Shown here piece after piece: positions 1-64,000 of a DNA stretch of 64,000 bases. Where the stretch lies: positions 248,001-312,000 of the IMG/VR virus record IMGVR_UViG_3300040801_001224; one strand, 5' to 3'. The notes under the pieces were generated by a model. The model had not been told where the DNA came from. It did not search any database and saw only the letters and a list, made by a program, of their open reading frames with translations. Position numbers and translations under genes: made by a program. Every line of letters begins with the position of its first letter. Within the stretch, counting starts at the first letter, position 1.

Positions 1-2
1 TG

Positions 3-155
3 GCCACAGGTTTCAATGTTGGCATGAATTATGGCGAATCTGCTGGCCAGACTGTTCCATATCCACATATACACTTAATTCCACGTAGAGATGGTGATAC
101 TGAAAACCCACGTGGTGGGATCCGTAACTGTATTCCAGGCAAGGGAGATTATTAA
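3..155 (+). CDS. HIT family hydrolase, C-terminal part (runs off window start)
   Basis: Hand translation ...GQTVPYPHIHLIPRRDGD...*, HIT HxHxHxx-type motif. Confidence 0.85.
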   Translation, partial: ATGFNVGMNYGESAGQTVPYPHIHLIPRRDGDTENPRGGIRNCIPGKGDY

Positions 156-334
156 TGTCAGAACCCAGGACATTTGACCATGAAGGTGGCACTGGTATTA
201 GTGCTTCTCCCATGTTAGCAAAGAAAGTTGCCGTATCTATTACGGAAGAACAAGCAAGGGAGTTGCTTGGGTTAGTTGATAGGGTAGCCGAATTAGAAAG
301 ACGAGTTAAGGAGCTATCTGATGAAAAGAGTTGA
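155..334 (+). CDS. hypothetical protein, 59 aa
   Basis: ATG overlaps HIT stop; open frame MSEPRTF...DEKS*; below ORF-track cutoff. Confidence 0.65.
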   Translation: MSEPRTFDHEGGTGISASPMLAKKVAVSITEEQARELLGLVDRVAELERRVKELSDEKS

Positions 335-560
335 GCGTTGGGCACCGGTATTTCTAATACTGCCTAAGAAAATATTAGGAGAATGGTATTGGCTCAGACG
401 TGTGATGCGTAAGGGTAATGTTTATATGACTGAAAAAGACTATTTGGGTATGGTTGAATCTCAAGAGCCAACTAAAGAGGATATATCAAAATTGTATCCG
501 TACACTGCGGATGACATATTAGAAATGGAGGACGATGATGAGTGTGAACAAAGACAATAG
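321..560 (+). CDS. hypothetical protein
   Basis: ORF track; coupled overlaps with neighbours. Confidence 0.6.
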   Translation: MKRVERWAPVFLILPKKILGEWYWLRRVMRKGNVYMTEKDYLGMVESQEPTKEDISKLYPYTADDILEMEDDDECEQRQ

Positions 561-945
561 TCTTGAAGCTATCAGAAAGAAAATCAAAGATTTCAATAAG
601 AAGTATAGTGAAGAACGTACAACTTGGGCATCAAGCGGAACAAATACTGATCCATTTGGCCTAGGATCTGGCGGTAACGCTGGTTGGCCATATGGTAATG
701 ATCCTTATATAGGATATCCACAGTATCCAGGGAACAGTGGATGGGATAGTTCAGGAACCGGAACTGTTGATATGACTGCCCTTCAACTCACACAGATCAT
801 GGCACGCCTAGACGCTATTGAAAAACGTTTGAGGATTATGGAAGATGCTGATCCAGATCTAGTGGAAGCACTCAAGGAAGCTTATGACCATTATAAATTC
901 ATTGAAAAACTTTGTGAAGATTCCCTGGCGGGGAGGGAAGACTAA
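535..945 (+). CDS. hypothetical protein with Gly/Pro-rich linker and C-terminal coiled coil
   Basis: ORF track; operon context. Confidence 0.65.
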   Translation: MMSVNKDNSLEAIRKKIKDFNKKYSEERTTWASSGTNTDPFGLGSGGNAGWPYGNDPYIGYPQYPGNSGWDSSGTGTVDMTALQLTQIMARLDAIEKRLRIMEDADPDLVEALKEAYDHYKFIEKLCEDSLAGRED

Positions 946-946
946 C

Positions 947-1393
947 ATGTCAGCCAAGCAATCTAGATATACTGTATTGGGACAAAATACTTGGAATAGT
1001 AGCAATAGCGGCACTGTAACAATAAATACAGGAACAACTACACCAGCCGGAACTGTATCTATCGGCACTACTAGTCAAAGACATCTGGCGATAGAGCCAA
1101 AAGATGATGAAGATAAGTTTTTTGAAAAACTGGGTGGCGGAGAATTAGCCTTAGAGATTTTGTCCTTTGATTTTGATCTAGTTAATAAAACAGCTAGGAT
1201 GGTATGTAGCTCAGCTAATAATATCGATATTGAATTATTTGTTGAAAGACTGGAAGGTTACAATGTTATTATGGGTGGGAATGTGATGGGTATTGATAAA
1301 GTGACAAGCGCATCGGCTAGGACAACAACATCAATATACGATGAAATAGAATGGACAATTGAATTTAAATATAACATTGACAAGCCACGTTAA
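947..1393 (+). CDS. hypothetical protein
   Basis: ORF 884..1393; ATG 947 follows upstream stop and GGGAGG. Confidence 0.65.
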   Translation: MSAKQSRYTVLGQNTWNSSNSGTVTINTGTTTPAGTVSIGTTSQRHLAIEPKDDEDKFFEKLGGGELALEILSFDFDLVNKTARMVCSSANNIDIELFVERLEGYNVIMGGNVMGIDKVTSASARTTTSIYDEIEWTIEFKYNIDKPR

Positions 1394-1426
1394 CATATGT
1401 TATAATACGCTATTAATGGAGAAAGT

Positions 1427-2344
1427 ATGAACAAGCATTATTATTCAGAAATATTTAGAAGTCTACAAGGCGAAGGCACATACACTGGTGCTAACAGCTT
1501 GTGGATTCGTTGGTTTCATTGTAACCTACAGTGTGACGGATTTGGACAAGATGATCCCACTAATCCAGACAGTTATGAACTACCCTACAAAGACTATGAT
1601 TTGATCAACACAAAGACAGTTGAAGATTTGCCAGTATTTGACAAAGGCTGTGATAGCTCATACACATGGAGTAAAAAGTACAAGCACTTAATGGCACACG
1701 AAGATGCGGTAACTATTGTTGACAAGCTAGAAGACACACTACGTGGCCCAGGTAATCCAAATGGCACGTTCCTACATCCAGTCAGTCATCAGGAAACCCA
1801 TATGTGTTTTACCGGTGGTGAGCCCATGCTTAAAAAGAATCAATTAGCTATTGTGGAAACAATGGAAGAGTTTGCTAAAAGACGCAATGCTCCACGTTTT
1901 GTGACTGTTGAAACTAATGGTACACAGAAACTTACAGATGATATGCTCAAACTTATAGGCGGGCATAACAGTTTATTTCCTTCAGGCACTACTAGTGAAT
2001 GGTTCTGGAGTGTTAGTCCTAAGTTATTTACAACATCGGGTGAAGAACGGAAGAAAGCAATTAAGCCAGAAGTTTTAGCTCAATATGCGGAGATAAGTAA
2101 TAGAGGACACTTAAAGTACGTTGTTAATGGTAGCAATGCTACGTGGCGTGAAGTGGATGAAGTAACGGCAATGTTTCGTGAAGTTGGCGTAACGTGGCCG
2201 GTATTCATTATGCCTGTTGGCGCAACTAAAGAATCGCAGGAAGGCAAGCATATTGCTGAGATATGTGATGAAGCACTGGCACGTGGGTTTAACGTTAGTG
2301 GTCGTCTCCACGCTTACATATACGGGAACGTTATCGGCACGTAA
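1427..2344 (+). CDS. queE: 7-carboxy-7-deazaguanine synthase-like radical SAM protein
   Basis: YSEIFRSLQGEG, CNLQC..GCDS, FTGGEPML, VETNGTQ, SVSPKL, RLHAYIYGN. Confidence 0.9.
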   Translation: MNKHYYSEIFRSLQGEGTYTGANSLWIRWFHCNLQCDGFGQDDPTNPDSYELPYKDYDLINTKTVEDLPVFDKGCDSSYTWSKKYKHLMAHEDAVTIVDKLEDTLRGPGNPNGTFLHPVSHQETHMCFTGGEPMLKKNQLAIVETMEEFAKRRNAPRFVTVETNGTQKLTDDMLKLIGGHNSLFPSGTTSEWFWSVSPKLFTTSGEERKKAIKPEVLAQYAEISNRGHLKYVVNGSNATWREVDEVTAMFREVGVTWPVFIMPVGATKESQEGKHIAEICDEALARGFNVSGRLHAYIYGNVIGT

Positions 2345-2355
2345 AATAAGGGAAT

Positions 2356-2604
2356 ATGATGGACGTACAAAAAATAAATATAGAGCTAGACGGTAGATTA
2401 GAAACAGGACCAATTAAGATTGGTGATGACTGGACTGGCATACATATACGTGGCGATGACGCTCTAGCAACGGCCATGTATTTACGTGAAGGATTACGTA
2501 ACAGTGAAGTAAGTGACCCAATACTTGAAAATATGATATTATCTCACATCAAGTTATTGGAGTCATGCGTAGAGGGAGAAAATTTTTATGAAGATTCCAT
2601 TTAA
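2356..2604 (+). CDS. hypothetical protein
   Basis: ORF track; AAGGGA SD. Confidence 0.65.
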   Translation: MMDVQKINIELDGRLETGPIKIGDDWTGIHIRGDDALATAMYLREGLRNSEVSDPILENMILSHIKLLESCVEGENFYEDSI

Positions 2605-3199
2605 ATTATTACCTGCGGCATGGGGGCTTAAAGGTAAGTCACGTGAAATAGCAGAAGCAGAATATTACTATACTGGTGAAGAACTGGATCGCAAGTTAGC
2701 TGATATCAATAACAGCGAAGGACAACAACGTGATCTAGCACACCTAGCACTAGACCTAAAGTACGGGAAAATTGATCTATTGGATCATGATGAAAAGTAC
2801 ATTGAACTAACAGCAAGTCCAGAAAGCAAGGCTTATAAGTTGGAAATGGCACGTATAGCTCATGCTCGTGGTAAAACCACTGATAATGAATATGAAAAAG
2901 AAGTAGCGACAATCAATGAAAAAGGCTGGGTCAACACTAAAGTTGATTCTGAAAACTATGCGTTTGAATTCGATTGGAATGAATATTTTATCGCAGAGCT
3001 AGAAGAAGCTGGTTTTGGTCCTGCTCCTAAAGAAGAGCAGATTGTAGAAGAATGGTTTAACGCCCTATGTAAAGATATTGCGCTAGACGCATTCCAGGGT
3101 GACGGTTCTATTGAAGATTTAGAAGATCAAGAAAAGGACCGCAAAGCAAATTTAGTCAACGTCGATGACTTAGGCGACGGAAGGAAGTCAGTAAGTTGA
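2588..3199 (+). CDS. hypothetical acidic phage protein
   Basis: ORF track, 203 aa. Confidence 0.7.
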   Translation: MKIPFKLLPAAWGLKGKSREIAEAEYYYTGEELDRKLADINNSEGQQRDLAHLALDLKYGKIDLLDHDEKYIELTASPESKAYKLEMARIAHARGKTTDNEYEKEVATINEKGWVNTKVDSENYAFEFDWNEYFIAELEEAGFGPAPKEEQIVEEWFNALCKDIALDAFQGDGSIEDLEDQEKDRKANLVNVDDLGDGRKSVS

Positions 3200-3340
3200 G
3201 TTTAAGTTTAATCGCACTTAAGGTCGTTATAGTGGCCTTATGTTGGTATAAATCTAGTAAACTTTTTAGAGAAAACGATTCACGCTGGTCTTGGTTTGCC
3301 TTGGCTGGCTTAGCGACATTAATCATATAAAGGAAAACTA

Positions 3341-4369
3341 ATGAGTAACACATATTTAATAGTAGACGTCCATAATTTGTTTCACAGATCCAAGCATTCG
3401 ACACGTGGTGATGTTGATACTAAAATTGGCATGGCATTTCATATCATGTTCATGTCATTACGTAAGATGTGGAAAAAGTTTGACGCGACACACATTATTT
3501 TCGCTAACGAAGGCAAGAGTTGGCGTTACACTGAAAGTCCAGAGTACAAACTAAATCGTAAGGTGGATCGTGCCGCAAAGACTGAGTTAGAGCAAGAAGA
3601 AGACACAATTATGTTTGAAGCTCTAGACGATTTAATTAATTTCCTGGACACAAAGACAAACGCATCTGTAGTACGTTGCCCTACAGCAGAAGCAGATGAT
3701 GTTATCGCGGTATGGACACAAGCACACCCGGATGACAACCACGTTATCATTAGTAGTGACTCAGACTTTGTCCAATTACTTGCTGATAACGTTAGTATTT
3801 ATGATGGTGTTAACGGACGTCTACTAAAGAAAGATGGCGTTTACAATGACAAGGACAGCAAACTAGAATTTACAATTAAGAGTGATAGCAAGATTAAAGT
3901 TGGTAAAACTAATCCAAATTTTGTCCCTGAACGTCCTGATTGGTATGAGTTCTCACTGTTCATTAAGTGTATACGTGGTGATAAGTCAGATAACGTATTT
4001 CCAGCATATCCAGGCGCAAGACTAAAAGGTACAAAGAATAAAATTGGTATAACAGAAGCATATGAAGACCGCAAAGAGAAAGGCTGGAACTTTAATAATT
4101 TCATGCTACAGAAATGGGTCGATCACAACGGTAATGAAATTCGTGTTAAAGACAAGTTTGAGCAGAACCGAAAGCTAATTGACTTAACGCTACAGCCAGA
4201 CAACGTTAAAGTAGATATTGCTGAAAGTATTGTAGAAAGCACTACAAAGCCGGTAGTGGGCCAAGTGGGTATTCACTTCTTAAAGTTTTGTTCACGTTGG
4301 AATCTAGTGAAGCTTTCCGAGTATCCGGATGACTTTGCTAATATGCTTAATGCCAAGTATGTCGATTAA
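3341..4369 (+). CDS. rnh: T4 RNase H-like 5'-3' exonuclease (FEN-like PIN fold)
   Basis: LIVDVHNLFHR, YKLNR, EADDVIA, ISSDSDFVQL, GDKSDNV motifs. Confidence 0.9.
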   Translation: MSNTYLIVDVHNLFHRSKHSTRGDVDTKIGMAFHIMFMSLRKMWKKFDATHIIFANEGKSWRYTESPEYKLNRKVDRAAKTELEQEEDTIMFEALDDLINFLDTKTNASVVRCPTAEADDVIAVWTQAHPDDNHVIISSDSDFVQLLADNVSIYDGVNGRLLKKDGVYNDKDSKLEFTIKSDSKIKVGKTNPNFVPERPDWYEFSLFIKCIRGDKSDNVFPAYPGARLKGTKNKIGITEAYEDRKEKGWNFNNFMLQKWVDHNGNEIRVKDKFEQNRKLIDLTLQPDNVKVDIAESIVESTTKPVVGQVGIHFLKFCSRWNLVKLSEYPDDFANMLNAKYVD

Positions 4370-4616
4370 GCTCAATACTTTCTACGATGACTTAACCGAA
4401 CAAGATGTAGCTTATCTGTTATTAAGATATGATACGTGTAAATACACAATTGATTATCACGACAGACTGGAAACGCTACTAATAAATTTTGATGAACCTA
4501 AGTCGTGGCCCGCACTATTTAGGTTTGATGATAACGGGCGCATCAGGTATGGTGTGTTTGAATCTAAAAAAGATATACAAATGGGATTTATCGAACGCAA
4601 TACAAGGAGAGATTAA
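4359..4616 (+). CDS. hypothetical protein
   Basis: ORF 4329..4616; ATG 4359 overlaps rnh end. Confidence 0.55.
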   Translation: MSIKLNTFYDDLTEQDVAYLLLRYDTCKYTIDYHDRLETLLINFDEPKSWPALFRFDDNGRIRYGVFESKKDIQMGFIERNTRRD

Positions 4617-5101
4617 TGTTTCGATTGAAGGAAGTAACTGACAATTCATGGTTGGTACAGGGTGACGATAGCAGTTACCTAGGTTTATTGTCTGAGTACA
4701 ACGACCAGTTAACGCTAATCATCCAGGATGCTGATCGCAATAGAGCTACGTTTGCTAGTCGCGAAGAAGCAGAACAGATGTTAGGTGAAGGTATTTTTGA
4801 TAATACCATCACAGTTCAAGAGCGCAACAAGGAAAGTTATGTGAACGGTTATCCGGTAAATTATGGCGAACCTCACCAGATTGATTCCGGTGATACAGAC
4901 TTGCCACTATACACTAAGACACCAACAAGTAAGGTGCCTTATTGTGCTGGACATTACATTATACATTTCCCTAAGAGCCCACTCACAGCATATTGCCCTA
5001 AACTAGCAACATTAGAAGAGCATGGTTTTGACGGCCCTTTTAAGACTGAGATGGAAATGAAGACATTCTTACGCCAATTAAAAATGAACTATCCAAATTA
5101 A
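4616..5101 (+). CDS. hypothetical protein
   Basis: ORF track; AGGAG SD. Confidence 0.7.
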   Translation: MFRLKEVTDNSWLVQGDDSSYLGLLSEYNDQLTLIIQDADRNRATFASREEAEQMLGEGIFDNTITVQERNKESYVNGYPVNYGEPHQIDSGDTDLPLYTKTPTSKVPYCAGHYIIHFPKSPLTAYCPKLATLEEHGFDGPFKTEMEMKTFLRQLKMNYPN

Positions 5102-5163
5102 CGTGTGTTTTAATTTATTTATGATAAATAAATAATATACGTTGTTAATAAAGGCAGACACAC

Positions 5164-5466
5164 ATGGCAAGACCAAAACCGAATATTTTGCTTGAGAATC
5201 TTGATAAGAAGACTTATAAAGCAGAACAAATACTTGAAGCAGATGCTGTATATGCGGTATTCTATCAGGGTAAGGCAATTAACTTGCGATCGCTAAACAA
5301 GTTAGTGAGCTACCCTGGCCCTAAGTATAAGAAGGTAAGTTTTGCCAATAAAGGATCTGCCTTCAACCTTGCTGACAAATTAAACGCAATGTTTCAAACA
5401 GATGAGTTCGAAGTGTTTATGTTAGTCAAGGGGGATAAAATCGTAGAACATGAACAAGATTCGTGA
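5164..5466 (+). CDS. hypothetical basic protein
   Basis: ORF track; GATAAATA upstream. Confidence 0.7.
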   Translation: MARPKPNILLENLDKKTYKAEQILEADAVYAVFYQGKAINLRSLNKLVSYPGPKYKKVSFANKGSAFNLADKLNAMFQTDEFEVFMLVKGDKIVEHEQDS

Positions 5467-5797
5467 AAAAATAGTTGACACTATATACGAGAACAACAAA
5501 GGTAAGTTTGATAGAAAGGACGTAGAAAACTTAGTATTCCTTAGACCGGACACAATACGTTTAAGGTATCATGGATTTATGTTACTGAAACGTTTGTTTG
5601 ATACATACACATTTCCTATAGATCCAGAACATCCAAAGCCGGCATTATATGCTAGAGACCTATTACACTTACACAGAGAGATGAAGTTTCCATATTACAT
5701 TTCTAAAACTGACATCCATTTGTTCAGTGAACAGGATGCTTTCATTATTAAAATATATGGGAACATAAGGACCTGGCTCGATAGTTTCGATAAATAG
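5450..5797 (+). CDS. hypothetical protein
   Basis: ORF track; overlap coupling. Confidence 0.7.
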   Translation: MNKIREKIVDTIYENNKGKFDRKDVENLVFLRPDTIRLRYHGFMLLKRLFDTYTFPIDPEHPKPALYARDLLHLHREMKFPYYISKTDIHLFSEQDAFIIKIYGNIRTWLDSFDK

Positions 5798-5816
5798 GTT
5801 TATGAGGGAGTAACTA

Positions 5817-7694
5817 ATGATTAAAACAGACATAAATGAGGCAGTTAACCTGCACTGTTTATTGAGTGTTACAGATGAGAATGGCATTATTATTGACGCC
5901 AATCGGAAGTTCTGCGAAACCACAGGTTACTCTCTCGAAGAAATCAAAGGCCAGAAGCATTCGATGTTTAAATCGAACCAGCATCCCAAAGCGTTTTACG
6001 AGGATTTATGGAAAACAATATCCACCGGCAACATATGGCAATCTGAGATATGTGACCTAAATAAAGCTGGTGAAGAATGGTGGGCTGAGACTACAATCCT
6101 CCCTCAAATGGATGAGCATGGCAAAATATATCAATATGTGTCAGTTAAAACTCATATAAGAAAACCAACCGCAGAATCTCCTCATCTGCCCAGAAATATC
6201 ATTCGTGATGTTTCAAATGAAATAGTATTATTCAATGAAGATACACTTAGAATCGTTGACGTTAATGCTAAGGTTTGCTGTAACACTGGTTACGTTGAAG
6301 ATGGTGAATTTGAAAAGTTAACACTCCTGGATATCCTTAGCGAGTATGACAACGATGGCATACAAGAAATAGTTTCAAAAGCAAAGTATAGAAATGAAAC
6401 AGTGGAATTTGAGACTGTCGTAGAAAGGAAAGACGGTACATATTATGATGCTCTTGTGAGAGTTCAAAACTACCAAAAAGAAGATAACAATACGTTTGTC
6501 GCTTCTATTAAAGACCTAACACAACAAAAAAAGCATGAAATGGAAATAAGCCAAGCTAAGAAGATGGAAGTACTCAGTGAGGTAACAAGCAACATTGCTC
6601 ATGACTTCAACAATCTTCTTGCCACTATACTTGGTTTTAATAAGCTAATTGAGATGCAGAGTATCAGTGGTGAGTTTGACCGCAATAAAATATTAAATTA
6701 TTCAAAGAATATTGTTGACGCAGGAAATAAATCAAAAGAACTAGTTGCTAGTATGGTTGAGTTCTCTAAGAAAGCTGACAGAGACATGACCAAATACAAA
6801 CTATACGAACTGTCTGGACTAGTTGAAGAATCACTTGATCTGTTGAGTGCTGTACTGCCTAGCGATATCACGCTATCAAAGAAACTTGATTCTAACTTAC
6901 ACGTAAAAACCAATAACATCAAATTACACCAGATTATCATGAATCTATGCTTGAACGCCAAAGACGCTATTGATCAAACTGATGGCACAATTGAAGTTGG
7001 CGTTAGAATATATACTGATGAAATAGACAAATGTACCTCATGTAGAGAAAACTTACAGGGATCTTACATTGAGTTATATGTCAAAGACAACGGCAAGGGG
7101 ATAAGTCAAGAAAAACTAAAAGATATATTCAAGCCATATTATACAACAAAGTCTGATTTGAATGGTACTGGGACAGGCCTTTCTACTGTACATAAAATTA
7201 TGCACGAACATGAAGGACACATAGTAGTTAAGTCTATTCCTCAGGTAGGAAGTGTGTTCAGCATGTTATTCCCGTTTGTCGAACAGCCAGCACATGAAAA
7301 TGATGAAGAGACTGAATATAAACCAATGCCAGGCGGTGGTCGACAACTTCTCATTGTTGATGATCAACCAGCATTAGGACTATTCCTGCAAGATCTCACA
7401 AAGGAACATGGTTATGAGCCAATATATTTTCAGGACGGCAACCAAGCCTATGATTACTATGTTGGCCACCATAACGAAATTTCAGCAGTTATTACTGACA
7501 TGGGTATGCCAGGTATGAATGGCGTCGAGCTCGTAAAGAAAATATTTGAAATTACATCAGACCCGAAGGTTATTGTATGTTCAGGCAATGTTGCTCAGAT
7601 TGACTTCAATGAATTGCCTAAAACCTGTGCTGTGCTACCAAAGCCCATTAACATCAGTGACTTCTTCCAGGAACTTGACAGTTTAATCTATTGA
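5817..7694 (+). CDS. cytoplasmic hybrid sensor histidine kinase (PAS-PAS-HisKA-HATPase-REC)
   Basis: PAS NRKFCETTGYSLEEIKG; H-box AHDFNNLL; N-box QIIMNLCLNAKDA; DNGKGI; YTTK..GTGTGL; receiver IVDDQ, TDMGMPGMNG, PKP. Confidence 0.95.
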   Translation: MIKTDINEAVNLHCLLSVTDENGIIIDANRKFCETTGYSLEEIKGQKHSMFKSNQHPKAFYEDLWKTISTGNIWQSEICDLNKAGEEWWAETTILPQMDEHGKIYQYVSVKTHIRKPTAESPHLPRNIIRDVSNEIVLFNEDTLRIVDVNAKVCCNTGYVEDGEFEKLTLLDILSEYDNDGIQEIVSKAKYRNETVEFETVVERKDGTYYDALVRVQNYQKEDNNTFVASIKDLTQQKKHEMEISQAKKMEVLSEVTSNIAHDFNNLLATILGFNKLIEMQSISGEFDRNKILNYSKNIVDAGNKSKELVASMVEFSKKADRDMTKYKLYELSGLVEESLDLLSAVLPSDITLSKKLDSNLHVKTNNIKLHQIIMNLCLNAKDAIDQTDGTIEVGVRIYTDEIDKCTSCRENLQGSYIELYVKDNGKGISQEKLKDIFKPYYTTKSDLNGTGTGLSTVHKIMHEHEGHIVVKSIPQVGSVFSMLFPFVEQPAHENDEETEYKPMPGGGRQLLIVDDQPALGLFLQDLTKEHGYEPIYFQDGNQAYDYYVGHHNEISAVITDMGMPGMNGVELVKKIFEITSDPKVIVCSGNVAQIDFNELPKTCAVLPKPINISDFFQELDSLIY

Positions 7695-7719
7695 CACCAC
7701 CACTTTTCTTTGTTATAAT
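7691..7719 (+). promoter_or_regulatory. sigma70-type early promoter with CCAC box
   Basis: TTGACA-17-TATAAT. Confidence 0.85.
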
Positions 7720-7725
7720 GTACGT

Positions 7726-7950
7726 ATGAATTATGATACGTTTGTAACAGAAGTTAAGAAGCTTGGTGTTAAAAAACTCCTAAAAGAGGTCACTGAGTAT
7801 GTCGGTATATCCCCCACACAACAACGCTACGCCGAGTACAAAGGACAGCTCGTGGGCGCATACAGTCCAGCACAAGGCGGGGTCATATTTAAAAAGCCAC
7901 CTAACCGTTGGTCAAAGAGTGGCCGCAAATTTGAGGATGTTGATATCTAA
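7726..7950 (+). CDS. hypothetical protein
   Basis: ORF track; directly after promoter. Confidence 0.7.
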   Translation: MNYDTFVTEVKKLGVKKLLKEVTEYVGISPTQQRYAEYKGQLVGAYSPAQGGVIFKKPPNRWSKSGRKFEDVDI

Positions 7951-8300
7951 TGCTAGTCTCTAAAAAAGATACAATGAAAAAAATCACTGCTCGGTGGCCT
8001 AAAGAACCAACCAATAAAATTCGAGCCATCAAAGCCGTGCGGTCTATAGCCGATGTTAACTTAAAGGACGCAAAGAATTGGATTGAAAACAATCGTGTCG
8101 ACTCAGTATCAGGTTGGGTTGAATCACATCGAGTAGAAGACATTAAAAATTTAGTGTTAAGTAGTGGCGGTGATTGCGTATCAAACTCACAATTTGACAA
8201 ATATCGGGACGACATCAAAGAAATAGCTATGGCCGCCATGCTTGCCGACGATACTGAAGTAGCTGAAGAAATACTTAATTTTATAAATAAGTTCAGTTAA
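7950..8300 (+). CDS. protein with ribosomal bL12 C-terminal-domain-like segment
   Basis: NKIRAIKAVRSIADVNLKDAKNWIE resembles the bL12 CTD signature. Confidence 0.6.
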   Translation: MLVSKKDTMKKITARWPKEPTNKIRAIKAVRSIADVNLKDAKNWIENNRVDSVSGWVESHRVEDIKNLVLSSGGDCVSNSQFDKYRDDIKEIAMAAMLADDTEVAEEILNFINKFS

Positions 8301-8759
8301 CTATTGCTTGATAATAGTCTTTACCACGCCTTGGTTAATCTCTGTATTACCTTTGGACTGTACGAAATGTTGCGCTCTAACACGATAGAACTCGCAGTTT
8401 AAAACACCAGCACTAAAACCTTCAATGCTACGTGGACACTGGGTTGCCGGAGAAGTTATTGTAATGTCTATATCAACTGACTCAGCACCATCACGCAATG
8501 ATGCCAATGGATTGGGTTCATCGTCAGGTAATAGATCAAAAGGTTCAGCAACATTCTTTCCGGTGAACGCTTCGTCAATAGTTAGTACTGCGGCCACACC
8601 AGCTTCGGCAGAGTTAAAGCTGATAAAATCATCCTGCATATTACCCGCCATCTTTAATTCTAATGTCGCATTAGTTGCCGCAAATACGCTAATGATTGTT
8701 AAAATAAGTAAGAATAATAGAGCAACTACTAGAGTCGCCCCTTGTTGATTTTGTTTCAT
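8301..8759 (-). CDS. pilX: type IV pilus minor pilin PilX-like protein
   Basis: Prepilin leader QQG|ATLVVALLFLLILTII, LELKMAGNMQD..F..AEAG; GATAAATA box at 8765-8772 on minus strand. Confidence 0.9.
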   Translation of the reverse strand: MKQNQQGATLVVALLFLLILTIISVFAATNATLELKMAGNMQDDFISFNSAEAGVAAVLTIDEAFTGKNVAEPFDLLPDDEPNPLASLRDGAESVDIDITITSPATQCPRSIEGFSAGVLNCEFYRVRAQHFVQSKGNTEINQGVVKTIIKQ

Positions 8760-8780
8760 AGTAGTATTTATCACGCATAC

Positions 8781-8809
8781 TTGACAAGGCCATACTTTTT
8801 TGCTATAAT
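8781..8809 (+). promoter_or_regulatory. sigma70-type early promoter
   Basis: TTGACA-17-TATAAT. Confidence 0.85.
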
Positions 8810-8842
8810 ATATGCTAACAAAAATAAGTGAGTGATTAGTTT

Positions 8843-9469
8843 ATGGATAGAACAGTTATAGGACTCCACGGTTGGGGTAGTACTGGTGAGGGGTCAGCTA
8901 CCCTACAACGTGCGAGAAAATATTTCGATAAAATCGGAGTTGAATTTATCACTCCCACCTACGATTGTACCGATCCAGATGGTACAGCAAAATTACTCTT
9001 GGAAACATTGAAAGACTGTAAGACTATTGATCCATTTATAATGGGTATTAGCTATGGTGGTTTCTGGGCTCGTTGGTTGGCTAACCAAGCCGAAGCGGCT
9101 TCCCTGTTCATGTTGAATCCTGCCCTTGATGCTTATGCTCAAACTAAAAAATATTTAGGCGAGAATAAACATTACGTCACTGGGCTCTCATACTGGTTCA
9201 TCCAGGCACGTAGATTCCAATTAAGAAAATATCAGATAACCGTAGACAAACCATGTATTCCAATGACAGCTATTATTGCGATGGATGATGACATTGTGCC
9301 ACCATTTGTCACAGAAAATATGATAGGTCCGGATCGATGTAACATAGAATACGTTACCGGCGGTCACCGATTAGAAAAACCAGAACTGTGGCTTCCAAAG
9401 TTAGCAGAAGCATTTAACGGATCTAATCCAACAATGAAAAAGTCAGGTGTTTGTCGGAATACAGCTTGA
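8843..9469 (+). CDS. YqiA/YcfP-like alpha/beta hydrolase
   Basis: LHGWGS, GISYGGFWA nucleophile elbow, LNPAL, DDIVP, GGH. Confidence 0.85.
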   Translation: MDRTVIGLHGWGSTGEGSATLQRARKYFDKIGVEFITPTYDCTDPDGTAKLLLETLKDCKTIDPFIMGISYGGFWARWLANQAEAASLFMLNPALDAYAQTKKYLGENKHYVTGLSYWFIQARRFQLRKYQITVDKPCIPMTAIIAMDDDIVPPFVTENMIGPDRCNIEYVTGGHRLEKPELWLPKLAEAFNGSNPTMKKSGVCRNTA

Positions 9470-9494
9470 CAAGACCACATTTTCTTGCTATAAT
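9466..9494 (+). promoter_or_regulatory. sigma70-type early promoter with CCAC box
   Basis: TTGACA-17-TATAAT. Confidence 0.85.
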
Positions 9495-9526
9495 ATGGTT
9501 TTACAACACACTATTGGGAGATAGTT

Positions 9527-9736
9527 ATGGAAGAGTTTAAAACTCTAGTTTTACGTATATTCAGAACTGGCAGTTTAAGTCGTGTATTTAGTGTCACACG
9601 TTTCTTATTCTTGTTAGTTGGTTTTTCAATTGCGGCCGTTTGGTTTGCCTTTGAGAACGTATTCATTTCAATTTTATTCGTATTGGTTGCGTTCGTATTC
9701 TACCGTTATGGACAAATCAAAGGTTACATTAAGTAA
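9527..9736 (+). CDS. small membrane protein
   Basis: two hydrophobic helices; GGGAG SD. Confidence 0.7.
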   Translation: MEEFKTLVLRIFRTGSLSRVFSVTRFLFLLVGFSIAAVWFAFENVFISILFVLVAFVFYRYGQIKGYIK

Positions 9737-9915
9737 TGACCAATTGGAATGGCGTAAGAGTGTATTCAAGAAAAAACCCTGATCAATATTTAGTAAACGC
9801 ACACGATCGCTGGTACTACTATGATTGGGGTTATAAATTGAACGGACCTTACGAATCACAAGAAGAAGCTATTGAAGCACTTCGCAAAGAGTGGGAGTGT
9901 CACAAGGGTGAGTAA
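9736..9915 (+). CDS. hypothetical protein, 59 aa
   Basis: hand translation MTNWNGVR...HKGE*; TAATG coupling. Confidence 0.6.
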   Translation: MTNWNGVRVYSRKNPDQYLVNAHDRWYYYDWGYKLNGPYESQEEAIEALRKEWECHKGE

Positions 9916-10165
9916 GGTTGTACATCACGACATCTTTGGTTATGAAATACCATTGAATGAAACTGTGTTAGTATCAGCACCTAGAATTGCCTTCAGAGAA
10001 ATCACAATATCCTACTTCACAGAAAAGTCTTGTGTTCAAGTTAAAAAGTACAAGACCCGCAAAGACAAAAAGATTTACCACAATCCAGACAGCATCATTG
10101 TTATGAACGATGAGCAACGAGAACGATATCAACAGAAAAAGTTCTGGTCACGTCTGAGTAAATAG
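9908..10165 (+). CDS. hypothetical protein
   Basis: ORF 9872..10165; GTG 9908 after GGGAG. Confidence 0.55.
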   Translation: MSKVVHHDIFGYEIPLNETVLVSAPRIAFREITISYFTEKSCVQVKKYKTRKDKKIYHNPDSIIVMNDEQRERYQQKKFWSRLSK

Positions 10166-10245
10166 CTCAAATTAACAGCCCAGTTATCAAAAATGTCTAA
10201 AACAGATAAATACATACAATAATGTAATAGTTGGGAGACTTTTAA

Positions 10246-11709
10246 ATGATTCGAGCAAATAATTGGTACGTGCCTCAAGGCCAGGTAATAATACGCAATG
10301 TTAGCGATTTTATTACGACATCAGGCGGCACTCTTGGCACTGACGTGAGAACGACACTGTGGACAGATCCAATCACACACGGGATGAACATATCATTTGG
10401 GGGATTGGTTAATGCTCAGGCTTTCTTTACTAACGGTGGGCAGATTCGCTTTAGCGCGGATCGTGTTGGCGGTAGCACCAATGACCAGAATACGTCAATC
10501 ACTAACATGCTTGCTAACATCGGCACAGTTATTCTTGATGCCAACGAAACGACTAAGACCGGTGTCCTGGGTTCCGGAACTACGATTGGCTATAACGACC
10601 TAACTAATACATACCAAACAATTTTTACCGCTAATAGCACAACGTCAAACTACACTCTTGATGAGTACAAAATTGAAGCAAAAATTTTCCCAGCATCAGG
10701 TGTTCTTGACGTACTGATTACGATTACTGATGACAGTGACAATGTTGTAGATGAGTCAGTAGATGGCACACTTACTTCCTACATTGACTATCGACGTAGC
10801 GTAAATGATGCTAATCCATCGTATGCTGTGACTGATCCGTTAGAAGGCCAGGAAGGCGGCGAAGGTGGTGAAGGCGGCCCAACTAGTTTCGACGAGGCAA
10901 TGGTTGCCGCAAGTCCTATTAACTGGTGGAGATTAGACGAAACTACAGGCACAGTGGCAGTTGATAGTCAGGGCAACTCCAACTTATCAACAGTTAATAC
11001 TGATTTCACAGATAGTTTCGACGGTTTCGTTGTTTCAACTTCGAGTACTAGAGCAGATGGTGTGGGTAAATCATTTACTCTTGCTAATGCTGATAATGTT
11101 GACAACGCAAGATTCGATATTGTAGGCACTCAAGTTCCGGTGACTGCGACCACAACATTACAAGATGGTGACTTCACGTTTACGTTAGCGGCAGAGAAAC
11201 ATAACTCTGCTGATTCGGGAGTATCTAACGCATCGCTAATCTCTCTTGTTAATACAACGATAAATGACTACCAATTTAGAATTTACTATCATGGCGGTAC
11301 GGATCAGTTACGAATTGAATCAAGAGCTGATAGTGTTTTAAGAACTGGTGTTCTAGTGTCAAACTGTAGCACGTGGCAGTCTCCAGTTAATTATGATGGC
11401 GATGTAGCAAAATTCATAACTATTGAATGTGATACTACAAATAACCAAATTCAAACATGGTTTGATTCAACACTTGCAGGCACACTAGATATCACTGGTT
11501 GGAGTTCTAATTGGAGATCGGACGATACAAATGAAATTGTGGTAACCGGCTTAAATATAGGTAATGATGACATACTGGGGTCAACCTGGTGGGGAGCAGT
11601 TGACGAAATTGCTTACTTCAACAAGACAATGACAGGCGGTATTGGAACTGGCACTGGCGGTGAATGGGAGTATATATATTCGTACTGGGCATCTAATACA
11701 GCGCCATAG
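10246..11709 (+). CDS. virion structural protein, N-terminal attachment domain plus LamG/concanavalin-like domain
   Basis: PINWWRLDET..A.D..G and GAVDEIAYFN LamG motifs; Thr/Gly/Asn-rich; GATAAATA upstream. Confidence 0.7.
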   Translation: MIRANNWYVPQGQVIIRNVSDFITTSGGTLGTDVRTTLWTDPITHGMNISFGGLVNAQAFFTNGGQIRFSADRVGGSTNDQNTSITNMLANIGTVILDANETTKTGVLGSGTTIGYNDLTNTYQTIFTANSTTSNYTLDEYKIEAKIFPASGVLDVLITITDDSDNVVDESVDGTLTSYIDYRRSVNDANPSYAVTDPLEGQEGGEGGEGGPTSFDEAMVAASPINWWRLDETTGTVAVDSQGNSNLSTVNTDFTDSFDGFVVSTSSTRADGVGKSFTLANADNVDNARFDIVGTQVPVTATTTLQDGDFTFTLAAEKHNSADSGVSNASLISLVNTTINDYQFRIYYHGGTDQLRIESRADSVLRTGVLVSNCSTWQSPVNYDGDVAKFITIECDTTNNQIQTWFDSTLAGTLDITGWSSNWRSDDTNEIVVTGLNIGNDDILGSTWWGAVDEIAYFNKTMTGGIGTGTGGEWEYIYSYWASNTAP

Positions 11710-11731
11710 CTGTTACTACACAGTGTAAGAT

Positions 11732-11759
11732 AAAGAGCCGGCTATAAGTCGGCTTTTTT
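11732..11759 (+). terminator. intrinsic terminator
   Basis: AGCCGGC-tataa-GTCGGCT followed by T6. Confidence 0.85.
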
Positions 11760-11771
11760 ATTGATGAAAGG

Positions 11772-11800
11772 TTGACAGGACCACTTTTTTAGCATATAAT
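11772..11800 (+). promoter_or_regulatory. sigma70-type early promoter with CCAC box
   Basis: TTGACA-17-TATAAT. Confidence 0.8.
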
Positions 11801-11864
11801 ACACGAAATTAACGTTTTTACCGTTATTAGATAGAAAAAAATTCGATAAAGGTAAATAAAAGTG

Positions 11865-11893
11865 TTGACAAGCACTATTTGTGGTGCTATAAT
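11865..11893 (+). promoter_or_regulatory. sigma70-type early promoter (tandem with 11772)
   Basis: TTGACA-17-TATAAT. Confidence 0.8.
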
Positions 11894-11930
11894 ACAACAC
11901 ATAAACTTAATGAAGGAATTGGTAAATTCA

Positions 11931-12089
11931 ATGAAAACTACAGCGATACAACATAACTTATTTAGACATTCGAATCAGGGATGGGCTATCGCTACGGTAC
12001 AACTTCGCGGCTCAGAGTGTGAGATGATTAGTCCGAAGTATGATGATACCAGAGCTTCTTTAATATGTGTGAGGGACATTAGAAAATAA
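11931..12089 (+). CDS. possible small protein
   Basis: part of ORF 11862..12089 downstream of promoters, AAGGA SD, terminator after. Confidence 0.4.
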   Translation: MKTTAIQHNLFRHSNQGWAIATVQLRGSECEMISPKYDDTRASLICVRDIRK

Positions 12090-12122
12090 ACCTCAAAGTC
12101 AACAAGAGAACATATATTAAAG

Positions 12123-12147
12123 AAGCAACCAGAAGGTTGCTTTTTTT
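12123..12147 (+). terminator. intrinsic terminator
   Basis: AAGCAACC-agaa-GGTTGCTT plus T-run. Confidence 0.85.
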
Positions 12148-12372
12148 ATGTCTACAGAAAAGTAGTAAAAATCCAGAGACCTAGGTCTGTAAGCTAGGGA
12201 GCATTAGAAGAGACATCTTCTATTCGGGGAGGGCAACAAGACTCTTGTGTCGGACACCAATCCTGCTATATTTTACATATTATTCTAAAATAGTGATAAA
12301 TAGGAATAAGCGTAAGATAAGGTGCTACCAACACCTTACCCTACTAAACATAACAATAATTGGAGTATTATT

Positions 12373-13242
12373 ATGCCTACTACTATTTATCAAGACTGGA
12401 ATCCACGTCACTATTATATTATAAGAAATAAAACCTCTGGAAAACTATACATTGGCCAAACTATAAGAATAATTTTAGAAGAATATTTAGGATCTGGAGA
12501 ATATTGGAAATCACACTGTGAACGCAATGGTGGCTATAATAAAGAAAATATTGAGGTATTATACAACAAATACTACGAAGATAAAAATAAAGCACAGCAG
12601 TTTTTAGACGAAGTATATGAGAAAGAAGGAAGATATTGGGATAAAGGAAACACTAAATGGGCAAATTTGATGCCTGAAACTACATCTGCATATGACCCAT
12701 TGGTTATGTCTGAGATACAAAAAAGAAGAATTGAAAATGGAACACATCATTTATTGAAAGAAAATCGCAAGGTTCTACATACTTCGACTGAATTAACTCC
12801 CGAGCAAGCAAGAAGTATGGCGTCAAAAAGAATTGAAGGCGGAACACATAACATTGGATGCGGGAAAGTATATTGTGTGACCAGAACTGGAGAAATTGTC
12901 AATATTGATGTAGATGTATACGAAGCACAGCAAGGAGAAATGTGCGATTGGGATTATGTTAGGCCTAACTCTAATGAGGGTAGAAACCGTACTGGAAAGG
13001 TAAAACCAGAAATATCTGATGAAACAAAGAACAAATTAAGGCACGTTCAAATGAAACAAATTGAGTCAGGTAACCACAACTTAAAAGGTAGTGTCACTTG
13101 CCGCAATAAAAAGGGAAAAGTAGTCCAGGTTCCAAAAGAAATATATTATGCCCAAGTTGGGACATATTGTGATAGAGAATATGTCACAATAGGATCTATT
13201 GAGGGTAGAAGAAGAGCAGGAAAACCTCCGCGCTATCAATAA
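12373..13242 (+). mobile_element. free-standing GIY-YIG (Seg-like) homing endonuclease gene
   Basis: YYIIRNKTSGKLYIGQT, YLGSG, WANL; repeated C-terminal G.HN/HL modules. Confidence 0.85.
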
Positions 13243-13343
13243 AAACTCGTGTAGTGATCCTGAAGAGTTGAATGCTGCCTGGTTAGTCAGCCAGGAATAA
13301 GGAGTAGTTGTAAAACTAAATTTAACTTTTTTATTTTATAAAG

Positions 13344-13536
13344 AGTTTATTTAAATATACTAAGTAGCAAACATCGTTTATATTAAAACCTTGGGTAAGA
13401 TGTTGGACATTAGTTTAATTGGCAGAACGCTTGCTGGCTGGATAAGACCTTAGGAGTCATGACCTATCGTTGCTCCGATAGCTGGCTTGAAGTGGGGTTC
13501 GAGTCCCCGTGCCCACTTAGTATATTTAAATAAACT
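13344..13536 (+). ncRNA. tRNA-like RNA with central insertion, enclosed by a 22-bp perfect inverted repeat
   Basis: 13344-13365 is the exact reverse complement of 13515-13536; D arm GTTTAATTGGCAGAAC and T arm GGGGTTCGAGTCCCC inside. Confidence 0.65.
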
Positions 13537-13542
13537 TTTAAT

Positions 13543-13621
13543 GGCGGCTATAGCTTAACAGGTTTAAAGCCCCTCTCTGTGAAAGAGGAAGATGTCGGGT
13601 CGGATCCGACTAGTCGCCCCA
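13543..13621 (+). tRNA. tRNA-His(GTG)
   Basis: G-1, C73, CCTCT-CTGTGAA-AGAGG, CCA; atypical T loop GTCGGAT. Confidence 0.9.
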
Positions 13622-13627
13622 AACAAC

Positions 13628-13703
13628 GGTAATGTAGCTCAGTGGTAGTAGCACATGATTCATACTCATGCGGTCGTTGGTTCAAATCCAACCATTACCA
13701 CCA
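13628..13703 (+). tRNA. tRNA with CAT anticodon (probably elongator Met)
   Basis: cloverleaf, CATGA-TTCATAC-TCATG, CCA. Confidence 0.9.
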
Positions 13704-13710
13704 AATTTAT

Positions 13711-13783
13711 ACTCTGTTGGAGAAACCGGTTATCTCGTCAGACTTTCAATCTGGAATTACGGGTTCGAGCCCCGTACAGAGTG
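13711..13783 (+). tRNA. tRNA-Glu(TTC), no encoded CCA
   Basis: ACTCTGT/ACAGAGT, TCAGA-CTTTCAA-TCTGG. Confidence 0.9.
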
Positions 13784-13794
13784 CAAACTATTAC

Positions 13795-13823
13795 TTGACA
13801 TTACCACTTTTTAATAGTATAAT
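13795..13823 (+). promoter_or_regulatory. sigma70-type early promoter with CCAC box
   Basis: TTGACA-17-TATAAT. Confidence 0.85.
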
Positions 13824-13842
13824 GTCAATATTAAGAAGTAAG

Positions 13843-14003
13843 TGTGTTTACAGGGTGTGAAGGCATGGGAAACGACATGCCGACAAATTCTCGAATGTCA
13901 GAGATAGGCACTGGTGTTTGAGAATGGATAAAGCCTCACCGCCTAAGAGCCATGAGCTCTATTGAGGTTGCTGGTTAGATTCCAGCCGCACCCTGTAAAC
14001 ACA
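13843..14003 (+). ncRNA. structured RNA with 15-bp closing stem and T-arm-like hairpin
   Basis: 13843-13857 pairs perfectly with 13989-14003; GGCATG/CATGCC; GCTGG-TTAGATT-CCAGC; own promoter. Confidence 0.7.
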
Positions 14004-14216
14004 TTAAGATAATGGTCTAAGCTGACCGTCGCGACAACCGATATGCTAAGTAACTGATTTAGCGGTTAGTGAAACACATAGAGGACAATGCTTCAAGGAG
14101 GATTTCCACTGCCTTGTAAAACAAAACGGTGGAGCCAAATTCAATGGGACCTCCCTGGTGATATATTACGCAAACGTCATAGTTTGTTAGCGCAACCATA
14201 GGCCCGCCAAATTTAA

Positions 14217-14293
14217 GGGGATGTAGCATAGTTGGTTAATGCGCCGGCCTGTCACGTCGGAGACCGCGAGTTCAAGTCTCGTCATTCCCGCCA
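14217..14293 (+). tRNA. tRNA-Asp(GTC)
   Basis: cloverleaf, CCGGC-CTGTCAC-GTCGG, CCA. Confidence 0.95.
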
Positions 14294-14300
14294 ATTTTAA

Positions 14301-14391
14301 GGAAGGTACCGCTAAGTGGCTGGCAACCTGGTTTGAACCCAGGGGCGTTGATTGAGAGTCGGCGGGGGTTCGATTCCTCTACCTTCCTCCA
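14301..14391 (+). tRNA. tRNA-Ser(TGA)
   Basis: CCTGG-TTTGAAC-CCAGG, long variable arm, CCA. Confidence 0.92.
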
Positions 14392-14559
14392 AACCGGTAA
14401 CCGTTAGTATCTAGACTATGTGAGGCACCACAGACGTGGCGAACGGTTAGCATAGTTGACCAATAGGTGGTGGAGAATGCCACTGGGACGGTTTAATGCT
14501 GTCGCAAGACCGCTATAGGGGAGCAACGATACTGAGAGTGCGAACCCCACCAATTTTAT

Positions 14560-14650
14560 AGTAGGTTGCCAGAGTTGGTCTATTGGCGCGGACTGCTAAT
14601 CCGTTGGGTTCTAACGAGCCACGTGGGTTCGAATCCCACACCTACTGCCA
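14560..14650 (+). tRNA. tRNA-Ser(GCT)
   Basis: GCGGA-CTGCTAA-TCCGT, long variable arm, GCCA. Confidence 0.92.
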
Positions 14651-14656
14651 AATAAT

Positions 14657-14743
14657 GTATGTGCGTCAGAGTTGGAGAGCTGAAGCGGACTGTAAACCCG
14701 TTGCCAAAGTGCTGAATAGGTTCGATTCCTATCACATACACCA
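14657..14743 (+). tRNA. tRNA-Tyr(GTA)
   Basis: GCGGA-CTGTAAA-CCCGT, long variable arm, CCA. Confidence 0.92.
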
Positions 14744-14820
14744 AATTTCGTTTACGTAGGCTTTCGATATAAGCCCGGGGGGAAGCATGAAACCCCCTCA
14801 AGAACATGCTTATCTTTAAT

Positions 14821-14898
14821 GCGTCTATAGTGTTCAACGGCTCAGCACGTTAGGCTTCCACCCTGAAAGTTTCGGTTCGAATCCGAATAGACGCTCCA
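14821..14898 (+). tRNA. tRNA-Gly(TCC)
   Basis: GCGTCTA/TAGACGC, CTTCCAC loop, TCCA. Confidence 0.92.
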
Positions 14899-14983
14899 AT
14901 TTTTCTTGCCGATGTGGTGTACAACACATCATTAAATAATGCCATACACGTAAAGTCACTGTGGGGGCAAGAACATTTTATAT

Positions 14984-15058
14984 GGGTCACGGTCTGGGTA
15001 ACCGGGTTGGTCTCCAAAACCGACTGTCTGCCAATTTCGATTATTGGGTGGCCCGCCA
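14984..15058 (+). tRNA. tRNA-Trp(CCA), degenerate D and T arms
   Basis: GGGTCAC/GTGGCCC, TTGGT-CTCCAAA-ACCGA, GCCA. Confidence 0.7.
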
Positions 15059-15143
15059 ATTTTAATGAGAGGAAACAAAGGATGAAACCTGGTAAGATCT
15101 AGGCGGACAACATACAGTCCGCCATATAAATTAAATATATGAC

Positions 15144-15220
15144 GGACTCATAGCTCAATTTGGTAGAGCCCCGGTCTTTTAAATCGGTTGTTCCAGGTTC
15201 GAGGCCTGGTGGGTCCACCA
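15144..15220 (+). tRNA. tRNA-Lys(TTT)
   Basis: CCGGT-CTTTTAA-ATCGG, CCA. Confidence 0.93.
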
Positions 15221-15336
15221 ATTTTTATCTTCGCAGACCTGTAACCATATTCTGCCTCCGCCGTCGACGAAAACAGGATGGGCTGTCGGCGCAAGGTTTG
15301 TAGTTATCCTGACCCAAAACTACATCCATTTTCTGT

Positions 15337-15419
15337 CGCAGGCGAGTGGAACGGATATATAAACCATACCGGGCTCATAACCCGTGTGATACTGGGTTCG
15401 ACTCCCAGGTCTGCTACCA
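15337..15419 (+). tRNA. initiator tRNA-fMet(CAT)
   Basis: unpaired C1, GGG/CCC anticodon stem, enlarged D loop. Confidence 0.85.
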
Positions 15420-15421
15420 AT

Positions 15422-15497
15422 GGAGAGTTAGCTTTGTAGGTCAAAGCGTCCGGTTGAAGCCCGGAAGAACCTGGTTCGAATCCTGGACTCTCCACCA
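15422..15497 (+). tRNA. tRNA-Phe(GAA)
   Basis: TCCGG-TTGAAGC-CCGGA, CCA. Confidence 0.9.
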
Positions 15498-15516
15498 AAT
15501 TTAGATAAATAGTGTT

Positions 15517-15993
15517 ATGCGATTAGATGAGATACTAAAAGAAGAAACACAGATACAATTCGGATCAGCATTTATGAATCCAGTGACTAAAGATAAGACG
15601 AAATTATTTTTAGACAGCGAATTGTATATAGACCAGGAAGGCAAAGAATTCAAAAGTTGGTGGAGCAATCCAGAACAACATTTTAAGAATGGCGGTGTTT
15701 TTGCTGTGGCATATGCAGATGGAGAACCAGTAGGCGTTGGTGTCATAAAACTACCTGACGAAGTGCTTAGTGGTGAAGTAGATGGCAAGGAAATCGCGTA
15801 TATAGGAGTAGTCGGATTCTTAGTAAAAGAAGAATTTAGAAACTATGGGTTAGCAACACGGTTGGCTTATCTACTCGAAAACAAAATACTTAGTGTATAC
15901 AATCTTCCAGACAATACTACGCCAATTGTAGTTTGTACTGGCAAAGCCTGTGAAGTAGCACAGAATTTCAAAAGAATACAAATCGAAAAATAA
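15517..15993 (+). CDS. GNAT-family acetyltransferase-like protein with short MRLDEILKE leader
   Basis: FLVKEEFRNYGLATRL resembles GNAT motif A; GATAAATA at 15504. Confidence 0.7.
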   Translation: MRLDEILKEETQIQFGSAFMNPVTKDKTKLFLDSELYIDQEGKEFKSWWSNPEQHFKNGGVFAVAYADGEPVGVGVIKLPDEVLSGEVDGKEIAYIGVVGFLVKEEFRNYGLATRLAYLLENKILSVYNLPDNTTPIVVCTGKACEVAQNFKRIQIEK

Positions 15994-16051
15994 CAATATA
16001 TTGACAACGCCACTTACTTGTGTTATTATAATAATATAAGGAGAAGATGTT

Positions 16052-16249
16052 ATGATATATGAAAGCTCAAAAGACTACGGTACCGGTGAAGTCACCCTAC
16101 TGTTTGATAATCGAACACCATCCTATACGGAAATATCAGAGCATGTTGAGGAGAACTATTCAATGACGTCCTTCTCATACATGATTGAGGAACCTACCGA
16201 ATATAATGGTCTGGTAAATCCTGGTATAGTGAGGGTAATTCAACAATGA
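16052..16249 (+). CDS. hypothetical protein
   Basis: ORF track; promoter TTGACA at 16001; AAGGAG SD. Confidence 0.65.
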   Translation: MIYESSKDYGTGEVTLLFDNRTPSYTEISEHVEENYSMTSFSYMIEEPTEYNGLVNPGIVRVIQQ

Positions 16250-16428
16250 AATTCCAAGTTACTGTAATAGAAAGCGAACGTGGCTGGGGTCAAAAGATTG
16301 ACGAAGTCCGTGAGTTCAACAGTGCTGACAAAGCATGGAAATTTTACGATGAAGTAAACAGCAGAAATACAGAACGTACTGCTCCAGACATATACTGGCA
16401 AGCACAGCCGCCAGTAAGAATAGAATAA
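16246..16428 (+). CDS. hypothetical protein
   Basis: ORF track; ATGA coupling. Confidence 0.65.
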   Translation: MKFQVTVIESERGWGQKIDEVREFNSADKAWKFYDEVNSRNTERTAPDIYWQAQPPVRIE

Positions 16429-16429
16429 T

Positions 16430-16505
16430 AGTCCCGTAGCTCAGTCAGGAGAGCGCAGAGCTGATAACTCTGAGGTCGCAGGAGCAAAGCCTGCCGGGAC
16501 TACCA
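16430..16505 (+). tRNA. tRNA-Ile(GAT), atypical T loop AGCAAAG
   Basis: CAGAG-CTGATAA-CTCTG, CCA. Confidence 0.85.
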
Positions 16506-16512
16506 ATTTAAC

Positions 16513-16587
16513 GCCGAGTGGTCTGGATGTTTAGGTGCTGGTCTGCAAAACCATGTTAACAGGGTTAGATTCCCTGACTCGGCTCCA
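16513..16587 (+). tRNA. tRNA-Cys(GCA)
   Basis: GCCGAGT/ACTCGGC, CTGCAAA loop, TCCA. Confidence 0.88.
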
Positions 16588-16588
16588 A

Positions 16589-16665
16589 GCCCCTATAGCT
16601 TAACTGGTTAAAGCGTCGAGCTCATAACTCGGGGAGTCCTTGTTCGAATCAAGGTGGGGGCACCA
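16589..16665 (+). tRNA. tRNA with CAT anticodon (probably Ile2)
   Basis: GCCCCTA acceptor resembles Ile2; CTCATAA loop. Confidence 0.88.
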
Positions 16666-16672
16666 ATTTTTT

Positions 16673-16830
16673 TAACTTGTGCCGGAACTGGTATACGGGG
16701 GTGTGGTCTCAGTCAATATGAATAGGGTTGTGAATAAAGAATAGCAACTCTTGTACCCAGGGCGAAAACCACCAGGCGGTAAGCAGTACAACGCAAAACG
16801 CCATTGTAGGTTCAAATCCTACCAAGTTAA
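16673..16830 (+). tRNA. class II (Leu/Ser-type) tRNA gene with about 53-nt insertion in the anticodon loop
   Basis: TAACTTG/CAAGTTA acceptor, Leu-type D arm, GTAGG-TTCAAAT-CCTAC, GTGGT/ACCAC stem enclosing 60 nt. Confidence 0.65.
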
Positions 16831-16902
16831 TTATGCGCGGTCCACGTTCCTCGCTGTAACTTTTGTTACATAGGTTGTGATTATGGCGGCGCACCATTTT
16901 AT

Positions 16903-16976
16903 AGGGTCATAGTGTAATGGTAACACCCGAGATTTTGATTCTCGTATTCCAGATTCGAGTTCTGGTGACCCTGCCA
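16903..16976 (+). tRNA. tRNA-Gln(TTG)
   Basis: CGAGA-TTTTGAT-TCTCG, GCCA. Confidence 0.93.
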
Positions 16977-17005
16977 ATTTTACGCAGTTCGTGGTAAATA
17001 CAGTT

Positions 17006-17392
17006 ATGTGTACCCTGACGAACTTTTGTGTATTAGATGACATCGACGGCATCACAATCATATGTTTAACAGACGATATGAGTCAACAAGATGCCATGCT
17101 TCTTATCGATCACTTGAGGGAACACGAACTGTACCATTATCGTCTGTTGGATTTTAATCAGTATCCATGTCAGATGTCTTCAAAAGACATTGAAGCACTT
17201 GCTGAATACGACAAGAAGTTTCCAGAAAAAAACTATGGTGCTCTGATTGCTAAAGACAACCTAACATATGGTTTAATGAGAAAATATGCGGCCCATCGTG
17301 AAATGGATGATCTAGCAACTATACGTGTATTTAGGACCATGCGTGAAGGCATAGCGTGGTTAAAAAAGAAAAGACACGATCAAGATAAATAA
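17006..17392 (+). CDS. STAS/SpoIIAA-like protein, copy 1
   Basis: LLDF...A(L/I)IA....YG..R...RVF....G..WL pattern; paralog of next gene. Confidence 0.65.
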   Translation: MCTLTNFCVLDDIDGITIICLTDDMSQQDAMLLIDHLREHELYHYRLLDFNQYPCQMSSKDIEALAEYDKKFPEKNYGALIAKDNLTYGLMRKYAAHREMDDLATIRVFRTMREGIAWLKKKRHDQDK

Positions 17393-17396
17393 TACT

Positions 17397-17780
17397 ATGC
17401 TAATACATGACTTATACGACTTTAACTATGTCGATGGTATTCTTATGACTACCCTTAAACATAGCCCGACACTTGAGACAATCAGACAATTGGTTGATTA
17501 TCAGATCAAGACAGACCGTTATCGTTATCGTTTATTTGATTTTAATGGTTTTACTCCTGCTGAAATGAGGGCAAGTGAAGTCAGAAGATTAGCAGACTAT
17601 GATCGAGCATATCCAGAAGAAAGTTACTCAGCTATCATAGCTGATGACGCACTATTGTTTGGCATTGAACGCATGTTTGAAACCTACAGAGACCGCAGTG
17701 GTTATTCTCGAGTAAGAGTATTCAACGATAAAGAAAATGGTCTAACCTGGCTTAAATTACTACAAGCCAATAATTCTTAA
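17397..17780 (+). CDS. STAS/SpoIIAA-like protein, copy 2
   Basis: YRYRLFDFN, AIIADDALLFGIERMF, RVFNDKENGLTWL. Confidence 0.65.
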   Translation: MLIHDLYDFNYVDGILMTTLKHSPTLETIRQLVDYQIKTDRYRYRLFDFNGFTPAEMRASEVRRLADYDRAYPEESYSAIIADDALLFGIERMFETYRDRSGYSRVRVFNDKENGLTWLKLLQANNS

Positions 17781-17798
17781 AATCTTTTGAAAAAAAGG

Positions 17799-17827
17799 TT
17801 GACAAACCCATTATACTCTAGTATAAT
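17799..17827 (+). promoter_or_regulatory. sigma70-type promoter of the giant ncRNA
   Basis: TTGACA-17-TATAAT. Confidence 0.85.
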
Positions 17828-17833
17828 ACAATT

Positions 17834-18697
17834 CAAAGTTAAGCAATGTCGCATATCGACGATAAGGCACTGAAAGGTGTCGAAGGATGGGAATCCAACA
17901 GCCCATCACCAGCAATGGTAGAGGTATGCAAGCCGAGACTCCAATAAGATATCAGTCATGCTGGTATTAGGAGACAAAGGCTCTCTTAGGGAAGTACCCC
18001 CAGGCCAACGGTGAGGGGCGAAAGTAACAGGTGAAGCTGACTACCTAGGGTTCAAAGAGCTAAGTTGACAGAGTCAAAGGGTAGTGTTACTTGTACAAGA
18101 CTTAGCGGTCGAGTGCTGTGACGCAGTCTTATAGGTAGTGTCCACAACCAGGGCATAATATCTAGAAAGACAACTGAAAAGTAACCTTAGCGGGTGAAAC
18201 AGTATTCGGTGTAGCGTATTCTGTACTCCAAAAGAGTATGGACCGTTTTAGAGGCGCACATCGAGGTTGGTTTAAGTTAGCTCAATTGGTTAGAGCAACG
18301 GCATTTTGGAGCCGTGGGTTCTTGGTTCAATTCCAAGACTTACATACAAAAACGCAAAGACGCCTCTACGTAGTAGTAACGATTAAATGACTTAATTGTC
18401 CGTACACTCCGGTGAATACGGAATAGGTTGAACTCGCAAGGTGACGCCTAGTTTGTTTGAAGTCGCACATTGGATTTAGCGATCCTTAACTGCTCGCAAG
18501 GCAGATGGAACACTGACAGCAGAAACGACTACTATAAAAGTGTAAACGCCAGCACTATAAAATGGGCAGTCATGCTTGATACCGAAAGACGAGACCACGG
18601 TCTGTCCAAGGGGAGTAGGGCTTAACTAGCAAGGTCGCACTTGTTAGGTACGAGTTCCGAATGATCAAGTGTAATACGTCCTAACTCTCAGACGTAT
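17834..18697 (+). ncRNA. probable GOLLD giant ncRNA with embedded tRNA-like domain
   Basis: about 860 nt with no ORF over 60 aa, GC-richer, many hairpins, two CTCGCAAGG motifs, 3' GTGTAAT..CTAACTCTCAG hairpin, tRNA-cluster context; family assignment from memory. Confidence 0.7.
18271..18344 (+). tRNA. tRNA-like domain (Gln TTG-like, 8-nt loop, no CCA) inside the giant RNA
   Basis: GCTCAATTGGTTAGAGC D arm, ACGGC/GCCGT, CTTGG-TTCAATT-CCAAG. Confidence 0.7.
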
Positions 18698-18783
18698 CTA
18701 ATTTATCATTTAGGCAAAAGTATTCATAAAGTTTTCAGTGTTAAATTTAAGATAGATAAATAACACTGTACTTAATAAGTAAT

Positions 18784-18870
18784 GCCGAGGTGGAGGAACT
18801 GGTAGACTCGCGGTCTTTAGGTGTCCGTTCCATATTTGGAGTGTGGGTTCGACTCCCACCCTCGGCACCA
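18784..18870 (+). tRNA. tRNA-Leu(TAG)
   Basis: GCCGAGG/CCTCGGC, TTTAGGT loop, long variable arm. Confidence 0.9.
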
Positions 18871-18886
18871 ATTGAAAAGTTTTAAT

Positions 18887-18962
18887 GCCACTATAGCTCA
18901 GCTGGTAGAGCGCCACACTTGTAATGTGGATGTCCCGTGTTCGATTCATGGTGGTGGCACCA
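18887..18962 (+). tRNA. tRNA-Thr(TGT)
   Basis: CCACA-CTTGTAA-TGTGG, CCA. Confidence 0.95.
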
Positions 18963-19090
18963 AACATAATGGTCCTGTTCCTATAATAGCAGGTATTGGT
19001 GGTAGAAATGTGTAAACGGTTTAAGGGCACCACCCTTCCTTAAACTCCGGACGATACGTAACCGGCCATAAATTTAAGGAGAATATTAAG

Positions 19091-19167
19091 GGGGCGGTAG
19101 CTCAATTTGGGAGAGCACCTGTTTTGCAGGCAGGCGGTTGCGGATTCAAGTTCCGCCCGCTCCACCA
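19091..19167 (+). tRNA. tRNA-Ala(TGC)
   Basis: G3:U70, CCTGT-TTTGCAG-GCAGG, CCA. Confidence 0.93.
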
Positions 19168-19217
19168 GTCCGACTCAATAAAACTCCACCAAAATTCCTA
19201 TATAGATAAATACTAAT

Positions 19218-20048
19218 ATGATAGGAAAATGCTCATGTGTTATATGTAAAAAACAGTACTCTGGAAAGGGGATACACACCCATGCCGACAGAACTCATGG
19301 TGACGAAGAGACAAAAGCCAAATATAGTTCAGGATATAATGGCAGATACAATGATCCAGAACATATGAAAAACTTAAAAAAGTCATTAAAAAAGTTTTAC
19401 GACAAAGAGTTAGGCCCTAAAAAAACATATAATGTTTCTTGCCATAAGTGTGGTAAAGATTTCGATGTAACCGAAAGAGAAAATCAATTTCCGTCTAAAG
19501 AAAAATATTTCTGTTCTGCAACTTGTAGAAATACTAGGTCGCATACAGAAGCCACAAAACAGAAAATAAAAAAATCACTCAGAAAATATAATGGGCCTGA
19601 AAAAATATATGAAAAGACATGCCCTTGGTGTAGTAAAATTCACACTACTAAGGAAAAAAATAAAAAATTCTGCTCGCGAGATTGTGCCACAAAACATAAA
19701 TCGGCAGAAGCCAGGAAACATCGTTCGGCATATAAGAACTACAGGGCAGATTGCGAATTTAGGTTTAATCTAAAAGATTATCCAGAAGAATTTAATTTCG
19801 CACTTATTGAAGAGCATGGATGGTATAGTGCGGCCAATAGAGGAAATAATCTATATGGTGTGAGCCGAGATCACATAGTAAGTGTGAAATACGGCTTTGA
19901 GAATAATATAGATCCAGCTATTATATCTCATCCAGCAAATTGCCAGTTAATGATACATTCGGACAATGTATCAAAATATACGAATAACGATTTAACAATC
20001 GACCAGCTTTTAGAGAAGATCGAAATCTGGAATAATAAATACATTTAA
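19218..20048 (+). mobile_element. HNH-type homing endonuclease gene with Zn-finger modules
   Basis: CxxC repeats, FCSxxC, SRDHIVSV..HPANCQLMIHSDNVSK. Confidence 0.85.
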
Positions 20049-20163
20049 CAACACCTTCTAAGCCTCTGTTTACATGCTCACCCCGGGAGGTTACTTAAAC
20101 GGCTCTCCAAGCCGCTCACGCTGAACAATTAGAGTTCATATGTCATGCTGTGGAGAGTTATTT

Positions 20164-20237
20164 GCGTCCATAGTTTAGTGGTAAAACGATAGCTTGCCAT
20201 GCTGTAGTCCCGAGTTCGACTCTCGGTGGACGCTCCA
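20164..20237 (+). tRNA. tRNA-Gly(GCC)
   Basis: GCGTCCA/TGGACGC, TTGCCAT loop, TCCA. Confidence 0.93.
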
Positions 20238-20371
20238 AACACGATGGTGGTCCGGGCTGATAAACTGGACGCCACCCAGTGTATTGTGGTGGATAGGCTG
20301 GAACCCTTTTGGAGCATGGTCCCAAAACTCTGAATAGAACGATCCTCTGCTCACATCACATAGTTTATATT

Positions 20372-21397
20372 ATGATAAAATACATTCTATTACTCTTATT
20401 ATTGGTTGGTTGCTCAGGTGATGATAACCCTGAGCCTGTTACTGAATTCGGCTTTACTATGCTTCAGCCCAATTCATACCAATTACAGTGGCCTGAAGAT
20501 CCAGATGCCACATATTACGTCATAGAAACAAACACAACGTCCAATATACTTAACATTGACTTATCAACTGTTGAATTGACTGATAACAAATATGTGTTTG
20601 AGTGGGATGTATTATTCAACGGCTCAGTACATCATAGGATAACGGCATGTACGATGAGTGGCTGTAAGGAGCCTGGAGAATGGTTATTAATATTTGAAGT
20701 GCCCCAATTTCCGGATACGCCATATCAGATAGACGTTCTAGCTGTATATGACAATAGAGCGTTTGATATAGACAACGGTATCGCAACTAAAATAAACAGG
20801 GACTTTGCTAAAATCAACGACATACTGCTCAATAACAATTTAGAGAGCTATGTAAAGTTTAACTTGGTGACAATGCGTCTGGACAGAACGTTTGATTGGC
20901 CACGTGACAACACAAGTGCTAATGAAGCGTTAATAAACGATCCTGAAATACAGGCATTGCGTGATGATGCTGGTGCAGATATAGTTATAGGTATAAACAC
21001 TGATCCGGGTTTCCCTGGTGGTGGTACCGGCAAAATGTATATGGATTCGGATAGAAAACAATTCTTCACGTTTTACACATACACCGAAATAGAACAACAG
21101 GCATACGCCACAGTAGCACAATATACGTTAGGTTCGGAAGATCACGTACTCTTACATGAGATGCTACACACATTTGGGTTACAGCATGACCTACAGACAG
21201 CGTTCATAGACTTCAATGTCAGTGCTGAATATTCTTATGCTCATGGTTTGCAGAGTGAACGGGAATGTACTATTATGGCAAGGGCGTGTCCACGTAATCT
21301 AATACTAGCAGATGAACCCACTAATACCGGTGGTTTTTCATCAAGTAACAAATTGCGTTTTATGGAAACAATTCCTGTTATAGCAGATTTTAGATAA
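20372..21397 (+). CDS. lipoprotein metzincin (reprolysin-like) zinc metallopeptidase
   Basis: lipobox LVG|C; HEMLHTFGLQHD; Met-turn CTIMA. Confidence 0.85.
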   Translation: MIKYILLLLLLVGCSGDDNPEPVTEFGFTMLQPNSYQLQWPEDPDATYYVIETNTTSNILNIDLSTVELTDNKYVFEWDVLFNGSVHHRITACTMSGCKEPGEWLLIFEVPQFPDTPYQIDVLAVYDNRAFDIDNGIATKINRDFAKINDILLNNNLESYVKFNLVTMRLDRTFDWPRDNTSANEALINDPEIQALRDDAGADIVIGINTDPGFPGGGTGKMYMDSDRKQFFTFYTYTEIEQQAYATVAQYTLGSEDHVLLHEMLHTFGLQHDLQTAFIDFNVSAEYSYAHGLQSERECTIMARACPRNLILADEPTNTGGFSSSNKLRFMETIPVIADFR

Positions 21398-21402
21398 AAC
21401 TA

Positions 21403-21431
21403 TTGACAATCCCACTATCCTGTAGTATAAT
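21403..21431 (+). promoter_or_regulatory. sigma70-type early promoter with CCAC box
   Basis: TTGACA-17-TATAAT. Confidence 0.85.
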
Positions 21432-21437
21432 ACCTAT

Positions 21438-21773
21438 ATGAAAGTTACAGGAACGCAAACTAAAGAAGTTAAGATTGAAATTAGTGATTATCAGATTGAA
21501 AAGATCATTAGAAAATCCAACTTACCCATTAAAGAATACGCAAATATATTAGAATCTAAATATATTAGAGAAGTATTCAAGGAAGATGGTTACAGCGAAT
21601 CCAACTACCCAGTATATGATTATGAACGTAAAAAATGGGAAATATGGGTTGAAGCATATCATGGTAGTGATTGGACTAATCCTGTTCGTGATGCAACAGA
21701 GAATGAAATTGCTGTAATGAATGCTATTCAAGAAATTAGAAATGTGTTCCTCGCAGAAGAGTTAATTAAATAA
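21438..21773 (+). CDS. hypothetical protein
   Basis: ORF track, after promoter. Confidence 0.7.
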   Translation: MKVTGTQTKEVKIEISDYQIEKIIRKSNLPIKEYANILESKYIREVFKEDGYSESNYPVYDYERKKWEIWVEAYHGSDWTNPVRDATENEIAVMNAIQEIRNVFLAEELIK

Positions 21774-21976
21774 TGGATAGAATACCAACCATAAATCATA
21801 CGGACCGTCCGGTTGGCCATGATAAATATGATGACATGCTATTCCGTACTCTAGATGAATTTATGGAAATGCATGATCAAGACTATCTCACAATATCTAG
21901 ATTTGATGGTGAGCTAGTTGCTCGTGTAGGTATTGAAGATTTATTTAAGTACATGAAAGAGTACATGGATCGGTAA
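21773..21976 (+). CDS. hypothetical protein
   Basis: TAATG coupling. Confidence 0.65.
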   Translation: MDRIPTINHTDRPVGHDKYDDMLFRTLDEFMEMHDQDYLTISRFDGELVARVGIEDLFKYMKEYMDR

Positions 21977-22161
21977 TGTTCTTTTTAGAGTTACCTAGAC
22001 CATGGTACACCTATACAGTCAAAGATCTAGGAGTGGTTGAAAGTACTGTTAAAAGGAATAGAAAGATTGTTTTTACGGCCATGATGGAGAGTGATAATCC
22101 TGAATGGTTGAGAAAGTTAAAGCAACAGGAAAGGTTGCTTGAAAGATTAAAGGGTGCGTAA
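21976..22161 (+). CDS. hypothetical protein
   Basis: TAATG coupling; stop lies inside tRNA-Asn. Confidence 0.6.
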   Translation: MFFLELPRPWYTYTVKDLGVVESTVKRNRKIVFTAMMESDNPEWLRKLKQQERLLERLKGA

Positions 22162-22226
22162 CTCAGTGGTAGAGTAGTCGGCTGTTAACCGATAGGTCGG
22201 ATGTTCGAATCATCCCGTGCCCGCCA
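22152..22226 (+). tRNA. tRNA-Asn(GTT)
   Basis: GTCGG-CTGTTAA-CCGAT, GCCA. Confidence 0.93.
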
Positions 22227-22230
22227 AATT

Positions 22231-22309
22231 TTGAAGTACCCTAGAAGCAAGGGAAACCAAGTCGGAGACATTTTATATGTTGGTCAGGCGACAGGCGAGG
22301 GTACTTCAA
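22231..22309 (+). ncRNA. small RNA cassette with 12-bp perfect closing stem
   Basis: TTGAAGTACCCT/AGGGTACTTCAA. Confidence 0.55.
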
Positions 22310-22328
22310 TTTTATATTAAGGTAGAAC

Positions 22329-22751
22329 ATGCAGATATTAACATTCATAGAAGACAGGGAAGCGTATGCCATTGACATAATGCAGGTCAAAGAAATTATA
22401 CGTTTAGATGAAAGTGCTGTGCGTCCTGTGCCTGGTGAAGGACCAGAGCATTATGGTTTAATGTATTTGCGTGAGACACCAATCAGTGTATTTAATGCCA
22501 ACATTGTGTTAGGATTAGCCGACACTGAAATAACAGATGAAACCCGTATTATTATATTGGAAGACGACGGACAGTTATATGGATTTTCATGTGACTCAAT
22601 ACGTGAAATATATCGGGTAGATGAAGGGGATATACAGAACCCTGTGGAACGTAGTAGATTTATACGTGGGGTTATATACTGTAAGGAACGTGATGAAACA
22701 GTCGTAATACTGGATCACGAAAACTTATTTGAATCCTTTTCAGAAAGATAA
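22329..22751 (+). CDS. cheW: chemotaxis coupling protein CheW
   Basis: YAIDIMQVKEII, GLMYLRETPISVF, RIIILE, GFSCDSIREI, FIRGVI, VVILDHENL. Confidence 0.9.
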   Translation: MQILTFIEDREAYAIDIMQVKEIIRLDESAVRPVPGEGPEHYGLMYLRETPISVFNANIVLGLADTEITDETRIIILEDDGQLYGFSCDSIREIYRVDEGDIQNPVERSRFIRGVIYCKERDETVVILDHENLFESFSER

Positions 22752-22752
22752 T

Positions 22753-22809
22753 CGGGGTGTAGCTCAGTCTGGTAGTGTTCACTATTTGAGCAAATTTTTA
22801 CTCCGACCA
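22753..22809 (+). pseudogene. internally deleted tRNA-Pro relic
   Basis: CGGGGTG-TAGCTCAGTCTGGTAG 5' part and TACTCCG-ACCA 3' end; anticodon and T arms absent. Confidence 0.7.
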
Positions 22810-22822
22810 GATAAATATATGT

Positions 22823-23422
22823 ATGGATTATAACGAATACATAAATGAAGATGGCACGTATACCTCTCCGAAAAACGGAAAAGTATATAAGTCAAAAAAA
22901 GCGTTAATATCGCATTTAAACTTTAAGAAATCTAAAACTACTGGATTCGCGGTAGTGAATAACACTAAAGTAAAATGTCAATATTGTGAGAAAGAAACTA
23001 CGCCACCGAATATTAAGAAGCATGAAGAATCATGTTATATGAATCCAAAAAATATTCGAGAATGTGTAGTTTGTGGGACGATCATTAAGAACAAGGAAAG
23101 TAAAGGAACTTGTTCACATGCTTGTTCAAACACGTATTACCGCCATGGTAAAGAAGGTGGAACGCAATATAAAACAGATGAAGAGCTTATATCAAGGAAT
23201 AGATATCAAGACCTTTGTTTTAGGCACCATGGTAAAGAATGTATCGTGTGTGGTGAAAAAAAGATTGTAGCGGCACACCATATAAACCACGACCACAATG
23301 ATAATCGTGTAGAAAATTTAGTTCCTCTATGTCCGACGCATCATCAGTACATACACAGTAGGTACGCAGATGAAGTACAACCATACATAGATGAATTTTT
23401 AGAAAAGTTAAACTCTCTGTAG
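22823..23422 (+). mobile_element. HNH homing endonuclease gene
   Basis: CIVCG..VAAHHINHDHNDNRVENLVPLCPTHH. Confidence 0.92.
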
Positions 23423-23488
23423 TGTAGTCTGGTAACACCCATGCTTTGGGAGCATGTATCTCAAGTTCGAATCTTGACAGAGAGACCA
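23413..23488 (+). tRNA. tRNA-Pro(TGG)
   Basis: CTCTCTG/CAGAGAG, CATGC-TTTGGGA-GCATG; overlaps HNH stop. Confidence 0.93.
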
Positions 23489-23495
23489 AAATTTA

Positions 23496-23572
23496 GGAAC
23501 GGTAGTTCAGTTGGTTAGAATACCGGCCTGTCACGCCGGGGGTCGCGGGTTCGAATCCCGTCCGTTCCGCCA
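23496..23572 (+). tRNA. tRNA-Asp(GTC), second copy
   Basis: canonical cloverleaf, GCCA. Confidence 0.96.
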
Positions 23573-23599
23573 AATTTAACAACATAAGGAAATGAAACA

Positions 23600-23932
23600 A
23601 TGAAATAGACTAAACCAACATTACGTTTGTGGAAATGGGGAGAAGATAGATTTTCCCATCTTGGATACAAAATATTCACAGTGTTTTACTGTAAGTACTT
23701 TGACTTTTATATATTTAAATATCAACCAGGTGCCTATATACCAAAACACAAAGATCCAGGAAAATGGCATTACAGATTAAATTTTATATTTGGTGGTGAT
23801 GGCAAGTTTATATGTAAAGGTGCGTTAATAAACACCAAGTACATAACACTGTTTAGAGCGGACAAGTATTACCATAAGACAACACCAACTTCCACGACAC
23901 GTTATGTTGTAAGTTTTGGTCTAAAGTTTTGA
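23600..23932 (+). CDS. 2OG-Fe(II) oxygenase-like protein with in-frame TAG at codon 3 from the best start (or TTG start at 23627)
   Basis: IPKHKDPG (HxD), HYRLNF, distal H and RYVVSFG; AAGGA-9nt-ATG AAA TAG in frame. Confidence 0.65.
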
Positions 23933-23999
23933 GCCATTGAGGCCAGCCTAAGGATTCTAAACCCAGAAGGCGCCGGTTCAAGTCCGGCATGGCTCACCA
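23931..23999 (+). tRNA. aberrant 69-nt tRNA-like gene, possible CTA anticodon
   Basis: GAGCCAT/ATGGCTC-ACCA and GCCGG-TTCAAGT-CCGGC perfect; tiny D arm; weak anticodon stem around TTCTAAA. Confidence 0.5.
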
Positions 24000-24012
24000 A
24001 ATTGTATAAGGA

Positions 24013-24288
24013 ATGATAATGGATAAATCATACGATATTTTAATTTATGGGCGACCGGGTTGTCCTTTTTGTACCCGAGCAGTTCAATTTGCAGAAGGTA
24101 CATCAGAGTCAAATCCAAAGTTTAACTTTGAATACACTGATATCTGGAAAGAAGGCATCACAATGGAACACTTGAGTGAATGTGCAGGCAAAGATGTTAG
24201 AACAGTGCCACAGATATTTGCTAATGAAAAGCATGTTGGTGGCTGTGATGATTTTGAACGTTTCCTTATACAGGAAGATTTAATATAG
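24013..24288 (+). CDS. grxA: glutaredoxin (GrxA-like)
   Basis: YGRPGCPFC, TVPQIF, GGCDDF. Confidence 0.92.
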   Translation: MIMDKSYDILIYGRPGCPFCTRAVQFAEGTSESNPKFNFEYTDIWKEGITMEHLSECAGKDVRTVPQIFANEKHVGGCDDFERFLIQEDLI

Positions 24289-24291
24289 AAT

Positions 24292-24626
24292 ATTTGCTCC
24301 TCGTTAAACACTAAGGTACCTGATGCGAGGCGAAGGGTTCAATTCCCGGGTGAGGACGTTGCACAACTATCCTTGCCTAGTACCAGAGCAAATTTTTTGA
24401 TACTGAGATGTAAAAACATGCGTGACGAGAATCGCCCCTTAAATGGGCTTGGAGAGAGCGATTTCCCTTTCAGTATTAACTTTTTAATGCGTACAGACCT
24501 CAAAGGTGTACCGCTGAAGCTTGGTCCAAGTAGACACGTAGAGCTTCATGTTGACTGGGTGAGAGGCCCTTTGCGTTGTAGGTAGGGATGCGGCCACCGG
24601 CTTTGAGGAAACCTTCTACGCATTAA
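24292..24626 (+). ncRNA. three tandem stem-enclosed RNA cassettes
   Basis: 24292-24393 (8 bp, internal GGGTTCAATTCCC), 24397-24479 (10 bp), 24484-24626 (10 bp plus CCTCAAAG/CTTTGAGG). Confidence 0.65.
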
Positions 24627-24637
24627 TTTATTTTATT

Positions 24638-24901
24638 ATGAAAGAAATATACTTAGTTATAGCAGGCGTTGACCATGGACACTCATTCCTCATGGGTGCC
24701 TTCCCGGACCGGGATGAAGCACAGCGTTTACTCAATGAATTGGAATTTCACCAGAAAGTGGGCGTGGCACCTTCTGACATGCCTTACAGAGCTAAGTATT
24801 TCGATTATGTCTATATACACGAAACAACGTTATATGACAATCGCAAGCAATTGGAAGATTCGGCACAAGAGTTCGAACCAATTCCACCTTTTAGAAAATA
24901 A
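24638..24901 (+). CDS. hypothetical protein
   Basis: ORF track. Confidence 0.65.
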   Translation: MKEIYLVIAGVDHGHSFLMGAFPDRDEAQRLLNELEFHQKVGVAPSDMPYRAKYFDYVYIHETTLYDNRKQLEDSAQEFEPIPPFRK

Positions 24902-24906
24902 TTATT

Positions 24907-24984
24907 ACCCCTGTAGCTCAGTGGAATTAGAGCAAGCGGCTTCTACCCGCTCGGTCGGGAGTTCGAATCTCTCCGGGGGTGCCA
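24907..24984 (+). tRNA. tRNA-Arg(TCT)
   Basis: AGCGG-CTTCTAC-CCGCT, GCCA. Confidence 0.94.
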
Positions 24985-25022
24985 AACATTCAGATAAATA
25001 TTAAAAACACAAGGAGAACGGC

Positions 25023-25928
25023 ATGAAACTAATCGTAATTTTATTCCTATCCTTATTCGTTGTATCCTGTGGGGGTGGAGGGAATAAGAGAGATGATACC
25101 AGACAGCCTCCAGTAATACCACCGCAGAAACCCTTTGTGGAAATATTTCCTGAATACAGGACTTATTTAAAAATGTATGGAACCCAGGATCAAATAAACA
25201 AAAACTCATGGGTATTCACAAGTCATAAAATCGACTATGAAGAATGTGAACGAAACGACACATCTCCCTGTCGGAAGACCAAAAAGCTATATTACTATGA
25301 CGCAAACCATGTTCCTGGTCGTGAAACAAAATGGACTTTTAACTTAACTGTTAATAAGTATAACATAATTGATCCACCTTACTGGATTATCATATTCCAA
25401 GATTGGTTCGATTATGATCCGAATGATTTTACTCCATCAGGCGCACAAGGCGGTAATCCACCATTTCAGACATTGAAGCTAAAAGAGTTTAGGGGTGCCT
25501 TACATTTAGGTGTGTTCAACAACAGGTGGCAATGGAACTATGACTATAACAATCCATATAATCCAACCGACCCAAGTGCCAATGACATTGACAAGCGACC
25601 AGTAAATGAACTAACAGGTTCCATACCGTTAGTCGTTGGAAGAACGTATCCAGTTGAAATAATCATTAGAGATGGCATAACACTTGAGCGTGGCAGTGTA
25701 CAGGTCAAGGTAAACGGTCGTCAGGTGAGCAACCAGTTTTACCGAACAAAGCCAGACAGATCTCCCCGCCCTGGTGCTGTTCAATTTGGACAATACTGGG
25801 ATAGAGAATACAATGGAAGAATTAATGGTTGTGTTGAAGCAACAGGCGAGTTAGAAAAGGACTGTAAGAGCAACACAGTAACTATAGAAAACTTCAGAGT
25901 ATTTGAGCGGAACGCTTTAACACAATAA
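25023..25928 (+). CDS. lipoprotein, possible polysaccharide-lyase-like beta-jelly roll
   Basis: lipobox VVS|CGGGG; WIIIFQDW and QFGQYW resemble lyase-fold strands; function tentative. Confidence 0.5.
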   Translation: MKLIVILFLSLFVVSCGGGGNKRDDTRQPPVIPPQKPFVEIFPEYRTYLKMYGTQDQINKNSWVFTSHKIDYEECERNDTSPCRKTKKLYYYDANHVPGRETKWTFNLTVNKYNIIDPPYWIIIFQDWFDYDPNDFTPSGAQGGNPPFQTLKLKEFRGALHLGVFNNRWQWNYDYNNPYNPTDPSANDIDKRPVNELTGSIPLVVGRTYPVEIIIRDGITLERGSVQVKVNGRQVSNQFYRTKPDRSPRPGAVQFGQYWDREYNGRINGCVEATGELEKDCKSNTVTIENFRVFERNALTQ

Positions 25929-25945
25929 AAAAACATAAGGAGAAC

Positions 25946-26398
25946 GTGATGTTCGACGAAAGCAAATTAGCCGAACTTAAAGAAGCTATTCAAAACTCAA
26001 GTAAGACTACAAAAGTTTATGTCGGTTCAGACAGCAAAAGAAACAAAGCAGGTAGAGTACGTTTCGCAACAATCGCAATTTTACATATAGATGGCAATAA
26101 GGGTGGACAAGTGTTTAGCTTTATTGATCATGAAATGGATTATTCTCCAAATAAAAATCCACGCTTACGTCTTGTTATGGAAGCTTACAGAGCGGCTGAT
26201 TTAGCGGCGGCTATCCTTCCTGAAGTTGGAGATCGTGACTTCGAAATACATCTTGACCTTAACTCTAATCCAGACTATAAGTCAAATACGGCTATACGTG
26301 AAGCGGCTGGTTATGTATTAGGTATGACTGGCATCAAACCAAAAATGAAGCCCCAGGCTTGGGCAGCCAGCCATTGTGCTGACGTATACACCAAATAA
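25946..26398 (+). CDS. YkuK-like ribonuclease H-fold protein
   Basis: VYVGSDS, RLVMEAYR, EIHLDLN, KP.AWAASHCAD. Confidence 0.85.
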   Translation: MMFDESKLAELKEAIQNSSKTTKVYVGSDSKRNKAGRVRFATIAILHIDGNKGGQVFSFIDHEMDYSPNKNPRLRLVMEAYRAADLAAAILPEVGDRDFEIHLDLNSNPDYKSNTAIREAAGYVLGMTGIKPKMKPQAWAASHCADVYTK

Positions 26399-26433
26399 TT
26401 GTTTGTATTGAAGTCTAAGTGATAAATAAAAGT

Positions 26434-27186
26434 ATGGACAAACCATATCACTACGTTTATCGCATCACAAATCTCCTGGAGTCAAAACATTATTATGGCT
26501 CCAGGAGTTCGATAAATAAACCACATGAAGATCTTGGAGTTGTGTATTTTTCGTCAAGTAGTGACGAGCAGTTCAAGAAGCTTCAGGTGTCACAGCCAGA
26601 AATATTTAAATATAAGGTAATAAAATCATTTAGTAGCAGAGAGGATGCGATTTTATTTGAAATAAAGTTACATAAAAGATTCAATGTCAGTAGTGAAGAC
26701 AAGTTCTATAACAAAGCAATTCAGTTGACTTCTGGTTTCAGTAACTACGGAAATAAAGAGATAGGAGACAAAATTTCCGACAAAGCCATCGGCCGTTTTA
26801 AGGGGCAAACTTATGAAGAAATTTACGGTGAAAACAAAGCAACAGAACTAAGGAAATTGCGTTCTGAAAACATGAAAAGTCATTTGAAACAAAATCCAGG
26901 AATCAGAGACGGTGAAAAAAATCCAAATTATGGAAAAAAATGGAATGATGAAAAACGAAAAAAAATGTCTAAAAGACAACAGGGTGAAAACCACACTCAA
27001 TATGGTTACTTTTGGGTTACAGATGGCAAAATAAATAAAAAATTACCGCCGAACTCTGAAATACCCAACGGCTTCACAAAGGGAAGAACTTGGCCTATTA
27101 CACAATGTCCTCACTGTGGTTACGAAGGCCGTGGACCAAATATGAAAAGAATACACTTTGATAGATGTGAAGACAAAAATAAATAA
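26434..27186 (+). mobile_element. GIY-YIG-type homing endonuclease gene with NUMOD3-like repeats
   Basis: YHYVYRITN..KHYYGSR, YFSSS, FYNKA, GEKNPNYGKK. Confidence 0.85.
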
Positions 27187-27196
27187 TTGCCCAATT

Positions 27197-27274
27197 AAGG
27201 GCGGGGGTCGTTTACACCAAACACCTTGAATGGTGACGGCCGGGGCATTGAAGGGGTGTCTGTACAAAGCCCTT
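27197..27274 (+). ncRNA. structured element sharing segments with tRNA-Val
   Basis: AAGGGC/GCCCTT ends; TCGTTTACACC identical to 27312-27322. Confidence 0.4.
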
Positions 27275-27284
27275 CGCACTTTCT

Positions 27285-27359
27285 AGTCCGGTAGCTCAGA
27301 GGCAGAGCACCTCGTTTACACCGAGGGGGTCGGGATCTCGGAATTCCCCCGGACTACCA
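27285..27359 (+). tRNA. tRNA-Val(TAC), atypical T loop
   Basis: CCTCG-TTTACAC-CGAGG, CCA; T loop CTCGGAA. Confidence 0.88.
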
Positions 27360-27374
27360 ATTTTTACGATAAAT

Positions 27375-27977
27375 ATGAGCATGAATACTCCTAACACCAT
27401 ACTGTGTATGTTTTCCGGTGGATTAGATTCCACTGGCATGCTCTACCGTCTATTAACAGATCCAGAGTATGGTGAGTATAATATACATGTTCACCACGTC
27501 AAGATGTGTAATAGAGAAAACCGCCAACAAGCAGAGTCGATTGCTGTTGAAAACATTATTGGATGGTTTCACAATAACGGCATGTCTAATTTTAGATATA
27601 CTGAAAACACCATTGATTTTGAATTCCTTAAACATGGAAACTTTCCCTGGGATTCGGATGTTACTAATTTTGTTGCCGGTAATATCGTTAAGAATAAGAA
27701 AAATACTTATAAGTATATCGCTTTTGGTAGAACTAAAAACGATACAAACAGGACTATTACGTCATTATCAAATGACATATTAGAAGGCGTCCTGAGAGGC
27801 CGTCCTGTTGAAAAAATATATCCTATAACTGACCTAACAAAGGAAGAGTTATGGGATTACCTTCCTGAGGAATTGCGGGAATACACGTGGTCATGCCGAC
27901 GCCCCAAATATATTGACGGTGTCCCTACAGCATGTGGTCGCTGTGTTCCCTGCAAAGATCTAAAACATATCAAATAA
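27375..27977 (+). CDS. queC: QueC-like PP-loop ATPase
   Basis: MFSGGLDST, WSC.......CGRCVPC zinc site. Confidence 0.8.
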   Translation: MSMNTPNTILCMFSGGLDSTGMLYRLLTDPEYGEYNIHVHHVKMCNRENRQQAESIAVENIIGWFHNNGMSNFRYTENTIDFEFLKHGNFPWDSDVTNFVAGNIVKNKKNTYKYIAFGRTKNDTNRTITSLSNDILEGVLRGRPVEKIYPITDLTKEELWDYLPEELREYTWSCRRPKYIDGVPTACGRCVPCKDLKHIK

Positions 27978-27982
27978 ATTAT

Positions 27983-28056
27983 CCCCCGGCCAACTGGATG
28001 GAGCTCTGGCTACGAACTAGATGTGCGTGTAGGTTCGAATCCTACCTGGGGGGCCA
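27983..28056 (+). tRNA. tRNA-Arg(ACG), truncated D arm
   Basis: TCTGG-CTACGAA-CTAGA, GTAGG-TTCGAAT-CCTAC, GCCA. Confidence 0.78.
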
Positions 28057-28062
28057 AACAAT

Positions 28063-28139
28063 GCTGTCGTAGCCCAATTGGCAGAGGCGTGGGATTCAAA
28101 ATCCCAATGTTGTGAGTTCGACTCTCACCGACAGTACCA
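28063..28139 (+). tRNA. tRNA with CAA (Leu) anticodon but short variable loop
   Basis: TGGGA-TTCAAAA-TCCCA, 5-nt variable loop, ACCA. Confidence 0.88.
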
Positions 28140-28145
28140 AACAAT

Positions 28146-28235
28146 GCCTAGGTGGTGGAATTCTGGTATACACATCGGGTTTAAATTTCGACGGCTGTAA
28201 TGGCCATGAGGGTTCGAGTCCCTCCCTAGGCACCA
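28146..28235 (+). tRNA. tRNA-Leu(TAA)
   Basis: GCCTAGG/CCTAGGC, TTTAAAT loop, long variable arm. Confidence 0.9.
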
Positions 28236-28296
28236 ATCTTGACACAACCACTCTTTTCCTGTACAATATAAACACAGTAAAAATATAGGTGAAACT

Positions 28297-28584
28297 ATGA
28301 AACTTAATATCCCACATTGTGGGCAAAAATTAGAATTAATAAACGGGAGGGATGTATTAATGGAAATAATAGAAAAGTCCTGGTTCAAGAGGCGTAAACC
28401 AACACAGGAGCCCAGGCCAGTAGACATAAGATTAGATGAATTTGAACAGGTACACAACCACTTGTGTATGATGTATGTTAAATTTGATAACGGTGCTGAA
28501 GCAGAATTTGTAGCACGAGTCATATACAATGACATGCAGGATGAGTGGATTGTGGATGCTGGGCATGTGGCAGTGAGATTATGA
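28297..28584 (+). CDS. hypothetical protein
   Basis: ORF track; promoter TTGACA..TACAAT at 28239-28267. Confidence 0.7.
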   Translation: MKLNIPHCGQKLELINGRDVLMEIIEKSWFKRRKPTQEPRPVDIRLDEFEQVHNHLCMMYVKFDNGAEAEFVARVIYNDMQDEWIVDAGHVAVRL

Positions 28585-28657
28585 GGACACAAATGAATGA
28601 GACACAAGGAATATGTATTAGGTGCCCTAACCCACGCATTATTAGATAAATAGTATT

Positions 28658-29065
28658 ATGAAAGTCAACGATATAATTAAAGAAGGTACTGAAATATTCA
28701 TCAACGGTGAAGACAATGCGTTTGCCAAGCGTATGTATGGTGGTCCGGAAAAAGGCGCCATTGTTAAAATGTTTGTCACACAGGATGAATGGGAAGATAT
28801 CCGAAAGAAACAAGCCAATGATGAAATTGGTTCTTATGATATTGCCAGTGCTGAAACGATTATATCTGATTTAGAGAATCAGGGCTATGGCATCGAGTGG
28901 CCAACATCAGCAAGCCTAAACCAATCAGCCCGAGACCTAGAACGTCTATCACAGGATCCACGTTACAAAGGCAACCAATATGGCCTTGGCATGGAAGACG
29001 AAGTAGCACAGCTACGTGATAGAGCCCGCAAGTTAGCCCGCCAGTCAATTAAACCGGTTGACTAA
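28658..29065 (+). CDS. late hypothetical protein with MKVNDIIKE leader
   Basis: GATAAATA at 28645. Confidence 0.7.
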   Translation: MKVNDIIKEGTEIFINGEDNAFAKRMYGGPEKGAIVKMFVTQDEWEDIRKKQANDEIGSYDIASAETIISDLENQGYGIEWPTSASLNQSARDLERLSQDPRYKGNQYGLGMEDEVAQLRDRARKLARQSIKPVD

Positions 29066-29117
29066 ACCACCTTTCTTTGTTATAATATACTTAACTTAAA
29101 TTAACTGTGAGTTGAAA

Positions 29118-29345
29118 ATGAAAGTATTTGATGACATGATTCGCAATAAGGTAAACTACCATATCGTTGATCCCTGGGTTAACGGGCAAGATGCTTACTT
29201 TGAAGAATTGGAAAAAAGTGATGTAAGCGGCAAGCTGGAATACGGTGGTGAAGTTTTCCATGTAGAATATCAATCTGGCGGTGGCCGTGGGATGGGAGAA
29301 TACCCAGCCACATACACTATCGCAATGTTACGCAAATTTTACTAA
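29118..29345 (+). CDS. hypothetical protein
   Basis: ORF 29112..29345; promoter 29058-29086. Confidence 0.65.
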   Translation: MKVFDDMIRNKVNYHIVDPWVNGQDAYFEELEKSDVSGKLEYGGEVFHVEYQSGGGRGMGEYPATYTIAMLRKFY

Positions 29346-29378
29346 ATAAGTTTTATTCGCATTTAGGTAAATAATAGC

Positions 29379-29561
29379 ATGATAGTCTGTGTTTGCGCTA
29401 ATAAACGTGAAAGAGAAATAATTGATTTTATTAGAGATGGCTCTACGTTTGAAGATCTACAGAAAGAACTGGGCGTATGCTGTAATTGTTGTTGCTGTAA
29501 AGAAGTACTAACTGAGATGATTGAAAAACATGGAAATATCGTCAACGGGCTACGAAGTTAA
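29379..29561 (+). CDS. bfd: Bfd-like (2Fe-2S)-binding protein
   Basis: MIVCVC...LGV..NC..CK. Confidence 0.85.
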   Translation: MIVCVCANKREREIIDFIRDGSTFEDLQKELGVCCNCCCCKEVLTEMIEKHGNIVNGLRS

Positions 29562-29718
29562 ATTCAACACTGATTGGGGCATTGACAAAGATCAGGCATT
29601 CATCCTCCTTGAAGACTATCAGGATGACATTAAAAGCATAAGAGAATGCTCTGGTAATCTATATGTTAGGTTCAAGGATAACGAAACCAAATTGGCATTC
29701 CTATTAGCACACCTCTAA
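29521..29718 (+). CDS. small protein of the FxxxxDxxxFxL family
   Basis: VRFKDNETKLAFLL. Confidence 0.65.
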   Translation: MKNMEISSTGYEVKFNTDWGIDKDQAFILLEDYQDDIKSIRECSGNLYVRFKDNETKLAFLLAHL

Positions 29719-29760
29719 AATTATCTTGACAGAATTCACAAAATAGCGTATAATAGACAT

Positions 29761-30561
29761 ATGAAAGTAGCAATTGTGGGCTATGGCTTTGTCGGGAGAG
29801 CTGTGGATGCCGCGTACATAAATACCGACGTTGAAATGCTTATTGTGGATCCCCACAGTTCTGACGCCACCCACACATTAGAACAAGCTTGTGCTGAAGC
29901 AGATGTGTTCTTTGTTTGTGTTCCTACCCCACCTAAAGAAGATGGTAGTTGTGATGCTAGTATAGTTGACGGAGTTTTACGCAAATTGAGCGCATGTAAG
30001 TGCCAGAAAAAACTGGTTATCCTAAAAAGCACATTAACGCCTGACTACCTGGAAGTAATGAAAGAGTACAAGCTTAAGCTCGTATATAATCCAGAGTTCT
30101 TGCGTGAAAGCCATTATGTTGAAGATTATTTGAATACAGAAGTACACATAATGGGTGGTCTCAAAGAACATGTTGACGAAGCAAAACAAATACTGGCACT
30201 GTCTAACTGTAGGAGCAACCGGGTATTCTGGTGCCACCAGGGAAACGCAAGTTTAGCAAAGTATGCGATAAACAGTTTTTTAGCTATGAAAACTGTGTTT
30301 ATGAATGAGATGTACGAACTACAAAAAAATATTGAAACAAAAGGTTCTTATGAAGAGTTCATACAACTCATGAGCCTAGATTCCAGAATCGGAGACAGTC
30401 ACATGAATGTGCCGGGACCAGATGGTTATTATGGCTTTGGGGGCAAGTGTTTCCCAAAAGACACGAAGGCATTGATTGAATATGCCAAGAAGTTAGGCTG
30501 TGAAGTACAGACCATTGAGCAAGCATGTATTAAAAACGAAAAAATTAGAAAGAAAGCGTGA
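29761..30561 (+). CDS. ugd: UDP-glucose/GDP-mannose dehydrogenase family protein, lacking C-terminal domain
   Basis: GYGFVG, FVCVPTP, KST, YNPEFLRE, KYAINSFLA, GFGGKCFPKD. Confidence 0.9.
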   Translation: MKVAIVGYGFVGRAVDAAYINTDVEMLIVDPHSSDATHTLEQACAEADVFFVCVPTPPKEDGSCDASIVDGVLRKLSACKCQKKLVILKSTLTPDYLEVMKEYKLKLVYNPEFLRESHYVEDYLNTEVHIMGGLKEHVDEAKQILALSNCRSNRVFWCHQGNASLAKYAINSFLAMKTVFMNEMYELQKNIETKGSYEEFIQLMSLDSRIGDSHMNVPGPDGYYGFGGKCFPKDTKALIEYAKKLGCEVQTIEQACIKNEKIRKKA

Positions 30562-30626
30562 CATAGTTCACATTAAATTACACGGTATTATGGATAAATA
30601 CGGGAAAGGTAACCAGGGAATTGGCA

Positions 30627-33600
30627 ATGAACAAGTTAAAACTACTGTTATTAACAGCATTTCTTACACTATCATTGGGTGCTGATGATACAGAAATATA
30701 TCAATCAAATGTAAATAATAATTCTGGCGAGAAACCAAAGGTCTTAATTATATTTGATAATTCATCAAGTATGGTGACTAACAACGTAACACAGCAAGCA
30801 GTTGCGTATAATCCAAGCATAGATTACAATGGCAGTTTTCGTGATGACCGAATATATTGGTCCACAACAGGGACACCATCTGGCAATAACTATTTTAATG
30901 CTGGCCGTAACCGTTGTGCTGAATCATACGGACCATTAGCGGCTGAAGGCTTCTTTCAGACCAGGGCGCAACGTTGGCGTAGTAGTGGGCGTTTTGGTGG
31001 GTCATGGCGAAACCTAAGTCGCCGGGTAACAACACCGGTTCACGTTGATTGTGAAGCAGATGTGATCGCTGGCAATGTTGGCAATGGCAGTGGACAGAGT
31101 GATGGTCTTCCCTCACCAACTGGTCCTTACGGCGGCACTGGTAACGTCAACTGGGGTGGCAACTCTTATACATTCTATACAGGCAACTACCTAAACTGGT
31201 TCTTTAACGCCAGCACAGTTGAATCGACACGTTTAGCAGTAGCACAAGACGTAATACGTGACCTGGTATCTGCTAATACTGGCATTGATTTTGGCCTGAT
31301 GATATTCAACAATAACTCTGACTCACGTTGGGACGGTGGTCGAATCGTTAACTCCATTGTAGAAGGTGACGACGGAACACAGAGACAGTCCATATTAAAC
31401 AACATTGGACTGATAAATCCAAAAACCGGATCGCCATCTACCTTCACCCCACTATGTGAAACAACGTATGAAGCGTATCGTTATATGAGTGGACAGAGTG
31501 TTGTATTTGCCAATGAGATAAGATTAGGTGAAGACACTATACCCAAGGACCCTAAGGCTGAAAGCCCACTAGGTGTATACGATTCACCTGCTACGGACTG
31601 TGCTTTTACGTATATCATTCTAATGACAGACGGACAGCCAACTCGCGATGAGTCAGCAAATCAGTTCATACGTGATCTGACAGGCAAGGATTGTCTAACA
31701 TATGGTAATACCACAAGTTGTCTACCAATAATCGCAGAATACATGGCTAATACTGATCTAGACAATGACACAACTAATGGTAACCAGTATGCTATTACGT
31801 ATACCATTGGATTTACTACTGACCAGGAACTTTTACAGGATACAGCACGTTTGGGCAAGGGACAATACTTTACTGCTAATGATACAGCAAGTCTAACGGC
31901 GGCTTTCCAGGGTGCTATTACAGCCATCCTATCCACTAATTCAGCATTCACTTCACCAGCAGTAGCAGTGGACACGTTCAGCCGAACAGAGTCACGTGAC
32001 GATATATTCTTTGCTATGTTTGAGCCAAGTGACACAACTAACTGGCCAGGCAACATCAAACGTCTACGATTAGCAGATAGTTCTGGTGATAAAATACTAG
32101 TGGATGTCAATGGAGATCCTGCCCTCGATCCTTCTACCGGACGTATCAGAGACACGGCACAGACGTACTGGTCACCAAACATAGATGGCAATCAGGTAAC
32201 TGAGGGTGGTGTGGGTGAGCTATTAGCTAGGCGTGATCCTGATACTCGTGAGATTTACACTAACACTGGAACCGGTGGTTCATTAGAAGACTTTGATGAT
32301 GTTGCGTTCGATGTTGGTGCGTTTGGTGTCACAGATATAAATCAAGTGTATGATGAATTTAACGTAACTAACGCCATACAACTAACAGATTTGATCCTTT
32401 GGTCAGCTGGTTATGATGTTGATGACGAAAATAACAATGGTGACCGAACTGATGCGAGACCCTGGATACTTGCCGACATGCTACACTCAAAGCCTCTAGC
32501 TATCAACTATGGCGCAACAGGCGGTGTGTACGATAAAGACAACCCAAATATCAAGCTAGTAGTAGGCACTAATGGCGGTTTCTTCCACATGTTCAGCACT
32601 GACACCGGTGTAGAAGATTGGGCATTCTTCCCTAAAGAACTCAGCAGTATGTTGTTGGAAAGACGTGCTGAACGTGTGACTGCTGATAACGTATATGGCA
32701 TTGATGCTTCACCAGTTGTTTATATACTGGACAAAGAGCTTGACGGCACTATTGACGCCAGTGACGGTGACCGAGTTTATGTGTACTTTGGGTTACGTAG
32801 AGGAGGTAGCATACTATACGCTTTAGATATCACTGACCCAGGTAGCCCAGAGTTCTTATTTAAAATCGACAGGAACACAACTGGTTTTAGTCTATTAGGA
32901 CAAACTTGGAGTGAGCCATTGGTGACTACAATATCAGGACACGATGGTCCAGTGCTAATCTTTGGTGCTGGCTACGACACAAATAAGGACGCAACTGGCG
33001 TTGGTACGCCAGACAGTGTGGGCTTGGGTGTCTATGTCGTTGACGCAATCACCGGTCAACTGTTACGCAGTGTGACGCCAGCCGCTACAACTAACACCAA
33101 CCTACAAGCACCTATACAGCACAGTGTACCAAGTAATATTGCTGGCATAGATTCAAATGGTGGTGGTAATACCGACAGACTATACTTTGGTGACACTGGC
33201 GGTAACTTATGGCGTGTGGATATGCTTGGTGACCTTGACGAACAGAAATGGCGTGTCACTAAACTGGCTGATGTTAATGACGGAACGACGGCTGGTGATA
33301 GACGTTTCTTCAACGAACCGGATGTTGTTAGAACTAAGAGTACGCTATGTTTAGACGACGAGTGTACCCAAGTCGCTAATGTAAACTATGATGCGGTATT
33401 GATCGGTAGTGGTGACAGGACAAATCCTAACGCCACTGATGTAGCCAACGAGTTCTATATGTTCCGTGACTTCCAAACTGGAGCTTACAGTACTGACATA
33501 GCGGATTGCGATGATGACACAATCGTTGAATACAGATGCGACCTACCAATCACACCTGATGATTTGTATGACGCAACCACTGACATTGTTGGCACTGACG

Positions 33601-34013
33601 AAATAGCAGAAAAGAAACTACGTAAGTCTATGGGATGGCGTATTGGATTGAATGCTGTTGGTGAAAAAGCATTGTCCGAAAGTATAACGTTAGGCGGCAC
33701 AGTGTTCTTCACAACGTTCTCACCAGACCCACAGTTAGTGAGTGTTTGTGTGCCATTGCCAGGACAGGGTCGCTTATATGCTGTTCGGGTTTCCGATGCA
33801 TCTGCAACCAAAGACTTCAACAATGACGGTAACTTGGATAGAGAGTCATTACTGGGTAGCTTAATACCAGATGCACCCAGCTTACACTTTGGTGATGATG
33901 GGTTTATCCGTTTATTATTCCCGAGTGGCGGTGGTTTATCAGACACCAACCCTGTTAACAGTGGGGAGAGTTTGCCTGGCTTATATAGCATATACTGGTG
34001 GAGAGCTGAATGA
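30627..34013 (+). CDS. pilY1: type IV pilus adhesin PilY1/PilC (vWA-like plus beta-propeller)
   Basis: signal peptide then DDTEIY; IIFDNSSSM; MTDGQP; LADMLHSKP; GTNGGFFH; GQTWSEP; DRLYFGDTGGNLWRVD; GSGDRTNP; FTTFSP. Confidence 0.93.
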   Translation: MNKLKLLLLTAFLTLSLGADDTEIYQSNVNNNSGEKPKVLIIFDNSSSMVTNNVTQQAVAYNPSIDYNGSFRDDRIYWSTTGTPSGNNYFNAGRNRCAESYGPLAAEGFFQTRAQRWRSSGRFGGSWRNLSRRVTTPVHVDCEADVIAGNVGNGSGQSDGLPSPTGPYGGTGNVNWGGNSYTFYTGNYLNWFFNASTVESTRLAVAQDVIRDLVSANTGIDFGLMIFNNNSDSRWDGGRIVNSIVEGDDGTQRQSILNNIGLINPKTGSPSTFTPLCETTYEAYRYMSGQSVVFANEIRLGEDTIPKDPKAESPLGVYDSPATDCAFTYIILMTDGQPTRDESANQFIRDLTGKDCLTYGNTTSCLPIIAEYMANTDLDNDTTNGNQYAITYTIGFTTDQELLQDTARLGKGQYFTANDTASLTAAFQGAITAILSTNSAFTSPAVAVDTFSRTESRDDIFFAMFEPSDTTNWPGNIKRLRLADSSGDKILVDVNGDPALDPSTGRIRDTAQTYWSPNIDGNQVTEGGVGELLARRDPDTREIYTNTGTGGSLEDFDDVAFDVGAFGVTDINQVYDEFNVTNAIQLTDLILWSAGYDVDDENNNGDRTDARPWILADMLHSKPLAINYGATGGVYDKDNPNIKLVVGTNGGFFHMFSTDTGVEDWAFFPKELSSMLLERRAERVTADNVYGIDASPVVYILDKELDGTIDASDGDRVYVYFGLRRGGSILYALDITDPGSPEFLFKIDRNTTGFSLLGQTWSEPLVTTISGHDGPVLIFGAGYDTNKDATGVGTPDSVGLGVYVVDAITGQLLRSVTPAATTNTNLQAPIQHSVPSNIAGIDSNGGGNTDRLYFGDTGGNLWRVDMLGDLDEQKWRVTKLADVNDGTTAGDRRFFNEPDVVRTKSTLCLDDECTQVANVNYDAVLIGSGDRTNPNATDVANEFYMFRDFQTGAYSTDIADCDDDTIVEYRCDLPITPDDLYDATTDIVGTDEIAEKKLRKSMGWRIGLNAVGEKALSESITLGGTVFFTTFSPDPQLVSVCVPLPGQGRLYAVRVSDASATKDFNNDGNLDRESLLGSLIPDAPSLHFGDDGFIRLLFPSGGGLSDTNPVNSGESLPGLYSIYWWRAE

Positions 34014-34210
34014 TAACACTTAAATTCTGTAAAAATGTAGATATGTGTTTTTCTGAATATACTGCTTTTGTCAAACATTACAATATAGATGAGACATGTG
34101 GCATTGACGAGGATGACCAGTATATACTCGTCACTGTTGATAAAGAATTCGCAGACGAAGATCTACTGGCTATGGCTCTAGTTCATGGAGTCATAGCTAC
34201 AAGGGATTGA
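34010..34210 (+). CDS. hypothetical protein
   Basis: ATGA coupling to pilY1. Confidence 0.6.
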   Translation: MITLKFCKNVDMCFSEYTAFVKHYNIDETCGIDEDDQYILVTVDKEFADEDLLAMALVHGVIATRD

Positions 34211-34235
34211 CACAACCACTATAATGCTGTATAAT
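34207..34235 (+). promoter_or_regulatory. sigma70-type early promoter with CCAC box
   Basis: TTGACA-17-TATAAT. Confidence 0.85.
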
Positions 34236-34264
34236 GTACTTATTGTATATTATGGAGTATTATA

Positions 34265-35299
34265 TTGACAACTAAACGTATCGGCTTTGCTTGTAAGTAT
34301 ATGGTTGAAGACCAGACGCAAACAAAGAAACTATTAGAAGAACAGCAACGTCCACTCAACACTCGCTCTACGACCAACACGTGGTTACAGAAGCAATCAT
34401 ATGGTGATGCTATAGAACGTTTATACAGCATTGTTAACCATAACTTAGACAGTGTTAAACGCCAGTTAGAATACGTTGATTCTCTGGGCAACGATAACCT
34501 ACGCATGATGCGTATTAGCAGTGACTTACTGCCATTCTATACACACGCTGATTGGCGTGATTTGTACAAGAATCGCACTTTTTTAGACGTTATTGAGCGC
34601 AAATTTGCCGACATTGGTAAATATTCACGTGACAAAGACATACGCCTCAGTTTCCACCCAGGACAATTCACATGCCTTGCCAGTGACAGACCCGAAGTTG
34701 TTGAACGCTCTATTGAAGAGTTTGAATACCATGTTGACATGGTGCGCTGGATGGGTTATGGTCAACGATTCCAAGACTTTAAGTGTAACGTACATATCGG
34801 CGGCCGTTTAGGTCCTGACGGTATTCGTGCCGTTTACCCACGTTTGAGTACAGAGGCTAAGAATGTCATCACGCTCGAGAATGACGAGATGTCATGGGGC
34901 TTAAACAGTGTCCTGTCACTGAGCGATATTATACCGGTGGTTATGGATCTACATCATCATTGGGTACGCAATGGTGAATATATACAGCCAGACGATGACC
35001 GGGTAAAGCAGGTTATAGATTCGTGGCGTGGTGTACGTCCTACGATGCACTATAGTTATAGTAGAGACGAAGCATTGCCCGAAGGTTTTGACCATACCAC
35101 ACTACCGGACATGGCCCAGTTACTTGAGCAAGGACATAAGAAGCAGAAGCTTAGAGCTCACAGTGATTTTTATCCGAACGAGTTGGCTAACCGGTGGGCG
35201 TTGAGCTTCTGGCCTTACTTTGACATTATGTGTGAGTCAAAGTGTAAGAACTTAGCAAGCATTAAATTGTATGAGTTCTGGGAAAATAACATAAAATAA
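34265..35299 (+). CDS. uvsE: UV damage endonuclease (UVDE)
   Basis: RIGFACK, RISSD, RLSFHPGQF, LENDE, DLHHHW, MHYS, HSDF, MCESKCKNLA. Confidence 0.95.
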   Translation: MTTKRIGFACKYMVEDQTQTKKLLEEQQRPLNTRSTTNTWLQKQSYGDAIERLYSIVNHNLDSVKRQLEYVDSLGNDNLRMMRISSDLLPFYTHADWRDLYKNRTFLDVIERKFADIGKYSRDKDIRLSFHPGQFTCLASDRPEVVERSIEEFEYHVDMVRWMGYGQRFQDFKCNVHIGGRLGPDGIRAVYPRLSTEAKNVITLENDEMSWGLNSVLSLSDIIPVVMDLHHHWVRNGEYIQPDDDRVKQVIDSWRGVRPTMHYSYSRDEALPEGFDHTTLPDMAQLLEQGHKKQKLRAHSDFYPNELANRWALSFWPYFDIMCESKCKNLASIKLYEFWENNIK

Positions 35300-35356
35300 G
35301 TATTGACAAAACGTTATACTTGTAGTATAATAGAATATAGAATTAAGGAGTGATAA

Positions 35357-35914
35357 ATGAAGATATCATTACGTAAGGCGAATGCCCTTCAGCATTCAAT
35401 TAACGAGGTCATCCGTGACCTAGATTTTAACGCTGGTGTCAGCATTAACGAGTTCGAAGATTTTCGTACTCAAATTAACACTGCTAATGAGCAGTATTCC
35501 ACGAACTTTGATCGTCGTGAATCACTGTTAAATGTTTTATTTGGCATTCGCAAGCTGGTTGCGAGAGCAAACGTTGAAGCTGGAATTTCAGACAAGCTGG
35601 CGGATGTCGCTCTATTGGAGAAGCGCATCCAGAACAGCAATGAAGTCGCTACAAAGAACGCACGTTTAAGTGATGCTGTAATCGAGGGTAAAGTTGAAAA
35701 ACTAAAGGCCAGTGAAGATCGTTACAGCTTCCGTGAAGGGGTTGACACCACTGTCTTTACAGACATTAACATATCGGATGCTCGTGACCGTGTGCGTAAG
35801 TTCAAGCGTCAGAAGCAACGATTACAGGACGAGCTATTAGAGCTCAATGTCCGAACTGAGATCGTTTTAGACGATGATTCAGTCAAAGTTTTAGAAGGCG
35901 AAAGCTTAATCTAA
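35357..35914 (+). CDS. coiled-coil phage protein (MKISLRKANALQ...)
   Basis: ORF track; promoter 35303-35331; AAGGAG. Confidence 0.8.
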   Translation: MKISLRKANALQHSINEVIRDLDFNAGVSINEFEDFRTQINTANEQYSTNFDRRESLLNVLFGIRKLVARANVEAGISDKLADVALLEKRIQNSNEVATKNARLSDAVIEGKVEKLKASEDRYSFREGVDTTVFTDINISDARDRVRKFKRQKQRLQDELLELNVRTEIVLDDDSVKVLEGESLI

Positions 35915-35936
35915 AAACGGCTCTGCGGAGCCACCC

Positions 35937-36189
35937 GAGTCAGGCAAGAAACGAGGATAGACAACCGTGTAGTTACGGAGAGTGTTTACACTCTATTAAC
36001 TAATACATATGATGAGATCGAGCCTGTATGTATGTGTGCTTAGATGAATGAAGACTTGCACATTGCTACACACGAATAGGCAGGCCCCTGCACATTGCGT
36101 TTTGTGTATTGCGCGAACAGTTTTTGAAGCCGAGTGCCTTAAACTGCCGATTGCACCTTGCTTTGTCTATTACTCACTTGCCTTGACTC
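35937..36189 (+). ncRNA. structured 3' RNA with three TGCAC(A/C)TTGC repeats
   Basis: GAGTCAGGCAAG/CTTGCCTTGACTC and ATAGACAA/TTGTCTAT long-range stems; repeats at 36056, 36088, 36151. Confidence 0.7.
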
Positions 36190-36207
36190 TTTTTATTATG
36201 GTGTTGT

Positions 36208-36477
36208 ATGTTATACGTTTATGAATGGCAGTTTATTTTTGATGATCCCTTACATCTATTTAAACCAGGATATATCGAAGAACTAAGCAAAACTGCCAGC
36301 AAATATCATGGTCAGTTAGTTCTCGCAAGAGACGAAGACTATGCCCTTGTGGAATTTGAGACTAAACAAGATGTTATGGCATTTATAATGTCTACTGACG
36401 CAAAAGGGACGGCTGAACGTAATCCACATTACGACACAATACTTGAATATCAGAAAACACATAGGGTAGTTAAATGA
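36208..36477 (+). CDS. small protein of the FxxxxDxxxFxL family
   Basis: VEFETKQDVMAFIM. Confidence 0.65.
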   Translation: MLYVYEWQFIFDDPLHLFKPGYIEELSKTASKYHGQLVLARDEDYALVEFETKQDVMAFIMSTDAKGTAERNPHYDTILEYQKTHRVVK

Positions 36478-36800
36478 GTGATTGGACACCAGATAGTTGG
36501 GTAGTAGTCAAACTACCAGATAGTATTGCGCCAGGAGCTTTCAAAGTAATAGGCGGTTGGTCTGGTGGCTATTTATATGGTGATAGTTGGCGTGTAAACA
36601 GTGGCATCAGCAAAGTTAAGCATGAAGGTGATTACTGGCTGTTTGAAGGATTTAGCGGTTCCACATATCGTTGCCACAAAGGCGCTTGCCGGGTGACAAT
36701 GGCAATGGGTGAACCAATTGCTACCTTTGAAAAACATGGTTCAGAAATAATGGAAGACCGGGATAATTGGTTAAGCCTTAATAAAGAAATTATAGCATGA
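36474..36800 (+). CDS. hypothetical phage protein
   Basis: PDSWVVV..GGWSGGYL.GDSWR.NSGI. Confidence 0.75.
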   Translation: MSDWTPDSWVVVKLPDSIAPGAFKVIGGWSGGYLYGDSWRVNSGISKVKHEGDYWLFEGFSGSTYRCHKGACRVTMAMGEPIATFEKHGSEIMEDRDNWLSLNKEIIA

Positions 36801-36885
36801 GCAAACATGGCACAGAATTTTATAAACTTGCGACTAAGATATTAGTTGTGTTTATTGTCTGTGTCGTTATTATGGAGAGCTTGTT

Positions 36886-37086
36886 TTGAACGTAAAAGAC
36901 GCCATTAAAATACTTGAAAAGTTAGATCCAGAATCCCAGTTACGCATAAAGACAAACGAGCCATCACTTGGTAGGCTATCTTCAACAGAAGTGTGTGGGA
37001 TTGTCAATGGCATAGATTGGGATGCTGGCAAAGTTTTCTTTTATCCTGCCACACCATTGTATAAGGAGAAACCAGAATGCGAGTAA
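36886..37086 (+). CDS. hypothetical protein
   Basis: ORF track. Confidence 0.55.
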   Translation: MNVKDAIKILEKLDPESQLRIKTNEPSLGRLSSTEVCGIVNGIDWDAGKVFFYPATPLYKEKPECE

Positions 37087-37289
37087 GGAGCTCAATTGGA
37101 GAGGCTGAGAACCCCACAGTTACAAAATACAAGAAGATGTTAGAAGCGATGCATTCTGAAAATAAGTTACTGAAAGCTAAACTTGCTATTGCTGAGGATT
37201 TATGTCGTGGTGAAGGTGGCGATCTACATAAGAGATTCCGCTCACGCACTAGCAATAAACATTTCATTAAAAAACACCTTAAGGGATGA
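37077..37289 (+). CDS. hypothetical protein
   Basis: ORF track; AAGGAG. Confidence 0.6.
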   Translation: MRVRSSIGEAENPTVTKYKKMLEAMHSENKLLKAKLAIAEDLCRGEGGDLHKRFRSRTSNKHFIKKHLKG

Positions 37290-37759
37290 TTATGAGAGTA
37301 ATAGACGAGGATGCCCGAACATTAGAAGATATTTTCACAAACTACACATCAGTGCCACTGCCCAATCAGATGACGCTTGGTGACATGATTAGAAAGTGTT
37401 ACTATATTGGCGAAAAGCTAATGGAGAAAAAGTTGTCTGGTGAACCTTTCTGGGATAAGGTCAGCTTTGATTTCGGAAACTATTCTCCTTCCGGTCTATG
37501 TAGTTGGCGAGGTTCTTACGAAGAACTGTCAATTGAACATTCAAATGATAGAATCACTTTTATTGAATTTCAGAAGATGATTGAAAACGCCAAGGGGCAA
37601 TCGTTCGAAGGATGGAAGGGCGGTGAGTATACAATGGATGAAAATACTCCGGTCTGGGTCGCTGAAGCAGGAACAATGGGACATACTGTGGTACATGATA
37701 TCATTCTAACTGAAAACAATGGTGTTATCATTGAGACTCGGTTTGGAGAATACTCATAG
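37286..37759 (+). CDS. hypothetical protein
   Basis: ORF track. Confidence 0.7.
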   Translation: MIMRVIDEDARTLEDIFTNYTSVPLPNQMTLGDMIRKCYYIGEKLMEKKLSGEPFWDKVSFDFGNYSPSGLCSWRGSYEELSIEHSNDRITFIEFQKMIENAKGQSFEGWKGGEYTMDENTPVWVAEAGTMGHTVVHDIILTENNGVIIETRFGEYS

Positions 37760-37874
37760 GTTTTGCCTATAGTCGCAATAGGAACAAACAGTTAAAAAAC
37801 CCCTTTTAATAGGTTTTATTTATTATAAATATGTGTTATAATACACACATAATTTATTAAAGGAGAAACTTATT

Positions 37875-38135
37875 ATGATCAGCCATAATTTAGACTTTAA
37901 CCGAGGAACATATGTGATAGGACACTACAAGTATCCTAAATGCCCGAGCTGTGATGACGCTAAACAATTATTATTGGATAACGATATCCAATACACTTTT
38001 GTTCAAGCAGACAAGCAATTGTTTGGTAAAGTGATAGGCGCAACAAAGTCACAAACAGTTCCGCAAATCTTCATGGACGGCGAGTTCATTGGAGGGTATG
38101 AAAACTTACAAGCTAAAATAGGAGAAAAGCAATGA
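37875..38135 (+). CDS. glutaredoxin
   Basis: CPSC, TVPQIFMDGEFIGGY. Confidence 0.9.
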   Translation: MISHNLDFNRGTYVIGHYKYPKCPSCDDAKQLLLDNDIQYTFVQADKQLFGKVIGATKSQTVPQIFMDGEFIGGYENLQAKIGEKQ

Positions 38136-38644
38136 AACAAGTACCATCAGTAACATTTAAAACTCGTGTTCGTGACGAGTCAATTGGGGGTGATAACCCA
38201 TTCCGTTGGCAGGACGTAACTTCAGAAGACTACTTCGCAGGTAAGCGTTCTATTGTATTCGCACTACCAGGTGCTTATACTCCGACGTGTAGCAATTTTC
38301 AATTGCCTAACTTTGAAAAGCTATATGAAGACTTTAAGGCTAAGGGCATTGACGAGATCTACTGCCTATCAGTCAATGACGCTTTCGTCATGTATCAGTG
38401 GGGTAAACAGCAGGGTGTTGAAAACATTAAACTAATCCCGGACGGCAACGGTGAATTCACTCGCAAGATGGGCATGTTAGTAGACAAGTCTAACCTAGGC
38501 TTTGGTATGCGCTCATGGCGTTATGCTATGGTTGTTAACGATATGGAAATTGAAAAGATCTTCTGTGAAGAAGGCTTTTGTGATCTAGCGCAAGACGATC
38601 CATATGAGTTAAGCTCACCGGAAAATATCTTAGAAAACTTATAA
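38132..38644 (+). CDS. peroxiredoxin (Prx5-like)
   Basis: LPGAYTPTCS, SVNDAFVM, DGNGEFT, GMRSWRYAM. Confidence 0.95.
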   Translation: MKQVPSVTFKTRVRDESIGGDNPFRWQDVTSEDYFAGKRSIVFALPGAYTPTCSNFQLPNFEKLYEDFKAKGIDEIYCLSVNDAFVMYQWGKQQGVENIKLIPDGNGEFTRKMGMLVDKSNLGFGMRSWRYAMVVNDMEIEKIFCEEGFCDLAQDDPYELSSPENILENL

Positions 38645-38730
38645 AAAAGTGGTCTAAAAGGTTGACATAGTGGTCAACATTGTGTATAATGTATTTATAA
38701 ATTAATAAAACAGTACACGAAGGAACCACT

Positions 38731-39474
38731 ATGTCACTTAACTGGTATAACGAAGACGACAAAGACATCTTCATGTCCCTCAAGGGCCTTGTTAATAACA
38801 ACAACGGCTTCTGGAAATCTATTAAGCAACGTTCCTTCCTCATCGAAAAGAAAATGGGTGGCAAAATCCGAGAGCCACACTCATTCATCAAAGAAAACTT
38901 TGGCATGGATTATCGTGATGGTCACCGTTATGTGATTGTTGACGCCATTGCTCAATGGTCCACGTATGGTTCACGTGGTCAAGTGCCAGTGTACTGGGGT
39001 TTCGAACTTGACGACTATGGTATCACTCGTCATTATAAGATTGGCAACAAGGGTAACCTACGTCAGGGGGCTCGTCCAGATGCTGGCAAAACAAAATTGT
39101 TATGGGAACGTCCTGAAGAAGCCGTTTCAGAACTTAAAACTGAAATCGACGAAGCTGTTGAAGAGGCTCGTCTAGCAGAATTCAATCACCTAATGGGCAT
39201 TCGTTATGGTGATCACATTGGTAACATTGGTGATAAGAAATACGAGTTCGGAACAGTAACACTTGTTGCTAAAAGCCAGACAACTAACTTCCGCGGTGAA
39301 TACGTTACTTGGCAACGTTTCAAGGATTCTGACGGCAACCTTATCGACTACACAGGCAAAAGTCTGGGTCTTGAACGTGGTGACCAGGCCAACCTCATTG
39401 GTAACATCAAAGCACATTTCGAATCAAAGAAAGACGAGTGTATCACACGCATTATCTATCCTAAAGTAGCGTAA
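38731..39474 (+). CDS. hypothetical protein, possible C-terminal OB fold
   Basis: ORF track; promoter 38662-38690. Confidence 0.7.
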   Translation: MSLNWYNEDDKDIFMSLKGLVNNNNGFWKSIKQRSFLIEKKMGGKIREPHSFIKENFGMDYRDGHRYVIVDAIAQWSTYGSRGQVPVYWGFELDDYGITRHYKIGNKGNLRQGARPDAGKTKLLWERPEEAVSELKTEIDEAVEEARLAEFNHLMGIRYGDHIGNIGDKKYEFGTVTLVAKSQTTNFRGEYVTWQRFKDSDGNLIDYTGKSLGLERGDQANLIGNIKAHFESKKDECITRIIYPKVA

Positions 39475-39526
39475 CTTTCGCAGTAACATAGATAAATACA
39501 ACTATAATAACTATAGGGTATTTACT

Positions 39527-39784
39527 ATGAATGACATGAGAAAATTAATGGAAGCAGTAGAATTAGACGAAGTCTATCACAAATCTATTGGCTACGAACA
39601 AGTTGAAAATTCAATCTACAAATTAAGAAAGGCTCTACGTCCCGACAGTGTTCTGTGTAGAAAAATTTCAGAAAATGCTGATAACGTTGAAGCTGAATTT
39701 GCCGAAATGAGTCAAGCGATTGAACGAATCGCTGAGATATGGGATGAAGTAGATTATATCATTGGCATAAATGGAGAAGAGTGA
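39527..39784 (+). CDS. late acidic protein with MNDMRKLMEAVEL leader
   Basis: GATAAATA at 39491. Confidence 0.75.
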   Translation: MNDMRKLMEAVELDEVYHKSIGYEQVENSIYKLRKALRPDSVLCRKISENADNVEAEFAEMSQAIERIAEIWDEVDYIIGINGEE

Positions 39785-39785
39785 T

Positions 39786-40091
39786 ATGTCTGACATGAGA
39801 AAACTAATGGAAGCAGTTGAACTTAATGAGTTCGATATGGAAGCTTCAGAAGCCGTACATGAGCTTGAAGACATCAAGCAACAAATCGCAAATCTACTAG
39901 ACGAAGCAAAGCAGGTTCTACGCAGTGTGGGTAACGAAGGTGTTTCAGAACGTGCGAGACGTACCTGGTTAGCGCATATGACTACCGCATTATCTAATGA
40001 TCATGAATGGATGGGTAGGGATATGAACACAATGCAGGATACTATCGAAGAACTCTACCAGATGAACGATGAGTCAGGTGAGGAATACTAG
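39786..40091 (+). CDS. late acidic protein with MSDMRKLMEAVEL leader
   Basis: N-terminus near-identical to previous gene. Confidence 0.75.
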   Translation: MSDMRKLMEAVELNEFDMEASEAVHELEDIKQQIANLLDEAKQVLRSVGNEGVSERARRTWLAHMTTALSNDHEWMGRDMNTMQDTIEELYQMNDESGEEY

Positions 40092-40523
40092 ATGCGTATA
40101 TTTGAAATGACAGACTATGAGTTGGTTGAGGTAACACTAACTGAGTCAGCAGTTGTAGAAGACATCCCGGAGCCAGATGACCCGAATGCTATGGGCAAAC
40201 ATGAATTCTTCATTAAGCGTCCAAGTGGTGAGTCATCATATTACACAACAAAGGGTGACATGCCCTTCGCCAAAGCCAAAGAACTTGCCAAAAAATTATC
40301 ACAGGGTGGCGAAGTACAATACAGCTCAATGAATGCTGGCGGCTATGCTGATCCAATGGCTGATCAGTTCAGCATGAACCCACGTGATATAGAACCAGAA
40401 TTTGAGAATCCAAAACCATCTGGCATGTTAGACCGAACTGGCATAAAGACTAAGAAAGTCCCAGCATCAACTAAAGCAGGACTGTTAGATCGTTTACGTG
40501 CCGCAAAAAAGGAGATTGAATGA
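40092..40523 (+). CDS. hypothetical protein
   Basis: ORF track; GAGGA SD. Confidence 0.7.
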   Translation: MRIFEMTDYELVEVTLTESAVVEDIPEPDDPNAMGKHEFFIKRPSGESSYYTTKGDMPFAKAKELAKKLSQGGEVQYSSMNAGGYADPMADQFSMNPRDIEPEFENPKPSGMLDRTGIKTKKVPASTKAGLLDRLRAAKKEIE

Positions 40524-40756
40524 TGAGTGAACTACCAGGAAAAGATTTATCCGAAAAAGAATATAGCATTTGGAAAAAACTACAATCAAGACGATTCACA
40601 ATGGCAATGCTTGTTATCATCGTTTCATCTCTAATGCTATACAAGGGACTTATACAGCCAGAAAACTATGAAACACTAATGATATGGATTAGTGGCATCT
40701 ACATTATTGGCAAACCATTCGGTGATATGATTGGTGAAATATTAGCAAAGAAATAA
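40520..40756 (+). CDS. small two-helix membrane protein
   Basis: SRRF..hydrophobic helices, possible holin-like. Confidence 0.65.
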   Translation: MMSELPGKDLSEKEYSIWKKLQSRRFTMAMLVIIVSSLMLYKGLIQPENYETLMIWISGIYIIGKPFGDMIGEILAKK

Positions 40757-40757
40757 C

Positions 40758-42788
40758 ATGCGCCTAAACGACATCCTATTAGAACTAAACTTTAACAAGA
40801 GTGATGTTCGCCAACTAGCACTTAACAGTAAAGTTGATTGCGGCTTTGAAGCTGAGTTAGTCTGGCCTATAGACGATGGCGGCATGGATTCATCAACTAT
40901 TCAAGATATGGACTGGGATGATCTGCAAAACGCCATATATAACCAGGAAGGGCAACGGGGTGTTGATTCAGTCAGACAAGTGTATGACCAATGGGTCATG
41001 GACTATGCGTATGATGAAGTATACTCTAGTCACCTTGAATCTATAATAGAGAATAATACCGAAAGCTGGCACTGGACCGAGTTCGTAGAAGAAGACGAGG
41101 ACAAGTTCAGGGACTGGTGCGAAGATAACGATAAAGAGTTTGACGTACAGGATCAGGCAACTATCGAAGAGTGGATAGAAGATGATGTCGTAGCAAATGA
41201 TGAATGGCGTGAATGGATTCGTGAAAAGCTAGACTATGATGGCACGTTATCGGATGCCATATTTGAAATCGTAAATGAAGAATACGATATAGACTACTGG
41301 CTATCAAGAAATAATGTATATGATATTTTAAGCGATGCTGAAGTTTATGTGGACGAGTTTGATGAAGATGTTTATATAGAACAAATAGCAGAAGAAATAG
41401 GCCCTATACTAGAACGCTATAGTCAGTTTGACAGTTACGTGTATGGTGGTTACCACAGCAACACGGGCTCAACAGCTATGTGGCGTATTGAAACTGATAG
41501 CTCAATTGAATCGAACACGTATAGTGACGGTGAATTTGTCGGTGTAGAAATAATTAGTCCTGTATTTGAAACGCCTGGCGACATGTTGGAGGAAATGGAA
41601 ATGCTATTCAACAATCTGCCAGCCACAGTTGGAACAAATTCAAGCACAGGTTTACACGTTACAATGAGTATGCCACGTAAGACAGACTCTAAACCAAATA
41701 AACTAAAGATGGCCTTACTGTTGGGTGAGAAGTTTATCCTAGATATATTCAGCCGTCGTGGCAATTCATACACACTACCACATGGTGACAAAATCTTACA
41801 AAAACTACTACAAATGGATCCAGCTGAAATTAATGACTTGCGCTTTGAAAAGCTAGAAAAATTAGTTACAAGCCAAATGGAACAAGCCAAGTATAGCACT
41901 ATTAACTTCAAGAGTGAAGAGAACGAATATGGCAATCAGCTTATTGAATTCCGTGTTGCGGGCGGAACAGACTACGAAGTATACATGGATAAAATTGAAA
42001 AGACTGTGGTGCGTTATGCGACTGTTATGCGAGCTGGCTATTCGGACTTTTACAAAGAAGATTACGCAAAGGCACTCACACGTTTTGTACACAAGATATC
42101 AAAAGTTACCAAACAAGCTACTGGTGACGATCCTATCCTAAAGGCATTCGTTGCCATGGGCAGTCCAAATAATGCTAAATCTATTGACCAACAGTATAAA
42201 GATGCTAAGGCAAACGAAATGGAAGGCTTCATGACTGAAGCTGAAGAAAGGCTGTATAACATGGTACGTGTGGCCCTGGAAAATGTTGATGTGCAGAAGT
42301 TTAAAAAGGACGTTAACCCTAGTGTGTCACGTGGTGTGAAAATGGCGTTTAAGCGTTTCAACGGCCATCCAAAGAGATTTTTAGAAAGGCACCCCAGAGC
42401 TCTAAAAGAATACTATGCCCTACAACGTGTATTCAGACAGCCAGATCAGATAGAAGCTTTCGTTGATAAGCCCTGGGAAAAAGTATTCATACTAACTAAC
42501 AATGCCCTGGAAAACTTAAAGCAGGGCAAGCCTGTTGGTTATGATCAGATCCATGTGGGACACAAGTCACTCATGTATTCCTGGGATGATGCCGTTAAGT
42601 TTAGACAGCACAATTCAGAAGACAAGGTAGAAAAATCTAAAAAAGAACTCACAGATAAATTCAATGTAGACTATGATTGGGATTTAACCGGTGAACCGAA
42701 CAAATGGGTAGTCATTGACGGTGGCCGTATAGACTCGAAGTTCATGCAGGCACTATTCATGATGAAAATATTAGTACTGAGTACTTGA
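40758..42788 (+). CDS. putative amidoligase (COOH-NH2 ligase fold) with acidic insertion
   Basis: GFEAE, WRIETDSSI, EIISP, STGLHVTMS, KYSTINF, IEFRVAGG. Confidence 0.85.
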   Translation: MRLNDILLELNFNKSDVRQLALNSKVDCGFEAELVWPIDDGGMDSSTIQDMDWDDLQNAIYNQEGQRGVDSVRQVYDQWVMDYAYDEVYSSHLESIIENNTESWHWTEFVEEDEDKFRDWCEDNDKEFDVQDQATIEEWIEDDVVANDEWREWIREKLDYDGTLSDAIFEIVNEEYDIDYWLSRNNVYDILSDAEVYVDEFDEDVYIEQIAEEIGPILERYSQFDSYVYGGYHSNTGSTAMWRIETDSSIESNTYSDGEFVGVEIISPVFETPGDMLEEMEMLFNNLPATVGTNSSTGLHVTMSMPRKTDSKPNKLKMALLLGEKFILDIFSRRGNSYTLPHGDKILQKLLQMDPAEINDLRFEKLEKLVTSQMEQAKYSTINFKSEENEYGNQLIEFRVAGGTDYEVYMDKIEKTVVRYATVMRAGYSDFYKEDYAKALTRFVHKISKVTKQATGDDPILKAFVAMGSPNNAKSIDQQYKDAKANEMEGFMTEAEERLYNMVRVALENVDVQKFKKDVNPSVSRGVKMAFKRFNGHPKRFLERHPRALKEYYALQRVFRQPDQIEAFVDKPWEKVFILTNNALENLKQGKPVGYDQIHVGHKSLMYSWDDAVKFRQHNSEDKVEKSKKELTDKFNVDYDWDLTGEPNKWVVIDGGRIDSKFMQALFMMKILVLST

Positions 42789-42813
42789 CAAACCACTTCT
42801 ACTATAGTATAAT
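42785..42813 (+). promoter_or_regulatory. sigma70-type early promoter with CCAC box
   Basis: TTGACA-17-TATAAT. Confidence 0.85.
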
Positions 42814-42838
42814 ACTTCTATTAAATAAATAAACGTAT

Positions 42839-42925
42839 GCCGTCATGGAGAAATTGGTAGACTCAGGAGACTTAAAATCTCCCGCTGTTAAAGGCGTCCT
42901 GGTTCGAGTCCAGGTGGCGGCACCA
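42839..42925 (+). tRNA. tRNA-Leu(TAA), second copy
   Basis: GGAGA-CTTAAAA-TCTCC, long variable arm, ACCA. Confidence 0.95.
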
Positions 42926-42929
42926 AGAA

Positions 42930-43692
42930 TTTAACAATGCGTCACAATTAGGACCAGGTAAGACTGGCGAGGAGCCGAACCCTTAATCTAGTAATAGGCA
43001 AGGCACACAAATCATAGGAACTTGACAGGTTCCCGTTGTTAAACAATTTAGCAGGGTTACATCAGTCGACGGGTGGCCTTTCGGTGGAGGAGATTTACCT
43101 TTATGGGGAAAAACCGAACCTGCTAAAACTTATTTAAGTCCACATCCTTTAAATAGGACACGTCCGGCTGGTAGCGTTGAGAGTGGCATAAGTCTGTAAG
43201 GACAAGCCCGGTCGCTTTTTATTTTTGCTTATGTTGAGGTAGTTTAAGTGCGTAGTAACTGACTACGTATGTCGACTACAAAGTAGGTAAGGCAGGGAGG
43301 ACCGTATCCTATATGTATCCAAAGGCCACGGAATACGCTAGGACTAATCTTGCTCATCAGAGTCGAAAAGTGAGCCAGAAGTAACATAGCAGTATGTTGC
43401 GAATATAAGCAAATATTTTTTTATTGAGTAGTAGTCGTGCTATGATCCGCCGGTCTTAAAGACGTGTAGATGGGGAGTATGTTAAATGGTTCATGGTAGC
43501 CAACGAGTTGACTTAGAGTCACCAGAAGCTAACCTATTAGTGGTTTAGAAGGTTACACGCCCGCTGAACATACTATTCAATAACTTATACTACAATGGCG
43601 GTAGACCGCTGGGTTCACCAGAGCCGACTACAATGCTGGTACCGAAAGGGAAGATGCCATGATCAAATAAAATCGCCGGACTAGTTCCGGCG
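42930..43692 (+). ncRNA. array of about six stem-enclosed structured RNA cassettes
   Basis: closing stems 42930/43043, 43047/43127, 43224/43413 (12 bp), 43421/43583 (13 bp), 43595/43660; no ORF of 60 aa or more. Confidence 0.7.
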
Positions 43693-43714
43693 TCATCTTT
43701 CGATAAATATAGCT

Positions 43715-43975
43715 ATGGCTATGAGAAACAATCACTGGTTAAATAAAATAAGCATGGAGCTGATGCACAAGCTTGATGAGATCCCGTATTCAGAGGATAT
43801 GGATCAAATTAAGTCCGAGCTTATTAAAGAATATATGACTAAGGTTCCAGAATATATATTAGGCGGAGCATACGAGAATATTAAATTTCCGGAACCCGAG
43901 CCTGAACCAGAAAAACCCAAACCTTTTGATATATCCAAATTAAGTAGCAGTATCCTACGTCCAGTCAAAGATTGA
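43715..43975 (+). CDS. hypothetical protein
   Basis: ORF track; GATAAATA upstream. Confidence 0.65.
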   Translation: MAMRNNHWLNKISMELMHKLDEIPYSEDMDQIKSELIKEYMTKVPEYILGGAYENIKFPEPEPEPEKPKPFDISKLSSSILRPVKD

Positions 43976-44006
43976 CTCAACCACTTATTCATAGTATAAT
44001 GTCACT

Positions 44007-44342
44007 ATGATTTTAAAAATACACAAAGACGAAAACACTTTGCTGATAGACCAGGAAAGACGTATTCTGATTACTAAGAACGACCGTCCGCCGCCTTACA
44101 ATGGGCGTGGCTTACTTTCTTTTCATTCTAAGTCAGTTGCTAACATTATACTTGAATATAAGACGGGTGATTTGGCAAACTATTTTCAAGTACTCAAGAA
44201 CAGAGACGAATACCCGCAGTACTTAATTGATTCCATATTTAATGCTTTTGGTTTTAAATTAAAGTGTAGTGCTGGTCCAAGTGAGAAATACTTTTTTGAA
44301 TCCAAAGAAGATGAATTACTATTTAATTTAATGAAAGGTTGA
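44007..44342 (+). CDS. protein with C-terminal FxxxxDxxxFxL motif
   Basis: FFESKEDELLFNL; promoter 43972-44000. Confidence 0.65.
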   Translation: MILKIHKDENTLLIDQERRILITKNDRPPPYNGRGLLSFHSKSVANIILEYKTGDLANYFQVLKNRDEYPQYLIDSIFNAFGFKLKCSAGPSEKYFFESKEDELLFNLMKG

Positions 44343-44414
44343 CAGGACCACTTTTTTATAATATAATACATACACTAACTAAACAAACAGACATTAACAA
44401 AGAGGACAAAAACT

Positions 44415-45575
44415 ATGTCAGAACGAGAACGTTTCGTAAGACCTTCAGTAGCAAAGACACTTATATCTGTTGCTATGCGAGCCCGCCGCCCAGTTTTCCT
44501 ATGGGGACCTCCTGGTATCGGTAAGTCAGACCTAATCGAACAGATTGGTCGTTCATTCCAACGCTTCAACGAGAATGGTGATGAGATTTCTAAGCCACGT
44601 CCAATCGTTGACATGCGCTTACTCCTAATGGATCCTACAGACATCAAGGGTATTCCTTATTACAACCCTGAGTCTAAGACTATGATCTGGGCACAGCCTG
44701 GTGAACTTCCTACTGAGGAAAATGGCTTAGAGAACGCTATCTTGTTCCTGGACGAGATGAATGCGGCTCCACCAAGTGTACAGGCCGCGGCTTACCAGCT
44801 GATCCTGAACCGTCGTGTTGGTGAGTACGTTCTGCCAGAAGGCGTTGACATTGTTGCCGCTGGTAACCGTGAGTCGGATCGTGGTGTTACTTACCGTATG
44901 CCTAGCCCACTGGCTAACCGTTTTGTTCACTTAGATATGGAATCTAACTTTGAAGATTGGCAGTTATGGGCAATTGAAAACGGTGTTCATGAGGACGTTG
45001 TTGGTTTCTTGAGTAAGCATACACAGAAACTGTTTACGTTTGACGCCAAGTCACCTGACAAGGCATTTGCTACTCCACGTTCATGGGTATTCGCAAGTGA
45101 ACTGTTATTCGAAGCTATTGAAAGTGGCTTAGGTAATCAGGAGCAGACTACCCTGGTAGCCGGTACTGTTGGTGAAGGCTTAGCTATTGAGTTTAACCAA
45201 CACCGTAAGTTTGCGGCGCAACTGCCTGACCCAATCGACGTATTGGAAGGCAAGGTTAAGAACCTTAACGTTGAGGAAGTATCTGCACACTACTCACTGG
45301 TTATTAGCTTATGCTACCGTTTGAAAGAGCTGGCTGGTATTGCTGGTGAGACTGAGGAAAACCGTCCGGAGAACCGTAAGGACCTGGATATGGACAAGTG
45401 GCATGAACTGGTTGACAACTTCCTGAAGTATATGTTGGACAACCTACAGCCAGAAATGGTTATCCTGGGTGCTCGTACAGCACTGAAAGACTTCAAACTT
45501 CCGGTCAAGCACCGTAAGCTGAAGCACTTCACAACCCTGTTTAAAGAATATGGTGACATGGTCCTCGGTCACTAG
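44415..45575 (+). CDS. MoxR-like AAA+ ATPase
   Basis: WGPPGIGKS Walker A, LFLDEMNAA Walker B, VAAGNR, PLANRFVH; promoter 44339-44367. Confidence 0.93.
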   Translation: MSERERFVRPSVAKTLISVAMRARRPVFLWGPPGIGKSDLIEQIGRSFQRFNENGDEISKPRPIVDMRLLLMDPTDIKGIPYYNPESKTMIWAQPGELPTEENGLENAILFLDEMNAAPPSVQAAAYQLILNRRVGEYVLPEGVDIVAAGNRESDRGVTYRMPSPLANRFVHLDMESNFEDWQLWAIENGVHEDVVGFLSKHTQKLFTFDAKSPDKAFATPRSWVFASELLFEAIESGLGNQEQTTLVAGTVGEGLAIEFNQHRKFAAQLPDPIDVLEGKVKNLNVEEVSAHYSLVISLCYRLKELAGIAGETEENRPENRKDLDMDKWHELVDNFLKYMLDNLQPEMVILGARTALKDFKLPVKHRKLKHFTTLFKEYGDMVLGH

Positions 45576-45589
45576 TAGGGGGAGACAGA

Positions 45590-45614
45590 AAAGCCCGGGC
45601 AACCGGGCTTTTTT
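45590..45614. terminator. bidirectional intrinsic terminator
   Basis: AAAGCCCGG-gcaa-CCGGGCTTT between convergent genes. Confidence 0.9.
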
Positions 45615-45630
45615 GTGGTTATCGGAAAGA

Positions 45631-46023
45631 TTAGTCTTTATCAATCATGTACCAGGGTTCACCGGACTCATAACCTGAAACAGCTACGAACTCATAACCC
45701 TCATCTGTAAGCCAATCGTTACTAACAACTTGCTCATATCTATTATCTAATATCCAGCCTTCCACTTCTAATACAGCGTGGCCTTCACCTTCTTCTGTAT
45801 AACAAAATACTAGGCGTGAATCCAAACCGGCGTCACGTACTAATTTACGACAAGCTAGAGCAAAGTCTTCGCAGTCACCAACAATACGTGATGATCCGTC
45901 ATAATCAGCGTCTGGCATTACCCAATACTCATCCATGCCATATTGCTTCTCATCAAGCTTGTATGTAAATCTACGAAATACTTTGCGGTGTATTTTATCC
46001 AGGGTGTCCAATAAGTCGCTCAT
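45631..46023 (-). CDS. transglutaminase-like cysteine proteinase (BTLCP/LapG-like) catalytic domain
   Basis: GDCEDFAL, HAVL, ILDNR Cys-His-Asp triad. Confidence 0.88.
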   Translation of the reverse strand: MSDLLDTLDKIHRKVFRRFTYKLDEKQYGMDEYWVMPDADYDGSSRIVGDCEDFALACRKLVRDAGLDSRLVFCYTEEGEGHAVLEVEGWILDNRYEQVVSNDWLTDEGYEFVAVSGYESGEPWYMIDKD

Positions 46024-46032
46024 ATGATTCCC

Positions 46033-46560
46033 TTATAAAGTAACAACTACGTCTTCAAAGGCACTGGCTGGAGTTAATGGACCGATGTCAGTCCAGGATA
46101 CTCCGTCATCTGAGTATTGTACTTGCCAACCTGATCCAGCAGGTTTGTCTGCCGGCCAACCTGGTGGTCTCCAACCATTAATTAAGTTCACACGTTTAAT
46201 GTTTTTCTCATTACCAGCACCAAAATCTTGACCAACCCAACCTTGACCATCATTTCTTAATGAACTCCAGCGATTGCCACTTGCAACGACATTGCTTTTA
46301 TCGATTACATCATTAAACGCATTTTCTTTTAAGAATCTACTATCTAATTCACTGTCAGCAATAGCAAATGAAGTGCCAGTTACATCTGAGCCACCCGTAG
46401 TCTGTTCAAACATCTCAATCTCAATGATATCTAAGTCATTACTGCCTGCGTCAGGTATCCCATTAATTCTCCAATAACGGTGAGCACCACCTGATGATCC
46501 CTCTGCTATTGACTTTGTTTGGCCGCTCTGTTTAATCTGCCCTGCTATTTTTATACTCAT
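46033..46560 (-). CDS. discoidin/F5-8-like carbohydrate-binding virion protein
   Basis: HRYWRI, GWVGQDFG, WQVQYSDDGVSWTD. Confidence 0.7.
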   Translation of the reverse strand: MSIKIAGQIKQSGQTKSIAEGSSGGAHRYWRINGIPDAGSNDLDIIEIEMFEQTTGGSDVTGTSFAIADSELDSRFLKENAFNDVIDKSNVVASGNRWSSLRNDGQGWVGQDFGAGNEKNIKRVNLINGWRPPGWPADKPAGSGWQVQYSDDGVSWTDIGPLTPASAFEDVVVTL

Positions 46561-46573
46561 ATTTTATTTTTCC

Positions 46574-46774
46574 TTAGCAATCAGCTACCTTTGGTTTCTT
46601 ATCTGGATTCTTTTCATTCCATTCTTTTACACGTTTCTTTAGATCTTCACAACCCTGAAGCTTAATTGTTTCTTCTGTAGTCTGAAATTGTGTGGGTGTG
46701 GTTCGCTTCTTGCTCGGGTTAGTACCACAAGCTACGAGCGTGAATATTAATAATAGTGTAACCAGTATTTTCAT
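46574..46774 (-). CDS. small lipoprotein with a Cys pair
   Basis: lipobox LVA|C; GCEDLKKR...ADC*. Confidence 0.75.
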   Translation of the reverse strand: MKILVTLLLIFTLVACGTNPSKKRTTPTQFQTTEETIKLQGCEDLKKRVKEWNEKNPDKKPKVADC

Positions 46775-46787
46775 TATTTATTTTGTT

Positions 46788-47462
46788 CTAACTTGCAGGC
46801 CAACCCGCTGTAAAGCCTGATGGCACAGTATAAACAAAAGGCGAATCCCCAAAGTTTATAGTCTGTGTAAAACCGAGTGAGTTTGACGAAGTGTCTGACA
46901 GAGCAATATGATATGGAACATCCGCTACTGGGTTTGTCGTTGTTGTTTTGTTGGCAGTATTACCTGCTTCAATTTCAGATATAGTTGCGCCTTCCAAATA
47001 AACACCATTGCGTGATAGCCATATAGCATTATTGTCTAAGTCGATCGCCAATCCGAATACATCTCCTGCAACTGCCTGCAAGATAGAGTCGATATCTCTA
47101 CCCACGCCAGTGCCTAGGTCATGTATGCCAAAGGATGCCCAATTACTCTGTGTGCCTGAATACAGATACCCTGTGGTACGTACAAGACCAAACCACAGAC
47201 TGTTATCTGGGTTAGTGTCCAGCGTGAGCTCCACATAGTATTTGCCAGTTTCGTAAGTTGACACTGACCGAACTCCGCCGCGGCCGCCACCCACTTTGCT
47301 TGCCTGTAATCCTGACACAGACCAGTAGTCTGTTGGGCTGGGGAATGCTCCGGCTGGAGCTGGATAATCCCATGAATCTCCTGATGGTGGTGGTGGTGGC
47401 TGATCACCTGCTTTAAAGCTTCCCGATGGTACCTTGAAGCTTCCTGATAATTTTAAAGTCAT
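46788..47462 (-). CDS. SPRY/B30.2-like domain protein
   Basis: GKYYVELT, GDVFGLAIDLD..IW..RNG, INFG.SPF...PSGF. Confidence 0.8.
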   Translation of the reverse strand: MTLKLSGSFKVPSGSFKAGDQPPPPPSGDSWDYPAPAGAFPSPTDYWSVSGLQASKVGGGRGGVRSVSTYETGKYYVELTLDTNPDNSLWFGLVRTTGYLYSGTQSNWASFGIHDLGTGVGRDIDSILQAVAGDVFGLAIDLDNNAIWLSRNGVYLEGATISEIEAGNTANKTTTTNPVADVPYHIALSDTSSNSLGFTQTINFGDSPFVYTVPSGFTAGWPAS

Positions 47463-47578
47463 AGTTTGTTCCTCTTGGTTATGTTACACTTATTTATCAT
47501 AAAAACGCATAACCCATCAGGAAAGCTATATTACAAGACTTTAGATAAATACTACTATTATTAACGGGTTTTATTTAT

Positions 47579-48181
47579 ATGTTTAGATTTACTGGCCGTA
47601 ACAATGTTACAGGCGGACAAGTATTTGTCAAGTCACAACAATTTATAACTACATTCGATGGTGAGGTGCTGACATTCTCAACACCCAGCAACTGGACTGA
47701 ACCGGACGTGGTTGAATTTACTGTGTCATTTCCTGACGCAGTGGCCAGATCAGACTTCTATTCACTAGGCGGTCAAACTCGTGTCAGCTTATCGCAGACT
47801 GACGCCACGCCTAACCAACAAAACGCATCTATCGAATCGATGCTGGACTCAATTGGCCTAATTATATTTGGTGATGATGATACCATCAACTCTGGCGTAA
47901 ACGGTGTGAGTGCCGGGTTAGGGTTCATTGACTTAACGACAGCTTACCAGACTATCTTTAGCGCAACATCAATTGTTGGTGGTAACTATGTGAACGACAG
48001 CATCACAATTGACGCAAGACTCGACAATGACAACTTTGCTGTCGTATTCAGAATCACAATCGTTGATGGCTTTGATGGTGTTATTGACGAGCCAGTTGAC
48101 GGCACCTTAAACGTATTTGTTGATGAGCGTAGATTCTACGCACAGCCAAGCCCAACATATACTATTGGTCTACTCCCATAG
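47579..48181 (+). CDS. virion protein, paralog of the 10246 N-terminal domain
   Basis: shared GGQ.R, QN.SI..ML..IG, YQTIF, DE.VDGTL motifs. Confidence 0.75.
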   Translation: MFRFTGRNNVTGGQVFVKSQQFITTFDGEVLTFSTPSNWTEPDVVEFTVSFPDAVARSDFYSLGGQTRVSLSQTDATPNQQNASIESMLDSIGLIIFGDDDTINSGVNGVSAGLGFIDLTTAYQTIFSATSIVGGNYVNDSITIDARLDNDNFAVVFRITIVDGFDGVIDEPVDGTLNVFVDERRFYAQPSPTYTIGLLP

Positions 48182-48228
48182 ACACTCCTTGATTCCTATT
48201 TGACATAACCACTTTATCGTGCTATAAT

Positions 48229-48630
48229 ATGGCTATGAGTATGATACATGGTGACAATAAATATCGTCCTAGGCGCAAGTCTAAAAAGATGAAAGCTAAA
48301 GAGCAAGAGCTTAAGGCCATACAGCGTCAACGAGCTCGTGAGCGTAAGGACGATATCAAGAATATGAAAACATGGACGCCATCTGCCGGCAACTATCGCC
48401 GTGATGCTGGAGTACATATCCCCTCGCACCAGAGGCGTGAAACAGCACAGCAGGATAAGCTAAAAACGGCACAACACAATACACTGGAAATGAGTCCGGA
48501 AATGATTGAACGTGAAGAAGCCGCGCAGGCTGAGATAGAACGTAAAAAGAAATGTGTTGCTCCGCTATATAACAAAGGAACATACCAACCTGTATGGACT
48601 GAAGATCAAGCTAAGGACGTAGGCCGGTGA
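48229..48630 (+). CDS. basic hypothetical protein
   Basis: ORF track; promoter 48200-48228. Confidence 0.7.
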   Translation: MAMSMIHGDNKYRPRRKSKKMKAKEQELKAIQRQRARERKDDIKNMKTWTPSAGNYRRDAGVHIPSHQRRETAQQDKLKTAQHNTLEMSPEMIEREEAAQAEIERKKKCVAPLYNKGTYQPVWTEDQAKDVGR

Positions 48631-48836
48631 TTGACGATTACACAATATACTACAAGCCAGCACCAATAGGCTCGTCAACACATACGATACGAGACGGCTA
48701 CCTGGGTATGTTGGATTGGAGAGATGACAACAAGGTTGATATGAAAATATTCGCTCCAAACAAGCGCAAGGGTTATAGGTTAGTATTTAAGAATAAAGAA
48801 GACCTACTAGCATTCAAATTGACATTTAGTGTGTGA
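48627..48836 (+). CDS. small protein of the FxxxxDxxxFxL family
   Basis: LVFKNKEDLLAFKLTF. Confidence 0.65.
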   Translation: MIDDYTIYYKPAPIGSSTHTIRDGYLGMLDWRDDNKVDMKIFAPNKRKGYRLVFKNKEDLLAFKLTFSV

Positions 48837-48856
48837 AATAAATTAAAAGGTGAATA

Positions 48857-49939
48857 ATGGAAACTATATTACTGTTAGTATTTATACCAATCACTATTGC
48901 CATCATAGCAAAGGTGTGGCTTAAAGCTACTATTACATGGCAAGAGTTTGCTATACAAGCAGTGGCTTGTTTTGTGATTATTGCTGTCGTGTACGGCTTA
49001 GGACGTTTCGGACAAACGATGGACACACAATTAATTACAGGTGAAGTAGTGGATAAAGTGAGGCATCACGACTCCTATGTCCGATCTTATCGATGTAATT
49101 GTTATACGACATGCTCTGGCAGTGGTAATAACAGGACTTGTACTGAGACATGTAGCACTTGCTATGAAGACCGGTACACGGTGGACTGGTATTTGAAGAC
49201 TACCATTGGACGTATTAATATTGACTCACTTGATAGATCCAGCAGAAGCGTTTATAATAGGCCAGACCCATCAGCGTATACCAATGCTGTCATTGGTGAA
49301 GCGTGTTCAAAGACTGATATGTATACAAACTATATTAAGGCAGTGCCTGAAAGCTTGTTTAGTAAGGAATCTGCTATCGATGACTCACAGTTTTCACTAC
49401 CGGAATACCCACGGGTGCATTCAATCTATAAGGTAAATCGTGTTATTGGAGCTGGTTCAACTAAAGAGTTACGTGATCGCTTGGATGAACATATGAAAAC
49501 CATTGGCCCTAACAAGCAGGCCAACATAATTTTTGTGGGTACCAATAGTCCCGACCCAAGTTACCGATATGCTCTAGAGCGCAAGTGGGTTGGTGGTAAG
49601 AAAAATGACCTCATTGTTGTCGTTGGCTTAGATGATAAAAAAATAACCTGGGCAGATGTCATTACACTAGGCGGCAACGCGGGTAACGAATTAACCACTG
49701 TTAAAATACGTGATATCCTAACAGGCACAAACTATAGCACAAAATCTATTGACGATGTCGCTGATATCGTCACAAAGCATTTCGATAGGAAGCCAATGGC
49801 TGACTACGAATACCTAAAGGATGAGATTGAACCACCAACATGGGTATTGGTCTTAGCCTTTATATTAGGAACAATTGTTAGCATAGGCCTAACATATGTT
49901 TTCCATGTAAATGATATCAGAAACTACAGGAGATACTGA
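48857..49939 (+). CDS. membrane protein with Cys-rich periplasmic region, possibly TPM-like
   Basis: two N-terminal TM helices, CNCYTTC..CTETCSTC, GGKKNDLIVVVG, C-terminal TM. Confidence 0.75.
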   Translation: METILLLVFIPITIAIIAKVWLKATITWQEFAIQAVACFVIIAVVYGLGRFGQTMDTQLITGEVVDKVRHHDSYVRSYRCNCYTTCSGSGNNRTCTETCSTCYEDRYTVDWYLKTTIGRINIDSLDRSSRSVYNRPDPSAYTNAVIGEACSKTDMYTNYIKAVPESLFSKESAIDDSQFSLPEYPRVHSIYKVNRVIGAGSTKELRDRLDEHMKTIGPNKQANIIFVGTNSPDPSYRYALERKWVGGKKNDLIVVVGLDDKKITWADVITLGGNAGNELTTVKIRDILTGTNYSTKSIDDVADIVTKHFDRKPMADYEYLKDEIEPPTWVLVLAFILGTIVSIGLTYVFHVNDIRNYRRY

Positions 49940-50496
49940 TGAAAACCGCACTATTTGGAGTTATTGGATTTATTGTATTACTTATTGGCGTTGTTGTGAC
50001 AAGCTACATTAGCAACTATAACTATGGTAATCGAATTGAAAAGCAAATTGAAGCTGAGTACGAGAATACACAGAACATCTTGTCACAGTATTCAAACAAA
50101 ATTGCTGAGATTGCCCAGGTACCAGGCATGGCACGTGACGACCTTAAAGAAGTTTACACTGAGGTAATGGGTGGACGTTATGGCGACAATGGTTCTAAGG
50201 CTATGATGCAATGGATCACTGAGCAGAACCCACAACTAGATGCGTCACTGTACACAAACATCCAGCAAGCTATGGAAGCTGGACGTACCAAATTTGAGAA
50301 CGCACAGACTAAATTGATTGATCACAAACGACAGTATGAAACTAACCTGGGTTACTTGTGGAAAGGTACTTGGTTACGTATTGCCGGTTATCCTAAACTT
50401 GATTTAGATGAGATTAAGATCATTAAGAGTGATTACTCAAACGAAGCATACGAGTCTGGTGTTGAAAACGGCATCCAGTTACGCAAGGAGCAGTAA
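49939..50496 (+). CDS. LemA-like membrane-anchored protein
   Basis: N-terminal TM, YN....., helical body, LRIAGYP tail. Confidence 0.6.
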   Translation: MKTALFGVIGFIVLLIGVVVTSYISNYNYGNRIEKQIEAEYENTQNILSQYSNKIAEIAQVPGMARDDLKEVYTEVMGGRYGDNGSKAMMQWITEQNPQLDASLYTNIQQAMEAGRTKFENAQTKLIDHKRQYETNLGYLWKGTWLRIAGYPKLDLDEIKIIKSDYSNEAYESGVENGIQLRKEQ

Positions 50497-50861
50497 TGGA
50501 CTTTGAGTCTGTCGGCGATGATATGCTGGACACCATATTAATTTTTATTGTGTATGGGTATCATCCTGGCAGTTGCGCTGAAGCTCTATTGCGTGAAGAT
50601 TTAGAAGGCGCCATGGCCAAGGCACATCCCTGGCTTAAGCATAGAGCAGACAAACACGATACTTATGTAGAATACTACCTTGATATTGTGAAAAGTTGTG
50701 TTCCAGACTATTGTAAGAAGGAAAACTTTGATACATGGCGTGGTTTTGATGGAAACAAATCTAAGGCGTTAGAAGAAGAAGTATTCGTTGAAATGTTAAA
50801 TGGTATGAGTAAATCAGAAGCAGTATTACACGTATTAATTGAAGAGGGTAGAATAGAATGA
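50496..50861 (+). CDS. hypothetical protein
   Basis: ORF track; coupling. Confidence 0.65.
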   Translation: MDFESVGDDMLDTILIFIVYGYHPGSCAEALLREDLEGAMAKAHPWLKHRADKHDTYVEYYLDIVKSCVPDYCKKENFDTWRGFDGNKSKALEEEVFVEMLNGMSKSEAVLHVLIEEGRIE

Positions 50862-51307
50862 GATGTTATCATTTTGGTAATATGTATATGTCAAGTATAC
50901 AACAGGGCATACAAGCGGCCCACGCACAAATGGAGTTATTTGTGAAGTATAATCCTTGTGGTCAGTCTGAAGATCCGCATTTTGACCAGGCACTAAGTTC
51001 ATTGTATGATTGGGCTGAGAGCTACAAGACAATGATCTGTCTGAATGGTGGCATGGATTTGAATCTAAAGGAGATTAAGGAATATTTTGAACTTCCGGAA
51101 AATCCTTATCCTTGGGCATACTTTAATGAAAGCCACGACGCAATGGATGGCATGCTAACAAATGTTGCCATTGTTTTGCCTGAAGAGATTTATGAAGCCG
51201 CAAAAGAAGCCAAAAAGAATGGTGACGGTACGTTACTGTATAAGGGATTGAAATCTTATGATCTGGGGATCATAAGATTACTCAATGGTTGTGGGCTGGC
51301 TCGATAA
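50858..51307 (+). CDS. peptidyl-tRNA hydrolase 2-like protein
   Basis: IQQGIQAAHA, KTMICLNG, F.E..D....TNVAIV resemble Pth2 fold. Confidence 0.55.
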   Translation: MRCYHFGNMYMSSIQQGIQAAHAQMELFVKYNPCGQSEDPHFDQALSSLYDWAESYKTMICLNGGMDLNLKEIKEYFELPENPYPWAYFNESHDAMDGMLTNVAIVLPEEIYEAAKEAKKNGDGTLLYKGLKSYDLGIIRLLNGCGLAR

Positions 51308-51319
51308 GCTTGGCTTTAA

Positions 51320-51970
51320 GTGAATATAGGAGATATCATGAGACGTTTTAGAATAGATGGCGGGAAATATGGTGGCGAGATAGTGTTAGGCACTGTGTCT
51401 GCTGAGTTTGTGGAGTATTGGCAAGGTCGTGACCCAGAAGAATTAGTTGAGTACATCCAAACTGAGGGTGAATCAGATCCTGACAGCCCTGAACTAGATG
51501 GCTACATCTGGGACTGTGACGATTACGAGCATGTCAGCACAGTGTACGCAGATGGTGAATTGTTCGTCACTGAGGTTCCAGCAGATGGTTCAGACGATTG
51601 GGATTACGGTGAAGTACTAACCCGCTCAAATATGTTTGAATCACACTACTCACGTGAAGCATACCATTATGAAGAACCAGTGAACGACAGCGATGATCCA
51701 ATCGTGGCTTATCATAGTTCAGAAAAAGGTGACCACGTATCCTGGTTCCTAGACGCCGAGGATTTCGATCCAGAGTTGATCACGTTAGGTGTTGTCGAAA
51801 CTGAGTTTGGTGAATTCATCGAAGCATTATATTATGATGGCATAGAACTTGACATGAACTTGGATAATGCGGGAACTCACACCAACTATGTTGTTGCAGG
51901 TGTTGGTTACATGAATCGCGAAGATCATGAGTCACAAGAAGATGCGCTGGAGTGGTTGGAAGATGAGTGA
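51320..51970 (+). CDS. very acidic hypothetical protein
   Basis: ORF track. Confidence 0.7.
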   Translation: MNIGDIMRRFRIDGGKYGGEIVLGTVSAEFVEYWQGRDPEELVEYIQTEGESDPDSPELDGYIWDCDDYEHVSTVYADGELFVTEVPADGSDDWDYGEVLTRSNMFESHYSREAYHYEEPVNDSDDPIVAYHSSEKGDHVSWFLDAEDFDPELITLGVVETEFGEFIEALYYDGIELDMNLDNAGTHTNYVVAGVGYMNREDHESQEDALEWLEDE

Positions 51971-52199
51971 AACATTAATGAAGGCCAAGTTAGAAGGCGT
52001 CCGGCTCTGCGAAATTGTTATTGATGGCGACCTCATGACTATTGAAGAATATGATGACTGTTTGCGAGATGGGTGCATCATACCAAGTGATGGTGTCGGC
52101 ACTTATGTAATTGATAATATGGAATCCGATGTCTGGGCTTCATTTACTGTAGGTGACCATCCTGACTGGGCAACACATGTGTTATGGTTTAACACATAA
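51963..52199 (+). CDS. hypothetical protein
   Basis: ORF 51927..52199; DGVGTY, W.FN. Confidence 0.6.
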   Translation: MSETLMKAKLEGVRLCEIVIDGDLMTIEEYDDCLRDGCIIPSDGVGTYVIDNMESDVWASFTVGDHPDWATHVLWFNT

Positions 52200-52519
52200 T
52201 GGTAGCATCTGATTGTAATCCAGCAGTTATTGAAACGATAACTCAGAACGTAGAAAAGCTCAAAAGGTTTCAGGTATATGAGCAGACCTTTGAATTTGAA
52301 AGATCAGATACCCTGGAAAAATATGTAACACTTGTGACACCGGGGTTGTATTGTGTAACAACTCACATGGATATCCTTCCACTTGTAACATTTTTACATG
52401 AATCGGCCATAAGCTTGTGGGCAGTAGGTGCTTATAAGGACTCAGATCCCTTGACGGCTGTATTCACTAATCCGGAAGATACGTTCTTATTTAAGATACT
52501 GGGGGGTGGCATTAAATGA
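52199..52519 (+). CDS. protein of the FxxxxDxxxFxL family
   Basis: VFTNPEDTFLFKI. Confidence 0.6.
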   Translation: MVASDCNPAVIETITQNVEKLKRFQVYEQTFEFERSDTLEKYVTLVTPGLYCVTTHMDILPLVTFLHESAISLWAVGAYKDSDPLTAVFTNPEDTFLFKILGGGIK

Positions 52520-52719
52520 AACGCATTGTGTTTAACAGTAAATCACAAAAAGAATGTATGGGAGTAATAGAACATCTTGAAGAAGCAGGAATAGACTTTG
52601 CCCCCTACAACATGGATTATGTCGCAACGGGCAAGTGGGCATTAAAGCTTACATTTAGAACTAAAGAAGATGAATTCTTATTTAAGATGATGTATAAGTC
52701 TAAGTCACTCTTACCTTGA
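52516..52719 (+). CDS. small protein of the FxxxxDxxxFxL family
   Basis: LTFRTKEDEFLFKM. Confidence 0.65.
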   Translation: MKRIVFNSKSQKECMGVIEHLEEAGIDFAPYNMDYVATGKWALKLTFRTKEDEFLFKMMYKSKSLLP

Positions 52720-52744
52720 CAAGATCACTTTTCTATTGTATAAT
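52716..52744 (+). promoter_or_regulatory. sigma70-type early promoter of NAD operon
   Basis: TTGACA-17-TATAAT. Confidence 0.85.
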
Positions 52745-52820
52745 GTATACATTAGATAAATAATATTAGTAAAGGGATAGACCCATTACTAATCAAAACA
52801 TTAATTATAGGGAGTCTATA

Positions 52821-53867
52821 ATGTCTAAACAATACGATCTAATCGTCTTTATAGGGCGATGTGAGCCTAACCATATAGGTCACAATAAAATTATCCGCAA
52901 AGCTACAGAAATGTCCAACAGTGTTCTAGTACTGTTGGGAAGCGCAAATCGACCACGTTCAATTAAAAACCCATTTACTTTTGAAGAAAGAAAGAAGTTC
53001 ATCCAAAGAATATTTGGTTCTGCTAAAGTTGAAGGTATCATTGATTACGACTACCAGGATACACTGTGGACTGAGCAAGTCTACCAAGCAGTAGACAACA
53101 ACCTTAAGGACCGTGGGTTAAATCCACGTGATGCTAAAATTGCTGTCCTTGGTCATGAGAAAGATGAATCATCATACTACTTACAATTATTTCCTACCTG
53201 GAAGTTCTTAGACTTTGGAAAGTTTACTGGAGATGGTAATCAATTAATCGACGCCACCAAAATACGTGAACTTTACTTTGAAGGTCATTTAGAATATTTG
53301 CGTGGTGTACTTGATCGCACTACTTATAACGAAATGTCTGCTTTTATGATTACCAAAGAGTATAAGCAGTTGGTTAAAGAGTATGAGTTCATTAAAAAGT
53401 ATAAAGAGCAATGGGCCGATAGTCCTTATCCACCAACATTTATGACTGTGGATGCCATTGTTATTCAAGGCAGTCACGTACTACTCATCAAGCGTAAGTC
53501 AGAACCAGGCAAAGGGCTGTGGGCCATGCCAGGTGGTTTCATACAGCCTTATGAAGTATGTAAGGATGCTATGTTGCGTGAGCTTAAGGAAGAAACAAAG
53601 CTAAAAGTACCTACTCCAATATTAGAAAAGAGCATTGTACACCAGCAATTGTTTGATGATCCAGGCCGTTCAACGCGGGGGAGAACATTCACACAGGCGT
53701 TCTTAATTCATCTAACAGGCGGTAACGGTGAGTTACCAAAAGTCAAAGGTGCTGACGATGCTGAAGAAGCACGTTGGGTTCCACTACACGAATTTGAGAA
53801 CATGAGTGCAGAAATGTATGAGGATCATTACTCAATTGTACACTTAATGAAAGGTTTTATAAACTAA
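52821..53867 (+). CDS. nadM: bifunctional NMN adenylyltransferase / ADP-ribose pyrophosphatase
   Basis: FIGRCEPNHIGH, LGSAN, KNPFTFEER, DAT.IR; Nudix GG......A..REL.EET. Confidence 0.95.
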   Translation: MSKQYDLIVFIGRCEPNHIGHNKIIRKATEMSNSVLVLLGSANRPRSIKNPFTFEERKKFIQRIFGSAKVEGIIDYDYQDTLWTEQVYQAVDNNLKDRGLNPRDAKIAVLGHEKDESSYYLQLFPTWKFLDFGKFTGDGNQLIDATKIRELYFEGHLEYLRGVLDRTTYNEMSAFMITKEYKQLVKEYEFIKKYKEQWADSPYPPTFMTVDAIVIQGSHVLLIKRKSEPGKGLWAMPGGFIQPYEVCKDAMLRELKEETKLKVPTPILEKSIVHQQLFDDPGRSTRGRTFTQAFLIHLTGGNGELPKVKGADDAEEARWVPLHEFENMSAEMYEDHYSIVHLMKGFIN

Positions 53868-53916
53868 AGTCCTAAGAATAGACTTGGGCAATCAACCAAT
53901 AAAGGGAGACTTTATT

Positions 53917-55413
53917 ATGAAAAACTTCGAAAACGGCCTACTGAGCCAAATCAGAAACACATATGGTATCGCAAGCGATACTGACTCTTACAAACTATCT
54001 CACCACGTCCAATACAAGTTGGGTGCTGACATGATGATTTCATATATTGAATCACGTGGCGGTGAGTTTGATGAAACTGTATGGTTTGGCCTACAGTTAA
54101 TCATTAAAGAATACTTGATGCAACCTATTACCAGCGAACAAGTTGATAACATGATTGCGTTTGAAAAAACACACCTTGGCGGTAACGTTACTGGTGACTT
54201 GGAAATTGCTCTACGCACTGTAGTCGAAGATTATGATGGCATGTTGCCAATTCGCATACGTGCTGTGGAAGAAGGTTCAATCATCCCAGTTAAAAATGTG
54301 CTGGCAACCATTGAAACCAGTGTTCCAGACCCACGCATCTTTAGCTTAGTTTCTTACTTTGAGACTAAGATCCTACGTGTTTGGGCACCAACTACTGTAG
54401 CCACTATGAGCTACAATATCCGCAAGCATATCCTTGCTGGCTTAGAACTAACGAGTGAAGATCCACAAGGACAAATTCCATTCAAGTTACACGACTTCGG
54501 TGCTCGAGGTGTGAGCTCATTGGAGACTGCGGCATTTGCTGGTGCTGGACACTTAGTTTCATTCCTGGGTAGTGATACAACCATTGCTATCATGGCCGCT
54601 AACTTGGGGTACAATGAAGAAATGAGTGCTTTTAGCATCCCAGCTTCAGAACACAGCACAACCACAATGTGGGGTCCTGATGGTGAGCAAGCGTTCGTAG
54701 ACAACATGTTTAAGAACTACGCTAAAGAAGGAGCTATCTTTGCTACAGTAGCAGACAGCTTTGATATTCTTAACTTCGTAGATCGGATTGCGCCTAAGAT
54801 GAAAGACCGTTTGATTGAGTCTGGTGCTACATGGGTTATACGCCCTGACAGTGGTGATCCAGTACTCACTCCGATTAACGTTGTTGAAAAGCTCGCCGAA
54901 CACTTTGGTTACGAAGTCAATGCTAAGGGCTTTAAAGTTCTTAACAATGTACGTGTTATCCAGGGTGACGGCATCAATATTGATGATGTACGTGACATTG
55001 TTGATATCATGATCCAGAAGGGTTGGAGTATTGACAACATTGCGTTTGGTATGGGCGGTGGCCTGTTACAAAAGAACAACCGTGATACACAGAAGTTCGC
55101 AATGAAATGCTGTGCCGCACGTATTGATGGCGAATGGGTTGATGTGTACAAAGACCCTAAGATCTACGATCCAAACACTTGGGGCGTAATCAACAAGCAG
55201 GGTGACAACGGCTTTAAAACATCCAAGAAAGGACGCTTAGAGCTTATGTACAACTCACAGACTGACACTTGGGAGACTATGCCTAAGAGTATTGCCAACG
55301 ATTACAATGGCAAGTTTGGGTGGACTAAGAAGCTGGAAACAGTATATGAAAACGGCAGATTAGTCAAAGACCTAACCCTGGCGCAGGTCCGTGCCAACGC
55401 CGGAACATTCTAA
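53917..55413 (+). CDS. nadV: nicotinamide phosphoribosyltransferase
   Basis: DTDSYK.SH, LHDFGARG, PASEHS, VADSFD, IRPDSGDP, IQGDG, GMGGGLLQ. Confidence 0.95.
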   Translation: MKNFENGLLSQIRNTYGIASDTDSYKLSHHVQYKLGADMMISYIESRGGEFDETVWFGLQLIIKEYLMQPITSEQVDNMIAFEKTHLGGNVTGDLEIALRTVVEDYDGMLPIRIRAVEEGSIIPVKNVLATIETSVPDPRIFSLVSYFETKILRVWAPTTVATMSYNIRKHILAGLELTSEDPQGQIPFKLHDFGARGVSSLETAAFAGAGHLVSFLGSDTTIAIMAANLGYNEEMSAFSIPASEHSTTTMWGPDGEQAFVDNMFKNYAKEGAIFATVADSFDILNFVDRIAPKMKDRLIESGATWVIRPDSGDPVLTPINVVEKLAEHFGYEVNAKGFKVLNNVRVIQGDGINIDDVRDIVDIMIQKGWSIDNIAFGMGGGLLQKNNRDTQKFAMKCCAARIDGEWVDVYKDPKIYDPNTWGVINKQGDNGFKTSKKGRLELMYNSQTDTWETMPKSIANDYNGKFGWTKKLETVYENGRLVKDLTLAQVRANAGTF

Positions 55414-55462
55414 ATCTCCGGTAACCACTCGAAATGGGAGGGTAATTTATCCTCCCATTCCC

Positions 55463-55491
55463 TTGACATAACCACTTTTCTGTAGTATAAT
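55463..55491 (+). promoter_or_regulatory. sigma70-type early promoter with CCAC box
   Basis: TTGACA-17-TATAAT. Confidence 0.85.
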
Positions 55492-55524
55492 ATGTATAAA
55501 TAATATTAAAGAGGACTTTATTAT

Positions 55525-56754
55525 ATGGCAACTTACGGCAAATCAGGACTATCACCAGAGATGGAACGTACCATCATATCAGCTCGTGTACGTATGCTGA
55601 TTAGTGCTCCTTTCTTTGGTACCCTTGCCACACGCCTAATCATCAAGAAAGCTGGTGATTGGTGCCCTACATTTGCTACTGATGGCAAATATCTGTATGT
55701 TAATCCAGAGTTTATGAAAGAGCTCGACAAGCATGAATTAGAGTTTGTTGTTGGTCATGAGGTGATGCACTGTGTTTATGACCACATGGGCCGACGTGGT
55801 GGACGTGATCCCAAGCTATGGAATGCGGCCGCAGACTTTGTTATTAACCTTGAGCTTGTAGATCAGAACGTTGGCAAAATGCCCAAGATGGGTCTGCTGG
55901 ACGAGAAGTATCGTGGCTTAAGTTCAGACGAGGTTTACGAACTGCTTGAAGAAGAGCAAGACAAGAACGGCGACCAGGGTTATGAAACACTGGACGTTCA
56001 CATGGAGCCTAACAGTGGTGGTGGTGATGGTGATGGTGATGGTGATGCTACCAACGGTCCTATCTCAATCTCAGAAGAAGAGCGTAAAGCTTTAAGCGAT
56101 GAAATTAAACAGGCTGTGATGGAAGCCGCTAAGGCCGCCGGTGCTGGCAATGTTCCAGGTGGTGTCAAGCGTATGATTAAAGATTTGGTTGAGCCTGAAA
56201 TGGACTGGCGTGAGCTATTACAAGCTGAACTGCCAAGCATGTTTAAAGATGACTTTACTTTCTCACGTCCTTCACGTAAGAATAGTTCTTTAGGTGGTAT
56301 CTACTTGCCTGGACAGGACCAAGCTAATCGTGTAGAATGTGCTATTGCTATTGACACATCAGGTTCCATTGGTGAGTCAATGCTACGTGACTTTATTTCA
56401 GAAATTAAAGGCATCATGGACCAGTTCGATGACTTTGTTATCACCATGTGGTTCTTTGATACGCAGACATACACCGTACACAAGTTCAATCCAGATAACT
56501 TACATGACATTCTGGAAGTTGAAATTGAAGGTGGCGGTGGTACTGACTTCGTCTGTAACTTTGACTTAATGAAAGAAATGGATTTAGTTCCTGAGAAGTA
56601 TATTTGCTTTACAGATGGATTTCCGTGGGACAGTTGGGGTGATCCGGATTATTGCTCCACAATCTTTGTAGTACATGGGAGTCCAGATATCACTGCTCCT
56701 TTCGGACAGACCGTTTACTACGATCACAAGAAAGAAGGAACAACTAAGGGTTAA
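55525..56754 (+). CDS. metallopeptidase-like plus vWA domain protein (DUF2201-type MoxR partner)
   Basis: ATDG, HEVMH, WN.A.DFVIN, DTSGS MIDAS, GGGGTDF, FTDG. Confidence 0.92.
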   Translation: MATYGKSGLSPEMERTIISARVRMLISAPFFGTLATRLIIKKAGDWCPTFATDGKYLYVNPEFMKELDKHELEFVVGHEVMHCVYDHMGRRGGRDPKLWNAAADFVINLELVDQNVGKMPKMGLLDEKYRGLSSDEVYELLEEEQDKNGDQGYETLDVHMEPNSGGGDGDGDGDATNGPISISEEERKALSDEIKQAVMEAAKAAGAGNVPGGVKRMIKDLVEPEMDWRELLQAELPSMFKDDFTFSRPSRKNSSLGGIYLPGQDQANRVECAIAIDTSGSIGESMLRDFISEIKGIMDQFDDFVITMWFFDTQTYTVHKFNPDNLHDILEVEIEGGGGTDFVCNFDLMKEMDLVPEKYICFTDGFPWDSWGDPDYCSTIFVVHGSPDITAPFGQTVYYDHKKEGTTKG

Positions 56755-56767
56755 AACCAAAGGGCCG

Positions 56768-57763
56768 TCAGGCCCTTTTCCATCCTTTGTAATATTCTTG
56801 TTTTCCATTCCACACCAAACCTAATCCATTTGGTTTTAACTCGGGAAACTCACGTACTATATCTTTAATCATTCTGCCATATATCATATCGCCGTCATCA
56901 TTTATAAACTTGTATTTACTGTAACTACATTCTTCATAAGGGATACCGATCAACCTTTCGTCATATTTTCTCCAGCCTTTATATTCTAATCGGGCACCGG
57001 TATTAATTGAACTCAAAACGCTGAGACTCATAGGAAGTTTATTGGACAACTCAGTTAGATTGGCCACCACAACTACATTGCCTTCAGGATCAATGAACTT
57101 ATACTCATTGGTTTCTATACGACCAGGAACACATTTAGGTGGGCATGAAAATTCAATATAGTTCCTTTCGCCATCATTATACCATTTCTTGCCACTGTTT
57201 AGATCTCCTCCCGACCCATTTTCTTTGGATCGTATGCTACAGGCCTTTCTAAATTCTTCTGATCGCTTCAAATCCTTGTTTGCTTTGGAAATCTTTTGTT
57301 TGGTTTCTTCGGTGTGAGACCTTTTTGGATTTGATTCATTGTGTTTTTTAACTTTTTCAGATATCAAAGTCCTTGTTTCCTGACTATGTGACTTGCCATA
57401 CATTGGATTTCCTTTCCCTGAGAGTGTCTTAGAGCATTGCTCCCTAATGTAATCATATGTTCTACTGTTGGGAACATAACGGTTACCATTGTGTGTAATA
57501 CTACTTGATAGCATTTTAGAGATAGCCAATACCATTTTACTTCGGGCTTTTCCTTTTGTCATTTTAGTTAAAAGTCTATGACATATAAAATGTTCCCTGG
57601 CCGTTAGCAGGATCATGTTATCTTTAACATCCTCACCACCCAGTGATTTAGGTATAATATGGTGTCCCTCATAGTATCTTTCACCACGGGTACGGTTTTC
57701 TTGTTGAGCTTTTTGAATAATCGAATAATATGTTCGAGTGTATTTGTTTTGTATAAATAACAT
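56768..57763 (-). mobile_element. HNH homing endonuclease gene with NUMOD3-like repeats
   Basis: EGHHIIPKSLGG.D...LTAREHFICHRLL; SGKGNPMYGKSHS, HTEETKQKIS. Confidence 0.92.
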
Positions 57764-57898
57764 TGCTGATACTCCTGTTTAGTATTAGAGTAGTCGGAAC
57801 TGCCATTCGCGGACTACACTTCTATTTACCACTTCTACTTGACATAACCACTATTTCCTGCTATAATATACATAATATAAATTAACAGTGAGTATTCA

Positions 57899-58192
57899 AT
57901 GAGAACTCAATTCCAAATACAGAAAGACATTAATGCCGTTTCAAGACAGATCGGAGAGCTTGAAGCTGAACTTGAATCCCTAATGGATGAAATGAATCAG
58001 GTAAAATTAGCACAGCCATCGGCACCATTGAATGAATCAGAACAGCATTTATTCGATTGGCTTGAAGTAGAAGATAGTGAATTACTATTAGCATGTATGG
58101 CGATGCGAAAGCAACGAGATGGCTGGGATCTAATGGACTGCTGTGACGATCTTGACTCCCGAACTTATCATGAATACTGCGAGGGATGGTAG
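57899..58192 (+). CDS. hypothetical protein
   Basis: ORF track; promoter 57839-57867. Confidence 0.7.
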   Translation: MRTQFQIQKDINAVSRQIGELEAELESLMDEMNQVKLAQPSAPLNESEQHLFDWLEVEDSELLLACMAMRKQRDGWDLMDCCDDLDSRTYHEYCEGW

Positions 58193-58710
58193 AGACCATG
58201 GATTATCTTAGGAACCATTGCTGGTGCAGTAGTTCACACTGGGATAACAAAATGTTTGATTGCCAGATTATGGTCTCACTTTTTTCTTACAAACACGGGT
58301 ATAAAGAAGATTGGAATAACCTAACACGTGAAGTTGAGGCGTTTAGTCAGGATAGAGCAGACCTACATGCCCGAGCAGTAGAAGCTATGAGGGAACAAGG
58401 GTTTGATTGTCCAGATGATCCTAAAGCAGGATACGTTAGAATAAGAAAGCTCAAGCCTGAAGTGATCGAATGGTTAGAGAACAATGTTGAAGACTACGAG
58501 GGTGGCAAGGGTTGGTGTGTTGGTAGTGATGAATATATCGTAGGTGATTCCAGTACAAGCTTGTCAGTGTTCCTACAACGCAGGAAAGATGCTATGAACT
58601 TCATTAAAACGTGGAGCAAGTATAAGAAGCCTATTAACTACTGTCAGTATTTCACAGACGTTCGTAAGCGACTTAACTTGGAAACTCTAAAGTATGAGAT
58701 AATACAATGA
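58186..58710 (+). CDS. hypothetical protein
   Basis: ORF track. Confidence 0.7.
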   Translation: MVETMDYLRNHCWCSSSHWDNKMFDCQIMVSLFSYKHGYKEDWNNLTREVEAFSQDRADLHARAVEAMREQGFDCPDDPKAGYVRIRKLKPEVIEWLENNVEDYEGGKGWCVGSDEYIVGDSSTSLSVFLQRRKDAMNFIKTWSKYKKPINYCQYFTDVRKRLNLETLKYEIIQ

Positions 58711-58916
58711 CCGAATTGGATATTGATAAAGTTAAAGACTACATGGATAAGCAACCTACCATTGATGAAATGGCGGCTGACTTTGCTGATGAGAGCAAGT
58801 GTTCTAATTGTGGTAGAGAGATTAAAGATCCAAGACAAGCACATAAGATTATGGGTGGTTTAGTTGTTATATGTAATCACCGTAAAGGTGCATTCAACAG
58901 AATGACAGGAGTTTAA
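58707..58916 (+). CDS. small Cys-containing protein
   Basis: CSNC...C.H. Confidence 0.6.
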   Translation: MTELDIDKVKDYMDKQPTIDEMAADFADESKCSNCGREIKDPRQAHKIMGGLVVICNHRKGAFNRMTGV

Positions 58917-58918
58917 CA

Positions 58919-59089
58919 ATGAAAGAACTTATTGAAAGAATTAATACTCTCAAAGAAAATAGAGAGAATGGTGAACGAGGTTTGGATCCAGCGATTGAAT
59001 TTTATGAGCGTATCGCTACAGAGATTGCTGGTTTAGAATCTGAAATTGAAAGACTTAGAAATACATGCGAGGGTAGAGACAAAGAATGA
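58919..59089 (+). CDS. hypothetical protein, 56 aa
   Basis: hand translation; AGGAG SD; ATGA coupling to next gene. Confidence 0.6.
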   Translation: MKELIERINTLKENRENGERGLDPAIEFYERIATEIAGLESEIERLRNTCEGRDKE

Positions 59090-59301
59090 TTACTATTACG
59101 CTATTTGAAGGCATTAAGCAATTTGAATGTGACCTTCCTGAATTGCCGGAAGCCGGTATTCCTATTCGGGTAAAAGCATATAGGCCTGGTGACGACGACA
59201 ATCCTGTGGTTATTGATGCGATAATCGAAACCTACCTTGGTGTAGACTATGTTGAAAACACAGCTATGGCCAAGTGTGGATTAATTAAAGCAGTGGGATA
59301 A
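59086..59301 (+). CDS. hypothetical protein
   Basis: ORF track. Confidence 0.6.
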   Translation: MITITLFEGIKQFECDLPELPEAGIPIRVKAYRPGDDDNPVVIDAIIETYLGVDYVENTAMAKCGLIKAVG

Positions 59302-59310
59302 TAACTTACA

Positions 59311-59487
59311 ATGAATGAATATCAAAAAATTGCTGGCAAGGTCGCCACTGTAAACAAGCCTGGAGCTGTTACTCACGGAAAGCAATGTGTTGTTGAAGCA
59401 TATGACAAAGAAGCAAAGAAATACAGGGTGGGATTTGATGAGTCGTGGCAGGGCTGGTACAAGAGAAGTGAGTTGGAGATAGAGTAA
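59311..59487 (+). CDS. hypothetical protein, 58 aa, SH3-like size
   Basis: hand translation MNEYQK...LEIE*; TAATG coupling. Confidence 0.6.
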   Translation: MNEYQKIAGKVATVNKPGAVTHGKQCVVEAYDKEAKKYRVGFDESWQGWYKRSELEIE

Positions 59488-59759
59488 TGAGTTTTCAACC
59501 TGTAGGCTATACGCCTGAAGTTAAAGAAGCCATTAAAAAGGCTCACGACCGTATCGCATCACTCAGAGGCGAGAGAAATACATTTCGTGGTCAGTGTAAG
59601 TCACTTGAAGCACAGCTTAAAGAAGCTAATGATCGCATTCAAATATTAAACTTAGCACTGGGTGAAGCAGTTAAAGATATGCCTTATGAAAGTGATACTT
59701 ATTGTGTATCACTTGATTGCAAGTATAGTGATATATTAATTAATGATGAAGACAAATGA
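59487..59759 (+). CDS. coiled-coil hypothetical protein
   Basis: ORF track. Confidence 0.65.
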   Translation: MSFQPVGYTPEVKEAIKKAHDRIASLRGERNTFRGQCKSLEAQLKEANDRIQILNLALGEAVKDMPYESDTYCVSLDCKYSDILINDEDK

Positions 59760-59956
59760 ACGAACCTCTAAAAATTGTTATTAGTGTAGACGAATATGAA
59801 CATTTCAAAAATCTTTTGAATGGGCACGGTATTGAGTTCAAAGCATACCAGGGTCCTAAGATTTCATTGATGGTGATAGAGATTGAAGATGAGCAGGATG
59901 CCGCATTTGTTAAACTTAAATATTTTGGAAAGAGTGACGGATTTTATGGTGGATGA
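59756..59956 (+). CDS. small protein of the FxxxxDxxxFxL family
   Basis: IEDEQDAAFVKLKYFG. Confidence 0.65.
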   Translation: MNEPLKIVISVDEYEHFKNLLNGHGIEFKAYQGPKISLMVIEIEDEQDAAFVKLKYFGKSDGFYGG

Positions 59957-60176
59957 AGAATTATTATATAAAACGTTGGCTGGGTTCACAGCCATCGAAG
60001 ACGACGGTTACTTACTTGACAACGGTTATTTAAAACATATATCAAGTGATAACTTTTTTAGTGCCGGCAATTTCATAGAATACAAAGCCCTTAAAGACTT
60101 TACGTTTAATGGCATAACTGTATTGGAAGGTAACCGGGTCAACATATATTCAGATGGATCAATATTAGTAAAATGA
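59883..60176 (+). CDS. hypothetical protein (true start probably internal)
   Basis: ORF track. Confidence 0.5.
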   Translation: MKMSRMPHLLNLNILERVTDFMVDEELLYKTLAGFTAIEDDGYLLDNGYLKHISSDNFFSAGNFIEYKALKDFTFNGITVLEGNRVNIYSDGSILVK

Positions 60177-60400
60177 GAATGACAATAACAGTTGACGGAC
60201 ATAGAGTCCCAGCAATCTTAGACCAAATGCCATGTGGCGGGACACCAATATTTGACCATGAGTCAGGTACATATTCCTACAGATGTGATTCATGCTTTGC
60301 GGTGATCGGTAGCATAGGCCAGCCACAGTCCTGTAAAGACATAAATGAGTTTGCAGAGAAAATGGGTTTTGAAAATGCTAACAGTACCGCATGTGATTAG
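60173..60400 (+). CDS. small Cys-rich protein
   Basis: PCGG...YRCDSCFAVIGSIGQP..C. Confidence 0.65.
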   Translation: MRMTITVDGHRVPAILDQMPCGGTPIFDHESGTYSYRCDSCFAVIGSIGQPQSCKDINEFAEKMGFENANSTACD

Positions 60401-60460
60401 ATACCACATACACTTTGGTGATCAGTTGCCACTGTTTAGTATTTATGATTGGGAGTTTGA

Positions 60461-60682
60461 TTGATGGCAGTGATAATGGCCACAATACCAAGTGACCGAA
60501 GTCCCGGTTGCTGGGCTAGAGTTAAAGAAGCTCTTAAGGAGCAAGGGTATAATGTAGATCGATACTTCATTAACCACAGAAACATGATGGTATTCGATAC
60601 AGATCCTGAATCAGCACTGGCGTTTAAATTAACATACGGCAGTAACAGCACAGTTAACGCCGATGATATACTAGATAAATAG
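60461..60682 (+). CDS. small protein of the FxxxxDxxxFxL family
   Basis: VFDTDPESALAFKLTYG. Confidence 0.6.
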   Translation: MMAVIMATIPSDRSPGCWARVKEALKEQGYNVDRYFINHRNMMVFDTDPESALAFKLTYGSNSTVNADDILDK

Positions 60683-60686
60683 AGTT

Positions 60687-60866
60687 ATGGAAGTACAACA
60701 AACTAATTCAACAGCTAATACTCCACCGCCAACAGCGTCGACTGACAATGTCCAGAAAGAAGCTGAGATTGCGGTCGATGTTCAGCGCAAGCGTGAACAG
60801 GTAGAAGAAGTGACTGAAGCCAGTTCTGACAGCCAACTCGGCACAAACATTGACGTATACGCCTAA
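60687..60866 (+). CDS. 59-aa protein with YjfB-like (putative motility) C-terminus
   Basis: hand translation ending QLGTNIDVYA*; GATAAATA at 60674. Confidence 0.6.
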   Translation: MEVQQTNSTANTPPPTASTDNVQKEAEIAVDVQRKREQVEEVTEASSDSQLGTNIDVYA

Positions 60867-60908
60867 TAATCTTCTTGACAATCCGTCCTTTGTATAGTAT
60901 AATAACGT

Positions 60909-61589
60909 ATGACTTATTGGAATCATAGAGAACTGACAACCGAACAGCCCTGGGCCAACAATAGACGGGCATGGGTTCAGGCCATTTATGATGGTAACAC
61001 AACAATACTTGACTTGCTCCCAGAAGCTCTCCCAAAAATGAAAGTTTCATATTTAAACTTCATTATGGAATATGGGATTAATCGTAGACAATGGGCTCAA
61101 AGGAAACAGGAAATCTGCGATAAAGTCAAAATATTAATCTTTGACGAATATAAAAGACGTGACCATAGAGTGCCAGTTGTCTCTCAGGACCAAGCAGAAC
61201 TTATCATAACTCGAGGACTCAAGTGGGATCATTTCACAAACGTCAGTGGCATTGTTAATCTCTATTATAAGTTTAAGCAACTAGGGTTCAAGGACCAGGC
61301 TGATGAAGCGTTTAATATGATTATGAACTTTAAGCCTGGGCAGGTTAAGAAACTATTGAAAACGTGGCCAGACTTTGTACAGTATGCTGAAGAAGGCAAG
61401 TTCCATGAGAAGATGGATAACATTAAAATACTCAGCGTATACTATAGAAACCCAGAGTTACGCAAACATCTAAACAAAGAATACTACGAGCTACTCAAAT
61501 CAGGCACATTTGCTGAGGCTTTAACTGCTGATAAGAAACGAACATATAGAGAAATAAAGTTCTTTGATAAGGAGTTTGGTTGTGAGTGA
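60909..61589 (+). CDS. helical hypothetical protein
   Basis: ORF track; promoter 60875-60903. Confidence 0.7.
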   Translation: MTYWNHRELTTEQPWANNRRAWVQAIYDGNTTILDLLPEALPKMKVSYLNFIMEYGINRRQWAQRKQEICDKVKILIFDEYKRRDHRVPVVSQDQAELIITRGLKWDHFTNVSGIVNLYYKFKQLGFKDQADEAFNMIMNFKPGQVKKLLKTWPDFVQYAEEGKFHEKMDNIKILSVYYRNPELRKHLNKEYYELLKSGTFAEALTADKKRTYREIKFFDKEFGCE

Positions 61590-61842
61590 TAACTTTATTA
61601 AAATTACGAAGCGTAACGCAATACACAGAAGCGACTTCCTGGGGCTCATAGAAGACCCGGCCACCCACGTCAGGTTCCTACGCTTCAGGATACTGATTGA
61701 GACTAACACTGATATACAGGACGTCTTAGAAGAGATTGAAGAGCTTTCAACAGATATATATTATGTAGACATGGTTAACGCAAACACTACTGCCTACGTT
61801 TATTTTTACAGCGAAAAAGACTTCGCACAATTCAGGAGATAA
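61564..61842 (+). CDS. hypothetical protein
   Basis: ORF track; YFYSEKDFAQF. Confidence 0.6.
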   Translation: MIRSLVVSDNFIKITKRNAIHRSDFLGLIEDPATHVRFLRFRILIETNTDIQDVLEEIEELSTDIYYVDMVNANTTAYVYFYSEKDFAQFRR

Positions 61843-61843
61843 T

Positions 61844-62197
61844 ATGGATACCCTACAGAAATATGAGTTCTTTGCTATTATGGCCTTCACCAATGGCGTC
61901 ATGGGAATGCTTAACTTACTAGGCCAAGGCTTTAACGCTGAAGGGCTCATGGTCATATGTATTGCTATTGCGTGTCAGTTAGTGGCAGGCACAATGAAAG
62001 ACAAAGCCATGTTAATCCGTATCATCAAACGTGCTGGCAAAGTAGCAGAAAAATCCTGTGAACCAGGATTTACTAAAGCACAATACAGACAAGCATATCA
62101 AAATGAACTGGAAATTCTCCTAGAAGAGAAAGGTTATGAGAATCCCCGCCAATTGGCTAGGGAGTTAGTTCAAGGATCCAGCGAATCATCCGAATAA
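61844..62197 (+). CDS. membrane protein
   Basis: two hydrophobic helices; AGGAG. Confidence 0.65.
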   Translation: MDTLQKYEFFAIMAFTNGVMGMLNLLGQGFNAEGLMVICIAIACQLVAGTMKDKAMLIRIIKRAGKVAEKSCEPGFTKAQYRQAYQNELEILLEEKGYENPRQLARELVQGSSESSE

Positions 62198-62299
62198 TTT
62201 ACTCAGTTTTATCAGGCTTTCGTACAGGTATCTGGTAAATAATATTGAATCGGAGCAGAAATGCTCTGGAATGCCAACATACTACACAAGGAGAAGGAA

Positions 62300-62614
62300 A
62301 TGGCAAAGGAAAAAGCAAAAGTTGAAGAAACAGAAGTTGACGCAACTGAAACGGTAGAAGTAACTGACGCACCAGAAGTTGGCGCAGATGCTACTCTAGA
62401 GCCAGTTCAATTACAGATCGCAGACCTACAGGGTCTTGGTCAGATTATTGATCTAGCATTTAAGCGTGGCGCATTCGCGGCTAATGAAGCGGCAGTGATC
62501 GGTACAGCTTACAATAAACTAAATGCTTTCTTAGGCTACGTTGCGTCTCAGCAGTCACTTGCTAAAGGTGAAGAGAACGCTGACGGTGAAGAAGCAACTA
62601 CAGAGTCTGAGTAA
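62300..62614 (+). CDS. hypothetical phage protein
   Basis: LQIADL....IID.A..RGAF.A.E...IG..YNKL; AAGGA SD. Confidence 0.75.
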   Translation: MAKEKAKVEETEVDATETVEVTDAPEVGADATLEPVQLQIADLQGLGQIIDLAFKRGAFAANEAAVIGTAYNKLNAFLGYVASQQSLAKGEENADGEEATTESE

Positions 62615-62639
62615 GGGAAAATTCATAAGGAGGTGACTT

Positions 62640-63413
62640 ATGGCTAAGTTAACCAGACATGTAGGAAGATTAAGTAATAGTGGTGTACGCTGTGCGGTTG
62701 TATTTCGTTCACTACCTGACGAGCCAGATAACTGTTTAGTTATTGAGACTGACGCATTATCAGATATGCTACAGGACGATTTAATGAAGATAGTTGAAGG
62801 CAAAGTATCACAAGAAGAAGTTGATTTATATAAGGCTTTAGAGCGTTCACAATTAACAGGTGGCGCAAATGCTCTAACTTATATGCACCAGGCTGGACAC
62901 ATTAAGAAAGTGCCAATCTCTAACGTTGAGATGATACCTTTCCCAAATCGTCCAGTACCTTTAGCGGACATCAACGCACAGATTGATGGCACTACGCCAG
63001 TAGAAGAAGTGGTAACTGCTTCTACTCAAACTGAAGCTGATGTAACTGCCCAGGAAGCTCCGGCTAACGCTGGAACTGACGAAGGCAAGGCCCAAGCGGC
63101 AAGTCTTATTAGACAAGCTGAAATGATGGAAGATGATGCGGCTAAGAAGCGTGAAGCGGCTTACCAATTGGATCCTTCATTGAAGCCTACTAAGACTAAG
63201 ACTAAAGCTAAGACTAAAGCAGAAACTAAGACAACTCAAAAAAAAGATAAGCGTGTAAAAAGCGAAGCTGAAAAGCAAGCCACACGTGAAGCTCGTAATG
63301 AGCGTAGACGTCAAGCATATGCGGCTAAGAAAGCCTCAGAAACAGATGCTAAGATTGAAGCGCAAATTGCTGAAAAAGTTGTTCGTGATGCAGAGAGAGT
63401 AGACGCGGAATAA
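62640..63413 (+). CDS. hypothetical phage protein with Lys/Thr-rich tail
   Basis: ORF track; AAGGAGG SD. Confidence 0.8.
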   Translation: MAKLTRHVGRLSNSGVRCAVVFRSLPDEPDNCLVIETDALSDMLQDDLMKIVEGKVSQEEVDLYKALERSQLTGGANALTYMHQAGHIKKVPISNVEMIPFPNRPVPLADINAQIDGTTPVEEVVTASTQTEADVTAQEAPANAGTDEGKAQAASLIRQAEMMEDDAAKKREAAYQLDPSLKPTKTKTKAKTKAETKTTQKKDKRVKSEAEKQATREARNERRRQAYAAKKASETDAKIEAQIAEKVVRDAERVDAE

Positions 63414-63434
63414 CATCCGTTTACTATTATATTG

Positions 63435-63462
63435 AAAAAACCCACTTCATGTGGGTTTTTTT
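63435..63462 (+). terminator. intrinsic terminator
   Basis: AAAAAACCCAC-ttcat-GTGGGTTTTTT. Confidence 0.85.
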
Positions 63463-63495
63463 ATGATAAATATTAATAGCAGTTAGGAGGAATGT

Positions 63496-63825
63496 ATGTC
63501 CGAAAAAGGTCGCGTTGATCGTATGATGAAAAACATTGGCAAGCCTAACATATACAATGAGCTTATAAAGCAGATAACACCCACACAAATACCAGCAGAG
63601 CTTGTCCAATCCGTCATTATTTTTTATAAGAATGGCACAACATTTGAATTGAGTGGCACAGACTTAACGGAGCCTGTACCAGTTAAACACAAGCAGTCGC
63701 CTGAAGAAAGGGGACAGACACGTGAAAACATAGATGATATTAAAATATACGTTAATACAGAAATGTTAGCAGAAAAAATTGATCCTGTAATTAATGAATT
63801 ATTTGATGAATTAAATCTTCTTTAA
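63496..63825 (+). CDS. hypothetical phage protein
   Basis: ORF track; GATAAATA and AGGAGG upstream. Confidence 0.75.
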   Translation: MSEKGRVDRMMKNIGKPNIYNELIKQITPTQIPAELVQSVIIFYKNGTTFELSGTDLTEPVPVKHKQSPEERGQTRENIDDIKIYVNTEMLAEKIDPVINELFDELNLL

Positions 63826-64000
63826 AACATAGACATTCTGCCCAAAGGTATCCCTATACCAATCACTGACTATTTCAAATCCAAACTTTAGATAGGCATA
63901 GTGTGAACCTTTACGTGGGTAAGACCATATTCTATCACAGCCTTCTTCTCGAGCTTGCTCCTCTAATGCTTTGAATAATAGTTGAGCAATGCCTTGCTTG
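63811..64000 (-). CDS. GNAT acetyltransferase, C-terminal part (runs off window end)
   Basis: hand translation KQGIAQLLFKALEEQA..GC..IW......Y.KFGFE. Confidence 0.75.
   Translation of the reverse strand, partial: KQGIAQLLFKALEEQAREEGCDRIWSYPRKGSHYAYLKFGFEIVSDWYRDTFGQNVYVLKKI

What the first reader, a model, noticed from the sequence alone, without database searches (positions are those of the whole stretch)
13344..13536. 22-bp perfect inverted repeat enclosing a tRNA skeleton with expanded anticodon region
Seen: D arm and T arm in normal order, imperfect acceptor, no CCA. The anticodon arm is replaced by about 60 nt with hairpins (CTATCG/CGATAG, TAGG/CCTA). The 22-bp stem would favour dsRNA-nuclease processing or circularisation.
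Basis: seen in the sequence. Interest (0 to 1): 0.65.

Follow-up and report, generated by a model that had tools for sequence, protein, structure and literature searches.

The report
Stem-locked tRNA-like RNA heading phage tRNA array
A jumbo phage carries, just before its first tRNA gene, a tRNA-shaped RNA with a large hairpin where the anticodon arm should be and its ends clamped in a 25-bp helix; it resembles phage T4's long-unexplained 'species 1' RNA and is probably cut out by RNase III rather than used for decoding.

Summary
The perfect 22-bp inverted repeat (13344-13365 / 13515-13536; 25 bp continuous with RNA pairing) is the longest in the 328-kb jumbo-phage genome. It encloses a tRNA-like body (13404-13516) with canonical D and T arms, a 6/7 acceptor, no CCA and a 64-nt irregular arm in place of the anticodon arm.

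It is not a decoding tRNA. It scores 20.8 bits against a gathering score of 29, and all 20 isotypes are encoded elsewhere in the array. It is not YrlA: there is no Ro gene, no GNCGAA motif and the arm order is wrong. It is not a credible intron-containing tRNA either.

A ~97% variant from an independent marine-sediment metagenome changes three stem pairs and keeps all three paired: one compensatory A-U to G-C, and two wobbles. That favours an RNA helix over a DNA repeat or random decay. The 3' arm is also the whole 5' leader of tRNA-His.

Best reading: a transcribed leader RNA, excised or uncoupled by host RNase III. It looks like T4 RNAC, whose function is unknown, with no detectable sequence homology. 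Transcription and cleavage are not shown.

In passing: a second stem-enclosed tRNA-like RNA 300 nt downstream, a GOLLD RNA in the array, and dozens of expanded-middle tRNA-likes in other phage contigs.

The parts
13338..13365 (+). 5' arm of the closing helix (perfect part 13344-13365; continuous pairing from 13341)
   Evidence: in the X4 variant A13354G and A13359G keep pairing
13366..13403 (+). 5' linker between the helix and the tRNA-like body; weak alternative hairpins (13370-13375 / 13399-13404) and an alternative acceptor strand GGGTA 13393-13397
   Evidence: inference only
13404..13410 (+). acceptor-like 5' strand (TGGACAT)
   Evidence: 6 of 7 pairs with 13509-13515
13413..13428 (+). D arm (4-bp stem, 8-nt loop with GG)
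   Evidence: the C13423T change in the variant lies in the loop
13429..13492 (+). expanded central arm replacing the anticodon arm: helix 13433-13440 / 13479-13486, 12-nt internal loop, inner hairpin 13453-13476; no 7-nt anticodon loop
13494..13508 (+). T arm (GGGG / TTCGAGT / CCCC)
13509..13515 (+). acceptor-like 3' strand (GTGCCCA), running straight into the 3' arm of the helix; no CCA
13515..13542 (+). 3' arm of the closing helix; it is also the entire 5' leader of tRNA-His (G-1 at 13543)
   Evidence: T13521C and A13541G in the variant keep pairing
13544..13621 (+). tRNA-His, first gene of the array, directly abutting the helix
   Evidence: the adjacency is kept in the X4 variant contig
12322..13242 (+). 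upstream GIY-YIG homing-endonuclease-like ORF (context, probably not part of the RNA)
   Evidence: weak Pfam match; absent from relative G001; the X4 variant is unlike the window left of 13306

Best explanation
Element 1 is a transcribed, non-decoding, tRNA-derived structured RNA at the head of the phage's tRNA operon.

Shown from sequence: its body keeps the parts of a tRNA that give the L-shape elbow and an acceptor-like end (D arm, T arm, imperfect acceptor helix). The anticodon arm is replaced by a 64-nt irregular arm. The two ends of the unit pair into a 25-28-bp A/U-rich helix, and the 3' strand of that helix is the whole 5' leader of tRNA-His.

Inferred mechanism: in the polycistronic precursor the helix is a substrate for the host's RNase III. 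A staggered cut releases the roughly 150-170-nt tRNA-like RNA with a stub of helix that protects its ends. The same cut frees a short single-stranded leader so that RNase P can mature tRNA-His (G-1 at 13543).

Inferred, weakest step: the released RNA persists as a small stable RNA of the T4 RNAC (species 1) type. It would act through its tRNA-like shape, as a scaffold or decoy for tRNA-binding factors that displays the central arm, and not by decoding.
For: Helix. It is the longest perfect inverted repeat in the genome; fold z = -4.4. An independent marine-sediment run holds a ~97% variant in which all three altered stem pairs stay paired. A13359G with T13521C is compensatory (A-U to G-C). A13354G and A13541G give G.U wobbles, which would be mismatches in a DNA repeat. 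T13521C alone costs 4.7 kcal/mol; the double change restores it.

Conservation. Only 1 of 113 body positions differs in the variant, and it lies in the D loop. Adjacency to tRNA-His is kept, while the sequence left of 13306 is unlike.

Context. Same strand as all the tRNAs. The 3' arm ends 1-4 nt before G-1 of tRNA-His.

Not a decoder. Rfam tRNA 20.8 bits against 29. No 7-nt anticodon loop. No CCA, whereas 24 of 26 ARAGORN-called tRNAs encode one. All 20 isotypes are present elsewhere, including Tyr, Trp and Val that ARAGORN missed.

Precedent. T4 RNAC in the T4 tRNA cluster, beside tRNA-Arg and the GIY-YIG gene segB, folds with a canonical T arm next to a 3' strand paired to the 5' end and an expanded central hairpin. 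It is transcribed and its role is unknown (PMC3014915, PMC9697503). E. coli RNase III takes part in maturing T4 tRNAs and cuts rRNA precursors at double-stranded stems (PMC4810235).

Repeat of the design. A second stem-enclosed tRNA-like RNA lies 300 nt downstream behind a perfect sigma-70 promoter (19-bp helix, z = -8.1).

Host dependence. The phage has no RNase III of its own, so the enzyme would be the host's.
Against: No RNA data exist: no RNA run holds the locus, so transcription, ends and cleavage are all inferred. No strong promoter lies upstream, so expression would need read-through from the GIY-YIG gene or a weak promoter around 13310-13340.

The covariation rests on one close variant with six changes, assembled as two short low-depth contigs, so linkage of 13359 and 13521 on one molecule is assumed. 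The cloverleaf is 6.5 kcal/mol above the minimum-energy fold and the acceptor register is ambiguous.

The syntenic region of the nearest relative found (G001, 50-70% amino-acid identity) has no such element upstream of tRNA-His. No sequence homology to T4 RNAC or RNAD, to element 2, or to the other expanded tRNA-likes was detected. None of 80 comparable elements has a flanking helix longer than 9 bp.
Confidence: 0.5

Rival explanations
1. The helix is a permanent clamp rather than a cleavage site. It protects the tRNA-like RNA from exonucleases, or sequesters the tRNA-His leader to time or limit tRNA-His maturation, and the whole roughly 200-nt RNA is the functional unit.
For: The same structural evidence as for the best explanation. 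The 3' arm is the tRNA-His leader. Element 2 has a G/C-richer 19-bp helix that looks more like a stable closing stem.
Against: A regular helix of 25 bp or more is a standard RNase III substrate in bacteria, by established knowledge. A clamp would hinder RNase P on the first tRNA of the operon. No data discriminate between the two readings.
Confidence: 0.2
2. A decaying tRNA pseudogene, for example a scar of homing-endonuclease-driven recombination or of an insertion into a tRNA gene. The inverted repeat would be fortuitous or a left-over of the insertion event.
For: Imperfect acceptor, 4-bp T stem, no CCA, sub-threshold tRNA score. It lies directly downstream of a GIY-YIG gene that is absent from relative G001. 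The element is absent at the syntenic place in G001.
Against: The inverted repeat is far beyond chance and is kept by compensatory and wobble changes. The body shows 1 change in 113 nt in the variant. The variant keeps the element although its upstream side differs.
Confidence: 0.12
3. A DNA-level element: terminal inverted repeats of a miniature transposon, a cruciform or protein-binding palindrome, or a recombination or endonuclease target.
For: 22 bp of perfect Watson-Crick complementarity, A/T-rich. Each arm contains the 10-bp palindrome TATTTAAATA. A mobile endonuclease gene lies next door.
Against: Single copy in the genome. Two of the three stem changes in the variant create G.T mismatches at DNA level yet remain RNA pairs. 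No clear target-site duplication in the flanks. The interior is tRNA-like and lies on the tRNA strand.
Confidence: 0.08
4. An intron-containing tRNA-Ile(GAU) that is spliced, or circularised, to give a working tRNA.
Against: The intron would sit inside the anticodon (34/35), too short for a group I intron and not at the canonical 37/38 site. The acceptor is mismatched and there is no CCA. A normal tRNA-Ile(GAU) exists at 16430-16505. There is no RtcB and no Rnl-type ligase in the phage. The same ARAGORN option gives a call on 75 of 80 expanded tRNA-likes, with anticodons that disagree within families.
Confidence: 0.03
5. A YrlA-type bacterial Y RNA that tethers a Ro60 (Rsr) protein.
For: A long terminal helix plus a tRNA-like module is the general Y-RNA layout (PMC4201824).
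Against: No TROVE/Ro gene in the phage. No GNCGAA motif. The arm order is D then T with the ends extending the acceptor, whereas YrlA has T, a closed acceptor-like hairpin, then D (PMC4201824). There is no Rfam YrlA match at E up to 10.
Confidence: 0.03

Closest known systems
Phage T4 RNAC (species 1 RNA) and RNAD, small stable RNAs of the T4 tRNA cluster
   Same: Encoded in a phage tRNA cluster on the tRNA strand, next to a GIY-YIG homing endonuclease gene (segB in T4). RNAC has a canonical T arm directly before a 3' strand that pairs with the 5' end, an expanded irregular central hairpin, no anticodon loop and no CCA. It is sub-threshold on tRNA models. Function is unknown (PMC3014915, PMC9697503).
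   Different: No detectable sequence homology. RNAC lacks a recognisable D arm and has no 25-bp leader-trailer helix. RNAC lies at the end of the T4 cluster, element 1 at the head. RNAC is proven to accumulate; element 1 is not.
RNase III processing stems of rRNA operons and of phage polycistronic precursors (T4 tRNA precursor, T7 early RNA)
   Same: Leader and trailer sequences pair into a helix of at least 20 bp that encloses a structured RNA and is cut by host RNase III, after which other nucleases finish the ends (PMC4810235; T7 from established knowledge).
   Different: Here the enclosed RNA is a 113-nt tRNA-like body, and the trailer strand doubles as the leader of the next tRNA. Cleavage is untested.
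YrlA / bacterial Y RNAs
   Same: A terminal helix plus a tRNA-mimicking module with D-like and T-like arms.
   Different: Permuted topology, a Ro-binding motif and linkage to a TROVE gene define YrlA, and all are absent here (PMC4201824).
tmRNA tRNA-like domain
   Same: Acceptor plus T arm with a large insertion in place of the anticodon arm.
   Different: tmRNA has a CCA end, an alanine identity pair, pseudoknots and a tag reading frame. ARAGORN and Rfam find none of this here. A separate tmRNA candidate lies elsewhere in the genome.
Engineered 'tRNA scaffold' RNAs (anticodon arm replaced by a cargo RNA)
   Same: The same design principle: the acceptor, D and T arms are kept and the cargo sits in the anticodon-arm position (my knowledge of the method; cf. 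PMC3753655).
   Different: That scaffold is man-made. Whether phages use the principle naturally is the open question raised by the wider class seen here.

Membership tests
tRNA (Rfam RF00005) | Score at or above the curated gathering score (29 bits) | tested here: not met
   20.8 bits, seen only in a 213-nt search. No hit in the 1.5-kb or whole-window scans. A model built from the phage's own tRNAs finds only the T arm, 10.8 bits.
tRNA (Rfam RF00005) | D arm and T arm with conserved loop nucleotides in normal order | tested here: met
tRNA (Rfam RF00005) | 5-bp anticodon stem with a 7-nt loop | tested here: not met
   A 64-nt irregular arm takes its place; its terminal loop is 4 nt.
tRNA (Rfam RF00005) | 7-bp acceptor stem and a 3' end that can carry CCA (encoded in this phage's tRNAs) | tested here: not met
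   6 of 7 pairs with an A.C mismatch. No CCA, against 24 of 26 called tRNAs with one. The phage has no CCA-adding enzyme. The 3' side is locked in the helix.
YrlA (Rfam RF02553) | Lies within about 4 kb of a Ro60/TROVE gene on the same strand | tested here: not met
   No TROVE match in the 328-kb genome; criterion from PMC4201824.
YrlA (Rfam RF02553) | GNCGAA(N)G Rsr-binding motif near the 5' end | tested here: not met
   No G-N-CGAA in 13338-13542.
YrlA (Rfam RF02553) | Permuted order: T arm, closed acceptor-like hairpin, D arm | tested here: not met
   The order here is D, central arm, T, and the ends extend the acceptor.
YrlA (Rfam RF02553) | Match to the covariance model | tested here: not met
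   No match at E up to 10.
T4 RNAC-like tRNA-cluster stable RNA (no curated model exists) | Encoded within a phage tRNA cluster on the tRNA strand | tested here: met
T4 RNAC-like tRNA-cluster stable RNA (no curated model exists) | Canonical T arm next to a 3' strand that pairs with the 5' part; expanded central hairpin; no anticodon loop; no CCA | tested here: met
   Compare the folds.
T4 RNAC-like tRNA-cluster stable RNA (no curated model exists) | Sequence homology to RNAC or RNAD | tested here: not met
   The best local alignment lies in non-equivalent A/T-rich stretches; 9 of 300 shuffles reach it. Rfam has no family for them.
T4 RNAC-like tRNA-cluster stable RNA (no curated model exists) | Accumulates as a discrete stable RNA during infection | not testable with these tools
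   No RNA runs hold the locus.
RNase III processing helix | Regular dsRNA helix of about 20 bp or more formed by flanking sequences | tested here: met
   25 bp continuous, kept by covariation.
RNase III processing helix | rnc-dependent staggered cleavage | not testable with these tools
   Needs an experiment. The phage has no RNase III of its own.
Intron-containing tRNA | Intron at a recognised position with a matching splicing mechanism (group I fold, or bulge-helix-bulge with endonuclease and ligase) | tested here: not met
   A 41-nt insert at 34/35. No group I match in Rfam. No RtcB or Rnl-type ligase. Intron-mode calls are arbitrary on 75 of 80 similar elements.
Miniature inverted-repeat transposable element | Several copies per genome, with target-site duplication | tested here: not met
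   Single copy. No clear duplication in the flanks.
Expanded-middle tRNA-like 'family 2' of phage contigs (defined here) | Sequence or profile similarity of the central module | tested here: not met
   An nhmmer profile of the family-2 middle gives no hit on element 1 at E up to 100. Only the general layout (helix, 5' internal loop, hairpin) is alike.

The most novel reading that the evidence does not exclude
Element 1, element 2, T4 RNAC and the dozens of expanded-middle tRNA-likes in phage tRNA arrays are instances of one undescribed strategy. Phages use the tRNA frame (acceptor, D and T arms) as a natural scaffold. The scaffold recruits host tRNA-processing and stabilising machinery to display non-decoding structured RNA modules. 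Element 1 would be a variant whose release is gated by an RNase III helix that is coupled to maturation of the first tRNA.
Probability: 0.3. Interest if true: 0.75.

Novelty: new variant of a known kind. Interest (0 to 1): 0.5.

Why it matters
T4's RNAC and RNAD have been known as stable RNAs of the tRNA cluster for decades, with no assigned function (PMC3014915, PMC9697503). Three findings here suggest these are not T4 oddities but a recurrent and overlooked class of phage non-coding RNA that standard tRNA finders skip:

- a structurally similar, selection-maintained RNA in an unrelated jumbo phage;
- a second one beside it;
- at least 80 distinct tRNA-framed RNAs with structured inserts in other phage contigs, 43 of them with tRNA genes within 1.5 kb on the same strand. 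One sequence family among them shows covariation in its acceptor stem, T arm and an inner hairpin.

The 25-bp helix that doubles as the tRNA-His leader gives a concrete, cheaply testable processing hypothesis (rnc and RNase P dependence). It could serve as a handle to study how large phage tRNA operons are matured.

Tried and rejected
Homologue hunts with no result:
- blastn of 13000-14000 against 50,697 phage records found tRNA hits only.
- Exact and gapped patterns from element 1 in IMG/VR found nothing.
- The 487-aa upstream ORF as an anchor found no relatives.
- The exonuclease anchor found relative G001, whose syntenic region lacks both the element and the GIY-YIG gene.

Other checks:
- YrlA / Ro: rejected.
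- Splicing or circularisation: no RtcB, no Rnl ligase; ARAGORN intron calls shown to be arbitrary.
- Missing-isotype idea: rejected. Tyr, Trp and Val, which ARAGORN misses, are present.
- Membership in 'family 2' of expanded tRNA-likes looked plausible by eye (shared order of CCUU, hairpin, CGA) but was not supported by a profile search or by MAFFT.
- Paralogy of elements 1 and 2 looked plausible by eye; the score equals that of shuffles.
- My 'element 3' (15233-15419) turned out to be an ordinary CAU-anticodon tRNA at 15338-15415 plus spacer.
- 'Element 4' (16672-16828) has a T arm and a 7-bp closure, but its fold z is 0, so it remains weak.
- TATTTAAATA as a repeated promoter motif: only 5 copies in the genome, so not supported.
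- RNA expression: no RNA run holds the locus.

Left out: locus L090, a contig of a human-gut metagenome returned by the pattern scan, was left out of all analyses.

Full report
**Where the window lies.** The window is bases 248001-312000 of a 328,096-bp viral record with direct terminal repeats. By its 5'-3' exonuclease it is a distant relative (about 45-50% amino-acid identity) of PA5oct-like and Rak2-like jumbo phages. It was assembled from a microbial-mat metagenome. All genes around the finding are on the + strand. From 13544 to about 28235 lies a large tRNA array, interspersed with small ORFs and homing-endonuclease genes.

Positions 13344-13365 and 13515-13536 are perfectly complementary. 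With RNA pairing rules the helix is 25 bp, 13341-13365 / 13515-13539. After an A.A mismatch there are two more pairs. In a scan of the whole genome for perfect inverted repeats with arms up to 450 nt apart, this is the longest; the runner-up is 15 bp. The element occurs once in the genome. Between the arms lie, in tRNA order:
- an acceptor-like 5' strand, 13404-13410;
- a D arm, 13413-13428;
- a 64-nt stretch, 13429-13492;
- a T arm, 13494-13508;
- an acceptor-like 3' strand, 13509-13515, which pairs 6 of 7 with the 5' strand and runs without a break into the 3' arm of the long helix.

There is no CCA. The Rfam tRNA model aligns over 13404-13516 at 20.8 bits, below its gathering score of 29. 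It places a 50-nt insertion at the anticodon loop.

**It is not a decoding tRNA.**
- Default ARAGORN, the Rfam scans of larger stretches, and a covariance model built from 20 of the phage's own tRNAs do not call it. The last sees only the T arm.
- The central arm folds as an 8-bp helix, a 12-nt internal loop and a hairpin with a 4-nt loop, so there is no anticodon loop.
- 24 of the 26 tRNAs that ARAGORN calls encode CCA; this element does not. The phage has no CCA-adding enzyme.
- The three isotypes that seemed missing are present. They were simply missed by ARAGORN: Tyr at 14657-14740, Trp at 14984-15055 and Val at 27285-27356.
The same option makes a call on 75 of 80 comparable elements from other phages, with anticodons that disagree within sequence families. 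That call therefore carries no weight. A normal tRNA-Ile(GAU) exists at 16430-16505.

**The helix is kept by RNA rules.** One independent marine-sediment run (X4) holds a roughly 97% variant as two short contigs, 13306-13486 and 13488-13623. It differs at six listed places:

| Change | Location | Partner | Effect |
|---|---|---|---|
| A13354G | 5' arm | T13526 | G.U wobble |
| A13359G | 5' arm | 13521 | with T13521C: A-U becomes G-C |
| T13521C | 3' arm | 13359 | with A13359G: A-U becomes G-C |
| A13541G | outer 3' arm | T13339 | U.G wobble |
| G13367A | linker | none | - |
| C13423T | D loop | none | - |

All three altered pairs therefore remain pairs. Two of them would be G.T mismatches in a DNA-level repeat. 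T13521C alone would cost 4.7 kcal/mol, and the double change restores the energy. By my rough estimate, the chance that one of five other changes hits the exact partner with the right base is about 1%. The tRNA-like body has 1 change in 113 nt. The variant keeps the element joined to tRNA-His, but is unlike the window left of 13306, the side of the GIY-YIG gene.

Limits of this evidence: it is one close variant; the contigs have low depth; and the two partner changes lie on different contigs, so I assume they come from one genome.

**Coupling to tRNA-His.** The continuous helix ends at 13539 and the extended pairing at 13542. G-1 of tRNA-His is 13543 and G+1 is 13544. The 3' arm is therefore the entire 5' leader of the first tRNA of the array. 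Unless the helix is opened or cut, RNase P must work on a leader that is buried in 25 bp of duplex.

**Mechanism proposed.** The phage has no RNase III gene, so the enzyme would be the host's. E. coli RNase III cuts rRNA precursors at such leader-trailer stems and takes part in maturing T4 tRNAs (PMC4810235). I therefore read the helix as an RNase III site. The cut would release the tRNA-like RNA with a protective stub and at the same time expose the tRNA-His leader.

What is shown: the helix, its conservation, and its overlap with the leader. What is inferred: transcription, cleavage, and the fate of the released RNA. No RNA run holds the locus. No strong sigma-70 promoter lies directly upstream.

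**Closest known thing.** In T4 the tRNA cluster contains the GIY-YIG gene segB and, next to tRNA-Arg, two small stable RNAs: RNAD (119 nt) and RNAC (139 nt). RNAC folds with these features:
- a canonical T arm (CCGGG / UUCGAAU / CCCGG) directly before a 3' strand that pairs with the 5' end;
- a roughly 60-nt irregular central hairpin;
- a second hairpin;
- no anticodon loop and no CCA, with z = -4.6.

My tRNA model hits it at 16.7 bits. Rfam has no family for it. Both RNAs are transcribed and their roles are unknown (PMC3014915, PMC9697503). Element 1 has the same kind of anatomy and the same kind of neighbourhood. It keeps a D arm, carries the long helix and shows no sequence homology. I file it as working like an RNAC-type RNA, not as a homologue.

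**YrlA is rejected.** The defining features are linkage to a TROVE gene, the GNCGAA motif, and the permuted order of T arm, closed acceptor hairpin, D arm (PMC4201824). None is met. The Rfam model does not match.

**Other rivals.**
- A decaying pseudogene fits the imperfect acceptor and the absence of the element from relative G001. It does not fit the pair-preserving changes and the conserved body.
- A DNA-level repeat fits the perfect A/T-rich arms and the mobile neighbour. It does not fit the single copy or the wobble changes.
- A permanent clamp, rather than a cleavage site, cannot be excluded.

**Weak points of the tRNA-like fold.** The hand-built cloverleaf of the whole element is -56.8 kcal/mol against -63.3 for the minimum-energy fold. 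For the body alone the values are -29.1 against -31.6. A competing 5-bp closure, 13393-13397 / 13510-13514, uses nearly the same 3' strand. The robust parts in all folds are the long helix, the central arm and the T arm.

**Context that changes the picture.**
1. 300 nt downstream, behind a perfect TTGACA-17-TATAAT promoter (13795-13823), lies a second stem-enclosed RNA, 13841-14005. It has a 19-bp closing helix that contains the genome's second-longest perfect inverted repeat. Its innermost 7 bp look like an acceptor stem abutting a T arm (GCTGG / TTAGATT / CCAGC). Three further hairpins lie in the D, anticodon and variable positions. z = -8.1, and there is no Rfam match. It shows no sequence similarity to element 1.
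2. A GOLLD RNA match (81.8 bits, E 2e-20, below the gathering score of 150) spans 18206-18694 behind another perfect promoter. It contains the odd tRNA with an 8-nt anticodon loop.
3. Pattern scans for a tRNA D loop and T loop 58-85 nt apart returned 120 or more metagenome hits and 111 viral-contig hits. After parsing, 80 distinct elements have at least 6 of 7 acceptor pairs, canonical D and T arms, and a 55-82-nt middle.
   - 43 of these have tRNA genes within 1.5 kb, always on the same strand.
   - Only 4 are called by default ARAGORN, and 11 encode CCA.
   - A few of the 80 are tandem or truncated tRNA duplicates.
   - Clustering of the middles gave one group of 14, two groups of 3, four pairs and 52 singletons.
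   - By eye they share a few recurring sequence types. One has a hairpin followed by ACAGCAA. For another, covariation was found in the acceptor stem, the T arm and an inner hairpin.
   - None has a flanking helix longer than 9 bp.

Element 1 shares the layout of this class but not the sequence of any family tested.

**Verdict.** The finding is real, it is more than chance, and its helix shows signs of selection at the RNA level. It is best described as a new variant of the poorly understood RNAC kind of phage tRNA-cluster RNA. What sets it apart is an RNase III-type helix that is coupled to the first tRNA. Function beyond processing is unknown. The wider class deserves a dedicated study.

**Housekeeping.**
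- Locus L090, a human-gut metagenome contig, was not analysed.
- No alternative genetic code was used.

Noticed in passing
window 13795-14005 (+): Element 2: a perfect sigma-70 promoter (13795-13823) followed by a 165-nt RNA candidate (13841-14005). It has a 19-bp closing helix, four hairpins, a T-arm-like last hairpin (13970-13986) abutting an acceptor-like inner helix, z = -8.1 and no Rfam match. It contains the second-longest perfect inverted repeat of the genome.
   Followed up: partly
window 18206-18694 (+): GOLLD RNA (RF02032) match over the whole model: 81.8 bits (gathering score 150), E 2e-20. It lies behind a perfect promoter at 17799-17827. The 'tRNA-???' with an 8-nt anticodon loop (18270-18347, no CCA) lies inside it.
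   Followed up: partly
window 14657-14740, 14984-15055, 15338-15415, 23931-23996, 27285-27356 (+): Five tRNA genes missed by default ARAGORN but found by covariance models: Tyr(GUA), Trp(CCA) with an odd T arm, a third CAU-anticodon tRNA, a short tRNA whose loop reads CUA (amber-suppressor-like), and Val(UAC). With them the array covers all 20 amino acids, about 31 tRNAs in all.
   Followed up: partly
window 16672-16828 (+): Element 4: an orphan T arm (16806-16822) closed by a 7-bp acceptor-like helix (TAACTTG / CAAGTTA) around about 140 nt, with no CCA. Fold z is about 0, so the evidence is weak.
   Followed up: partly
G000:C1:124149-124495 (outside the window): ARAGORN calls a permuted tmRNA with tag peptide ENDEIFALAA. 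An orphan T arm lies at 124214. Not checked with Rfam.
   Followed up: no
L004:3076-3195, L043:2130-2252, L085:2358-2478, L033:441-558, L210:769-885, L055:1132-1258 and about 75 more loci: A widespread class of phage-contig tRNA-likes with perfect acceptor, D and T arms but a structured 55-82-nt middle. Several recurring sequence types appear, for example a hairpin followed by ACAGCAA, or a helix / CUU-hairpin-CGAAU / helix module followed by GUUAUCG and a hairpin. Most are not called by ARAGORN, and intron-mode anticodons are inconsistent within a type. I found no description of them in the papers searched.
   Followed up: partly
L007:896-1006 (-) (363-kb phage contig): An uncalled 111-nt tRNA-like inside a tRNA array. 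It has the same 18-nt D arm as element 1, a perfect acceptor with two G.U pairs, an encoded ACCA, an 8-nt loop hairpin and a 44-nt variable region. Rfam tRNA score is 25.2 bits.
   Followed up: partly
L030:2300-2550 (-) (relative G001): In the nearest relative's tRNA array, a roughly 190-nt gap element ends in a T arm, an acceptor-like strand and ACCA. It may be another expanded tRNA-like with a much larger insert.
   Followed up: no
window 12322-13242, 19218-20048, 26419-27186 (+): Three homing-endonuclease-like genes are scattered in the tRNA array: GIY-YIG, an HNH-like PHROG family, and GIY-YIG with NUMOD3 (SegE-like). This echoes segB in the T4 tRNA cluster.
   Followed up: partly
window 5817-7694, 34265-35299, 53884-55413 (+): Unusual cargo for a phage: a PAS / histidine-kinase / receiver hybrid sensor kinase, a UvdE UV-damage endonuclease, and a nicotinamide phosphoribosyltransferase.
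   Followed up: no

Follow-up and report, generated by a model that had tools for sequence, protein, structure and literature searches.

The tRNA islands of this phage appear to be organised as polycistronic RNA operons. Within the window, by which the whole analysed stretch of 64 kb out of a 328-kb phage contig is meant, they comprise about 30 tRNAs and a single GOLLD RNA, accompanied by at least 20 further discrete structured RNAs with lengths of 70–250 nt. The initial annotation had listed 11 such units (here U1–U11); this list proved incomplete, at least nine further units being present in the window. Some of these cargo RNAs are tRNA-derived or tRNA-like, while the majority are predicted to be new folds. 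All RNA units and promoters described below lie on the plus strand. Homing endonuclease genes are dispersed across the island.

The coordinates of all 11 listed units were confirmed. Each is non-coding, no plus-strand open reading frame of at least 40 aa was found to fill any of them, and in the minimum-free-energy fold of each the 5′ and 3′ ends are paired, with 8 to 22 terminal pairs. Folding of short islands as a whole, without preset boundaries, returned the same domains (22231–22309, 24292–24393, 24397–24479, 24484–24626 and 35937–36189). Individual short closing helices are within chance: single ones were equalled by 24–53 of 200 dinucleotide shuffles, and stems of at least 9 bp, of which 10 were observed versus 4.8 in shuffles, provide a weak signal, as coding DNA also contains 10. 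Several of the listed units without a detectable homologue have weak folding z-scores of −0.75 to −1.4. The tiling of the units was assessed in segments delimited by tRNA and ORF annotation alone, amounting to 2872 nt of non-tRNA spacer. Non-overlapping stem-closed domains tile 85% of this spacer, compared with 62±5% for shuffled sequence and likewise for coding controls, a significant coverage attained by none of 200 shuffles and none of 200 coding controls.

Adjacent elements are separated by linkers of 0–12 nt with 90% A/T, which resemble the AAUUU/AUUUU stretch following the encoded CCA of every tRNA, in agreement with the tRNA-like linkers described initially. Four non-tRNA units likewise end in NCCA followed by an A/T linker. 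Since units and tRNAs have the same linkers, a shared processing route can reasonably be inferred. The proposed packing between tRNAs does not apply to U7 and U4–U6, which are flanked by protein genes instead.

Seven sigma-70-type promoters with a 12/12 match are found in the window, all on the plus strand, and those at 13795, 17799 and 42785 are situated directly upstream of arrays. The first (13795–13823; TTGACA, 17 nt, TATAAT) precedes U2 and a tRNA/ncRNA array extending to about 15497, and its extended form recurs at 42785 and in the syntenic relative L120. The promoter at 42785–42813 is kept in L120/L090 and precedes tRNA-Leu(UAA) and seven ncRNA units. The units share promoter-to-terminator spans with the tRNAs. 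At 17799–18694, a perfect promoter is followed by a GOLLD RNA, which was absent from the earlier list and represents the only non-tRNA Rfam match in the studied range. Its 3′ conserved domain (18206–18694) matches model positions 1–416 of RF02032 with 81.8 bits (E = 3e-21), below the gathering score of 150, and its linker holds a tRNA (18270–18347) whose anticodon loop measures 8 nt. tRNAs inside GOLLD linkers have been reported (PMC12286853).

A reasonably probable explanation, and the one favoured here, is that the islands are promoter-driven polycistronic RNA operons in which a shared release-and-stabilise design carries unrelated RNA cargoes. The sigma-70 promoters would drive co-transcription of tRNAs and structured RNAs. 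In E. coli, processing stalks of rRNA operons pair the flanks around the mature RNA, which is released by RNase III, and RNase E cuts the A/U-rich spacers after the CCA end in tRNA operons. By analogy with E. coli, which may not be the host, host RNase E could cut the A/U linkers, RNase P could act at the four units ending in a stem and NCCA, and RNase III could cut the 22–25 bp helix of U1. The closing helices would then block 3′ exonucleases, so that each module is proposed to accumulate as a stable small RNA. The cargo RNAs would be unrelated genes, each under its own selection, and once released may, in the early phase of infection, influence host translation or RNA metabolism in trans.

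The initial annotation proposed that one release route frees a library of tRNA-mimic or decoy RNAs, acting for example against anticodon nucleases or as RNP scaffolds. As weighed here, the units would titrate host anticodon nucleases or further defences aimed at tRNAs, or serve as Y-RNA-like scaffolds. Three of the listed units indeed carry the T-loop hairpins it had described, which can be read from the sequence as canonical T-arms in U1 and U4 and a near-canonical one in U2. In U1 (13344–13536), a perfect A/U-rich closing helix of 22–25 bp encloses a tRNA-like domain, in which a D-arm and a canonical T-arm accompany an acceptor-like stem that forms 6 of its 7 pairs; CCA is absent and a long arm substitutes for the anticodon arm. 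The z-score is −3.35, the 22 terminal pairs were matched by 0/200 shuffles, and aragorn -i reports a weak tRNA-Ile interrupted by an 'intron' of 41 nt. A GIY-YIG gene adjoins the repeat. U2 (13843–14003, 161 nt), a four-hairpin junction inside a 17-bp closing helix, is the most stable unit (MFE −72.2 kcal/mol, z = −7.9, equalled by 4 of 200 shuffles), and U4 (24292–24393, 102 nt) has an 8-bp closing helix and places its T-arm-like hairpin internally. Unlisted units add to these features. The RNA at 15233–15421 combines an acceptor stem of 7 bp, a T-arm of canonical form, a CAU-reading anticodon-like loop and a 3′ CCA with a hairpin of about 120 nt in place of the D-arm; its terminal stem is 9 bp long in the stem search, and neither ARAGORN nor Rfam makes a tRNA or tmRNA call. 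At 16672–16789, an 8-bp closing helix is stacked on a canonical T-arm within an expanded body (14 terminal pairs, equalled by 8 of 200 shuffles). The unit at 14014–14213 (about 200 nt, no Rfam family) has a tRNA-like GCCA end, that at 14395–14553 (about 160 nt) a 3′ hairpin and ACCA, and that at 16793–16896 terminates in GCGCACCA, each followed by an A/T linker. A stem-closed unit of 71 nt (14903–14973, z = −3.2) separates tRNA-Gly from an atypical tRNA-Trp.

These tRNA parts, the NCCA ends in four units and the occupation of a tRNA slot by U9 in another phage all speak for mimicry. However, most listed units (U3 and U5–U11) lack any tRNA feature, the units are mutually unrelated, and the suggested likeness to YrlA was not borne out, with 17–19 bits against a threshold of 69 in matches that straddle tRNA borders. 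Furthermore, the ends of U1 exit from the acceptor side when its fold is compared with the YrlA topology, and the Ro60/TROVE, RtcB and RNase III domains, a search for which had been suggested, were found in none of the 40 ORFs scanned in the window. A library of this kind is accordingly unlikely as an account of the units, and a tRNA-decoy role is plausible for the tRNA-like minority only.

According to a second alternative, the units are functionless structured spacers and decayed tRNA pseudogenes, retained for the correct processing of flanking tRNAs. Some units do resemble damaged tRNAs, and arrays appear and vanish between relatives: those with a 75–80% identical ATPase lack the entire array. 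Moreover, eight listed units (U1–U6, U8 and U10) have no detectable homologue in INPHARED and the sequences searched, and evidence for them comes from folding and tiling. Against this alternative, the seven RNAs beside the single tRNA at 42.8–43.7 kb amount to far too much spacer, and U7, although it adjoins no tRNA, shows conservation with compensatory changes. In this array, U8 (42930–43043, 114 nt) is closed by a 9–10 bp helix with a G-U pair. Following U9, an unlisted unit (43128–43223) is kept in L120 with three compensatory pairs, the window copy having a 28-nt insertion relative to L120. U10 (43224–43413, 190 nt, z = −3.8) has a 12-bp closing helix. U11 (43421–43583, 163 nt), whose 13-bp closing helix contains a G-U pair, is kept in L120 minus one internal hairpin and has four compensatory pairs, two of them within the closing helix. 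The last unit (about 43584–43665) is also kept, with three compensatory pairs, and a terminator-like hairpin at 43674–43692 closes the putative operon (last unit and hairpin together, 43584–43692).

Another argument against functionless spacers is provided by U9 (43047–43127), an 81-nt RNA in which helices P1 and P2 accompany a core (43077–43119) that spans about 40 nt, is nearly invariant and includes GGUGGAGGAGAUUUACC and GGGAAAAACCG. It is present in four phages, namely that of the window, L120, L106 (identical to L128, with the same stretch in L127) and L126, where it fills a tRNA slot. Two of the four have no detectable protein similarity to the window in the stretches compared. Double changes occur at 11 of the 12 P1/P2 pairs with 98.8% of cells paired, a level of covariation reached by none of 500 shuffles. 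Both helices have been completely rewritten among the carriers while the core stayed almost unchanged, which points to long divergence under selection. U9 gives no Rfam match at E up to 10 and represents a candidate new phage RNA motif. A spacer or pseudogene origin of the units seems improbable.

Covariation among homologues, which had been proposed as a check, was found for U7, U9, U11 and the units at 43128–43223 and 43584–43665. Five units are conserved with compensatory changes in L120, and such conservation extends to six RNAs in all, the covariation of five of them being drawn from two sequences only. At 27187–27284, next to and upstream of an atypical tRNA-Val, an unlisted structured spacer is more conserved than its neighbouring genes, with 92% identity to L119:1418-1515 as against 82.6% for the genes. 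By this covariation the units are discrete structured RNAs and putative RNA genes. As initially supposed, they are undescribed: none of the 11, including U2, U4 and U7, matches any Rfam 15 family, and U2 has no match in INPHARED. The notion of one family stands for the architecture alone and not for the sequence. All-against-all BLAST of the units gave no match, no unit or repeat arm is present twice, and no second copy was returned by a covariance model built on a single unit. The units are unrelated in sequence and do not form one family. Their gain and loss proceeds by whole cassettes: in L120, alignment and sequence show that U8 and U10 are absent with boundaries exactly at the linkers. 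The same layout recurs in the 25-tRNA array of another phage, in which a tmRNA is present too.

A subset of the units (U3, U4–U6 and U7) could instead be cis-acting leaders of downstream genes, such as riboswitches, attenuators or thermosensors, rather than free RNAs. U3 (22231–22309, 79 nt, 12-bp closing helix, z = −3.85) is flanked by tRNA-Asn and a CheW-like gene and ends 19 nt before the latter, and U4–U6 end 11 nt upstream of an 87-aa ORF. U7 (35937–36189), a multi-branched RNA of 253 nt with two stacked closing helices (z = −3.7), is flanked by two genes, of 185 aa and 89 aa, an order kept in L120. However, U4–U6 form three consecutive closed domains, unlike a single leader: U5 (24397–24479, 83 nt) has a 10–11 bp closing helix including a G-U pair, and the 10-bp closing helix of U6 (24484–24626, 143 nt) is prolonged by a second helix; U6 has 18 terminal pairs, equalled by 2 of 200 shuffles. 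U7 itself is 77% identical to L120:1566-1758, with compensatory double changes at five pairs and indels that are not multiples of three. Ribosome-binding sites are not visibly sequestered by the closing helices, and places without a following gene, such as the 42.8–43.7 kb array, display the same architecture. A leader function of U3, U4–U6 and U7 is hence decidedly doubtful.

It is very improbable that the terminal inverted repeats act as DNA, as termini of miniature mobile elements, as palindromes bound by proteins or as targets of the neighbouring homing endonucleases: the 25-bp stem of U1, recovered in the stem search beside the GIY-YIG gene, is a perfect palindrome that could equally be a DNA-level site because it has no G-U pair, and both the whole-cassette insertions and deletions and the homing endonuclease genes throughout the island would fit, but no unit or repeat arm recurs, G-U pairs, which can form in plus-strand RNA only, are present in many closing helices, compensatory changes preserve pairing and not sequence, and the plus strand folds better than the minus strand in 17 of 19 units.

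Comparison of these RNA operons with known systems identified T4 RNAC and RNAD, together with RNAs of tRNA islands (for example GOLLD, ROOL and tmRNA), as the closest precedents. The processing stalks of rRNA operons differ in that the window helices enclose many different small RNAs and, at 8–13 bp, are mostly too short for RNase III. U1 shares with YrlA (RF02553) both a tRNA-like module and a long helix formed from the two ends, but its helix extends from the acceptor side and most window units have no tRNA-like part. Phage tmRNA, which occurs in phage tRNA arrays and of which a 250-nt example lies in L126 and none was found in the window by ARAGORN or Rfam, combines a tRNA-like acceptor stem, a T-arm and a CCA end with a large insertion. 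The unit at 15233–15421 shares this outline, but retains an anticodon-like arm, and no tag reading frame was identified in it.

GOLLD and ROOL are often located near phage tRNA islands, and their function is unknown (PMC12286853). They resemble the window units in this location, in sometimes holding a tRNA in the linker and in the GOLLD-like RNA of the same island; however, they measure 400–800 nt or more as opposed to 80–250 nt, none of the 11 units matches them in Rfam, and the window data give no hint of multimers. In T4, RNAC and RNAD are matured from a tRNA precursor by host enzymes. No sequence similarity to them was seen, INPHARED searches, in a collection that presumably includes T4-like phages, having returned tRNAs alone. 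RNAC and RNAD, also called species 1 and 2 RNAs, are small non-tRNA RNAs made by transcription of T4's tRNA region, and their function is still not known after decades (PMC3014915; PMC9697503). The window units are likewise small non-tRNA RNAs of a phage tRNA region, but number about 20, as tiled stem-closed cassettes, against two in T4, and in some window arrays, unlike T4, ncRNA far exceeds tRNA. The set of small RNAs that lack an explanation in T4's tRNA region is thereby extended to a giant phage with about twenty unrelated, uncatalogued RNAs.

Roughly 20 uncatalogued structured RNAs, all following one stem-plus-linker plan, are held in about 4 kb of this phage genome. Eleven stem-closed non-coding units had been listed in the initial annotation (U1, 13344-13536; U2, 13843-14003; U3, 22231-22309; U4, 24292-24393; U5, 24397-24479; U6, 24484-24626; U7, 35937-36189; U8, 42930-43043; U9, 43047-43127; U10, 43224-43413; U11, 43421-43583), and their folds bear this out: the ends are paired in 11 of 11 by 8-22 terminal pairs, and no plus-strand ORF of at least 40 aa fills any of them. 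Unit boundaries were reproduced without these coordinates by folding short islands whole, a procedure not used for long islands because of spurious long-range pairs. The list is incomplete: nine or more additional units of this type are present. Single short helices are not significant, since the ends pair equally well in 24-53 of 200 shuffles and the count of stems of at least 9 bp is matched by coding DNA. Unlike single helices, the tiling of the spacers by closed domains is the significant feature. In segments bounded by annotation only, closed domains lie end to end over 85% of 2872 nt, compared with 62±5% in dinucleotide shuffles and length-matched coding pieces, and 0 of 200 controls of either type reach 85%. 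For 17 of 19 units, the plus strand folds better than the minus strand.

The linkers between the units are 90% A/T and, as had been noted, similar to those of the tRNAs, resembling the AAUUU or AUUUU which follows the encoded CCA of every tRNA. Four of the further units (14014-14213, 14395-14553, 15233-15421 and 16793-16896) even end in NCCA followed by such a linker. The assignment of all units to a single family did not hold, as an all-against-all BLAST of 21 units gave only chance words of 9-10 bases. What is common to the units is their packaging, a closing helix plus an A/U linker, while the cargo differs in each. One group of cargoes is tRNA-like or tRNA-derived and comprises U1, 15233-15421, 16672-16789 and the CCA-ended units; the other, which forms the majority, is without any tRNA feature.

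The units are embedded in an island of tRNA genes within a 328-kb phage contig, IMGVR_UViG_3300040801_001224, of which the window covers 248001-312000. Almost all genes in the window lie on the plus strand; among the cultured phages of INPHARED none resembles the window beyond single tRNAs. ARAGORN called 26 tRNAs, spanning 13.5-42.9 kb. Three tRNA or tRNA-like genes missed by ARAGORN were found by Rfam, namely a class II tRNA-Tyr(GUA) (14657-14743), an atypical tRNA-Val(UAC) with an aberrant T-arm (27285-27359) and a D-arm-poor element (23931-23999) whose loop could read CUA (amber). An atypical tRNA-Trp(CCA) at 14984-15058, likewise missed by ARAGORN, was read by eye from sequence and fold, and with these additions all 20 amino acids are covered. 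In L119, a related contig, a canonical tRNA-Val is situated at the place matching the aberrant tRNA-Val.

Homing-endonuclease-like genes of the GIY-YIG, HNH and NUMOD3 types are dispersed in the tRNA island (12322-13242, 19218-20048, 22823-23422, 26419-27186 and 56768-57763). The one at 26419-27186 is missing from L119, where an RNaseH-like gene directly adjoins the conserved spacer. Host-like signalling and surface genes encode a PAS-HisKA-HATPase-receiver hybrid histidine kinase (5817-7694), a CheW-like protein (22329-22751) and a 1130-aa protein with a PilY1-type beta-propeller (30621-34013). Auxiliary genes specify a QueC-like PP-loop protein (27375-27977), an NAD salvage pair of NMNAT-Nudix and NAMPT (52821-55413), and a MoxR-type ATPase with a DUF2201 metallopeptidase/VWA protein (44415-45575 with 55525-56754). 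Stop-codon read-through of the UDP-glucose dehydrogenase gene at 30559 was considered and rejected, many in-frame stops following.

Seven perfect sigma-70 promoters (TTGACA-17-TATAAT, 12/12 consensus positions) were detected in the range scanned, at 13795, 17799, 21403, 35303, 38662, 42785 and 44339, all on the plus strand, where far fewer than one would be expected by chance. Arrays lie directly downstream of three of them (13795, 17799 and 42785). The array at 42.8-43.7 kb consists of one tRNA and seven other RNAs and is closed by a terminator-like hairpin (43674-43692). With promoters upstream and a terminator at the end, the arrays look like promoter-to-terminator RNA operons. Where inspected, the promoters of the window and of L120, a syntenic relative, have a common extended form whose spacer includes CCACTT; judged by sequence, it looks like a phage early-promoter class.

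The most likely route from such an operon to separate RNAs can be outlined by analogy with E. coli, which here stands in for the phage's own host. The E. coli enzymes that matter are RNase E, which cleaves A/U-rich single-stranded RNA beside tRNAs; RNase P, for which a stem plus NCCA is an acceptable substrate; and RNase III, a nuclease of long perfect duplexes. By these preferences, the A/U linkers, the CCA-ended stems and the 22-25-bp helix of U1 would be the respective cutting sites in arrays that host RNA polymerase appears to transcribe from the very strong promoters. The closing helices would then shield each released RNA from exonucleases. Our working guess for the cargoes is an early, trans-acting role in infection that affects translation or RNA metabolism of the host.

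The units proved to be uncatalogued, as the initial annotation had suspected: Rfam 15 gives tRNAs only at gathering thresholds, and no unit is matched at E-value thresholds with lax filters on short stretches. As to the likeness to YrlA (RF02553) drawn in the same place, U1 combines a D-arm and a T-arm with a terminal helix of 22 bp. However, its topology differs from that of YrlA, and the other ten listed units are without a tRNA-like module plus long terminal helix. The best YrlA score is 18.7 bits (E = 0.8, 18842-18911; gathering score 69) and the second 17.2 bits (E = 3.3, 15360-15481); both matches span tRNA borders and neither overlaps U1-U11. Nor did a Pfam scan of 40 window ORFs detect a Ro60 (TROVE) or RtcB domain, the partners which that likeness had suggested. 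Only the tRNA-like minority of units could plausibly serve as decoys. As tRNAs proper, none of U1-U11 is called by RF00005 (at least 29 bits) or ARAGORN, a weak ARAGORN call arising within U1 only with introns allowed. No tmRNA (RF00023) was found in the window by ARAGORN or Rfam, the positive control L126:9604-9853 from another phage scoring 63 bits, and ROOL was matched in no Rfam scan. Miniature inverted-repeat mobile elements were rejected, as they would carry the same terminal repeats at several loci, and in the window each unit and each repeat arm is present only once.

The only non-tRNA match to Rfam lies outside the 11 listed units. At 18206-18694, with tRNAs on both sides, an element covers the whole GOLLD model (RF02032, positions 1-416) with 81.8 bits and E = 3e-21, a score short of the gathering threshold (150). 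A perfect promoter precedes this GOLLD-like RNA, the two together spanning 17799-18694 on the plus strand, and the approximately 370 nt between promoter and Rfam match may represent the GOLLD variable 5' domain. Its linker harbors a tRNA whose anticodon loop has 8 nt (18270-18347; anticodon 'tttg' according to ARAGORN), in agreement with published GOLLD biology, where the RNA is found in phage tRNA islands and sometimes carries a tRNA in its linker (PMC12286853).

Comparison with the relative L120 (ENA sample ERZ23498493; 99.8% identical to L090) revealed how the arrays change. The ATPase of both phages is 87% and the amidoligase 50% identical. Promoter, tRNA-Leu, U9, the unit at 43128, U11, the last unit (about 43584-43665) and U7 are kept in L120, and U8 and U10 are missing, each precisely at a linker. 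Within units, entire hairpins have been gained or lost. Compensatory double changes are found at five pairs in U7, at four in U11 (two of them in the closing helix) and at three each in the unit at 43128 and the last unit, each a comparison of two sequences, as is the covariation for five of the RNAs altogether. A coding function of U7 was rejected on account of 5-nt and 2-nt indels between the window and L120. The 19 nt at 43147-43165 agree fully with the beginning of the S. aureus tsr31 consensus in Rfam (RF02580), but this match is weak overall (21.6 bits, E = 0.67) and probably due to chance, because it is not conserved in L120. In five ATPase relatives at 69-80% identity (L123, L124, L125, L129 and L130) the array is wholly missing.

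The 98-nt spacer 27187-27284 is 92% identical in L119, compared with 82.6% for the flanking genes; this 1.6-kb contig was the single close relative reached through the 301-aa protein (25023-25928), other homologues of which reside in tail modules of unrelated phages. The 80 IMG/VR loci reached through UvdE share with the window only tRNAs and no ncRNA unit, and amidoligase and ATPase matched only the window's own contig in IMG/VR. A blastn search of INPHARED (four ncRNA stretches, 50,697 phage records) gave tRNA matches only, and core-pattern scans for the unit at 43128 and the last unit recovered the own contig alone. Negatives of wide-gap patterns in the viral contig collection may be unreliable, since the two-part pattern for the U7 core (gap 44 nt, 30-60 allowed) missed even the own contig there. 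No homologues of U1-U6, U8 and U10 were found in the collections searched.

U9, an 81-nt RNA, was traced further by a 17-base core string and a two-part pattern. It occurs in two more phages: in an intergenic region of L106 (L128 is identical and L127 carries the same stretch), and in L126 between tRNA-Tyr and tRNA-Leu of a 25-tRNA array. In the regions retrieved, the proteins of L106 and L126 show no similarity to those of the window. From two U9 copies, a covariance model was made that recovered the other two and detected no second copy in the window. Statistics were calculated on the model-guided alignment, which replaced a MAFFT alignment with misaligned helices. In the four phages, helices P1 and P2 each have four different sequences, with both sides changed in 11 of 12 pairs and 98.8% of cells paired, to which 0 of 500 shuffles and no slid register come close. 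Between and after these helices, a core of about 40 nt hardly varies. Helices rewritten in this way while the core stays fixed indicate a long separation under selection rather than recent transfer. Two proposed core helices (31-34/59-62 and 36-39/67-70), which would form a pseudoknot, are invariant and hence give no covariation signal either way.

The motif was not found in INPHARED. Among 185,579 bacterial and archaeal species, one genome each, a first scan gave no match and a second a single one inside a P-type ATPase gene, taken as chance. A small ORF in U9 was rejected, as the start codon is not conserved and the frame of L120 is shifted relative to the conserved bases. In L106, near-identical direct repeats of 27 nt (6815-6841 and 7047-7073) flank the ncRNA-bearing intergenic region, the second extending into the start of the next ORF; they could be an insertion footprint or a duplicated gene start.

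The U9 core holds a Shine-Dalgarno-like run. From its sequence, the near-invariant and possibly pseudoknotted core may display the extended Shine-Dalgarno-like GGAGGAGAUUUA, which could pair with 11 of the 12 last positions upstream of the 16S rRNA 3' tail. That U9 is the first of a new class of trans-acting, 30S-targeting RNAs, or else a ligand-binding or self-cleaving fold, with the cassettes forming an exchangeable platform for RNA genes, is a long shot which we consider improbable. On such a platform, large phages may deploy many effectors of the U9 kind through stem-closed cassettes. Being short, with a core almost unchanged in four phages, U9 is a concrete candidate in which ribosome binding, ligand binding and self-cleavage are directly testable. 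If the processing model is true, tRNA islands would be general launch pads for phage RNA effectors, and the combination of closing helix, A/U linker and tRNA neighbours would provide a search rule for new RNA classes in phage metagenomes.

The same layout of consensus promoters, tRNAs, a tmRNA and stem-closed spacers (for example 7461-7617 and 10662-10776) is present in L126, which has no detected similarity to the window's phage. Its tmRNA (9604-9853) is unusually short with about 250 nt and scores 63 bits at a gathering score of 47; it lies within the 25-tRNA array, and downstream of it come a consensus promoter, tRNA-Tyr and then the 81-nt motif.

The closest precedent is provided by RNAC and RNAD of phage T4, which originate from that phage's tRNA region and whose function is still unexplained (PMC3014915, PMC9697503). 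As in T4, RNA genes other than tRNAs lie inside a tRNA cluster of the window, sharing its strand and its predicted transcription unit. In contrast, no sequence match to rnaC or rnaD was obtained for the four ncRNA stretches in the 50,697 phage records, a collection assumed to include T4. Phage tRNA islands likewise harbor GOLLD, ROOL and tmRNA (PMC12286853), which shows that unusual RNAs are drawn to these islands. Compared with these systems, the number of RNAs, the uniform cassette plan, the turnover of whole cassettes between relatives and one well-supported new motif are new, and the swapping of cassettes in and out as wholes extends the known picture of tRNA-region RNAs.

What the first reader, a model, noticed from the sequence alone, without database searches (positions are those of the whole stretch)
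13795..14003. Promoter-driven 160-nt RNA with extended acceptor-like stem and T-arm
It has its own sigma70 promoter, a 15-bp perfect closing helix, a 6-bp D-like stem and a T-arm directly before the 3' strand, that is a tRNA elbow with about 80 nt of foreign core. It resembles Y-RNA or tRNA-Sec-like geometry but has no anticodon arm.
Basis: partly seen in the sequence, partly recalled or inferred. Interest (0 to 1): 0.65.

Follow-up and report, generated by a model that had tools for sequence, protein, structure and literature searches.

The report
Promoter cassette carrying tRNA-shaped phage RNA
A giant T4-like phage from a microbial mat carries, inside its tRNA gene array, a 226-base cassette made of a strong early promoter and a very stably folded 165-base tRNA-shaped RNA that cannot decode; it resembles the still unexplained "species 1" RNA of phage T4, and one close relative seems to lack it.

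Summary
A 12/12 sigma-70 promoter (13795-13823) is followed by a 165-nt RNA (13841-14005). The RNA has a 19-bp closing helix, a 6-bp D-like hairpin, a 15-bp hairpin, a branched hairpin, and a T-arm-like hairpin that abuts the 3' strand. Folding z is -8.1.

It matches no Rfam family even at E<=10, and ARAGORN does not call it a tRNA or tmRNA at default thresholds.

The window belongs to a complete 328-kb jumbo phage with a T4 gp23-type capsid, sampled from a microbial mat. The element sits in an array of at least 26 tRNA genes. Its promoter is one of 77 perfect copies of a phage early-promoter family.

One contig from a roughly 95%-identical relative joins 13782 to 14009. On that single low-depth contig, promoter plus RNA form a 226-bp presence/absence cassette.

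No homologue was found in five complete relatives, IMG/VR, JGI metagenomes or phage GenBank records.

The layout matches T4 rnaC (species 1 RNA), but a covariance model of rnaC does not detect it. Y-RNA, tRNA-Sec and spliceable-tRNA readings fail their defining tests.

Best reading: an early-expressed, tRNA-derived, non-decoding small RNA on a shuffling promoter cassette. Its function is unknown; a tRNA mimic is my guess. Expression is untested.

The parts
13783..14008 (+). 226-bp presence/absence cassette: 12 nt, promoter, 17-nt stretch between -10 and the helix, RNA, 3 nt
   Evidence: A 183-nt salt-marsh contig (about 95% identical, depth 2) joins 13782 to 14009 with ACCA in between. In that relative tRNA-Glu ends in ...AGAGU-ACCA and runs straight into 14009.
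13795..13823 (+). Sigma-70 early promoter (-35 at 13795-13800, -10 at 13818-13823); predicted start A13830
   Evidence: 12/12 match. One of 77 perfect TTGACA-N16-18-TATAAT sites, 75 on the + strand. It carries the family's spacer motif ACCACTTT and the TAT start motif 6-8 nt after the -10.
13841..13859 (+). 5' strand of the 19-bp closing (extended acceptor-like) helix
   Evidence: Mean pair probability 0.98.
13862..13881 (+). D-arm-like hairpin: 6 bp, loop GGAAACGA, preceded by AA
   Evidence: Pair probability 1.0.
13887..13925 (+). 15-bp hairpin with the 9-nt loop AGAUAGGCA, in the anticodon-arm position
   Evidence: Mean pair probability 0.95. It has no U33 and no 7-nt loop.
13932..13969 (+). 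Branched hairpin in the variable-arm position (7-bp outer stem, 5-bp inner stem)
   Evidence: Mean pair probabilities 0.91 and 0.97.
13970..13986 (+). T-arm-like hairpin GCUGG-UUAGAUU-CCAGC
   Evidence: Pair probability 0.99. G53-C61, U54, U55, R57 and A58 are kept; position 56 is A. The phage's tRNA-Cys (16513-16587) has the same loop.
13987..14005 (+). 3' strand of the closing helix; no CCA and no terminator follow
13711..13784 (+). tRNA-Glu(UUC) directly upstream; its encoded CCA end is missing here but present in the relative without the cassette
14217..14293 (+). tRNA-Asp(GUC), the first canonical tRNA downstream in the same transcription unit (next perfect promoter at 17799)

Best explanation
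The element is a gene for a tRNA-derived, non-decoding small RNA of about 165 nt. It is carried with its own early promoter on a 226-bp cassette inside the tRNA array of a T4-superfamily jumbo phage.

Proposed mechanism:
1. Host sigma-70 RNA polymerase starts at about A13830, early in infection. This is inferred from promoter-family membership.
2. Transcription runs through the RNA into tRNA-Asp, tRNA-Ser and further tRNA genes, because no terminator follows. This is read from the sequence.
3. The RNA folds into a tRNA-shaped body. Its T-arm stacks on a 19-bp helix formed by the two ends. The fold is computed, not probed.
4. Processing then releases it from the polycistronic transcript. The long helix is a plausible RNase III substrate. 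This step is inferred.
5. The product has no anticodon loop and no CCA end, so it cannot act in decoding.

By analogy with T4 species 1 RNA it would accumulate as a stable tRNA look-alike. My preferred function, with low confidence, is a mimic that occupies tRNA-binding host factors such as processing or modifying enzymes or tRNA-targeting defence nucleases.

The cassette probably arrived by the promoter-mediated shuffling described for PeSL elements of T4-type phages.
For: Structure:
- z = -8.1, and the centroid structure equals the MFE structure.
- All helices are highly probable.
- A 19-bp helix next to a T-arm is far beyond the control-strand background.

Promoter:
- 12/12 match, and a member of a 77-copy, strand-biased family with a shared spacer and start motif.
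- The other family members sit a median of 36 nt before an ORF.
- Among the 13 copies whose downstream 200 nt I folded (the 11 with no ORF found within 600 nt, plus two others), this is the only one followed by strongly structured RNA (z -7).

tRNA kinship:
- tRNA arm order, with the two ends forming the helix beside the T-arm.
- The T-loop is identical to that of the phage's own tRNA-Cys and close to the tRNA-Cys of relative G005.
- ARAGORN at 90% threshold forces it into a tRNA frame.

Context:
- The capsid protein is T4 gp23-like (270 bits).
- There are at least 26 tRNA genes on the same strand.
- A GIY-YIG ORF lies just upstream, as segB does in the T4 tRNA cluster.

Cassette: a close relative lacks exactly promoter plus RNA.

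Analogue: T4 rnaC has the same layout, with 19 of 46 pairs covarying in five genera.

Sister element: 13341-13539 in the same array has a 25-bp closing helix next to a canonical T-arm. All nine substitutions seen in marine-sediment relatives are neutral for its structure, including one A-U to G-C compensatory pair.
Against: - There is no expression data. No RNA run holds the sequence.
- There is no homologue anywhere, so the element itself has no covariation support. BLAST and covariance-model searches of five complete relatives, plus 12 (model) to 22 (BLAST) partial records, found nothing. Phage GenBank records gave nothing. Exact and loop-anchored patterns gave nothing in IMG/VR or JGI metagenomes.
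- The absence in a relative rests on one 183-nt contig of depth 2.
- A56 in the T-loop removes the canonical G19-C56 elbow pair.
- A very young insertion could keep perfect helices without being under selection.
- The function is pure inference.
Confidence: 0.55

Rival explanations
1. It is a cis-acting 5' leader of the downstream tRNA operon. On this reading the inserted promoter is what matters. The structured RNA would only protect the 5' end or provide an RNase III processing stem, like the stems that flank rRNA, and would have no function in trans.
For: No terminator separates it from tRNA-Asp and the following tRNA genes. The 19-bp helix formed by the two ends resembles a processing stem. 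The cassette adds a strong promoter in front of at least 9 tRNA genes.
Against: A simple hairpin would do for protection or processing. A five-helix, tRNA-ordered body with a T-loop is more than is needed. Another promoter of the family (42785) drives tRNA-Leu directly, with no such leader.
Confidence: 0.17
2. It is a decaying or chimeric pseudo-tRNA: a former tRNA gene (for example of tRNA-Cys type) disrupted by insertions and recombination in a hyperplastic array, and now functionless.
For: The array and those of its relatives hold several odd tRNA-like genes with insertions or mismatched acceptor strands. There is no homologue in any relative. A close relative does without it.
Against: It has 56 predicted pairs, 15 consecutive perfect pairs and z = -8.1, which is not what decay produces. 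It also has a dedicated consensus promoter.
Confidence: 0.13
3. It is a true tRNA gene with an intron or introns, like the 'enigmatic introns' of Lak megaphage tRNAs. After splicing it would decode, perhaps supplying the tRNA-Val that I could not find in the array.
For: PMC6784885 reports introns in phage tRNAs. At 90% threshold it calls this element tRNA-Leu(AAG) with a 62-nt intron. No tRNA-Val was detected.
Against: It falls below ARAGORN's default threshold even with introns allowed. The forced model needs a 3-bp D-stem and a mismatched anticodon stem. The helix continues 11-12 bp beyond any acceptor stem, and no CCA is encoded. There is no bulge-helix-bulge motif: the 15-bp hairpin is fully paired. 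The genome has no splicing endonuclease, no clear RtcB or Rnl2 ligase and no CCA-adding enzyme. No UAC, GAC or CAC anticodon sits in any 7-nt loop.
Confidence: 0.08
4. It is a DNA-level mobile element (MITE-like) with 15-19-bp terminal inverted repeats, and the RNA fold is incidental.
For: The ends are an inverted repeat. The region is an indel between close relatives.
Against: The indel runs from 13783 to 14008 and includes the promoter, so it does not coincide with the inverted repeats at 13841 and 14005. No target-site duplication flanks either boundary. Four further internal helices raise the fold far above shuffles. There is only one copy in the genome.
Confidence: 0.04

Closest known systems
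Phage T4 species 1 RNA (rnaC), a small stable RNA of the T4 tRNA cluster
   Same: Both are encoded among the tRNA genes of a phage with a T4-type capsid. Both are 139-165 nt. Both have the layout: closing stem from the two ends, long hairpin, second hairpin, then a T-arm directly before the 3' strand. Neither has an anticodon loop or an encoded CCA. A GIY-YIG endonuclease gene lies nearby in both. To my knowledge the function of rnaC is also unknown.
   Different: There is no detectable homology: the rnaC covariance model R2 finds nothing here, and the model of this RNA finds nothing in T4. rnaC has a short, interrupted closing stem (3+2 bp) against 19 bp here. rnaC has a canonical UUCGAAU T-loop against UUAGAUU here. 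rnaC has no D-like hairpin. In the rnaC model the 5' strand of one stem also forms the base of the long hairpin. rnaC lies at the distal end of the T4 tRNA cluster with no promoter annotated directly before it; I did not scan for one.
PeSL cassettes (promoter-early stem-loop) of T4-type phages (PMC2839356, PMC4122927)
   Same: Both involve near-perfect TTGACA-N17-TATAAT early promoters repeated through the genome and associated with insertions and deletions between close relatives.
   Different: PeSLs carry a stem-loop upstream of the promoter and a Shine-Dalgarno sequence plus ORF downstream. Here the cargo is a structured RNA, and only tRNA-Glu lies upstream.
Bacterial Y RNAs of the YrlA type (PMC4201824)
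   Same: Both are non-coding RNAs with a T-arm and a D-like arm that mimic tRNA. Some YrlA RNAs are phage-encoded.
   Different: In YrlA the acceptor-like stem is a closed hairpin between the T and D arms, and the two ends form the Ro-binding stem. YrlA carries a GNCGAAN0-1G motif and lies within 4 kb of a Ro60 gene. None of these holds here.
Intron-bearing tRNAs of Lak megaphages (PMC6784885)
   Same: Both are oversized tRNA-like genes in the tRNA arrays of huge phages, and neither is explained by known bacterial splicing.
   Different: The Lak genes are called as tRNAs once the intron is allowed. This element is not.

Membership tests
Canonical tRNA (Rfam RF00005 / ARAGORN) | Cloverleaf that scores against the tRNA covariance model | tested here: not met
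   There is no match even at E<=10 in a 441-nt search. ARAGORN gives none at default, with or without introns.
Canonical tRNA (Rfam RF00005 / ARAGORN) | 5-bp anticodon stem with a 7-nt loop and U33 | tested here: not met
   The arm in that position is 15 bp with the 9-nt loop AGAUAGGCA.
Canonical tRNA (Rfam RF00005 / ARAGORN) | T-arm: 5 bp, G53-C61, loop UUCRANN | tested here: inconclusive
   The hairpin is GCUGG-UUAGAUU-CCAGC. Every conserved position fits except C56, which is A. The phage's own tRNA-Cys has the same loop.
Canonical tRNA (Rfam RF00005 / ARAGORN) | 7-bp acceptor stem with a single-stranded discriminator and CCA end | tested here: not met
   The helix runs on for 19 bp and no CCA is encoded. 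Most tRNAs of this array do encode CCA.
tRNA-Sec (RF01852) | Match to the model; UCA anticodon | tested here: not met
   No hit at E<=10. No UCA lies in a loop. Only the 6-bp D-stem is reminiscent.
tmRNA | tRNA-like domain plus a tag reading frame | tested here: not met
   ARAGORN and Rfam found none.
Y RNA / YrlA | Ro60 (TROVE) gene within about 4 kb | tested here: not met
   PF05731 is absent from the whole 328-kb genome, and the control genomes were positive.
Y RNA / YrlA | Arm order T, acceptor-like hairpin, D, with the two ends in the Ro-binding stem; GNCGAAN0-1G near the 5' end | tested here: not met
   Here the order is D...T closed by the two ends, and the motif is absent. The definition was read.
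T4 rnaC (species 1 RNA) | Sequence and structure homology to the rnaC alignment | tested here: not met
   Model R2 (5 genera, 46 pairs) gave no hit on the element. The best hits in 316 kb are T-arms of tRNAs (E 0.035 and worse).
T4 rnaC (species 1 RNA) | Located in the tRNA cluster of a T4-type phage; closing stem, long hairpin, second hairpin, T-arm abutting the 3' strand | tested here: met
T4 rnaC (species 1 RNA) | Accumulates as a stable processed RNA | not testable with these tools
   No RNA run holds the sequence.
PeSL-type mobile promoter cassette | Repeated near-consensus early promoter | tested here: met
   There are 77 perfect copies, 75 on the + strand, with a shared spacer and start motif.
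PeSL-type mobile promoter cassette | Sits at an indel between close relatives | tested here: met
   One contig skips 13783-14008. The support is a single contig of low depth.
PeSL-type mobile promoter cassette | Stem-loop just upstream of the promoter, and a Shine-Dalgarno sequence plus ORF downstream | tested here: not met
   Only tRNA-Glu lies upstream, and no ORF follows.
Intron-bearing tRNA | A valid tRNA after removal of one insertion | tested here: inconclusive
   It is called only at 90% of ARAGORN's threshold, as tRNA-Leu(AAG) with a 62-nt intron and a poor D-stem and anticodon stem. The genome has no splicing enzymes.
MITE-like element | Terminal inverted repeats that bound the mobile unit, target-site duplication, several copies | tested here: not met
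   The indel borders are 13783 and 14008, not 13841 and 14005. There is no duplication and only a single copy.

The most novel reading that the evidence does not exclude
A phage-encoded tRNA decoy: an early, highly expressed RNA with the acceptor/T-arm face of a tRNA but no decodable anticodon. It would soak up a host tRNA-directed defence nuclease or another tRNA-binding factor, and it would spread between phages on a portable promoter cassette. If true, it would also suggest a function for T4 species 1 RNA, which to my knowledge has been unexplained since the 1970s.
Probability: 0.12. Interest if true: 0.8.

Novelty: new variant of a known kind. Interest (0 to 1): 0.45.

Why it matters
Phage tRNA arrays are now seen as weapons against host defences that cut tRNAs. 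The non-tRNA small RNAs within such arrays (T4 species 1 and 2) have never, to my knowledge, been explained.

This finding gives an independent example that is unrelated in sequence but alike in architecture, in a distant jumbo relative. It has its own early promoter and appears as a presence/absence cassette. That suggests tRNA-shaped, non-decoding RNAs are a recurring, exchangeable accessory of T4-type phages.

It also offers a compact, clonable object (226 bp) for testing what such RNAs bind.

The same array holds several other oversized tRNA-like genes, so this phage clade is a good place to study how phages remodel the tRNA scaffold.

Tried and rejected
Searches for homologues, all negative:
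- BLAST of the element and of 6 kb around it against 50,697 phage records.
- An exact 26-mer and a loop-anchored gapped pattern in IMG/VR, and the gapped pattern in JGI metagenomes.
- The predicted empty-site junction in IMG/VR, and a 24-mer from the downstream spacer in JGI metagenomes.
- BLAST against 27 related viral records, and covariance model R1 against 16 of them plus the phage's own genome.
- R1 against the T4 tRNA region.

Relatives sought through neighbouring proteins:
- The 487-aa and 625-aa neighbours have no close kin in IMG/VR.
- The word search found distant tail-fibre-like kin in unrelated contexts with no tRNA genes.
- The capsid protein did find 80 relatives at 78-88% identity. 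Their non-coding DNA is too diverged to compare: the conserved neighbouring element A is not found in them either.

Paralogy: the four long tRNA-like elements of the array share no meaningful sequence.

rnaC membership was rejected.

Y RNA, tmRNA, tRNA-Sec and every other Rfam family were rejected.

Small ORF: the only internal frame is 18 codons with no usable ribosome-binding site and lies buried in helices. I rejected it by inspection.

Expression could not be assessed, because the only holders are DNA contigs of one microbial-mat sample.

The large protein-representative search, structure prediction and complex prediction were not used, because no protein claim depends on them.

Full report
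WHAT IS THERE

A perfect sigma-70 promoter, TTGACA-17 nt-TATAAT, occupies 13795-13823 (12/12). From 13841 to 14005 the + strand folds into a five-helix structure, listed here in order:
- A 19-bp closing helix, 13841-13859 with 13987-14005, of which 15 pairs are consecutive Watson-Crick pairs.
- Two unpaired A residues.
- A 6-bp hairpin with the loop GGAAACGA (13862-13881).
- A 15-bp hairpin with a 9-nt loop (13887-13925).
- A branched hairpin (13932-13969).
- With no spacer, a 5-bp hairpin with the 7-nt loop UUAGAUU (13970-13986), which directly abuts the 3' strand of the closing helix.

The MFE is -75.2 kcal/mol. Dinucleotide shuffles give -43.6 +/- 3.9 (z = -8.1, 0 of 200 as good), and the centroid equals the MFE. 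Every helix has a mean pair probability of at least 0.91.

I scanned the whole genome for a T-arm followed at once by a strand that pairs 40-260 nt upstream. On the + strand it recovered 19 annotated tRNAs, this element with a 19-bp helix, and a few more. On the minus strand it found only two hits, of 7-8 bp.

WHAT IT IS NOT

- Rfam 15 gives no match to any of 4227 families, even at E<=10 on a 441-nt search. At gathering thresholds the window yields only tRNAs.
- ARAGORN finds no tRNA or tmRNA here, with or without introns, at default thresholds. Lowered to 90%, it forces the element into 'tRNA-Leu(AAG) with a 62-nt intron', with a 3-bp D-stem and a mismatched anticodon stem.
- The arm in the anticodon position is 15 bp with a 9-nt loop and no U33.
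- The helix of the two ends continues 11-12 bp beyond any acceptor stem, and no CCA is encoded.
- The genome encodes no tRNA-splicing endonuclease, no CCA-adding enzyme, and only sub-threshold RtcB and RNA-ligase hits. A decoding tRNA is therefore unlikely.
- The Y-RNA idea fails on each defining point that I read in PMC4201824. No Ro60/TROVE gene lies anywhere in the genome. The arm order is D...T closed by the two ends, rather than T, acceptor-like hairpin, D. The GNCGAAN0-1G motif is absent.

CONTEXT

The window is positions 248001-312000 of a complete 328,096-bp viral record with direct terminal repeats. Its major capsid protein is of the T4 gp23 type (PF07068, 270 bits). Run metadata place it in a microbial mat, with relatives in marine sediment and salt marsh.

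The element lies between tRNA-Glu (13711-13784) and tRNA-Asp (14217-14293). It is part of an array of at least 26 tRNA genes, all on the + strand. A GIY-YIG ORF (12322-13242) sits just upstream, as segB does in the T4 tRNA cluster.

THE PROMOTER IS REAL, BUT NOT PRIVATE

- The genome holds 77 perfect TTGACA-N16-18-TATAAT sites, 75 of them on the + strand.
- The 71 copies with a 17-nt spacer share an A-rich upstream tract, a spacer motif (aaACCACTTT), and a TAT motif 6-8 nt after the -10.
- This promoter has all of these features. The predicted start is A13830, 11 nt before the helix.
- Promoters of the family stand a median of 36 nt before an ORF.
- I folded the 200 nt downstream of 13 copies: the 11 with no ORF found within 600 nt, plus two others. 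This is the only one followed by strongly structured RNA (z about -7).
- No terminator follows the RNA, and the next perfect promoter is at 17799. The transcript must therefore continue into tRNA-Asp, Ser, Ser, Gly, Lys and Phe, and the RNA has to be cut out.

A PRESENCE/ABSENCE CASSETTE

I laid Logan contigs of four runs on 13300-15500.
- The source sample covers the whole stretch at 100% identity.
- A 183-nt contig from a salt-marsh run (about 95% identical, depth 2) joins 13782 directly to 14009, with ACCA in between.
- In that relative tRNA-Glu ends in its CCA and runs into the spacer before tRNA-Asp, which is the usual pattern of this array.
- Here 226 bp take that place: 12 nt, promoter, leader, RNA and 3 nt. 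The encoded CCA of tRNA-Glu is gone.
- Marine-sediment relatives hold both flanks (13306-13623, and from 14217 on) but have no depth over 13818-14187.

The unit of variation is promoter plus RNA. It is not the stretch bounded by the inverted repeat, and no target duplication is present. This argues against a MITE.

Near-perfect early promoters that recur through the genome and sit at indels are exactly what Krisch and colleagues described as PeSL cassettes in T4-type phages (PMC4122927). Here, however, the cargo is an RNA rather than an ORF. The caveat is that this rests on one short, low-depth contig. Pattern searches for the empty junction found nothing further.

NO HOMOLOGUES

The capsid protein finds 80 related IMG/VR records at 78-88% identity, five of them complete or nearly complete genomes of 347-385 kb with 36-49 tRNAs. 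Neither BLAST nor a covariance model of the element (R1) finds it in them. Exact and loop-anchored patterns find nothing in IMG/VR or JGI metagenomes. Phage GenBank records give nothing.

These relatives are too far away for non-coding comparison. The demonstrably conserved neighbouring element A is not found in them either. The element itself therefore has no covariation evidence, for or against.

SISTER ELEMENTS

The gaps of the array hold further oversized tRNA-like genes.
- 13341-13539 ('A') has a 25-bp closing helix next to a canonical T-arm. ARAGORN calls its core tRNA-Ile(GAU) with a 41-nt intron.
- 15232-15415 carries the hallmarks of an initiator tRNA (mismatched 1-72 pair, A73-CCA, a GGG/CCC anticodon stem with a CAU anticodon), but with about 130 extra nt.
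- 16672-16830 has a canonical T-arm and D-arm and about 80 extra nt.

For A, the marine-sediment contigs differ at nine positions. All nine are neutral for its structure: one A-U to G-C compensatory pair in the long helix, three changes to G-U, and five unpaired positions. The architecture 'long terminal helix plus T-arm' is thus under selection in at least one neighbour.

The arrays of the relatives also hold long T-arm-bearing elements, while the opposite strands have none. They include a 119-121-nt, CCA-ended family conserved in three genomes, with a compensatory change in its inner stem.

The unusual T-loop UUAGAUU is shared with the phage's own tRNA-Cys. The tRNA-Cys of relative G005 has UUAGAAU. 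This hints that the 3' part of the element derives from such a gene.

CLOSEST KNOWN THING

T4 rnaC (species 1 RNA, 139 nt) lies in the T4 tRNA cluster. I aligned it with its homologues from four other Tevenvirinae genera. The consensus structure has a closing stem formed by the two ends, a long hairpin, a second hairpin, and a canonical T-arm directly before the 3' strand. Of its 46 pairs, 19 covary. That is the layout of the present element.

It is not a member of that family. The rnaC model R2 gives no hit on it or anywhere in 316 kb of this clade's arrays beyond T-arms of tRNAs, and R1 finds nothing in T4.

It also differs in four ways: a 19-bp helix against a 3+2-bp one, the presence of a D-like hairpin, the A56 T-loop, and a promoter of its own. 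To my knowledge (not checked in a paper here; a search for 'species 1 RNA' found none) the function of rnaC is still unknown.

MECHANISM

- Shown by sequence or computation: the promoter-family membership, the fold, the tRNA arm order, the lack of terminator, anticodon loop and CCA, and the indel.
- Inferred: early transcription from A13830; release by processing, for which a 19-bp helix stacked on a 5-bp T-stem is a plausible RNase III substrate; and accumulation as a stable tRNA look-alike.
- Guessed: that it acts as a mimic for tRNA-binding host factors. Phage tRNAs are currently viewed as counter-measures to tRNA-cutting defences (for example PMC10264068, listed), so a decoy is conceivable. 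Nothing here tests it.

Rivals are a cis-acting leader or processing stem for the tRNA operon, a pseudo-tRNA, a spliceable tRNA, and a MITE. They are weighed in their own sections.

VERDICT

This is a real, strongly structured, promoter-linked, tRNA-derived RNA gene on a small cassette. I rate it a new variant of the poorly understood class exemplified by T4 species 1 RNA. It is of moderate interest, limited by the lack of homologues and of expression data.

Noticed in passing
whole genome; in the window at 1377, 7691, 8781, 9466, 11772, 11865, 13795, 17799, 21403, 29726, 34207, 35303, 38662, 42785, 44339, 48200, 52716, 55463, 57839, 60875: There are 77 perfect TTGACA-N16-18-TATAAT promoters, 75 of them on the + strand. 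They share an A-rich upstream tract, the spacer motif ACCACTTT and a TAT start motif. This is a PeSL-like early-promoter family far beyond chance.
   Followed up: partly
window 13341-13539: A second long tRNA-like element has a 25-bp closing helix next to a canonical T-arm (GGGG-UUCGAGU-CCCC). ARAGORN calls its core tRNA-Ile(GAU) with a 41-nt intron. Nine substitutions in marine-sediment relatives are all neutral for the structure, including the compensatory pair 13359/13521.
   Followed up: partly
window 15232-15415: An initiator-tRNA-like gene carries about 130 extra nt between the acceptor 5' strand and the anticodon arm. It has a C1xU72 mismatch, A73-CCA and a GGGCUCAUAACCC anticodon arm. 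A similar oddity exists in relative G003.
   Followed up: partly
window 16672-16830: A 159-nt tRNA-like element has an 8-bp acceptor-like helix, a canonical T-arm (GUAGG-UUCAAAU-CCUAC), a D-like arm and about 80 nt inserted. It has no CCA.
   Followed up: no
window 18270-18347 and 23930-23996: Two tRNAs have 8-nt anticodon loops (UUUG and UCUA by ARAGORN). They could be quadruplet-reading or suppressor-like tRNAs; the second would contain CUA.
   Followed up: no
window 14657-14740 and 14983-15057: tRNA-Tyr(GUA) and tRNA-Trp(CCA) are missed by ARAGORN at default threshold but found at lower threshold or by Rfam. Even with them I found no tRNA-Val in the array.
   Followed up: partly
window 42785-42925: A lone tRNA-Leu(UAA) lies 15 kb outside the array. 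It starts 25 nt after the -10 of a promoter of the same family. This is a second 'promoter plus RNA gene' unit.
   Followed up: no
window 21403-21773, and genome positions 2542, 4392 and 321535: Several promoters of the family have an ATG exactly at the predicted start, 7 nt after the -10. An example is ORF 21438-21773. This suggests leaderless mRNAs.
   Followed up: no
window 12322-13242: A 306-aa ORF with a weak GIY-YIG match (E 8e-4, below the cut-off) lies directly upstream of the tRNA array. This parallels the homing endonuclease segB inside the T4 tRNA cluster.
   Followed up: no
window 14009-14216: A 208-nt non-coding spacer ends in ...GGCCCGCCA just before tRNA-Asp. It is kept at about 95% identity in the salt-marsh relative, folds only weakly (z -1.7) and contains AAGGAGG with no ORF behind it.
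   Followed up: no
L110-L112 (G001), L113-L116 (G003), L117-L119 (G005); minus strand of those records: A conserved 119-121-nt, CCA-ended tRNA-like RNA has a canonical acceptor stem, D-arm and T-arm. An extended hairpin sits in the anticodon position, and its inner stem covaries (AUCCU/AGGAU against AUUCU/AGAAU) while its loop varies.
   Followed up: partly
window 16513-16587; G005 array: The tRNA-Cys(GCA) of this clade has A at T-loop position 56 (UUAGAUU or UUAGAAU). In G005 it also has a long variable arm, which is unusual for tRNA-Cys.
   Followed up: no
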